This document shows positions 1 to 31,379 of a DNA stretch of 31,379 nucleotides, piece after piece. Source of the DNA: a virus (lineage: Duplodnaviria > Caudoviricetes); the IMG/VR virus record IMGVR_UViG_3300008255_000328, positions 1-31,379 of that record; one strand, written 5' to 3'. The notes below the pieces were generated by a model. It was given only the letters and a program-made list of their open reading frames with translations, ran no database searches and was not told the DNA's origin. The position numbers were made by a program, and so were the translations under genes. How positions within the stretch are numbered: the stretch's first letter is position 1; each line of letters begins with the position of its first letter.

Positions 1-1
1 C

Positions 2-94
2 CCACCGATCGACCAGCCCGCCACAAACGAACGCCCCGACTACCTCCCTGTGGAGAACCTAGACGACTACGTCTCGCCTGCTGAGGGATCGTAA
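2..94 (+). CDS. 3' end of upstream gene (partial), probably a head-to-tail/neck protein
   Basis: Frame 2 is open from the window edge (PPIDQPATNERPDY...AEGS*); TAA 92-94 overlaps the next ATG (TAATG). Function from position only. Confidence 0.55.
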   Translation, partial: PPIDQPATNERPDYLPVENLDDYVSPAEGS

Positions 95-588
95 TGAGTC
101 AGTACTTCGACCGCCTGTACGAGGTCACATCAATCCACAACGGATTCCAGCGTGACTACCAGGAGCCCATCGGCACCAGCGTGCAGTGGTACCGCTACCT
201 GGAGGGCACATCGGAGCACCACCCCGTATACGACGAGCCCTTCCCAGGTGGCACCACTGACTGGGCTTCCCCCATCACGGTCCCCGTCCTCGTGGCATTC
301 CAGTACGAGGGTGGGAGCACCCCTGGGGATAGTGGCTTCTACACCACAGACCGTTTAAACGTTACGCTCTCTTCCCGCACGGCTAGGGACTTCGGACTGG
401 GCAACCTCCAGGAAGACCGCACACACCTCAAGGATCGAATCGTCTACCAGAACGTGGTGTTCTCCCCGGAGCAGATCCGAGTCGCCGGTCAGATCGGTGA
501 CTACGAGGTCATCGTCGGTCTGGATTGCGCAGAGGTAGACCCCGACGAACTCGTTAACGCCCCCGACTTCGCAAAGTACGCACGCTAA
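94..588 (+). CDS. putative neck / head-closure protein
   Basis: 164 aa, TAATG-coupled at both ends, two genes before the sheath. Function inferred from synteny. Confidence 0.6.
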   Translation: MSQYFDRLYEVTSIHNGFQRDYQEPIGTSVQWYRYLEGTSEHHPVYDEPFPGGTTDWASPITVPVLVAFQYEGGSTPGDSGFYTTDRLNVTLSSRTARDFGLGNLQEDRTHLKDRIVYQNVVFSPEQIRVAGQIGDYEVIVGLDCAEVDPDELVNAPDFAKYAR

Positions 589-1238
589 TGGCATTCATCC
601 TGGCAGAAGACGCAGCCCTCAAGGAACAACTTGAGGGCATCATGGTGACCGATTCTGCTTCTGCCCAGAACAAGCGCCCGGTGGATGTCAAGTTCTCCTA
701 CCCCGCCAAGGAGCCGTCGGCAAGGGAGTTCCCCTTCATCGTGGTTCAGTTGGCGAGCATCCGGAAGTCCGACTTTCGTGAGATGCGGGGGATCATCCCC
801 TTCCACGCGGACAACTACATCCCCGATGAAGAGGACTGGGCTGACTATCAGCCAGGAGGTGCGAACGAGGGAGAGATCGTCTGGGCTGAGTTTCCTATTC
901 CTCACGACCTGTACTACATCGTCTCTACCTACTCGCGGTATGATTTACATGATCGGGAGATCCAACGCGAACTAATTCGTCGTCGGATCCCGTATCGTGG
1001 TGGTTGGGTACCCGTTGATGAAACGGTGCGAATGCTCCAACTCATCAGCATGCAGACCGCAGACTTCCTCGACAACGAGAAGCGCACCTTCCGCAAGACC
1101 TACACGGTACGACTAGAGAGCGAAGTAGCCCCGGAGATCGCGTACCGCAAGACAGCGGACATTGAAACCATCAACTTGACCACAAAGTGGGGCGTAGACA
1201 TCAACAATCTACGTAACTCCGAAACCATTTCCTTCTAG
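588..1238 (+). CDS. putative tail terminator / tail-completion protein
   Basis: 216 aa directly upstream of the sheath; segments 'FPFIVVQL' and 'DLYYIVSTYSRY..HDREI' resemble tail-terminator proteins. Confidence 0.6.
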   Translation: MAFILAEDAALKEQLEGIMVTDSASAQNKRPVDVKFSYPAKEPSAREFPFIVVQLASIRKSDFREMRGIIPFHADNYIPDEEDWADYQPGGANEGEIVWAEFPIPHDLYYIVSTYSRYDLHDREIQRELIRRRIPYRGGWVPVDETVRMLQLISMQTADFLDNEKRTFRKTYTVRLESEVAPEIAYRKTADIETINLTTKWGVDINNLRNSETISF

Positions 1239-1251
1239 GAGAGAAAGATAA

Positions 1252-2787
1252 ATGACGACTGCACTGGCCCGTCCGGGTACGTACATCACCGAAACCTTGC
1301 TGCCTGGTCGCGTAACCACGGGACCGCAGTCTCCTCCTGTGGCCTTCGTCCAGGAAGCGTTCCGGGGACCCACCACTTTCACTCGCATCACCTCGTGGAC
1401 TGAGTACACCAAGTACTTCGGTGCCTTCGAAGGTAGCGACAGTTTCCTCCCGTACTCCGTGTTCTCGTTCTTCCAGAATGGTGGCCGTGAGGCGTACATT
1501 GCACGTGTCGTTGGTGCCAACGGCGCGGTGGCTGCTGCTCCGGTGCTCCAGGACCGCAACACCGCTGTCACCACCAACGCACCTGCGGGTGCGGCACAGG
1601 ACATCCTCCTGGTCGAGGCACTGAACATCGGTGTATGGGGGAACGACTTAACCTTATCGGTGGCTGATGGCACCGACGAGGGGTTGTTCACCCTGTTGAT
1701 CAAGTTCCAGGGAACCGGGGACGCGGCGACCGTGGAGCGTTGGATTGACCTGTCAACCGACCCCTCACACCCCCGCTTTGTGGAGTCCGTTGTCAATGGG
1801 AACAGTACTTACATCAAGGCGACTGTAGACGTCAACAACGACACCGCTGAGCCGAACAACATTCCCGCTGTTCAGTCAGACACTCCCTTTGTCGGTGGAC
1901 TGGATGGGAACACCCCAACCGCAGCCGAGCAACTAGCCACTGTGGAGCAGTTAGACGCGATCGAGCAGCCGGTCATCCTCGTGGTGCCTGGTGAGTTCAC
2001 TGCAAGCAACGTCAATGGGATCATTAGTTACGCACAGGGCCGCGATGACATCTTCTACATCGCGGATGTCCCCCCTGCCCAGAGCCCTTCGGCTGTCATC
2101 ACCTACGCGGACAGCCTGACGCGCAACTCCCACGCAGCCATCTACTACCCATGGGTGAAGATGCCTGACCCGAACTCCACCGCGCGTGGTGCAACCAAGT
2201 TGGTACCACCCTCGGGCATGGTGGCCGGTCAGTACGTCACCACTGACCTGACTCGCGGAGTGTTCAAGACCCCTGCGGGTGTTGGGAACCTTCTGTCTGG
2301 TGTCGTGGATGTTGAGGTCAAGCCAACTGCGGACCAGTTGGGAAACCTGAACCTGGCTGGAGTCAACGCGATCCGCGTTCTGACCGGTCGCGGGATCGCT
2401 GTTTACGGTGGTCGTACGCTCCGCAAGACCAACGAGGTAGACCGCTACATCGGTCCGCGTCGAACCCTGATCTACCTGAAGCGTGCGTCCCGTGAACTAC
2501 TGGAGTTCGCACACTTCGAGAACAACGATTCCCGTCTTCGTAGTCGGGTGACCACCGACCTGACCAAGTTCCTCAAGGACTTGTGGCAGGCAGGCGGTCT
2601 TGCTGGTGGGAGCGCGAATGAAGCGTTCTACGTCCTGTGCGATGAGAGCAACAACACCGACATCACAATCGAGCAGGGTATCCTGAATGTTGAAATCGGT
2701 GTCGCCCTACAGTACCCAGCAGAATTCGTTGTGGTGACTCTGACCCAGATCCGTGCAGGTGGAACCACCACCGGCGATAACATCTAA
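1252..2787 (+). CDS. contractile tail sheath protein
   Basis: RPGTYITE N-terminus, 'ITSWTEYTKYFG', 'FFQNGGREAYIARV', 'YYPWV', 'VPPSGMVAG', 'GVFKTPAG', 'LNVEIGVALQYPAEFVVV'; RBS AGGAG upstream. Confidence 0.97.
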   Translation: MTTALARPGTYITETLLPGRVTTGPQSPPVAFVQEAFRGPTTFTRITSWTEYTKYFGAFEGSDSFLPYSVFSFFQNGGREAYIARVVGANGAVAAAPVLQDRNTAVTTNAPAGAAQDILLVEALNIGVWGNDLTLSVADGTDEGLFTLLIKFQGTGDAATVERWIDLSTDPSHPRFVESVVNGNSTYIKATVDVNNDTAEPNNIPAVQSDTPFVGGLDGNTPTAAEQLATVEQLDAIEQPVILVVPGEFTASNVNGIISYAQGRDDIFYIADVPPAQSPSAVITYADSLTRNSHAAIYYPWVKMPDPNSTARGATKLVPPSGMVAGQYVTTDLTRGVFKTPAGVGNLLSGVVDVEVKPTADQLGNLNLAGVNAIRVLTGRGIAVYGGRTLRKTNEVDRYIGPRRTLIYLKRASRELLEFAHFENNDSRLRSRVTTDLTKFLKDLWQAGGLAGGSANEAFYVLCDESNNTDITIEQGILNVEIGVALQYPAEFVVVTLTQIRAGGTTTGDNI

Positions 2788-2800
2788 GGACTAGGTACTA

Positions 2801-3406
2801 ATGCCACAGACGATTTATGATCACCGCTCGAAGGGCAACCTTTCGACTGATCCCGTCCGTAACTTCAAGTTCATCGTGGACATTGGTCATCCATCGTTCC
2901 AGGGAATGAACAACGCAGAGTTGCGCTTCGGGTTCATGGGCGTATCTGGACTGAACGTCAACATCGAAGAGATCCCCTACCGCGAGGGCGGGAACAACGT
3001 CACTCCTCGGAAGATGCCAGGCCAGGCCAACTACTCCAACCTGACCTTCACCCAGGGCGTCATCCTGGGTCGGTTCGCTGGATGGGACTGGTTCCAGGAC
3101 ATCTTCGACGTCGTACAGGGACGACCTCTGGGTGGTGGTTCCAACCGTGAGGCTGACTTCCGGGTGGACATGTACATCCACGTCCTGGCACATCCGTCGG
3201 GCCGTCGAGGAGCCAACCAGGCCAACTCCCTGCTGTCGTTCAAGGTCTTCAACGCTTGGCCGACCAGCATCGCCTTCAGCGACCTTGACGCTGGTGGTAA
3301 CGCCGTAGTCGTCAACCAGATGGTTCTAGCCCACGAGGGCTGGGTGCCGCTGCTTGCCGCCGACTACAACGATGACCAGGTAAGCCGGATCGCGCAGATC
3401 GCGTAA
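2801..3406 (+). CDS. tail tube protein (T4 gp19-like, Afp1/Pvc1 type)
   Basis: 'DPVRNFKFIV', 'YREGGNN..PRKMPGQANYSNLTF', 'FNAWPT...DLDAGGNAV....LAHEG'; follows the sheath. Confidence 0.95.
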   Translation: MPQTIYDHRSKGNLSTDPVRNFKFIVDIGHPSFQGMNNAELRFGFMGVSGLNVNIEEIPYREGGNNVTPRKMPGQANYSNLTFTQGVILGRFAGWDWFQDIFDVVQGRPLGGGSNREADFRVDMYIHVLAHPSGRRGANQANSLLSFKVFNAWPTSIAFSDLDAGGNAVVVNQMVLAHEGWVPLLAADYNDDQVSRIAQIA

Positions 3407-3447
3407 TCTTGCTCTAGTTACACGCACAACTCAATAGGAGACACAAC

Positions 3448-4338
3448 GTGAGTAAGGACATCCCATTCAACATGGGAACAGCAGAAGGCGCGCAGGTCGT
3501 AGACCCTGACCAGATCGGTCTGGAGGACATCGACCCGTCCCAGGCAAACGCACTCGCTCAGAAGGCGATGAAGGCGGCAGAGGAACCAGATGAGCGGGCT
3601 GAACACCCGATCATTGACCTTCCTCCGGACGGGTCGGTGGACCTCCTTGTAGGCGTTCCCGTCAAGGGAGAGATGGCATTCACCGCTGTCGTTCGTGAAC
3701 TGACCGGTGAGGACGAGGAGTTCCTGGCGCAGCCTGCGAACACCAAGACCGCACTGCGGTACATGAAGGCCATCCTTGAGCGCGCGCTCGTACGCCTGGG
3801 TGACCACAAGGTGAGTGCGTACACCATCCAGGACATCACGCTGGCTGACGCGGATGTCATCGTCCGTGCGGTACGCCAGGTGACCTTCGGCAACGAGATC
3901 CGTTTAAACGATCTGGTCTGTCCTGCCTGTGAGTACGAGATGGACGTCTCCTACGATCTCACCGAGGATGTTCCTGTAAAGAAGCCTCTGGGGGAAAAGG
4001 GACAGCAGGTCTACGAATTCACCACGGAGGACGGCAAGAAGGTCAAGTTCCGTCTGCCGACCCTGGGTGATCAGACCAAGGTGGTGGATGCTGATGTGTC
4101 CAACATCGCGGAGGCGAACACCCTCCTCCTGACCGAGATCATCGACAGCATCGATAACGTCCCCATCACCCGCGCTGCGGATGTCCGGAACATGTCCATG
4201 CGGCTCCGTCGTGAGATCGTTCGTGAGGTGGACCGTGTCAATCCCGGCCTGCGCTATCAGGACGTCGAGCACGAATGCTCTTCGTGTGGGATGAAGTTCC
4301 CACTGGTCCTGTCCACAGCGGACCTCTTTCGCCTCTAG
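3448..4338 (+). CDS. tail assembly chaperone (T4 baseplate protein-like, two CxxC motifs)
   Basis: 'VRELTGEDEEFL', 'RAVRQVTFG', CPAC and CSSC motifs, 'FRLPT..DQ'; lies between tube and tape measure; RBS AGGAG then GTG start. Confidence 0.85.
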   Translation: MSKDIPFNMGTAEGAQVVDPDQIGLEDIDPSQANALAQKAMKAAEEPDERAEHPIIDLPPDGSVDLLVGVPVKGEMAFTAVVRELTGEDEEFLAQPANTKTALRYMKAILERALVRLGDHKVSAYTIQDITLADADVIVRAVRQVTFGNEIRLNDLVCPACEYEMDVSYDLTEDVPVKKPLGEKGQQVYEFTTEDGKKVKFRLPTLGDQTKVVDADVSNIAEANTLLLTEIIDSIDNVPITRAADVRNMSMRLRREIVREVDRVNPGLRYQDVEHECSSCGMKFPLVLSTADLFRL

Positions 4339-4507
4339 TAATTACCGCTTCATCCAGATCGAGTACGAGGCCATCGCCCGCGTCTTCCAGGGCTGGTCAC
4401 TATTGGAGATCAAGCAACTAACAAGTCGAGAGCGAAAGTACTGGGTAAAGGCGAGTCATCATCGCGCGTACAATGCCCAAAAAGCCTTTGATAACGCTCT
4501 GGACTAA
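4328..4507 (+). CDS. start-less small ORF: probable +1 frameshift extension of the tail chaperone (DUF6760-like)
   Basis: Reads FASSNYRFIQIEYEAIARVFQGWSLLEIKQLTSRERKYWVKA...NALD*; no ATG/GTG/TTG between the in-frame stop at 4292-4294 and the conserved-looking core. Confidence 0.75.
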   Translation, partial: FASSNYRFIQIEYEAIARVFQGWSLLEIKQLTSRERKYWVKASHHRAYNAQKAFDNALD

Positions 4508-4510
4508 TTC

Positions 4511-7500
4511 ATGGTCACATCTAATGAACCTAATCTCTCCCGACACGGGGAGATGGAACTCGTAGACAGCGCTCTCCAGCGGCCCGCCCAATTCGATGGC
4601 GGGTCGCGTGGTCTTTCCTACAGCTTCGAGTCGACGAGCAAGTCTATTGACGAAGTATTGGATAAGACTGAAAAGCTGACCAAGCACATCTCTGGTCAGG
4701 GTATGAGTGCTCTGGAGAAGTGGACCAAGAAGGTCAAGGAACTCGCTGAGTACACCAAGGATCTCGCTGAGCACCAGGCCAAGTACGCAGGGGTCGCGGG
4801 CTTCGGGGGATCAACAGGTGGTGGAGGGGGCAACGGGGGCTCCGGGTCCACCGCTGGTCTTCCTGTGCCCGGAGGCGGGAACAACAACGGTGGGCACGGG
4901 GGAACCACCGCCACTGTCATCGGGGTCCAGCGCACCAATGGTGGAGGACGTGGTGGAGGACCTGGTGGTCCCGATGGGCCTAACCTCTCAGGCCCTAGTT
5001 GGTCTGACCGTTTCCGCTCGTACCTGAGCACTCCTCAGGGACGTGCTGTCGCGGGGACAACAGCCGCTGTCCTGGGTACGGCTGCGGTGGCGGGAGTGGC
5101 GTACAACAACGCTCAGGACCATGTGATCGCGGGCGACCTGCTGTACAACCAGATCGGTTCGTACTCAGCGGGGGCGCGGGGGAACGGTGGGCTGACTCCG
5201 GGGTCGATGGTTCGTCAGGATCGTGACCGTGCACGTGACCTGTTCGCGGACAACCCACGGATGAACCGTGGATTCAGCGGCGAGGAAGAGTTCGTCAATT
5301 CCGTCCAGGGGCTCCGTAACGGCGGGATCGGTGCGTACACGGGGATCGGTGCCAACGGCGGGATCGGGGGCAACCTTGCGACGGCTACCCAGACCGCATC
5401 GAACATCGCCACGATCACCGGGATCTCGGGTGCCCAGGCATCCCAGGCTGCGCCAGGGCTCTACTCTGCAACCGCGTCCCACGCGCTGCGCGCGAACGGT
5501 ATCTCCAACATGTCCAATGGGCAGTTGCGCAGTGACACTGACATCGCGCGGGACGTCGCACGAAAGATCGCGAACACCGCGCAGTTACGTGGACAGAACA
5601 TCCGTAACCCTCGTGTACAGAACGGGATCATCAACGCCCTGATGACCGAGGGCACTCCCGCGTCTCGTGGTCTAGCCGAGGTTACCGGTGGCGTGGGGAC
5701 TCCCCTCCACCAGGCCGTGGTGGAGCAGATCCGTGGGAACTTCCAGACCAACTTCAACTACAACCCCACCCGCCAGGGTGACCGTGACAGCACCGGTACC
5801 GGCACCTCACTCGTCAACTCCGTGCAGGGAGCGGGCGCAGAGCGTACCGCACGTCAGTCTGCCTTCTCCCAGGCGATGACCGACGATGTCGCACGTACCC
5901 AGGGCTTCCTGGAGGACGTCAACCGCTTCAACGAGGAGAGCGGACTAGCAGCGGGACTGGGTAACGTCACAGGTGTCCTGGGACCGCTGGGTGACGCCAT
6001 CGGGCGTGTCACCGGACTGCTGAACACCTTCGGTATCGCACTCCTGGCATGGCAGGGAATGGGAAGAGGACGTGGTCCTGGTGGGGGGCCGACTCCTGCG
6101 CCCGTCCCCGGTCGTAACGGTCCGCGTGGCCCACGTGGTGGTCCTCGTGGTGGGGGCCTCGGTGGTCCTGCCATCGCCGTGGCAAGCGGTGTCCTTGCTG
6201 GTGGGAACATCGGTACCGCTGCGTACAACAACTCCGAGGGCTACCGGAACTTCATCGATGACAACTACGTCGGCCATGACGACCACTTCGGGCTCACCGA
6301 GCAGGTCGTCGGTCGTGCAGGTGCGTTGTTCACCGGCAACTTCCGTACGGCTTTCTCTGGTCTGTCAAGTGACGCATACCGGAATGCACTAACCAACTCC
6401 GGTGGTGGCATGATCGAATCGGTCACCACTGCGGGACGTAACATCGGTGACCCCCCACTGTCTGGTTCCACTCGGATGGACCCACGACTGCGTCAGGGAA
6501 TCGGCGCGCTGATGCAGATGAACCCTCGTCTGCGTTTAAACAGCGGCGCGCGTTCTTCGGGTGAGCAGGCATCCCTGTTCAGCAAGGGTGTGACCAACGT
6601 ACCGCCGGGTCACCAGGAGTCTCGTCACGAGCGTGGTCTTGCTGCTGACATCGGGCCGTCCACCGAACTTGGATGGCTCCAGGAGAACGCGCCCAAGGTG
6701 GGACTGGAGTTCCCCCACCGTGGAGAGCCGTGGCACGTCGAGGTCGCCGGTACCCGTAACGACTTCTCGCGCTACCGCTCAGAGCATGGCGGTGGAAGTG
6801 AAGGAAACCCTCCTCCGCTGGAGACGTCCGGGGGCAATCCGTTCAACCTTCCGAACTACCCTGTCCCTGCGTCCATGCAGCGGTCAGAGACTGGGTCGGT
6901 TCTGGCTGCCTATCTGCGCACCGCGTTCGGTGAGGGCGAGGCACGGATCACCAGTGCGTATCGTCCTGGGTCCACCACCGCATCAGGGAACGTCTCCAAC
7001 CACCGCTCAGCGCGCGCTATCGACATCGCTGGTCCAACCCCCACCCGCGCCGGTTGGGGTGACTCAAGCCTGCGCCGGATCTTCCAGCACTTCTGGCGGA
7101 TCAAGGGCCACCTGCGTGAACTGATCCTGTCGGGCGTTCCGGACAACCAGAAGTGGATCACGAGCGGTCAGGAGAATCCTCCGAACAAGTCGGGGACCGC
7201 ATGGCGTGACCACTGGAACCACGTCCACGTCGCCACCCACAACCGCAACCTTCCCTTCGTCGGGGCGATGCTTCCTGAGGGGTCGGCTGACAGCAGCACA
7301 GTCCAACAGGGCAGTGGTGGTGGAGGGACGCGGAACGCTCCCTCATCGATGTACGGATCCGTCAGCGAGGCTGAGGCGACCGCGTCTCTGCTCTCCGGTG
7401 GACGCACCCGTGAAGGTGGTGTGGTCAACAACTCCACCACAGGTGCAGGGCGTCGTGCTGCCGTGGGGTCTGATGGTGGAATTGAGCAGTTCCTCTCTGG

Positions 7501-8128
7501 TCTGCGCCAGGTGGAATCGTCCAACAACTACACCGCCCGTAACCCGAACTCATCAGCCACGGGTGCCTACCAGTACCTCAAGAGAACGTGGAACAACTAC
7601 GCGGGCTACCGTGAGGCTGCTGCTGCACCGCCTGAGATCCAGGACCGGCGCGCCCGTGAAGACCGTATGCGCGCATACCAGAAGTACGGCAACTGGCGTG
7701 CGGCTGCGGTGGACCACATCTACCCGGCCTACGCCGACGACCCCGCAGAGTGGGACATCACCCTGCCAGGTGCCAACGCTGGACACACCGGGAACACCTA
7801 CGCCAGCAAGGTGTTGGACGCTGCTGGGATGGTCGGTGACCCGCCTCTTCCCGAGATGCCTACCGGGATCTCCTCACCAAGCGGCGGCAATGTCTCGGTG
7901 ATGGCGGGGGATCCCATCCTCAGCGTCGGTGGTGGAATGACCATGGGATCCGGAGTCGGACACGAAGGTTCACGTGGCGGTGGAGGGCACGGAGGAAAGT
8001 GCATCCACATCTCGAACCTGGCGATCCACGCGCAACTACCGAACGGCGAAGAGATCGTACGTATGATTGAGGCAGTCGATGCTCACGCAGAGCGTCGTCA
8101 CGCCGTCAACGAACTAGCGAGCATGTAA
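4511..8128 (+). CDS. tape measure protein with two M15-type peptidase domains and a transglycosylase-like domain
   Basis: 1205 aa, Gly/Ala-rich, after the chaperone; 'SGARS..EQ..SRHERGLAADI..EPWHVE', 'ITSAYRPG..SNH..RAIDI..HWNHVHV', 'QVESSNNYTA.N..SSATGAYQY...TW'. Confidence 0.9.
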   Translation: MVTSNEPNLSRHGEMELVDSALQRPAQFDGGSRGLSYSFESTSKSIDEVLDKTEKLTKHISGQGMSALEKWTKKVKELAEYTKDLAEHQAKYAGVAGFGGSTGGGGGNGGSGSTAGLPVPGGGNNNGGHGGTTATVIGVQRTNGGGRGGGPGGPDGPNLSGPSWSDRFRSYLSTPQGRAVAGTTAAVLGTAAVAGVAYNNAQDHVIAGDLLYNQIGSYSAGARGNGGLTPGSMVRQDRDRARDLFADNPRMNRGFSGEEEFVNSVQGLRNGGIGAYTGIGANGGIGGNLATATQTASNIATITGISGAQASQAAPGLYSATASHALRANGISNMSNGQLRSDTDIARDVARKIANTAQLRGQNIRNPRVQNGIINALMTEGTPASRGLAEVTGGVGTPLHQAVVEQIRGNFQTNFNYNPTRQGDRDSTGTGTSLVNSVQGAGAERTARQSAFSQAMTDDVARTQGFLEDVNRFNEESGLAAGLGNVTGVLGPLGDAIGRVTGLLNTFGIALLAWQGMGRGRGPGGGPTPAPVPGRNGPRGPRGGPRGGGLGGPAIAVASGVLAGGNIGTAAYNNSEGYRNFIDDNYVGHDDHFGLTEQVVGRAGALFTGNFRTAFSGLSSDAYRNALTNSGGGMIESVTTAGRNIGDPPLSGSTRMDPRLRQGIGALMQMNPRLRLNSGARSSGEQASLFSKGVTNVPPGHQESRHERGLAADIGPSTELGWLQENAPKVGLEFPHRGEPWHVEVAGTRNDFSRYRSEHGGGSEGNPPPLETSGGNPFNLPNYPVPASMQRSETGSVLAAYLRTAFGEGEARITSAYRPGSTTASGNVSNHRSARAIDIAGPTPTRAGWGDSSLRRIFQHFWRIKGHLRELILSGVPDNQKWITSGQENPPNKSGTAWRDHWNHVHVATHNRNLPFVGAMLPEGSADSSTVQQGSGGGGTRNAPSSMYGSVSEAEATASLLSGGRTREGGVVNNSTTGAGRRAAVGSDGGIEQFLSGLRQVESSNNYTARNPNSSATGAYQYLKRTWNNYAGYREAAAAPPEIQDRRAREDRMRAYQKYGNWRAAAVDHIYPAYADDPAEWDITLPGANAGHTGNTYASKVLDAAGMVGDPPLPEMPTGISSPSGGNVSVMAGDPILSVGGGMTMGSGVGHEGSRGGGGHGGKCIHISNLAIHAQLPNGEEIVRMIEAVDAHAERRHAVNELASM

Positions 8129-9112
8129 ATGATTCCTGAAGGAACTGGGTCTACCCCGTCGTCTTCACCAAGTCCGGAGGACTCTGGTGCGGGCAGCAAC
8201 GACCCCAATGAGAGCCCTTTCGGTACTGACATCGCGCAGGACTGCATCGGTAAGGGGACCGTTGATGAATCACACGTTGCCTTCAACACCAACGGGCGGG
8301 GAAACAGCGATACCGGGTACGGACCCACTTCCCTGATCACCGGAGCAGGGCGCGGGTCTGGAGGTTTCAGTGGGATCTCTCGTGGTCACATCGTCAACCG
8401 TTGTCCATTCAACACTCGTCTCTACACCAACACAGGTGTGGATGATGACGTGCGCTTCAAGTTCAACTTCCTGTACAACCCCAGCGCGCTGAACATGTCC
8501 ATCAACGTGGACACATCCCTTCAGCCGATCGAGAACCTGGATGAGTTCCAGGCCACCAACTACTTTGGCTCCTCGCAGTCCAACCGCTCATTCTCCTTCG
8601 ACCTGTTCCTGGACCGTACCTTCGAATTGATGGGCGGTGACCACGTGGTCAGTTCCGCCAACCTCGACACGTCCATCACAGAACTCCTGGAGATGGGTCC
8701 TACGCGCCTGGGCGTCTACTACGACATCCTGTACCTCCAGCGCCTGGTGGGGATCTTCGAACGGGGGCAACCCGCCCAGTTCACGCTGGTGGACTTCTAC
8801 TGGTCCAAGTTACGTAACCCCATCGTGTGGACGGGGTACATCACCGGAATCGACATCCACTACACTCACTTCAACCCACGTATGATTCCTATGCGCGCAG
8901 TGGTCAACCTGTCCTTCCAGGAACGCTGGACCAGCAACATCATGTCTAACGACCCCTCTGTGTTCACCACACCGGGTCTGCCTGGGAGTGCTGGTGGTGG
9001 GTCGTCGGGTATCGATGACGCCACAGGTCTGCCGAGCGCGGTCACCAACGGACCTGACCAAGTCACGGACAACGGGTCCAGTGACAATCAGCCAAACGTG
9101 CCGGGGATCTAA
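8129..9112 (+). CDS. tail tube initiator / CIS-tube-like baseplate protein
   Basis: 'FNFLYNPSAL', 'RSFSFDLFLDRT', 'WTGYITGIDIHYTHFN..MIPMRAVVNLSFQE'; sits between tape measure and LysM gene. Confidence 0.75.
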   Translation: MIPEGTGSTPSSSPSPEDSGAGSNDPNESPFGTDIAQDCIGKGTVDESHVAFNTNGRGNSDTGYGPTSLITGAGRGSGGFSGISRGHIVNRCPFNTRLYTNTGVDDDVRFKFNFLYNPSALNMSINVDTSLQPIENLDEFQATNYFGSSQSNRSFSFDLFLDRTFELMGGDHVVSSANLDTSITELLEMGPTRLGVYYDILYLQRLVGIFERGQPAQFTLVDFYWSKLRNPIVWTGYITGIDIHYTHFNPRMIPMRAVVNLSFQERWTSNIMSNDPSVFTTPGLPGSAGGGSSGIDDATGLPSAVTNGPDQVTDNGSSDNQPNVPGI

Positions 9113-9391
9113 ATGGCCGTATTCAAGAATTCGCGTTATGAGAACGCAAACCTCTACCGCGTTCTCACTGCTGAGGGTTTCCGTCATCCTGCGCTGTACA
9201 CCAATGACCCATACCCTGATGCTTTCTCGTATCGTCGGTATCAAGTGAAGGCGGGAGATCGAATTGATCTTCTTGCGGAGAAGTTCTATGGGAACTCAAG
9301 TTACTGGTGGGTGATCGCGAATGCAAACCCTGAAGTGTTCTATCCCGAAGATCTCACACCTGGGGACGTAATTAGGATTCCCGTTGCCTAG
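9113..9391 (+). CDS. LysM-like baseplate protein (P2 GpX type)
   Basis: 'YQVKAGDRIDLLAEKFYGNSSYWWVIANANP...LTPGDVIRIP'. Confidence 0.92.
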   Translation: MAVFKNSRYENANLYRVLTAEGFRHPALYTNDPYPDAFSYRRYQVKAGDRIDLLAEKFYGNSSYWWVIANANPEVFYPEDLTPGDVIRIPVA

Positions 9392-11003
9392 TAACTCGTT
9401 AGTCGCGTACGCCAACGAACAGCGTATGTTCGCCTCCTACCGGCCGCGTGCCGCGCAGGCTAAGTTGCTGATCTATGGCATCGATGACGCCAAGTACAGC
9501 CACGAGGCTGTCGAGGTTGACGTGGCATCGATGGAGATCCACCAGGAGGAGTACAAGCACGACGTTGCGATCATCCGCGTGCGCCCGAACAACTCGCTGC
9601 GGAAGGCACTCCGTCACCTCCGTCCCGTGAAGTTGCGTTGGGGCTACTCGTCTGGGGACGGGGGCCGTTCAACGTTCTACGGCTACGTCCACAGCACAGA
9701 CTTCGAACACCGTCCAGGACGTCGTCTCATGGAGGTAACGCTGATCGGTGCGACGTACCGCATGCGCACACGACGTAACAAGTTGTGGTTGGACGACGCG
9801 GCGACCTACCCCGTGCTGTGGCACGCTGAGCGGCACTACTTCGGGGTGTACACACAGAACAAGCGCCTCCGTCGCTTCCGTCGTCTGATGCAGACCACCC
9901 GCCAGACCGATTGGCAATTCCTGGTGGAGGTTGCGCAGCGCAGTGGTTGCACGCTGTACAACAAGGGAACCTCCCTGCGTCTGTACCGTCGGGACTCACC
10001 CCCAGACCGTCTTTATCGCTTCGCTCCGGTCTTCGATGTGCGCCGTAGGGAGATCCGTCGGTTCCACATCACCGAGGGCCTAGACGGGGGCAATGTGGCC
10101 CGTCCTGACATGCTCTCAGACCTTCTCCGGGGTGTGCGGGCGGGGACCTCCTCTGACGGGTGGTTCTATGATCCGATCAGCCGGGAGAACGGGCTGGCTT
10201 ACATCGCCTCCAACAACGCAGAACTGTTGAGTGTGGATCAGGCGCTCCAGATCTCCGACGGGTACTCCCGCGCGGACTCCGCGCGAGTGATGCACTACGG
10301 TCGACCGCAGTCACCTTCCTCAAGCCCATCGCAGGACACCACGTCGTTCATCGATCGCATCACGGACAATGGGTGGCACCCAGACTCCCTGGGCGAACTG
10401 ATGGACGAACTCCGGGCGCACCGTCGTTTAAACAGTCGCCCTTACAAGGCGCGTGCTCGTCTCGCCGGGAACCCCAAGGTGCACCAGGGAATGGTGGTCA
10501 ACCTTCTCGGACTGGACCGGGGAAGTGGACTGTGGTACGTCGAGAAGGTCGAGCACAAGTTGACCACCGACCGCTACTACATGGACTGCATCCTCTCCAA
10601 GGAATCCCTGGACGAAGACTCCCGCCGTCCGTGGCCCATCTGGGTGTCCCCGCTGGTTCCGATGGTGCCGGTGGATCCCCCGGTATCTTCACGCCCTGAT
10701 CCCTCGTACACATCACCAGATCCGACGAACCCGTTCCCCATCGATCTTCCAGTGCTGGTACTCCCTGAGCCGCCCCTTCTGCCGACCAATCCGACCGAAA
10801 CCGAGGATGGGACCTCCCCGTTCCCCACCATCCCCGGTGACTTCGGGAACGACCCAGCCGATGGGTCCCTGGTGATTGACGAGGATGTGCTCATGCACCG
10901 TGCCCCCTCGTGTCCTGTCCAGTCACGACCCTTCAACTCATCCGGTGAATGGAGAAGTAAGGTGGTAGGAATCACACAATGGCCTACCGAAGATGACTCT
11001 TAA
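9384..11003 (+). CDS. baseplate hub protein (P2 GpD / T4 gp27 / VgrG N-terminal-like) with Pro-rich C-terminal tail
   Basis: 'QTDWQFLVEVAQRSG', 'GNPKVHQGMVVNLLGL..SGLWYVEKVEH'; directly precedes the spike. TTG start uncertain. Confidence 0.8.
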   Translation: MPSNSLVAYANEQRMFASYRPRAAQAKLLIYGIDDAKYSHEAVEVDVASMEIHQEEYKHDVAIIRVRPNNSLRKALRHLRPVKLRWGYSSGDGGRSTFYGYVHSTDFEHRPGRRLMEVTLIGATYRMRTRRNKLWLDDAATYPVLWHAERHYFGVYTQNKRLRRFRRLMQTTRQTDWQFLVEVAQRSGCTLYNKGTSLRLYRRDSPPDRLYRFAPVFDVRRREIRRFHITEGLDGGNVARPDMLSDLLRGVRAGTSSDGWFYDPISRENGLAYIASNNAELLSVDQALQISDGYSRADSARVMHYGRPQSPSSSPSQDTTSFIDRITDNGWHPDSLGELMDELRAHRRLNSRPYKARARLAGNPKVHQGMVVNLLGLDRGSGLWYVEKVEHKLTTDRYYMDCILSKESLDEDSRRPWPIWVSPLVPMVPVDPPVSSRPDPSYTSPDPTNPFPIDLPVLVLPEPPLLPTNPTETEDGTSPFPTIPGDFGNDPADGSLVIDEDVLMHRAPSCPVQSRPFNSSGEWRSKVVGITQWPTEDDS

Positions 11004-14000
11004 CTCTTACCCCGGAATCTACCGAGGAATTGTCTCGGACAATGACGACCCCCTAAAGAGGGGTCGTCTCATTCTGCGTGTCCCGCATGTTACCGGAAAT
11101 GAGGTAACTGACTGGGCGTGGCCGTGTCTTCCAGGTCGGGGTCACGGTCAGCACACCCTCCCAGTTGGACACGAGGTCTGGGTGTCCTTCGTAGGTGGGA
11201 ACCCCGAACAGCCGGTGTGGATGGGAACAGCCCAGTACGACGGGAGTCAGCGTCCTTCCCAGATGGCGTGGCGGGGCGGGTGGATCGACTCCACCGACTA
11301 CTACGACGGTGACGTCGTCTCGTGGGAGGGCTACACCTACATCGCGCGTCCTGGTGGTGGGGGGAAGATCCCCAAGAACACCGAGCCGCCGACTGGTGCG
11401 TGGGACGTCTTTGCACCCAACCCTGACCACTTCCATGAGCACGACCACAGCCACCCGGTCGAGGGAGTCACCCCACTCCAGACAACTGCGTCTCTGGGTG
11501 CGGACTTTGACGGTAGCGGAATCGGACCTGCGGGTGGTTCCGGGTCGGGCACCGGGGGGACCGGAGGCTCCGGAGGGGGTGGAGGAGGAACCGTAACCTC
11601 CGTCAGTGGGACCGCGCCGATCCAATCAACGGGCGGCAGTGACCCGATCATCACCATCCTCCCTGCGACCACGTCAGCAGCGGGGTCGATGTCGGCTGCG
11701 GACAAGACCAAGTTGGACGGCATCGAGGCAGGTGCTACCACTGACCAGACCAAGGCTGACATCGACGCACTGAACATTGCCGCGTCGTTCTTAAAGGACG
11801 GGGGTAACCAGCGTTCCTACCCCTACATCGTAGATCGTGCGAACCACACTGGTCTACAACTCGCCGCAACCATCTCGGACTTTCAGACCCAGGTGAGAAG
11901 CAACCGGTTGGACCAGTTTGGTTCGCCGACAGCCGACCTGAACATCAATGCCAAGCGCCTTACCAACGTCGCGGATCCAGTTGCAGATGCAGATGCAGCA
12001 ACACGCGCTTACGTTGAGACACGTATCGTCGGACACAATCACGATGCACTTGTTCACGAACACGACGAGACGTACTCACAACTGGGCCACGTCCACAGTC
12101 AGTACTTCCTGTCAGCCGACCACACCACAGCGGCGCACAACGCACTTGGGATCGATGCAGCAACAGTGGGAACCCGCAATGCTGCATACCTGCTTAACCG
12201 TGCGAACCAGACTGGTGATGTTCCTGTCGCCAACGTGGGCGGGTTTGATTCTGCGGTGCGCGGGTACCGCCTGGATCAGTTCGTCCAGCCTGGTGCGACT
12301 CTGGACTTCAACAACCAGCGCGTGCTCAATGTCACAGTTGGTCCCACCCCCAGTGCCGGTGACGCGGCGAACGTCGGCTACGTGGACACCCAGATCGGCG
12401 GGCACGAGCACACCGAATACTTCCTGGCTGACAACCACACCCAGACCAACCACGATGCATTTGGGTACCTGAAGGAAATCGAACACACCAAGGCGCTTCA
12501 CGACGTCCTTGGTATCGACGCCGGGACGCTGGACGGGCTAGATAGCACCCAGTTCGCCCGCAGCGACGTCGTGACCAACCACGTAGCCCTCAGTGACCCC
12601 CACGCCCAGTACGTGCTGGAGACGGCGTTTGACGCGCACCACCACGATGCCGTCTACGTCAATGAATCTGACCACACCAAGGTGTCCCATGACGCCTTGG
12701 GCATTGACGCGGCAACGGTTGGGGGTTTAAACAGCACCGCCCTGCTTGGTCGCGGGAACCACACCGGAACCCAGCCCGCAAGCACCATCTCGGACTTCAA
12801 TGCGGCGGTGCGAACCAACCGCCTCAGTGAAATGGCTGTACCCACCACCGACATCAACCTGAATGGAGTCCAACTAACCAACGCGGGATTCGCGGGGGCT
12901 GCCGAACCCAACACCCTCACACCACGCTGGTACGTTGACCACCAGACAAACAACCACGATTCGTTCCACGATGACCGGTTCGTTCAGATTGCCAACCACA
13001 CCACCGCCGCGCACAACGGCCTCAACATTACCGCAGCGAACCTCAAGGACGGAACGTCGCCTGCAAGAGATGTGGCATACCTCGTTGCGCGTGCGAACCA
13101 CACAGGCACCCAGCCACTGTCAACGGTCAGTGGGCACAACAAGACCGCGCATGATGGGTTCGGGTACTACGACGCCAGCACCCACACCAAGGCCCTTCAT
13201 GACTCCTTGTCAATCAACGCGGGCACCGTAGGTTCTGCGACTGCTGCACAACTTCGTGATCGTGCGACACACACCGGCACACAGACCGCTGCAACCATCT
13301 CGGACTTCAACACTGCTGTTCGTACAAACCGTTTAAACGAACTCACCGCCCCCAGTGCTGCGGTGTCCATGGCGAGTCAGAAGATCACCAATCTCGCGAC
13401 TCCTACGCTGAGCGCGGATGCGGCGACCAAGGGCTACGTGGACACCCAGATCGCAACGCACGACGGTCAGCACGACGATCGTTTCATCCAGATCACCAAC
13501 CACACCAAGGCTCTCCATGATGGCCTTGGAATTGATGCTGCGACTGTAGGAACACGGGCACCTGCGTACCTACTGGACCGGGTGAACCACACCGGGTCAC
13601 AGACGGCCAGCACCATCTCCGACTTCAACACAGCCGTTCGGACCAACCGCCTGAACCAGATGGCGTCCCCCAGCGGCGCTGTGTCGATGGCGAACCAGAA
13701 GATCACGAGCGTGGGCGACCCATCCTTCGCCCAGGACGCGGTCAACCTTCGCACACTCGAAGCGCGCGTGGGTACAGCGAGCACAAACACCAACGCCTAT
13801 GTGGACACGCAGATTGCGAACCACGACAACCAGCACCACCTGAACGAACTCGCCGCCGTGGCGAATGTCACCGTCGGCGGGTTCAAGATCACCAACGTGG
13901 GTGCTCCCACACTGCCTGCTGATGCGACCAACAAGTCGTACGTGGACAACTCCGTATCTACTGCGGTAGCCCCATTGGCGTCAACCTCGTACGTGGATGT

Positions 14001-14487
14001 GCAGATCGCGGGTCACGACACCCAACACACCCTCAACGAGTTAGCCCTCACGGGTGACCTCTCCCTGGCTACCCGTAAGATCACCAGCCTCGGCAGCCCG
14101 GTGAACCCGCAGGACGCAACCAACAAGGGTTATGTAGATGGGCGTGTGTCGGACGCAGTTGCTCCCTTGGCGGAAACCACCTACGTGGACAACCTCGTGG
14201 CGACTGAGATCGCCAATCATGACGTCGAACACGCGCTGAACGAATTGGTCCCCACCGCAAACCTATCGCTGGGCGGCTTCCGCATCCAGAACGTCGGGGA
14301 GCCGGTCCTGGAGGCCGACGCCGCCACGCGCGGGTTCGTCATCGACCAGTTGCAGACCGGACCCGCTGGCTTCGTGTTCTTCTCTGGAAACGAGGATCCG
14401 GTAGACGGCGAACCCGGAGACTTCTACTACAATCCTGTACTGGGACAGTGGAGATACTTCAACGGAATCTCCTGGTTGGAAGCATGA
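10993..14487 (+). CDS. baseplate spike (gp5/GpV OB-fold) fused to a long His-rich repetitive fibre
   Basis: N-terminus 'GIYRGIVSDNDDPLKRGRL..RVP..WAWPC..VGHEVWVSFVGGNPEQPVWMG'; then 'RANHTGTQ..TISDF..VRTNRL' and 'KITN...P....DAATK.YVD' repeats. Confidence 0.85.
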   Translation: MTLNSYPGIYRGIVSDNDDPLKRGRLILRVPHVTGNEVTDWAWPCLPGRGHGQHTLPVGHEVWVSFVGGNPEQPVWMGTAQYDGSQRPSQMAWRGGWIDSTDYYDGDVVSWEGYTYIARPGGGGKIPKNTEPPTGAWDVFAPNPDHFHEHDHSHPVEGVTPLQTTASLGADFDGSGIGPAGGSGSGTGGTGGSGGGGGGTVTSVSGTAPIQSTGGSDPIITILPATTSAAGSMSAADKTKLDGIEAGATTDQTKADIDALNIAASFLKDGGNQRSYPYIVDRANHTGLQLAATISDFQTQVRSNRLDQFGSPTADLNINAKRLTNVADPVADADAATRAYVETRIVGHNHDALVHEHDETYSQLGHVHSQYFLSADHTTAAHNALGIDAATVGTRNAAYLLNRANQTGDVPVANVGGFDSAVRGYRLDQFVQPGATLDFNNQRVLNVTVGPTPSAGDAANVGYVDTQIGGHEHTEYFLADNHTQTNHDAFGYLKEIEHTKALHDVLGIDAGTLDGLDSTQFARSDVVTNHVALSDPHAQYVLETAFDAHHHDAVYVNESDHTKVSHDALGIDAATVGGLNSTALLGRGNHTGTQPASTISDFNAAVRTNRLSEMAVPTTDINLNGVQLTNAGFAGAAEPNTLTPRWYVDHQTNNHDSFHDDRFVQIANHTTAAHNGLNITAANLKDGTSPARDVAYLVARANHTGTQPLSTVSGHNKTAHDGFGYYDASTHTKALHDSLSINAGTVGSATAAQLRDRATHTGTQTAATISDFNTAVRTNRLNELTAPSAAVSMASQKITNLATPTLSADAATKGYVDTQIATHDGQHDDRFIQITNHTKALHDGLGIDAATVGTRAPAYLLDRVNHTGSQTASTISDFNTAVRTNRLNQMASPSGAVSMANQKITSVGDPSFAQDAVNLRTLEARVGTASTNTNAYVDTQIANHDNQHHLNELAAVANVTVGGFKITNVGAPTLPADATNKSYVDNSVSTAVAPLASTSYVDVQIAGHDTQHTLNELALTGDLSLATRKITSLGSPVNPQDATNKGYVDGRVSDAVAPLAETTYVDNLVATEIANHDVEHALNELVPTANLSLGGFRIQNVGEPVLEADAATRGFVIDQLQTGPAGFVFFSGNEDPVDGEPGDFYYNPVLGQWRYFNGISWLEA

Positions 14488-15425
14488 GCAACAGACCTCG
14501 CCTGCCTCGTTTAAACACCTTCCCCGTCAACGCGGTGACTGGTCAGACGTTCTTTCACACTGGGAAGATGCTCCCGTACTACTACACCGGGTCCGGGTGG
14601 CGTCCCCTGAACACTGGTCCTAATGCGAAGTTAGAGGATCAGAGTCAGTTGTCGGACGTACTGGATCACGTACTCACTTTTCCGAATCAGGTACAAAACA
14701 CCCACAGTGATGAGTTTGAAACCACTGTTGAATTACCTGAACAGAACTCCCTTGATGATGAGTTATTTACTGTTAATGGAGACATCACACCACCTGACGA
14801 CTTCGCATTTTATTCTAGTACGGGACAGGAAACAGTCCACATTCCCTCGCTCTCGTTTGTAGCACGTGAGAGCACATGGATCCGGGAGAGTAGTCCTTCC
14901 TCAAAGGGATCTACCTCTTCTTTTATTAATGTCCAGGGTCCCGCCGCACTAGGGGGCAACCGTGCAAAGGCGTACGTTGGGTTTGACTTTGGGATGTTCA
15001 GCAACATCACCATGACGAGCCCTACGGGGGCACGATCAACCCAGAATTTTTCTATCTACGCGAGGTACCAAACCTCTACAGGAGATCTCCGAACTTCGTT
15101 TACCTTGTCCTACTCGGCCTACCGGTACTTCAACCCACCCAATCTTGTTGACCACACGTGGAACACCAATGATGGTGGACTGCCATTTGGGACTAAGTCG
15201 TTGATTGCTACCGGTTCAAATACCGTCAACACCGACACCTTCGCCTTTGAGCCTTTCGGACTCATCGGCACCACGGCAGACGACGTCATCAATAATCATG
15301 ACTACCTTCTGTACGAGTTCTCATCCACAGAAACTGACGCGGACATCCGAATCATCGGTGTGCCCTACAGCACTCTGCCTGAGCGGCGTCCAAGGGCCGA
15401 TCTCAACAACCTGTATGTACTATAG
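14484..15425 (+). CDS. hypothetical virion protein, possibly spike/fibre tip associated
   Basis: ATG 14484 overlaps the spike stop (ATGA), a better start than 14448; Ser/Thr/aromatic-rich; more AT-rich codons. Confidence 0.6.
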   Translation: MSNRPRLPRLNTFPVNAVTGQTFFHTGKMLPYYYTGSGWRPLNTGPNAKLEDQSQLSDVLDHVLTFPNQVQNTHSDEFETTVELPEQNSLDDELFTVNGDITPPDDFAFYSSTGQETVHIPSLSFVARESTWIRESSPSSKGSTSSFINVQGPAALGGNRAKAYVGFDFGMFSNITMTSPTGARSTQNFSIYARYQTSTGDLRTSFTLSYSAYRYFNPPNLVDHTWNTNDGGLPFGTKSLIATGSNTVNTDTFAFEPFGLIGTTADDVINNHDYLLYEFSSTETDADIRIIGVPYSTLPERRPRADLNNLYVL

Positions 15426-15433
15426 GACGAACC

Positions 15434-15973
15434 ATGAAGACTCCACTTAGCGACGAGATGAAGGTCGGCGGCGTACTCACCGCCGCGATCAAGGCCCAGT
15501 TCCCTGAGCGGGCTGTAATTCAGGGTGCCGACGTATCTGACCACGATGGTCTGATCATCGTGAAGCGCCACAACGCCTTCCTCACCCAGGGCTTACAACG
15601 GGTGATCGACCGTCTTTTCGAACCCCTGACTGGTGCGAACACGGGACTCTCACACATCGGGCTGGGGGGTGACAACACCGCCGTGACCGCGTCCACCACA
15701 ACGCTTGGCACCCCGAACAACATCAAGCCCCTGACCAACACGTCCCGCGCGCTCACGTATGGACAGGGCGAGGCCACCTGGACCAACGTGGATGTTGCCT
15801 TCCCGATCTACAAGGCGGGGCTGTTATGGGGCACCGCCCCCACTGACGTCGCCAACATCATCGGAGGGTCCGGTGGGTCGGCACCCTACGACCGCTCCTT
15901 CACGATGGACCTCACCAACGCGGGTGAGTGGACCATGACCGTACGTATCCGAGTCACCGCACTGGCGCTGTAA
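15434..15973 (+). CDS. hypothetical structural protein
   Basis: 179 aa, RBS AGGA, TAATG-coupled to gp25; 'SHIGLGGDNTAVTASTTTL' resembles minor tail protein segments. Confidence 0.65.
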   Translation: MKTPLSDEMKVGGVLTAAIKAQFPERAVIQGADVSDHDGLIIVKRHNAFLTQGLQRVIDRLFEPLTGANTGLSHIGLGGDNTAVTASTTTLGTPNNIKPLTNTSRALTYGQGEATWTNVDVAFPIYKAGLLWGTAPTDVANIIGGSGGSAPYDRSFTMDLTNAGEWTMTVRIRVTALAL

Positions 15974-16386
15974 TGGCGATCACCGAACGTCTCCCAACCG
16001 CGATCGATACCCCGTTCCACTTCGACGGGTTTGGTCGTGTGGCTTTCACGCGCGATCCTGCGGTACAGGCCGTGAACCGCCTGGCTGGTCTGATCGACAC
16101 CCAGTACGGCGAGCGCGTCATGCGTCCCAACTTCGGGACCGACGCACGCAAGATGGTCTTCGAAAACCGCAACAAGGGCAACATCGGAATCGCGATGAGT
16201 GACATCCAGCGCGCGGTGAACCTCTGGGAAAGCGAGACACCCCTTCTCCGTGTGAGTTCCAGCATCGATGACTCTGCCCCTGAGCGTTTAAACCTCGATG
16301 TGGCATTCTCCATCTTCAACGAACAGGGTGAGAAGGAAGTCTACGAGGCCGTGATTGAGATCGGTGGAGAGGTGGTCAACCAGTAA
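15973..16386 (+). CDS. baseplate wedge / sheath initiator (GpW/gp25 family)
   Basis: 'TQYGERVMRPNFGT..MVFE', 'AVNLWE'; start set at ATG 15973 from the TAATG overlap. Confidence 0.92.
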   Translation: MAITERLPTAIDTPFHFDGFGRVAFTRDPAVQAVNRLAGLIDTQYGERVMRPNFGTDARKMVFENRNKGNIGIAMSDIQRAVNLWESETPLLRVSSSIDDSAPERLNLDVAFSIFNEQGEKEVYEAVIEIGGEVVNQ

Positions 16387-17870
16387 TGGCACAGAACCCG
16401 AGAGCGCCTGTGCCTCCGGTGGACTACACGTCACGGGACTGGCTTGGATTCCGCGAGTTCATGCTGCGCGCGGCGCAACAGAAGGTCCCGGAGTGGGAGA
16501 CGCGAAAGGCGTCTGACTTCGGTGTTCTCCTGGTGGAACTGTTCGCCTACATGGGGGACATCCTGTCCTTCTACGGTGATCGGATCGCCAACGAGTCCTA
16601 CCTGCGTACCGCTGTCCAGCGACGGTCGGTGCTGGACATCGCCAACATGCTGGGCTACATCCCGTCTCGTGGATCCGCTGCGACCGTCACCCTTCAGTTC
16701 TCCATCCTGGACGGGGCGACGAACACGCCTGACGAACTCTTCTACATCCCCGCGTGCACTCAGGTGCAGACCAAGGACAACGTGGACTCCGCTCCGGTGA
16801 TCTTCGAACTAGACGAGGACACCTTCCTTGACACAGCCCTGACGCCGGGGCAGAACGACACAGTCAACGTCACCGCGACCGAGGGTGTGAAGGTCCAGCA
16901 GGAGTCTCTGGGTGTCTCCTCAGGAGCGGCCAACCAGCGCTTCGTGTTGGCGCAGTCTCCGGTCATCGAAGGGACTGTGGAGATCTATGTTGACGAAGGT
17001 GTTGGATTCACATTGTGGCAGCGGGTGAACAACCTCCTGGAGGGTGGGGCCAGCGAGGCTACGTATTCCCTGCTGACCGACGAAACCGGTGTGACGGTCA
17101 TCCGCTTCGGTGACGACCGCAACGGTCGAGTGCCCCTCGTGGGGTCCCAGATTCGTGCGAACTACCGCGTCGGTGGAGGGCAGCGGGGCAACGTCGAGGC
17201 CAACAAGTTGGTCCGATTGGTAGAGCCCCTGGAGGGTGTCCTCTCGGTGACCAATCCACTACCCGCGTCCGGCGGGGCTGACCCGGAGTCGCTGAACGAG
17301 ATCCGTGTGAACGCACCCAAGGCGCTCAGCACCCTAGAACGTGCGGTCAGCCTGGTGGACCACGCCAACCTCTGTCTCCGTGTTCCTGGCGTGGCGCGTG
17401 CCACAGCCGTGGATCAGGGAGTCATCACCAACACCCAGAACATCGATCTGGTGGTCAAGGCCACCGGGGGTAACAACGCGTCAACTACGCTCAAGGAGCA
17501 GGTACGTAAGTACATTCAGGAACGGACCATGATCAACCATCTGGTGACCGTGGTGGACGCTACGGACGTACAGGTGGACATCACGGTGACCGTCGTAGTG
17601 CAAGAGAACTTCTCTCAGCAGCGGGTACAGGAAGCCGTGGAACTCAACCTTGCGAGGCTTCTATCTTTTGACCGAGTAGACTTCAATCACCGCTTGACTG
17701 TGTCCGCTGTGTACAACGTGATCCAATCAACCTCTGGAGTTGACTACGGGGCGGTGGACATTCTTGCGCGCACTGGACTAAACGGTGTGGGCGACATCGA
17801 ATTCATTGGTGATGAGTTCCCACGTGTAGGAACCATCACCGTCAACGTCAGCGGAGGTATCCAGGAGTAA
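16386..17870 (+). CDS. baseplate J-like wedge protein (T4 gp6 / Afp11-like)
   Basis: 'DYTSRDW', 'DFGVLLVELFAYMGDILSFYGDRIANESYL.TA', 'RFGD..NGRVP', 'YRVGGG..GNV', 'ASGGADPES', 'RAVS..D'. Confidence 0.95.
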   Translation: MAQNPRAPVPPVDYTSRDWLGFREFMLRAAQQKVPEWETRKASDFGVLLVELFAYMGDILSFYGDRIANESYLRTAVQRRSVLDIANMLGYIPSRGSAATVTLQFSILDGATNTPDELFYIPACTQVQTKDNVDSAPVIFELDEDTFLDTALTPGQNDTVNVTATEGVKVQQESLGVSSGAANQRFVLAQSPVIEGTVEIYVDEGVGFTLWQRVNNLLEGGASEATYSLLTDETGVTVIRFGDDRNGRVPLVGSQIRANYRVGGGQRGNVEANKLVRLVEPLEGVLSVTNPLPASGGADPESLNEIRVNAPKALSTLERAVSLVDHANLCLRVPGVARATAVDQGVITNTQNIDLVVKATGGNNASTTLKEQVRKYIQERTMINHLVTVVDATDVQVDITVTVVVQENFSQQRVQEAVELNLARLLSFDRVDFNHRLTVSAVYNVIQSTSGVDYGAVDILARTGLNGVGDIEFIGDEFPRVGTITVNVSGGIQE

Positions 17871-18862
17871 TGGCTGCGTACCCAGGAACAATCAAGACCT
17901 TCCTCTCCAAGACCAACGTCATTGACTCGGTCCAGGCTTCGCACGTCAACGAACTCCAGGGCGAAGTCTCTGCGATCGAAACCGCGTTGGGAGCCAACGT
18001 AAACATCGACGCTGACGGTGTTAACCGAGGGTCAGTGCGTCAGCGTTTAAACACTCTTCAGACAGACAAGGTGTCAGAGAGCGACCACAACAACAGCCTT
18101 CACTCTGCCATCTCGCACAACGCACTTGCAGACCTGGCCTCAGGAAACCCACACACGCAGTACGTCAATCACAACCTCGCAACAAGTCGTGGGCAAGTGC
18201 TGGTGGGTGGCTTGGGAGGTGCGTCGGGGTTTAAGACCCTCAACCGAGGAGCGGCGGGAACCTACCTGACCCCGAACGGTAGTGGCGATTTGCAGTGGTC
18301 ACCCCTGCCTCAGCCTGATGGTGGTGCGAGGGTCATCCTCTCACAGAACCCCAACACCTTGGTGTACGGCACCACTGGGTGGCAGAACCTGCTGTACTTC
18401 GTCATGCCAGCGGGCTCGTTGGAGCACGGGGACCACCTCCGGATCACTCTTGCGGGTGACTACTTTGAAGGTACGACCCAGTACAACGATAGAAACCTAC
18501 GGGTTCTGATCAATGGTTCCCAGACCCTTGCGATGGCAGCGATTGGTAACCGTTGGGCAGTAACTACTGGCCGTACCGGATGGTGGACTGCTGATTTTGA
18601 TCTGTATGCCCTTACTCAGGGAGGGGTGTCTAACATTCGGGGACAGTTGGTTGCCAGCAACCTGGAATCCGGGGCGTCATGGGAAGGTTCGGCCAGCAAC
18701 TACCGTAGTTACAACTCGAACACCTATACCGGTCTGTCTTCTACACCGGCTCTCGACCTTACCGGTAACATCACATTCCATCTTCAGATCTATGGTAACT
18801 ACAACACCAACAACTCTTGGACTCGTACACGGTCCTTCAGTGCAATCACCAATCGCGCGTAA
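17870..18862 (+). CDS. putative tail fibre / receptor-binding protein
   Basis: N-terminal 'ASHVNELQGEVSAIETALG', 'NPHTQY' fibre motif, Trp/Tyr/Asn-rich C-terminal domain. Confidence 0.65.
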   Translation: MAAYPGTIKTFLSKTNVIDSVQASHVNELQGEVSAIETALGANVNIDADGVNRGSVRQRLNTLQTDKVSESDHNNSLHSAISHNALADLASGNPHTQYVNHNLATSRGQVLVGGLGGASGFKTLNRGAAGTYLTPNGSGDLQWSPLPQPDGGARVILSQNPNTLVYGTTGWQNLLYFVMPAGSLEHGDHLRITLAGDYFEGTTQYNDRNLRVLINGSQTLAMAAIGNRWAVTTGRTGWWTADFDLYALTQGGVSNIRGQLVASNLESGASWEGSASNYRSYNSNTYTGLSSTPALDLTGNITFHLQIYGNYNTNNSWTRTRSFSAITNRA

Positions 18863-18872
18863 GGTTTAAACA

Positions 18873-19667
18873 ATGGCTTACGATCCCGTCTACCCCGGCG
18901 CTATCTTTGGGCAGCCTGACCGCCAGAACCTCATTGAGGTTGTGGATGCGGAGCATGTCAACGCACTCCAAGACGAAATCACTGCGATTGAAACCGAACT
19001 GGGCGTCAATCCCTCCTCGACCTTCGCGACAGTTGGGGAGTACCTGAATGCTCTGGACGTCCGTACCCACGCCGAATGGGTAAACGGATCGCTGACTGAT
19101 GATCATTCTCAGTATCTTCTCAATTCATCAGGACTTCTGGGCGACCGACCGGCAGCATCTCGCGATGGAAAGGTCTACTTTGCCACTGATGAGACGATCC
19201 TGTACTACGACAATGGCGCATCCTGGAATCCGATCACAATCGCTGATCACGCGGACCTACAAAACCGCACAGCAGCAGATGCGCACACCCAGTACTTGAA
19301 CCGTGCGAACGACGTGGTCACTAACTACCGAGAAAAGGGTCAGGTGATCAACACCACAGGGTCATCAATCACATTGGACTTGTCCCTGTACAACAACTTC
19401 GTCATTAATCTCAGCAACTCTGTGTCTACGGTCACTCTCGCGAACGTCCCCGCAGTTGGCAATGAGTGGATCCACTTCACCGTAGTGATCAACCAAACCG
19501 GTGCCGGTGGAGGGTTCAATCTGACCTGGCCGTCATCATTCTTGTGGAACGAATCGATTATCCCACCACTCGCTAGAGACTTCGGCGCAATCTCGATGTA
19601 CACCTTCGTGTCATTTAATGCAGGAAGTTCTTGGCTTGGGTTTCTCACGGGATCGAACTTTGCGTAA
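18873..19667 (+). CDS. putative tail fibre protein, N-terminus paralogous to previous gene
   Basis: 'AEHVNALQDEITAIETELG', 'DDHSQYL', 'DAHTQYL', 'YFATDE..LYYDNGASW', beta-rich C-terminus. Confidence 0.65.
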   Translation: MAYDPVYPGAIFGQPDRQNLIEVVDAEHVNALQDEITAIETELGVNPSSTFATVGEYLNALDVRTHAEWVNGSLTDDHSQYLLNSSGLLGDRPAASRDGKVYFATDETILYYDNGASWNPITIADHADLQNRTAADAHTQYLNRANDVVTNYREKGQVINTTGSSITLDLSLYNNFVINLSNSVSTVTLANVPAVGNEWIHFTVVINQTGAGGGFNLTWPSSFLWNESIIPPLARDFGAISMYTFVSFNAGSSWLGFLTGSNFA

Positions 19668-20683
19668 TGATTGCTGCGCACACACTTCGTAACGCAAAGA
19701 GAATCTTCACGTTCTTTGACGACTTTCAGCGCACCGGGGATCTGGTATCGGATTCAATTTCCCCCGACCTGGTGTACGGGCTGGGAAATGTTCCTTCGTC
19801 TAATTTCTCGTGGGCCAATTCTCTCCGCACAAGCAGCAGTATTCCACTCATTGGAATTACAAACAACAAGGCACGGGTACATCTTGGTGCACTTGGGAGT
19901 GTAGGGACTAGTACTTCCCACAACGTGGCATATGTGGACACCCTCATCCGCAATGTGAGCATCCAGATGGATGGAGACTGGGCGTACGGATTAGTGTTCC
20001 GCTACCGCAACAGTTCTAACTTCTGGGCATTGGTCACGTCTCACCACCAGTTTTCTCAGGCGCTGTATGACACCCAAACTGAGTTTGCGCAGAATTACTC
20101 ATCAGTGACGTCTAAGACAGGGTCGTTCATCCCCCAAGGAAACGGAAGTTGTAAGACAAACATCAGTTCTCACTCTCACACCGCAACCCAGTACGGTAGT
20201 TCATCGTTTCCTTCTGTAGCACACAGCCACTTTGTACAAACTGGTGGGTTTGTGAAGGTCGGACAAGTTTGTCTGGGAACAGCAGCGGCATCCGTGTCCC
20301 ACACTGCATCTGGGGGGCCGTACGCCACAGGAAATACGAGAACTGTGTTCTCGGGAACTGTTACTAGAAACCACTATTGGGCAGACCTCGTGTTGGTTCA
20401 AAACAACTCGCCTGCTGTTATGGCCAGCGCACGGTTAAGCACGTCATCTGCACCATCCCTGGTGGGGATGACTGTAGAAGCGCAGGGTCCAAAGATCGTG
20501 ACAACGGTGGCGGGACACACCCTGACTGCCACGGACAACACTGAACTTCAGTCGGCGACTCGCCACGGGTTCGGGTACTTCGGGAACATCCCAGGAAACA
20601 AGGGGATCTCCTTCGGGGGGCGAAACAACCAATCAGCCTACGGCGCTGGGGTTGACAACTTCTCGCTGGAAGGCGCGCTGTAG
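19667..20683 (+). CDS. hypothetical beta-rich virion protein (possible lectin-like receptor-binding protein)
   Basis: ATG 19667 overlaps upstream TAA; 'FFDDFQR', 'YGLVFRYRNSSNFW', terminal 'VDNFSLE' suggest a ConA-like sandwich (inference). Confidence 0.55.
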   Translation: MIAAHTLRNAKRIFTFFDDFQRTGDLVSDSISPDLVYGLGNVPSSNFSWANSLRTSSSIPLIGITNNKARVHLGALGSVGTSTSHNVAYVDTLIRNVSIQMDGDWAYGLVFRYRNSSNFWALVTSHHQFSQALYDTQTEFAQNYSSVTSKTGSFIPQGNGSCKTNISSHSHTATQYGSSSFPSVAHSHFVQTGGFVKVGQVCLGTAAASVSHTASGGPYATGNTRTVFSGTVTRNHYWADLVLVQNNSPAVMASARLSTSSAPSLVGMTVEAQGPKIVTTVAGHTLTATDNTELQSATRHGFGYFGNIPGNKGISFGGRNNQSAYGAGVDNFSLEGAL

Positions 20684-20692
20684 GATAACAAC

Positions 20693-23600
20693 ATGACCTT
20701 CAACGCATACTACGGGCTGTCGCAGTATGGGGACCAGTTCCACTATGGAATTGAGGATGCCCCTGACTTTGAGGTTGACAGGCTTTTAGTTGAATCGTTT
20801 GACTATGGGTCACTCATCATCACCTGGCCCAGCCCCTCTGGACCGGACTGGACGAACATTCGCCTAGTTCGTTCATCCATTGGACCCCCGGTTGTGATTG
20901 ATGAGGGACGCACCGTCTACGAATCAGCGCGTGAAACCGATGGCAATTCCTACATCGATGAGGACAACATCGAGCCTGGTGAGGTCTACTACTACGGCTT
21001 ATTCGTCCTGGAGTCCACCGGTCTGTGGCGTTTCGTTGCACCTGGTCAGGGGACCCCATTAAAGGACTGGGGTTACCGCGACCGCCTCTGGGAACTGATT
21101 CCGGAGACGTACCGCATCTCAGACCAGGTGGCGGCGTCCATCGACACCTATCACGATAAGGGTCCGCTTCAGAGGTTCCTGGAGGTCTTCGCCCAGGAGT
21201 TGGACTACATCCGTAGCGAATACGAAAACCTGCGGAACACCAACAACTTCGAGAAGGTCCCTGCTCAGTTGCTGGGGCCGGTGTCGCAGCAGTTGAACCT
21301 CACCATCGAGCCCCTTCTGGGCGTCTCCTTGACGCGTCGGTTCCTTCAGAATGCGTTGTTCGTGTACAAGCGCAAGGGATCCCTGCGCGGGGTTGAGGCA
21401 CTGGTCAGCGCGGTTACTGGATGGTCCAACGATGCACGCTGGAACCCTGATGAGGCCAATGCGGGGGCCAACCCACGTGTGGTCATCCGGGTACACCCGG
21501 ATCGAATCAACCTCCTACCGAACCCCTCGTTTGAATTCGCGGAGGACCCCGAGGACCCCAATGACTACATCCAGTCGTGGGGAACCAAGATCCTCGATGG
21601 CAACGGGGACCCGATCAATGACAACACCTCCCCGTCAAAGGAAGTCAAGTCAGACCCAGACTGGGGATACGGAGGGTCTATCGAGACGCTGAACGTTGCG
21701 TCCCCCTTCCTGATCGACCTGGAAGGTTGGGATCGTTCCAAGGCTGCCTGGATTCCCGGTACGGCGGGGAATTACTTCTCCACCGTAGACAAGCCCTCCC
21801 TTGACATCACCGGCCCACTCCAGGTGGAATGGGAGGGCGCGGTCAACGACTGGGATAGACAACAGACTCTTATCGCAAAGTGGGACGCAACAACGAACAA
21901 CAGATCCTGGAGCCTCTACACCAACAGTTCTGGAGTTCTCCAGTTCGCGTTCACCGCTGATGGGTCTACTCAGTTCACAGCAGTAGGACCCGACATTTCC
22001 GCGTATGTGGAACGAGGTCTGCAAGCGTTCAAGGTCCACCTGGAATTCCCCGGATCCGGGTACGTCGTGTCGTTCTACGCTGCTGACAACATCGGTGGTC
22101 CTTGGACTGAGGTCGGATCGGTTGCGAACACGTCGGGACCAACGTCCGTTTTCTCGGGCACTGCGGACCTCTCTGTCGGAGCGGTGGATGACGGGGCCAC
22201 CACCCCGTTCAAGGGCGCGGTGACCCGCGCGCGTGTCTACAGCGGCATCGGCGGTACCCTGGTCGCCGACTTCGACCCGCGTCGTTACACCTCCGGTACA
22301 GCGTTTGTGGGGTCGAAGGGGAACCAGTGGCTGATCAACGAAAGTGGAACCCCCTCTTCGAAGATCCTCGACCGGAACTGCTTCGCATTCACAGGTTCGG
22401 AGTACCTGATCGCGACCGCGCGGGAGAGTTTAAACACCAACAACCTGACCGCGTTAGTCGTGTGGAACCGCTCTGGAGTGACCCCATCGAGCCACCAGAC
22501 CATCATGTCGCACAAGGCTGGGCCAGAGTCCTCCAGCGCTGGGTGGCTCTTAAGAAACCAGACCAATGACGCGATCGTTGGTCTGGTGTCTGATGGCATC
22601 ACCGATGAAACCACCGGGGGTGGTGGGCAAGCCATTGGTGTGTCCGCAACCAGTGGATGGAACGCACATGTTCTGAAGATCCGTGTCGCGGATGACACGT
22701 TATCCATGACGGTACAAGACACGTACCAGACCTCCGCAACAAGAACCAAGACCCCGTACCAGTCGATCCACAATAACCAGAACTTCTCTATTGGAGCCCT
22801 ACCTGCCGGGGGAGCCCCATTCCTCACTGAGCACGTACAGGCAGTGGTATTGGTCAACTCACAGTTGTCATCCGATGAAGTGGAGGAGTTCAAGCGTTGG
22901 GCTCAGCGTGGAGCGTTGGTGTCCGAGGAACCCAATTGGATCCGCACGCAGACCACGTTCTACATCAACGCTGATGATGACACCGTGCGGCAGAACTACC
23001 TATCAGACAACGACGTGCACAACCTGTCCCAGGACAACGTGCTCCACGGGAACCAGTCTGTACGATTAGAAGCGATCAATGCCGGTAGTGTTCTGATCGT
23101 GTGGCCCGATTCATCCGGCTACGCCTACGCGGTGTACGGCGCTTCCCTCTATGGTCAGAAGTTGTACAACGACCAGCCGCGAGACGTCAACGCCAGCGTC
23201 AGTGCGTTCGACCTGGCAGATGCGGAAGCGCTGAGACGTTACGTGTTCGCTGGGCATGTGAAGAGTAAGAGCACGTCGCGACCGGTGACACTAGCGGTGA
23301 TTTGGTACGACGTGGATCGGGTTCCAATTGACGCGGTCACCGAAACGATCACGACAACGCCCGGAGCCTGGAAGCGTTTAAACCTCTTTGCTACCGCACC
23401 TGAGAATGCACGGTTTGTCTCCGTTGCTATGGAAATCCATGAATGTGACGCAGGAGAGGTTCACTTTGTAGACGCGTTCATGTTGGAACAGTCTTCGATT
23501 CTTCGGGACTACTTCGATGGTTCGAGTGTTCCCGCTGACGACTACACTTGGGAAATCATTCCGAACACCTCTAAGTCTTTCTTCTGGGACCGTATCCAGA

Positions 23601-23722
23601 TCAAGACATCAAGATTGATCCAACTTCTCCCCGACTTCTTGCCACCGAACATGGTCTACGAGATCGAATACGATGAGCGTGAAGACGGTCTGATCGACGC
23701 CAACGTGGAGGCTGAAGCCTAA
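20693..23722 (+). CDS. baseplate wedge protein (P2 gpI-like) with FN3-like, LamG/ConA-like and carbohydrate-binding-like modules
   Basis: 'LWELIPETYR..D..PLQRFLEVF..ELD', 'YKRKGSLRGVEALVSAVTGW', 'INLLPNPSFE', LamG-like 'QTLIAKWD..RSWSLY', 'VDAFMLEQ..DYFDG'. Confidence 0.75.
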   Translation: MTFNAYYGLSQYGDQFHYGIEDAPDFEVDRLLVESFDYGSLIITWPSPSGPDWTNIRLVRSSIGPPVVIDEGRTVYESARETDGNSYIDEDNIEPGEVYYYGLFVLESTGLWRFVAPGQGTPLKDWGYRDRLWELIPETYRISDQVAASIDTYHDKGPLQRFLEVFAQELDYIRSEYENLRNTNNFEKVPAQLLGPVSQQLNLTIEPLLGVSLTRRFLQNALFVYKRKGSLRGVEALVSAVTGWSNDARWNPDEANAGANPRVVIRVHPDRINLLPNPSFEFAEDPEDPNDYIQSWGTKILDGNGDPINDNTSPSKEVKSDPDWGYGGSIETLNVASPFLIDLEGWDRSKAAWIPGTAGNYFSTVDKPSLDITGPLQVEWEGAVNDWDRQQTLIAKWDATTNNRSWSLYTNSSGVLQFAFTADGSTQFTAVGPDISAYVERGLQAFKVHLEFPGSGYVVSFYAADNIGGPWTEVGSVANTSGPTSVFSGTADLSVGAVDDGATTPFKGAVTRARVYSGIGGTLVADFDPRRYTSGTAFVGSKGNQWLINESGTPSSKILDRNCFAFTGSEYLIATARESLNTNNLTALVVWNRSGVTPSSHQTIMSHKAGPESSSAGWLLRNQTNDAIVGLVSDGITDETTGGGGQAIGVSATSGWNAHVLKIRVADDTLSMTVQDTYQTSATRTKTPYQSIHNNQNFSIGALPAGGAPFLTEHVQAVVLVNSQLSSDEVEEFKRWAQRGALVSEEPNWIRTQTTFYINADDDTVRQNYLSDNDVHNLSQDNVLHGNQSVRLEAINAGSVLIVWPDSSGYAYAVYGASLYGQKLYNDQPRDVNASVSAFDLADAEALRRYVFAGHVKSKSTSRPVTLAVIWYDVDRVPIDAVTETITTTPGAWKRLNLFATAPENARFVSVAMEIHECDAGEVHFVDAFMLEQSSILRDYFDGSSVPADDYTWEIIPNTSKSFFWDRIQIKTSRLIQLLPDFLPPNMVYEIEYDEREDGLIDANVEAEA

Positions 23723-24387
23723 TGCCACTGCCATCATTACAGCCAACCAACCTCCAGGTCGGTGATCCCGGACACGAGATCATCCACAACAACCTGTCCT
23801 CTGCCGTCAACACGCTTATCACGGTTCTCGGTGGTCCAGGTTCTTCTCCTGAGGGCGGATCCCCGACACTCGCAGAGCGAATTGCCGACATCGAATCGCT
23901 GATTCCTCCTGGAAGTGTCACGGTGTCTCCAGCGACTGCATTCGGTCTGATCCCGGACCCCGGAACGGCCACCGCGTTCGCGCGGGAAGATCACATCCAC
24001 GGAACTCCCCAGGTACCAGGCCAGGCGCTGGAAGTGGTGACCTTCTTCTATGAGGGATTGGTTGACGTGCTCTCGGGGGATCGTCCCTGGCCTGTGCCCT
24101 TCGATGGTGTGATCAAGGGTGTCATTGCCGCATCGCGAACCGCTGGTTCCACAAACGACACTAAGTTAGATCTTCGTGTCAACGGGGCGTCGGTGTTCAC
24201 CAACAAGCCAACCATCCTGGCGGGCACCGCGTCTACCGAGGTTCTTCAGGTTCCCGACGTTGACAAGAACACCGTCACCACGGGGGATGTGCTCCTTTTG
24301 GACATCGGTCCGGGAGGTGCCTCTGATGTGGGAATCGGGATGTTTGACTTGACCATCAACATCCTCTTTGAGGTAGCGAGCGCGTAA
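23722..24387 (+). CDS. hypothetical virion protein
   Basis: 221 aa, TAATG-coupled both ends; 'AFAREDHIHG' fibre-type motif; beta-rich C-terminus. Confidence 0.6.
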   Translation: MPLPSLQPTNLQVGDPGHEIIHNNLSSAVNTLITVLGGPGSSPEGGSPTLAERIADIESLIPPGSVTVSPATAFGLIPDPGTATAFAREDHIHGTPQVPGQALEVVTFFYEGLVDVLSGDRPWPVPFDGVIKGVIAASRTAGSTNDTKLDLRVNGASVFTNKPTILAGTASTEVLQVPDVDKNTVTTGDVLLLDIGPGGASDVGIGMFDLTINILFEVASA

Positions 24388-25697
24388 TGGGTACCACAGT
24401 AGGGACCATCGGCGGCGGCGGGAGCAATCCGCCGGACCTCGAAGCCAAGTACCCCCGCCACGCCCTTCAGCGTGATGGATACGGACGCCATTGGGTGTTC
24501 TCCACCGATAGCGACTCGTCTGTGCATGGGTTCTATTCAGAAGACGGGGGCGTCACCTGGGCCGAAGATCTCGACATTGTGGCTGCACTGCCTGACGCCG
24601 GGGGCGGTCGCTCTGTTGTTGCCATGTCCGTTCCAGGACCAAACAGTGACACGCTACAAGGAAATGCCCTCGGGGTTGCGTACAAGGACAACAGCGGTGT
24701 ACTGAATCAGAACAATAGTCTTAGACTGACCGCATTCAGCGTCACACAAACAGCCGACCGTGTGAACTCCGTGACGGCTGATACATCAGTACTTACTACA
24801 CAGCCCAATGCGCGGATGTTGGATCTTGTTGCATTTGCTAACGATCGTGGACCTAACATCCGGGGAGAGACAATCTTTGCTGCGTTGTGGGCTGAAGAAG
24901 ATGTAGTCACCGGAGATGCTGAGGTTCACCTGGGGTTCCGACGCTACAACCAGTCAGGATTTCAACAGTCAAGTTCATCAACAAACATCACTCTTTTCAC
25001 TGATCCCGACAACCTCGTGACAGCGTCAAACTTCGATGGAGGGTTGGCTTTTCGTCACGACGGTGATGGTCAATCCCGGCTGAGTGATTCGAACGTCACA
25101 CTGCTTGTGGGATTTATGCAGAACGGAATTTCTTCTGTTCGCTACGCAATCATCAGTGAAGATTCAACCAACTTGGGTGTTGGTAATTTCACTGTTGACG
25201 GTCCTTTTTCCTCTGTCGTTTCTGGTGGGTCCATTACTTTGCCTTCTACCGGATCATGGGTTGATGTGTTCTTGACGCGTGATCTTCGCGCAGGGATCGC
25301 CATCTACAAGGCCGGTAGTAGTGGAAATAAGTTGACTACTGCTATCCGTTCTGTTCCGGGGTTGTCTCTTATTTCAGCAAATCGTTTAGATCTTTCACAT
25401 AACGTGGTGCTGAAGTACGGCGGTGTTTGTCTTGATGCAAATGATGGAGTAATGTTTCAAGGACTCGATGAGAACAATGATCTCAACGGGTACGCAATGA
25501 CAAGTGGACAAGTGCTCGGGGTGAAGAGGTTGTTGGACACCTCCACCGCTTCAACAACACAGATCCGCCCCAAGATGTCCCTGTACCCCAACGACACTCT
25601 GGAGACATCGTTCTTCACGGGAAACTTGATCGAGTTCAATCTGAATCTCAACCGTGGTCTTCCCTTCCGAGGGTGGGGACAGTCTGTGCTGAACTAG
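24387..25697 (+). CDS. hypothetical virion protein, possible beta-propeller with Asp-box
   Basis: 436 aa; 'YSEDGGVTW' matches the Asp-box/BNR pattern SxDxGxTW; AT-richer 3' half. Confidence 0.55.
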   Translation: MGTTVGTIGGGGSNPPDLEAKYPRHALQRDGYGRHWVFSTDSDSSVHGFYSEDGGVTWAEDLDIVAALPDAGGGRSVVAMSVPGPNSDTLQGNALGVAYKDNSGVLNQNNSLRLTAFSVTQTADRVNSVTADTSVLTTQPNARMLDLVAFANDRGPNIRGETIFAALWAEEDVVTGDAEVHLGFRRYNQSGFQQSSSSTNITLFTDPDNLVTASNFDGGLAFRHDGDGQSRLSDSNVTLLVGFMQNGISSVRYAIISEDSTNLGVGNFTVDGPFSSVVSGGSITLPSTGSWVDVFLTRDLRAGIAIYKAGSSGNKLTTAIRSVPGLSLISANRLDLSHNVVLKYGGVCLDANDGVMFQGLDENNDLNGYAMTSGQVLGVKRLLDTSTASTTQIRPKMSLYPNDTLETSFFTGNLIEFNLNLNRGLPFRGWGQSVLN

Positions 25698-25718
25698 CAC
25701 AGCGTTTAAACTTGCTGT

Positions 25719-25973
25719 ATGGAATTCCTCTACCTGTCCTTCGCTGTACTCGTCGCCATGGAGGCCGTGTACGGGATCCGAGATGAGGTCCCTTACGCGC
25801 TCCCCGGCGCGGTGTTCCCTCTGATGTCAGCAGGGGTCGGACTCGGTCTGGCTGCCTTGTTCGGGGTGGATCTTCTTATTGGACTTGCGTCGGCGGGCTC
25901 GTCTGCTATGCTGCGCACCGTCGGACTCTCGATCCGCGAGTACGTCAACCCCCCGACACCAAGACGACGATGA
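25719..25973 (+). CDS. small membrane protein, holin-like
   Basis: 84 aa, 2-3 hydrophobic segments, basic C-terminus (PTPRRR), last gene of the tail operon. Confidence 0.5.
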   Translation: MEFLYLSFAVLVAMEAVYGIRDEVPYALPGAVFPLMSAGVGLGLAALFGVDLLIGLASAGSSAMLRTVGLSIREYVNPPTPRRR

Positions 25974-26076
25974 CTCTCCACCACTGGTATCACACCTAAG
26001 CCAGTCTCTTCATGGGACCGGCTACAAACCGTGTCCCGAGGTGGTCATCGTCAAGGGACGCGCATATTCACCACTT

Positions 26077-26148
26077 GCGTCTCTGGTGTAACGGCAGCAC
26101 AGCGGCTTCCAAACCCGCTAGGTCAGGGTTCGAATCCTTGGGGATGCG
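26077..26148 (+). tRNA. tRNA-Trp(CCA)
   Basis: Acceptor GCGTCTC/GGGATGC; anticodon arm GCGGC-TTCCAAA-CCCGC (C31-C39 mismatch); GTTCGAATC; G73. Confidence 0.85.
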
Positions 26149-26150
26149 CT

Positions 26151-26222
26151 GTGGCCCTGGTGTAACGGCAGCATCATCTCCCTGTGACGGAGAAGGAGCG
26201 GGTTCGAATCCCGTGGGCCACC
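26151..26222 (+). tRNA. tRNA-His(GTG)
   Basis: GTGGCCC/GGGCCAC; TCTCC-CTGTGAC-GGAGA; C73. Confidence 0.92.
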
Positions 26223-26224
26223 CC

Positions 26225-26305
26225 GGTACGACTGAACATTGGCGAGTTCACCTGGCTGTAAACCAGACGTCTTAGGCTGTGGCGGTTCGACTCCGTCTCG
26301 TACCA
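26225..26305 (+). tRNA. tRNA-Tyr(GTA)
   Basis: GGTACGA/TCGTACC; CTGG-CTGTAAA-CCAG; long variable arm. Confidence 0.9.
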
Positions 26306-26325
26306 CCTTTCGTTACACTTATCCA

Positions 26326-26940
26326 ATGAGTCATCACTGGAATCCTGATAACCCCTTCAAGTACCCCACTTCGGAGGAACTTTCTCAGTTCCGTGAGGCG
26401 GATGCGTCACCAGAAGAACGTCTTACCTTCAACAGGTTCGAACCTCTTCACGCCTTCTTCGGTTCCCGCAGCGGTTCGTTTAAGAATGCGGCAGAACTCC
26501 CGTCTCATTTAAACGGCAACGCGCCTGGATTCCAGAACCGAGCGGACCGCATTCAGCGGGCATCCCTTCCGGGAATCCAACATCCAAGAATCAAGAATCC
26601 TAATCGTCGTATGGGTTACACCGATCACTCAGCGGTGGACATGACCAACGTGCGCGATGCGGTTCACGACCCGGACTTTCCACTGACTGAAGTGGACCCC
26701 CGGCAGGTCCATGCTGCACAAGCCGGTACGACCCGACAGGGTGTGGAGTACTACCTGGGGGACAAGTACTGGAAGACCGGCCAGACCTTCGCGGATGCGG
26801 ACCAGGCGGGTAACCGAGTCCCCGTGGTTTACCAACGCCGGGACCAGCGCAATGTCCTCCTTTCTGGACACCACCGCGCTATCGCGGCTAACCTCATGGG
26901 TAAGCAGTTCCCCGCCAAGATCGTGACAGGATCCAAGTGA
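26326..26940 (+). CDS. ParB/Srx N-terminal-like domain protein
   Basis: 'VDPRQVHAAQ...PVVYQ...VLLSGHHRAIAA.LMG...PAKIV' has the GHHR ParB-like motif. Start moved to ATG 26326 because 26239 lies inside tRNA-Tyr. Confidence 0.7.
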   Translation: MSHHWNPDNPFKYPTSEELSQFREADASPEERLTFNRFEPLHAFFGSRSGSFKNAAELPSHLNGNAPGFQNRADRIQRASLPGIQHPRIKNPNRRMGYTDHSAVDMTNVRDAVHDPDFPLTEVDPRQVHAAQAGTTRQGVEYYLGDKYWKTGQTFADADQAGNRVPVVYQRRDQRNVLLSGHHRAIAANLMGKQFPAKIVTGSK

Positions 26941-27161
26941 GCACCTATGTGACCCCCAGCCTCCGGATTGGAGAGACGACCGGACACAAGTACGCTGCGT
27001 CAGCCAACCGCGCGGTTGCGCTCATCCACGGTGGTATTCCAGTCTGGGTTCCCGACGCCATCGTTGCCTACGACACCCTGAAGGATCTCGCGGGGGAAGT
27101 GTGGACTCGACGCCACTTCAAGAATCTTGGCATCCTGGAAGATGCCGACCAAAATAGTTGA
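26937..27161 (+). CDS. hypothetical protein
   Basis: 74 aa, GTGA overlap with the ParB-like gene. Confidence 0.6.
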   Translation: MSTYVTPSLRIGETTGHKYAASANRAVALIHGGIPVWVPDAIVAYDTLKDLAGEVWTRRHFKNLGILEDADQNS

Positions 27162-27187
27162 CACCCCTCGTGTGGCTGTGGTAGTGT
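27158..27187 (+). promoter_or_regulatory. sigma70/SigA-type promoter for the main tRNA array
   Basis: TTGACA (27158-27163), 18-nt spacer, TGn-TAGTGT (27182-27187), 11 nt before the first tRNA. Confidence 0.7.
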
Positions 27188-27198
27188 GTCCGATCCGA

Positions 27199-27274
27199 TG
27201 CGCGATAGGGAAGTCTGGCCTATCCCGACTGGCTCATAACCAGTAGATCGTGGGTTCGAATCCCACTCGCGCAA
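27199..27274 (+). tRNA. tRNA-Met(CAT); Met vs Ile2 not resolved
   Basis: TGCGCGA/TCGCGCA; ACTGG-CTCATAA-CCAGT. Confidence 0.9.
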
Positions 27275-27278
27275 CTCT

Positions 27279-27350
27279 GACTAGGTGGCTGAGCGGTGAG
27301 GCAGCGGTCTGCAAAACCGCTTGACACGGGTTCGAATCCCGTCCTAGTCT
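27279..27350 (+). tRNA. tRNA-Cys(GCA)
   Basis: GACTAGG/CCTAGTC; GCGGT-CTGCAAA-ACCGC; U73. Confidence 0.93.
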
Positions 27351-27379
27351 CTTGGAAACTCCATAGGGATGCACAACTT

Positions 27380-27452
27380 GGGCCTGTAGTTCCAACGGTA
27401 GAACGTCTGTGTTGCAAGCAGAATGTTAGGGGTTCGAATCCCCTCGGGTCCA
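27380..27452 (+). tRNA. tRNA-Ala(TGC)
   Basis: GGGCCTG/CGGGTCC with G3-U70; TCTGT-GTTGCAA-GCAGA. Confidence 0.92.
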
Positions 27453-27457
27453 CCCAC

Positions 27458-27529
27458 GCCTCTGTCGGTTAACGGTTAAACCATCGGACTCTTAATCCGT
27501 GACTGAAGGTTCGAATCCTTCCGGGGGCA
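27458..27529 (+). tRNA. tRNA-Lys(CTT)
   Basis: GCCTCTG/CGGGGGC; CGGA-CTCTTAA-TCCG. Confidence 0.9.
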
Positions 27530-27575
27530 CGCGGGTACACTAGTCCTCACAGACTGTCTACCCAAAGGAATCTTC

Positions 27576-27647
27576 ATGAATGCAATCCATCTTCTGGTTG
27601 TCGTAGTCATCCTCGTGGTGCTCCTGAAGATCCTCGGAATCGTTTAA
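27576..27647 (+). CDS. 23-aa hydrophobic single-TM micropeptide
   Basis: AAAGGA RBS then MNAIHLLVVVVILVVLLKILGIV*; the stop lies inside GTTTAAAC. Confidence 0.6.
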   Translation: MNAIHLLVVVVILVVLLKILGIV

Positions 27648-27656
27648 ACAGATCAT

Positions 27657-27727
27657 GTTCCTTTGGCGGAATGGTTACGCAGCCGGTTGAAGCCCGGTTC
27701 ATCGAGGTTCGATTCCTCGGGGGAACA
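27657..27727 (+). tRNA. tRNA-Phe(GAA)
   Basis: GTTCCTT/GGGGAAC; GCCGG-TTGAAGC-CCGGT; GTTCGATTC. Confidence 0.85.
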
Positions 27728-27728
27728 C

Positions 27729-27819
27729 GAGTGGTTAGTCAGGGCCAGCACTAAACTTCGCGCTGGTTGCGAACCACCCTCTGGACCGGGTAAGGCTGAC
27801 TAGAAGCCCGCTCCATCTC
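27729..27819 (+). ncRNA. candidate structured RNA (two hairpins joined by a pseudoknot)
   Basis: GTGGTT/AACCAC, GCCAGC/GCTGGT, TGGA.CGGG/CCCG.TCCA, plus AGTCAG(27737-27742)/CTGACT(27796-27801). Confidence 0.45.
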
Positions 27820-27892
27820 GCGCTCGTAGCACAACGGATACTGCGACTGGCTACGAACCAGTAGATTGGGGGTTCGAATCCCTCCGGGCGCT
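27820..27892 (+). tRNA. tRNA-Arg(ACG)
   Basis: GCGCTCG/CGGGCGC; ACTGG-CTACGAA-CCAGT. Confidence 0.93.
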
Positions 27893-27961
27893 CTCCGCGA
27901 AAGCCACAACAGATCAACCCCGGTTCTGGTGGTGAGCGGCTTACAAACAGGGGACTTATCC

Positions 27962-28026
27962 GTCCTGGGCACAATGGACAAGAAACTGCCCAACACTCGG
28001 TCCTGAGCATGACACAAAAAGGCTCA
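27962..28026 (+). ncRNA. two tandem mini H-type pseudoknots
   Basis: GTCC-TGGGCA-caat-GGAC-aagaaac-TGCCCA and GTC-c-TGAGC-at-GAC-acaaaaag-GCTCA. Confidence 0.5.
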
Positions 28027-28032
28027 CACTCT

Positions 28033-28107
28033 GGTCCCTTGGCCTAGTTGGTTCAAGGCAGCGGCTTGTCAAGCCGAAGATCACGGGTTCGAATCCCGTA
28101 GGGACCG
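28033..28107 (+). tRNA. tRNA-Asp(GTC)
   Basis: GGTCCCT/AGGGACC; CGGC-TTGTCAA-GCCG; G73. Confidence 0.93.
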
Positions 28108-28108
28108 C

Positions 28109-28183
28109 TGGGGCATAGCATAGGCCGGTCTAATGCAGCGGACTCTGACTCCGTGATCCCAGGTTCGAATCCTGGTGCCCCTA
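28109..28183 (+). tRNA. tRNA-Gln(CTG)
   Basis: (T)GGGGCA/TGCCCC(T); GCGGA-CTCTGAC-TCCGT. Confidence 0.9.
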
Positions 28184-28212
28184 CTCGTGCAGGCAGTCCG
28201 CAATAACAATTT

Positions 28213-28297
28213 GGAAGGTACCGTCAGCGGAGACAAATCGGGTTTGAACCCCGTGGGCACCGCAAGGTGTGGCGTTCGATTCGTCTACCTTCCTCCA
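28213..28297 (+). tRNA. tRNA-Ser(TGA) with atypical 8/4 acceptor/T-stem and encoded CCA
   Basis: GGAAGGTA/TACCTTCC; CGGG-TTTGAAC-CCCG; variable arm GCACC-GCAA-GGTGT; GGCG-TTCGATT-CGTC; TCCA end. Confidence 0.8.
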
Positions 28298-28300
28298 TTT

Positions 28301-28385
28301 GGTAGATTGGCAGAGCGGTAATGCAACGGTTTGCTAAACCGTAGTCATCCTTACGGATGCGCAGGTTCGATCCCTGCATCTACCA
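28301..28385 (+). tRNA. tRNA-Ser(GCT)
   Basis: GGTAGAT/ATCTACC; ACGGT-TTGCTAA-ACCGT; long variable arm. Confidence 0.92.
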
Positions 28386-28404
28386 CGTTAGGTAATACCC
28401 TTAT

Positions 28405-28480
28405 TCCTCTGTAGCACAATAGGCAGTGCGTCCGGCTGTTAACCGGAAGGTTCTAGGTTCGAGCCCTAGCGGAGGAGCCA
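28405..28480 (+). tRNA. tRNA-Asn(GTT), encoded CCA
   Basis: TCCTCTG/CGGAGGA; TCCGG-CTGTTAA-CCGGA; GCCA end. Confidence 0.93.
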
Positions 28481-28481
28481 T

Positions 28482-28557
28482 AGGTCGGTGGTCCAGCCCG
28501 GTTACGGACGCCTCTCTGATAAAGAGGAGATCGCAGGTTCAAATCCTGCTCGACCTA
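28482..28557 (+). tRNA. tRNA-Ile(GAT)
   Basis: AGGTCGG/TCGACCT; CCTCT-CTGATAA-AGAGG. Confidence 0.92.
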
Positions 28558-28569
28558 TACTTGGTCTGC

Positions 28570-28655
28570 GCATGCTAGGCTCAGACCCTACAACCAGCAT
28601 GCTAGGCTCAGACCCTACAACCAGCATGCTAGGCTCAGACCCTACAACCAGCATG
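28570..28655 (+). repeat. perfect 27-bp tandem repeat x3 plus 5 bp
   Basis: GCATGCTAGGCTCAGACCCTACAACCA three times, then GCATG; no spacers. Confidence 0.97.
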
Positions 28656-28727
28656 GTCCGTTGGACGAGCGGAAAAGTCGTCACCCTCTCAAGGTGAAGG
28701 TCAGGGGTTCGAATCCCCTACGGACTA
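28655..28727 (+). tRNA. tRNA-Glu(CTC)
   Basis: GGTCCGT/ACGGACT; TCACC-CTCTCAA-GGTGA. Confidence 0.92.
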
Positions 28728-28748
28728 CGTACAACTTCATACAGACTT

Positions 28749-28851
28749 GGCCGACTAGCCCCCGTGTGAAAACGGATCCGGTTGCAGTCCGCGCGACCTG
28801 AAATCGCGTCTAGGATTGTGGTGTTCCACTAATGCTCACGGTCGGCCTCCA
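28749..28851 (+). ncRNA. 103-nt tRNA-like RNA with acceptor stem and TCCA end but no canonical T-loop
   Basis: GGCCGAC/GTCGGCC + TCCA; CCGT-GTGAAA-ACGG hairpin; long arm GCAGTCC-GCGCGA-CCTGAAA-TCGCGT-cta-GGATTGT. Confidence 0.55.
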
Positions 28852-28854
28852 CTT

Positions 28855-28926
28855 GGTCCCGTCGTCTATTGGCTAGGATCTGGGTCTTTCAAGCCCATGA
28901 ACAGGGTTCGATTCCCTGCGGGACTG
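28855..28926 (+). tRNA. tRNA-Glu(TTC)
   Basis: GGTCCCG/CGGGACT; TGGGT-CTTTCAA-GCCCA. Confidence 0.92.
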
Positions 28927-28930
28927 CTTT

Positions 28931-29003
28931 GGCGCTCTAGCCCAACGGCAGAGGCAACGGTTTCAAACGCCGTAAAGTCTGGGTTCGAATCCCAGGGGCG
29001 CTA
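28931..29003 (+). tRNA. tRNA-Leu(CAA), short variable loop
   Basis: GGCGCTC/GGGCGCT; ACGGT-TTCAAAC-GCCGT; A73. Confidence 0.88.
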
Positions 29004-29023
29004 CGCAAGACAATTACATACAT

Positions 29024-29096
29024 GGAGGCGTAGCCCAACGGCAGAGGCAGCGGGCTTAAAATCCGCTCAGTGTGGGTTCGAATCCCACCGCCTCTA
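29024..29096 (+). tRNA. tRNA-Leu(TAA), short variable loop
   Basis: GGAGGCG/CGCCTCT; GCGGG-CTTAAAA-TCCGC; A73. Confidence 0.9.
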
Positions 29097-29116
29097 CTGT
29101 CGTTTAAACGACACAT

Positions 29117-29189
29117 GCCGCTCTAGCCCAACGGTAGAGGCACTGGTCTTAGGAACCAGTCAGTCAGGGTTCGAATCCCTGGGGCGGTA
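29117..29189 (+). tRNA. tRNA-Leu(TAG), short variable loop
   Basis: GCCGCTC/GGGCGGT; CTGGT-CTTAGGA-ACCAG; A73. Confidence 0.9.
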
Positions 29190-29194
29190 CGCAT

Positions 29195-29265
29195 GGCTGG
29201 TTCGTCTAATGGGAAGGCCGCTCCCTTACAAGGAGACGACGGGGGTTCGATTCCCTCACCGGCTA
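29195..29265 (+). tRNA. tRNA-Val(TAC)
   Basis: GGCTGGT/ACCGGCT; CTCC-CTTACAA-GGAG. Confidence 0.88.
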
Positions 29266-29281
29266 CTTCAACTGAATACCT

Positions 29282-29356
29282 GGGGCACTCGCCTAATTGG
29301 CTATGGCACCACTCTTCCAAAGTGGAACAATCGGGGTTCGAATCCCCGGTGCCTCA
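29282..29356 (+). tRNA. tRNA-Gly(TCC)
   Basis: GGGGCAC/GTGCCTC; CCACT-CTTCCAA-AGTGG. Confidence 0.88.
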
Positions 29357-29379
29357 CCTGAGTTAGTTACACTGGTTCC

Positions 29380-30105
29380 ATGTTCGAACTTCGAGATGGA
29401 ACCAGAGTTGAAGATCCTCGTCTGGGTCGGTTGACTCACTTCGATGAGAGATCCCGCAACTACCCAGTGACGGCTGGCATCGAGGCCAAGAAGCCGCGCT
29501 CCTACCACTGGCGCATCAACAACGGCGCGCTGGACCAGGGACGTGAGGGAGCCTGTGTCGGGTTCGCCTGGACCCACGAACTCCTGGCCCGCCCTGCTGA
29601 AGTTCCTGACCTGGACGCACGCTTCGCGCGTGAGGTGTACCACCAGGCGCAGCGTATCGATCAGTGGCCCGGAGGTACCTACCCCGGCGCGAGTCCGGTG
29701 TACGACGGCACGAGCATCCTCGCGGGTGCGAAGTCGATGGTGTTCCGTGGGTACATCGGTGAGTACCGATGGGCCTTCGGTTTAAACGATCTGATCCTCG
29801 CGCTGGGCTACAAGGGTCCCGCTGTTCTGGGGATCCCGTGGTACTCATCGATGTACCAGACAGAGGCTCGTGGGTCCCAGCAGTGGGTGAACGTCAACGG
29901 CAACATCGTCGGTGGACACGCCATCGTGGCTAGAGGCGTGAACATCAAGGGTGAGTACGTTACGCTTCACAACTCCTGGGGACCGACCTGGGGAATCAAC
30001 GGAGACGCGCGCATCTCGTTCAGTGATCTGGACAAGTTGCTGAAGCAACAGGGTGAGGCGTGCATCCCCGTGGAGCGGTACAAGAAGCCCAAGATCAACA
30101 ACTGA
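29380..30105 (+). CDS. papain-family (C1-like) cysteine protease
   Basis: 'LDQGREGACVGFA' (Gln oxyanion, catalytic Cys), 'GGHAIV' (His), 'HNSWGPTWGING' (Asn). Confidence 0.92.
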   Translation: MFELRDGTRVEDPRLGRLTHFDERSRNYPVTAGIEAKKPRSYHWRINNGALDQGREGACVGFAWTHELLARPAEVPDLDARFAREVYHQAQRIDQWPGGTYPGASPVYDGTSILAGAKSMVFRGYIGEYRWAFGLNDLILALGYKGPAVLGIPWYSSMYQTEARGSQQWVNVNGNIVGGHAIVARGVNIKGEYVTLHNSWGPTWGINGDARISFSDLDKLLKQQGEACIPVERYKKPKINN

Positions 30106-30111
30106 ATACCT

Positions 30112-30183
30112 AGGGGTGTCGTCTAATGGACAAGACCGGGGCCTTTGAAGCCCTTAATGTAGGTTCGATCCCTACCGCCCCTT
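30112..30183 (+). tRNA. tRNA-Gln(TTG)
   Basis: AGGGGTG/CGCCCCT; GGGGC-CTTTGAA-GCCCT. Confidence 0.9.
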
Positions 30184-30185
30184 CC

Positions 30186-30258
30186 GCCACCGTAGTGTCA
30201 ATGGCGAGCACGCGCCCTTTGTACGGCCGAAGAGTGGGTTCGAATCCTTCCGGTGGCT
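30186..30258 (+). tRNA. tRNA-Thr(TGT)
   Basis: GCCACCG/CGGTGGC; CGCCC-TTTGTAC-GGCCG (one C-C mismatch). Confidence 0.85.
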
Positions 30259-30261
30259 CTT

Positions 30262-30357
30262 ATGGATAGAGTATTTACGAAGATCGAAATGGTTCTCTGG
30301 ACCACTGGGTACCTTGCAGGTGCCGCATTGGCGTTTGCAGGCTCCGCGTTTGGGTGA
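30262..30357 (+). CDS. possible 31-aa hydrophobic peptide
   Basis: MDRVFTKIEMVLWTTGYLAGAALAFAGSAFG*; no clear RBS. Confidence 0.35.
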   Translation: MDRVFTKIEMVLWTTGYLAGAALAFAGSAFG

Positions 30358-30461
30358 TCGGTACGCTGATCTTCCAGTTCTTCTTCCTGCTCTACAGGTA
30401 TTACGCAATTAAGAAGAGAGCAGCACGATTGCGTGATCTGTTACAGAACGTGCACGTTTAA
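30354..30461 (+). CDS. possible 35-aa membrane peptide
   Basis: GTGA overlap; MIGTLIFQFFFLLYRYYAIKKRAARLRDLLQNVHV*; stop inside GTTTAAAC. Confidence 0.35.
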   Translation: MIGTLIFQFFFLLYRYYAIKKRAARLRDLLQNVHV

Positions 30462-30467
30462 ACACTT

Positions 30468-30541
30468 GCCTCAGTAGCGTAGTTGGATAACGCGGGCGGC
30501 TTCTACCCGCCTATACGAGGGTTCGAATCCTTCCTGGGGCG
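30468..30541 (+). tRNA. tRNA-Arg(TCT)
   Basis: GCCTCAG/CTGGGGC; GGCGG-CTTCTAC-CCGCC; G73. Confidence 0.9.
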
Positions 30542-30562
30542 CAAGATTTTCTCGAAGATGTC

Positions 30563-30591
30563 TTGCAATTCCCTGCGAGCCCCGCTAGCGT
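30563..30591 (+). promoter_or_regulatory. putative sigma70/SigA-type promoter
   Basis: TTGCAA-N17-TAGCGT, followed by RBS AGGAAGGAG and ATG 30630. Confidence 0.55.
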
Positions 30592-30629
30592 GTTGCTTCC
30601 TGTAAGACGACAGGAAGGAGCACAGGCGC

Positions 30630-31379
30630 ATGTCCACCACCATCGGACTTGTTGGCGCGGGGCAGATCCCCGCGAAGAACTGCATCGCACTGCTGGAAGA
30701 CTTCATCGGTGACGATGACCGGGTCGGATTCGTGCTGGCCGTGGACCTCACGTGGGGTGCCACCCACGACGAGATCTTCGACTGGATCTCGGACCGGAAG
30801 TACCCCTACGTCGCGATCCACGACGACGACGCGGCCGAGGACAAGAACCTCGCCGTGATCATCAAGGGCGCGACCGAGGCCGTGAAGGTCACCCGCGTGG
30901 AGCGCAAGGTCGTGGAGGCCCTGAAGGAGGGCGACGGCGTCCTGGCCCTGCTGTGGGACGAGGAGGCCGAGGAGGACGACTACGAGGGCGACCCCGGCTA
31001 CGAGGCCCTGCTGGCGGCTGACGAGAAGGGCGTCAAGGCGTACGACCTCTCCGATGGCTTCGACCGGATCTCCTTCATGGAGGTGGACGAGGAGCAGGAG
31101 GAGACGGACGAACTCATCGACCAGGCCCAGGGCAAGTTCGAAGCCGACCCCGACGAGCAGGAGGAGGACGAGGAGTCCACCGAGACGCCCAACGGTCCCT
31201 CCCGCGAGGCGCTGGAGGCGATGACCCGCAGCCAGATCAAGATCCTGGTGAAGGAGGCAGTGAAGTTGGGCATGGCCGAGGTGTCGGCCCGTGCGCACAC
31301 GGCCACCATGATCGATGAGTTGGTCGCCTTCTACCAGTCCGGTGGTACCCAGGACGCGCCTGAGGACGTCCAGGAGGCC
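30630..31379 (+). CDS. highly acidic hypothetical protein (partial, runs off the window; absent from the ORF track)
   Basis: MSTTIGLVGAGQIPAKNCIALLEDFIGDDDRVGFVLAVD...EEQEETDE...REALEAMTRSQIKILVKE...; 250 open codons, strong RBS, almost all third positions G/C. Confidence 0.9.
   Translation, partial: MSTTIGLVGAGQIPAKNCIALLEDFIGDDDRVGFVLAVDLTWGATHDEIFDWISDRKYPYVAIHDDDAAEDKNLAVIIKGATEAVKVTRVERKVVEALKEGDGVLALLWDEEAEEDDYEGDPGYEALLAADEKGVKAYDLSDGFDRISFMEVDEEQEETDELIDQAQGKFEADPDEQEEDEESTETPNGPSREALEAMTRSQIKILVKEAVKLGMAEVSARAHTATMIDELVAFYQSGGTQDAPEDVQEA

Follow-up and report, generated by a model that had tools for sequence, protein, structure and literature searches.

Repeated copies of an 8-base palindrome in a myovirus tail region as likely sites for a phage-encoded zinc ribbon

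Seventeen exact copies of the 8-base palindrome GTTTAAAC lie scattered through a 31,379-nucleotide stretch of viral DNA (the window). They are kept there by selection at the level of the DNA and are likely sites for a phage-encoded zinc ribbon of about 50 residues, which is probably a repressor; the probability of this reading is roughly 0.55. The window comes from an uncultured myovirus with a distant resemblance to BRock and comprises its tail and tRNA region. The window has a GC content of 58% and 24 called genes, on which the in-gene site counts given here are based.

The palindrome in the window

An earlier note had counted 17 copies of the word between positions 353 and 30463 and had placed 12 of them in coding sequence, and both counts were reproduced. 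All 12 copies inside called genes are read as xGT TTA AAC, the residue before Leu-Asn being Arg in nine cases, Gly in two and Ser in one. The sites are listed below (strand is undefined for a palindrome).

353..360, site in gene 94-588, Arg-Leu-Asn
3902..3909, site in baseplate hub/tail chaperone gene 3448-4338
6534..6541, site in the gene 4511-8128 for a 1205-residue protein (transglycosylase domain; putative tape measure, by position)
10426..10433, site in tail protein gene 9384-11003
12725..12732, site in spike/fibre gene 10993-14487, Gly-Leu-Asn
13331..13338, second site in spike/fibre gene 10993-14487
14509..14516, site close to the start of gene 14484-15425
16286..16293, site in gp25-like wedge gene 15973-16386
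18045..18052, site in gene 17870-18862
18864..18871, intergenic site ending 1 base 5' of the ATG at 18873
22428..22435, site in gene 20693-23722, Ser-Leu-Asn
23376..23383, second site in gene 20693-23722
25704..25711, intergenic site ending 7 bases 5' of the ATG at 25719
27642..27649, site terminating a short hydrophobic frame, 7 bases 5' of tRNA-Phe
29102..29109, site between two tRNA-Leu genes, 7 bases 5' of the second
29780..29787, site in peptidase gene 29380-30105, Gly-Leu-Asn
30456..30463, site terminating a short hydrophobic frame, 4 bases 5' of tRNA-Arg

The large excess over chance that had been claimed is real. In 100 dinucleotide shuffles the mean was 0.08 copies and the maximum 1, against 17 observed, and 2000 synonymous-codon shuffles gave a mean of 0.26 and a maximum of 4 against the 12 coding copies. 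Motif-overlapping words aside, no other 8-mer with at least six A/T exceeds 4 copies. One-mismatch variants of GTTTAAAC are not in excess in the window (3 seen, 3.5 expected), and the variant GTGTAAAC is absent from it. At 353, 12725, 13331 and 16286 the word is covered by contigs of the independent runs X2 and X3, for which no change is listed at these positions, and the sites are therefore not an assembly artefact.

The single coding phase needs no special cause, because the second phase brings a stop and the third needs the AAA codon, which is unused in these genes (0 of 196 Lys). As the note had pointed out, an Arg-Leu-Asn at 13648 is written CGC CTG AAC. The protein sequence itself has been bent to make sites, with amino acids changed: Arg-Leu-Asn occurs 10 times in the window proteins, against 2.65 expected, and is not conserved in homologues. 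The suggestion of a signal in the DNA that is under selection on top of the code is supported.

The C said to precede the word is found at 13 of the 17 copies. Flanks with a pyrimidine before and a purine after the word (27 of 34 in the window, p 4e-4) are common to ribbon-linked arrays. The copies at 27642 and 30456 do supply the stop codons of micro-ORFs, as described. The reported spacing of 1.9 kb holds as a mean, the density being about 0.5 per kb, but the sites are not periodic, with gaps of 606 to 3892. They are spread more evenly than random placement would give (CV 0.56, with P 0.013; P 0.003 for the smallest gap), and the arrays of the cultured phages UNTPL (CV 0.53) and R5C (0.61) share this evenness.

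The genome of the window phage has a strong word bias, AGCT standing at 3% of expectation, and many restriction-type palindromes are avoided. A scan of positions 18000-31379 for promoters and terminators gave results at chance or below.

The zinc ribbon and the word in other phages

The candidate reader of the word is a two-strand, one-helix zinc ribbon with Cys ligands, which is found either as a domain at the C-terminus of SprT-like proteins (family phrog_6361) or as a stand-alone protein of 55 residues. The HExxH motif is invariant in the zincin domain of phrog_6361 and intact in most carriers. The Pfam SprT-like match of the family is below the cut-off, and its best fold match is proabylysin (E 3.5e-3); searches of solved structures (by sequence) and of the Atlas gave nothing significant. 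In 164 cultured-phage records the family has no annotation beyond 'SprT-like protease'.

Neither phrog_6361 nor a stand-alone ribbon gene was matched in the 31-kb window, which is a late-gene fragment, and one tail-sheath search found no close relative of the phage (best sheath identity 46%). The link for the window phage therefore rests on other genomes. A ribbon-profile match in the window (E 0.08) was rejected as an antisense frame without the motif, and a search by composition for another piece of the window genome among gene-bearing loci gave no match. In 159 tail-sheath-related loci the word is not enriched (22 copies against 52 expected) and the ribbon gene and phrog_6361 have no match.

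Across unrelated phages, GT(T/G)TAAAC tracks the intact ribbon and not the protease. Loci collected protein-first carry GTTTAAAC or GTGTAAAC at 25-70 times expectation. The first such set holds 645 copies against 9.2 expected, with 63 of its 80 loci enriched, many of these being kin of the seeds. In a set seeded mainly with cultured phages (80 loci, GC 36-73%), GTTTAAAC occurs 197 times against 6.4 expected and GTGTAAAC 294 times against 11.7, and 54 of the 80 loci are enriched at p<1e-4. Kinship is taken into account in the word counts by clustering at 60% identity alone; at this level 29 of 40 protein clusters have an enriched representative, and 11 representatives miss p<1e-4, several of them with an intact-looking ribbon. 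One locus with an intact-looking ribbon (L469) has 0 copies at the locus and 1 site in its 30.5-kb record, and ECO1230-10 has 5 copies against 0.97 expected.

When loci are collected word-first, the gene or the ribbon is present in 40 of 54 enriched loci against 5 of 21 unenriched ones. Of the 14 enriched loci without the gene, one carries a ribbon on another part of its contig, and the other 13 have a completeness of 50% or less. Separately, 7 of 19 triple-word loci were set aside as tandem repeats or chance. The whole genomes of UNTPL and R5C have 39 and 17 sites, and the cultured phages UtzChips, Emotion and Venkman have 23, 17 and 34. BaileyBlu, which by record shares one host strain with Emotion, has neither the gene nor a single site. 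Where the ribbon is altered the word is missing, with 0 copies in 9 of 9 Microbacterium phages and 1 in LK3. In 80 bacterial loci there is no excess (1 copy against 4.0 expected).

Three further ideas failed. Altered ribbons were predicted to bring a new word, and none was found among contiguous 7-9-mers and gapped 4+4 words. The residue after TR(M/L)xK does not set the word variant in the ribbon set, where Val accompanies GTTTAAAC. A scan for tRNA genes together with the word returned 78 loci, nearly all chance, of which L306 alone led to a gene-bearing provirus.

Ribbon-only loci, seemingly one kin group, hold 760 copies against 11.8 expected (1.98 per kb), and their protease-bearing kin 960 against 13.4 (2.05 per kb). 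The complete genome G022 has the ribbon alone, no protease and 39 sites. As full arrays are present in ribbon-only phages, proteolysis is not what keeps the sites; a need of the protease for the DNA-linked trait, as in a SPRTN- or Wss1-like system, was thus not found.

In three locus sets, 44 of 80, 37 of 38 and 32 of 32 loci have a site no more than 250 bases upstream of the ribbon gene; a fourth set has no upstream clustering (14 of 80). In G022, 27 of the 39 sites fall within 9.4 kb around the ribbon gene, and the sparse part has 12 sites in 20 kb, a density that the window matches. Such upstream clustering is a sign of regulation.

Proposed role and competing explanations

The array is best read as an operator array for a phage-encoded ribbon, which would work like stoperators without being one. 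The ribbon gene would be encoded in a part of the phage genome beyond the fragment, and its product would bind the word directly. Sites at the promoter of the ribbon gene itself would serve autoregulation and control of the early operon, and the dispersed sites, every 1-4 kb, might dampen transcription or titrate the ribbon by genome copy number. The fused protease, where present, may be an accessory switch. Among the functions that the earlier note had put forward, binding by a protein fits best, and a candidate for that protein can be named from the other phage genomes. A far bolder picture is possible but doubtful: a mobile 50-residue ribbon, when acquired by a phage, would force the recoding of its genome, even at the level of amino acids, until one near-universal 8-base address stood at intervals of 1-4 kb. 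Such an address would tag the phage's own DNA and could deliver a protease to it or count genome copies, a self-addressing system common to phages from several bacterial phyla.

It is rather unlikely that the ribbon serves to label the phage's DNA as self, either by coating it or by bringing in the protease to clear bound host defence proteins or crosslinks in the manner of SPRTN or ArdC. The sites in the window, in UNTPL and in R5C are evenly spaced genome-wide, which would suit coverage, most carriers keep an intact HExxH zincin, the phage avoids many restriction-type palindromes, and ArdC antirestriction is described as working without protease activity (PMC7213743). However, the arrays are full in ribbon-only phages, the upstream clustering at the gene favours regulation, and a small protein every 1-4 kb would probably cover little DNA. 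Less likely still is that another host or phage protein reads the word in the window phage, the likeness being convergent or a relic. The gene is absent from the 31 kb, G001 (88% complete) has 18 copies and no gene match, and BRock and four other sheath-related records are without the gene; but these records are also without the word, the window is a late-gene fragment, the G001 array starts at a contig edge, and the flanks and spacing of the window match ribbon-linked arrays. Emotion and BaileyBlu, two phages of one host strain, differ in the word as they do in the gene, and this counts against a reader supplied by the host.

A HIP1-like ratchet, in which methylation-biased repair accumulates functionless palindromes, is very improbable. 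It would fit the roughly 0.5 copies per kb of an exact 8-base palindrome within coding DNA, and HIP1 has been modelled to saturate near one per kb (PMC4390886). The covarying gene, however, encodes a ribbon and not a methyltransferase, none of the 26 proteins scanned in the window, a 31-kb late-gene fragment, is a methyltransferase, amino acids were changed to create sites, and bacterial loci have no excess; the methylation target suggested earlier thus finds no support. Nor does a role in partition, packaging or ejection, again since a zinc ribbon covaries. Nick, packaging, ejection-pause or recombination signals are more improbable still. The even spacing along the genome would suit them, but the word occurs alongside differing sets of virion genes and goes with the ribbon gene rather than with structural genes, and in G022 the sites crowd around the ribbon gene. 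The chance of an artefact or a by-product of composition or codon use is close to nil: the strong word biases of the genome would favour it, but both kinds of shuffle and the independent runs refute it, and three loci with the same biases (L425, L004, L408) have 0 copies.

Relation to known systems

Like SPRTN/Wss1 and plasmid ArdC, phrog_6361 joins a zincin protease, with HExxH present, to a candidate DNA-binding part. ArdC has its domains in the opposite order and binds single-stranded DNA with no preference for sequence, and SPRTN reads DNA structure, whereas the phage ribbon apparently reads duplex sequence. SPRTN/Wss1-like proteases remove crosslinked proteins when activated by DNA. The protease of ArdC is dispensable (PMC7213743). 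For Cluster AZ Arthrobacter phages, the authors of a preprint expect a SPRTN-like function of the SprT-like protease; its accessible text has 0 matches to the word, names no binding site, does not describe ribbon-only arrays and mentions unshown 'repeat sequences' near the gene (bioRxiv 10.1101/2025.05.26.655371). A literature search, mostly outside subscription journals, found no paper on the word in phages or on its pairing with the ribbon; the AZ supplements may bear on this.

The operator array, if true, would provide a binding site and a role for a family annotated merely as 'SprT-like protease'. It would hardly change between phages of Actinobacteria and Proteobacteria, unlike immunity repressor sites, and the word would predict a ribbon gene in fragments such as the window.

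HIP1 of cyanobacteria is likewise an exact, highly iterated 8-base palindrome in coding DNA, but it is chromosomal, GC-rich and tied to methyltransferases (PMC4390886), whereas the present word is found in phages and tracks the ribbon gene. The stoperators of Cluster A mycobacteriophages (L5-type repressor) are asymmetric 13-mers in short intergenic spaces and promoters, oriented with transcription and read by a two-domain monomer with an HTH and a stoperator domain (PMC9283540). Stoperators block transcription elongation. Both systems have tens of short genome-wide sites for one phage protein, and repression is likely here. In contrast to stoperators, the window site is an 8-base palindrome that falls within genes in 12 of 17 copies, its candidate reader is a zinc ribbon rather than an HTH protein, and the word differs little between phages of different phyla. 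The variant sites split between the strands 15/8 in UtzChips, 22/15 in UNTPL and 2/15 in Emotion.

The word in the window

The 8-base palindrome GTTTAAAC (the word) is a real, selected signal in the window. It occurs there as 17 exact copies at a GC content of 58%, compared with 0.08 in dinucleotide shuffles (n=100), which confirms the large excess claimed in the earlier note. Twelve copies lie inside the 24 called genes, all read as xGT TTA AAC as had been reported; this single phase is explained by the absence of AAA codons (0/196 Lys) and by a stop codon in the other phase. The enrichment persists under a codon-preserving null, as 2000 synonymous shuffles give 0.26 genic copies. In these genes the word is used in 12/17 compatible tripeptides and accounts for 12/39 TTA codons. 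Arg-Leu-Asn is over-represented in the window proteins (10 versus 2.65 expected, p 4e-4) and is unconserved at the four word sites that have at least 15 aligned homologues. These two observations indicate that the protein has yielded to the DNA, supporting the proposal of a DNA-level signal overlaid on the code. One-mismatch variants of the word show no excess in the window (3 seen, 3.5 expected).

The regular repeat described earlier stands in part: the spacing is evener than random, but it is not periodic. An assembly artefact is argued against by four word sites that are crossed, with the sequence unaltered, by contigs from runs that are not the likely source. Each of the five non-coding copies stops 1-7 bases ahead of a start codon or a tRNA gene, a position that fits site occupancy and is also where free sequence exists.

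Pairing of the word with a ribbon gene

A triple-word scan returned 19 loci, 12 of them dispersed arrays. A gene of family phrog_6361, encoding a SprT-like protein (a zincin protease with a C-terminal zinc ribbon, the candidate reader of the word), or the tail of this gene, is present in 8/12 of the arrays versus 0/7 of the other loci. In a protein-first set near the seeds, 80 loci hold 645 word copies versus 9.2 expected. A second set of 80 loci, from alignment seeds that were mainly cultured phages (4/6) and themselves word-rich, contains 197 GTTTAAAC versus 6.4 expected and 294 of the variant GTGTAAAC versus 11.7, and 54/80 loci are enriched at p<1e-4. When 167 loci are clustered at 60% identity, 29/40 clusters have an enriched representative and 11/40 representatives are without clear enrichment.

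Starting from the word, 133 of about 540 estimated loci were taken, of which the 75 with at least 4 kb were scored and 58 left out. The gene or ribbon is found in 40/54 enriched versus 5/21 unenriched loci (Fisher p 1.4e-4, uncorrected for kinship). Among the 14 enriched loci without the gene, one has a ribbon elsewhere on the contig; the completeness of the other 13 is 50% or less. The phage genome G001 (loci L429 and L430; 88% complete) gave no ribbon gene match despite 18 copies, all in its first 19 kb, the rest being empty.

Gene-bearing cultured phages of Streptomyces, Arthrobacter, Microbacterium, Dinoroseobacter and Methylophilales carry 17-39 sites. Of two phages recorded from one host strain, Emotion has the gene and 17 sites, and BaileyBlu has neither. 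A complete 146-kb gene-bearing phage with 13 variant sites (reversed control, 1) indicates that large genomes can carry the pair. Two profiles and a motif scan detected no copy of the gene in the window, so we infer the membership of the window phage from the word itself, the bases flanking it and the way its copies are spaced. A literature search found no paper on this pairing.

Ribbon, protease and a predicted operator array

The predicted structure of one phrog_6361 member (mean pLDDT 94) has a zincin part whose best match, proabylysin, is weak (E 3.5e-3), and a C-terminal unit of two strands and a helix with conserved Cys, Gln-x-Thr-Arg, Lys and Arg. Nine Microbacterium phages with other ribbon residues there (five fused, four stand-alone) have zero sites; LK3, whose tail is without the motif, has one. 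A replacement word was sought in 7/9 of these phages and in LK3 and none was found, a result that speaks against the ribbon having simply switched specificity.

Comparison of genomes shows the protease to be dispensable for the arrays. Thirty-five ribbon-only loci, a set that includes seeds and one probably cut protease gene, hold 760 copies versus 11.8 expected, a density equal to that of 41 protease-bearing kin; these loci look like one group of kin. The complete phage genome G022 (39.6 kb) encodes a ribbon without the protease and has 39 sites; 27 of these fall in the 9.4 kb surrounding the gene, and the other 12 are spread over the next 20 kb. The word density of the window equals that of this sparse part.

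Clustering upstream of the gene was not seen in the first set, where only 14/80 loci have a site within 250 bases. In the diverse set this interval has 2.35 sites per kb (other bins, 0.2-0.8) and 44/80 loci have a site there; in the ribbon set the figures are 37/38 and 32/32 loci. Operators at the start of a DNA-binding gene are the usual mark of autoregulation, so this concentration points to a small repressor. The phage-encoded ribbon is predicted to be that repressor, the dispersed sites would dampen transcription or titrate it, and the protease may be an optional switch. In its accessible part, the AZ preprint (bioRxiv 10.1101/2025.05.26.655371) makes an independent prediction that the tail binds DNA, and a truncated allele is reported there to form clear plaques; that part does not name a binding site.

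Our verdict is that the word array is probably a form of genome-wide phage operator array, here seen among late genes of a large myovirus. It is predicted to work like a stoperator array and, judged by the accessible part of PMC9283540, departs from one in three defining respects: the shape of the sites, where they lie and their candidate reader. The suggested likeness to HIP1 holds for the pattern and for nothing beyond it, as far as the available part of PMC4390886 goes. SPRTN and, as far as the available part of PMC7213743 goes, ArdC are alike in parts to the phrog_6361 protein, but the protease of the latter is unnecessary for arrays.

The window phage and side features

The window, which occurs in groundwater runs, contains a myovirus tail, baseplate and fibre region and 25 tRNA genes. 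Its sheath is 46% identical to the best database match; among cultured phages, BRock-like phages of Streptomyces come closest (sheath identity 38%), and this kinship and the codon use point to a probable actinobacterial host. BRock (112.5 kb) has four GTGTAAAC and zero GTTTAAAC. Sheath relatives are not enriched in the word, either in 80 viral loci (16 versus 30.3 expected) or in 79 metagenome loci (6 versus 21.6).

Besides AAA, the codon ATA (0/417 Ile) is unused in the called genes, and GCA, GGA and GAA are common; near-absence of AAA and ATA is also seen in other actinophages. AGCT has two copies in the window (3% of expectation) and zero in the tRNA genes; loci L425, L004 and L408, with a similar AGCT loss, have zero copies of the word. 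CCCGGG, CCGCGG, CTCGAG, CTGCAG, GCCGGC, GGCGCC, GGGCCC and AGGCCT are missing from the window, and GGTCTC/GAGACC from its genes, as in restriction-site avoidance.

Features towards the end of the window
26077-30542: the 25 tRNA genes, in one cluster
26326-26940: 204-residue gene among the tRNAs
~28570-28654: 27-base unit in three head-to-tail copies just ahead of tRNA-Glu (by eye)
30630-31379: reading frame for a very acidic product, still open at the window end (weak DUF7282 match below cut-off)

The cluster includes tRNA-Leu(TAA), which decodes the TTA codon imposed by the word, and tRNA-Lys(CTT); there is no Lys(TTT) within the window. The 204-residue product has no Pfam or PHROG match, and its GHHR motif is, we presume, ParB/Srx-like.

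Where the SprT-like gene would be, the Microbacterium phages Albedo, Didgeridoo, Avocadoman and Stoor have genes that are annotated as hypothetical (L517 592-750, L518 631-792, L519 405-563 and L525 431-595) and encode an altered ribbon standing alone. At locus L557 (5797-8203) a stand-alone ribbon is the first gene past a divergent terminase, followed by what we take to be amidoligase and glutamine amidotransferase genes. At 1509-1557 in the window sheath gene, the sequencing runs X2 and X3 have 10 differences in common within 50 bases, which suggests a second strain with a putatively recombined sheath allele.
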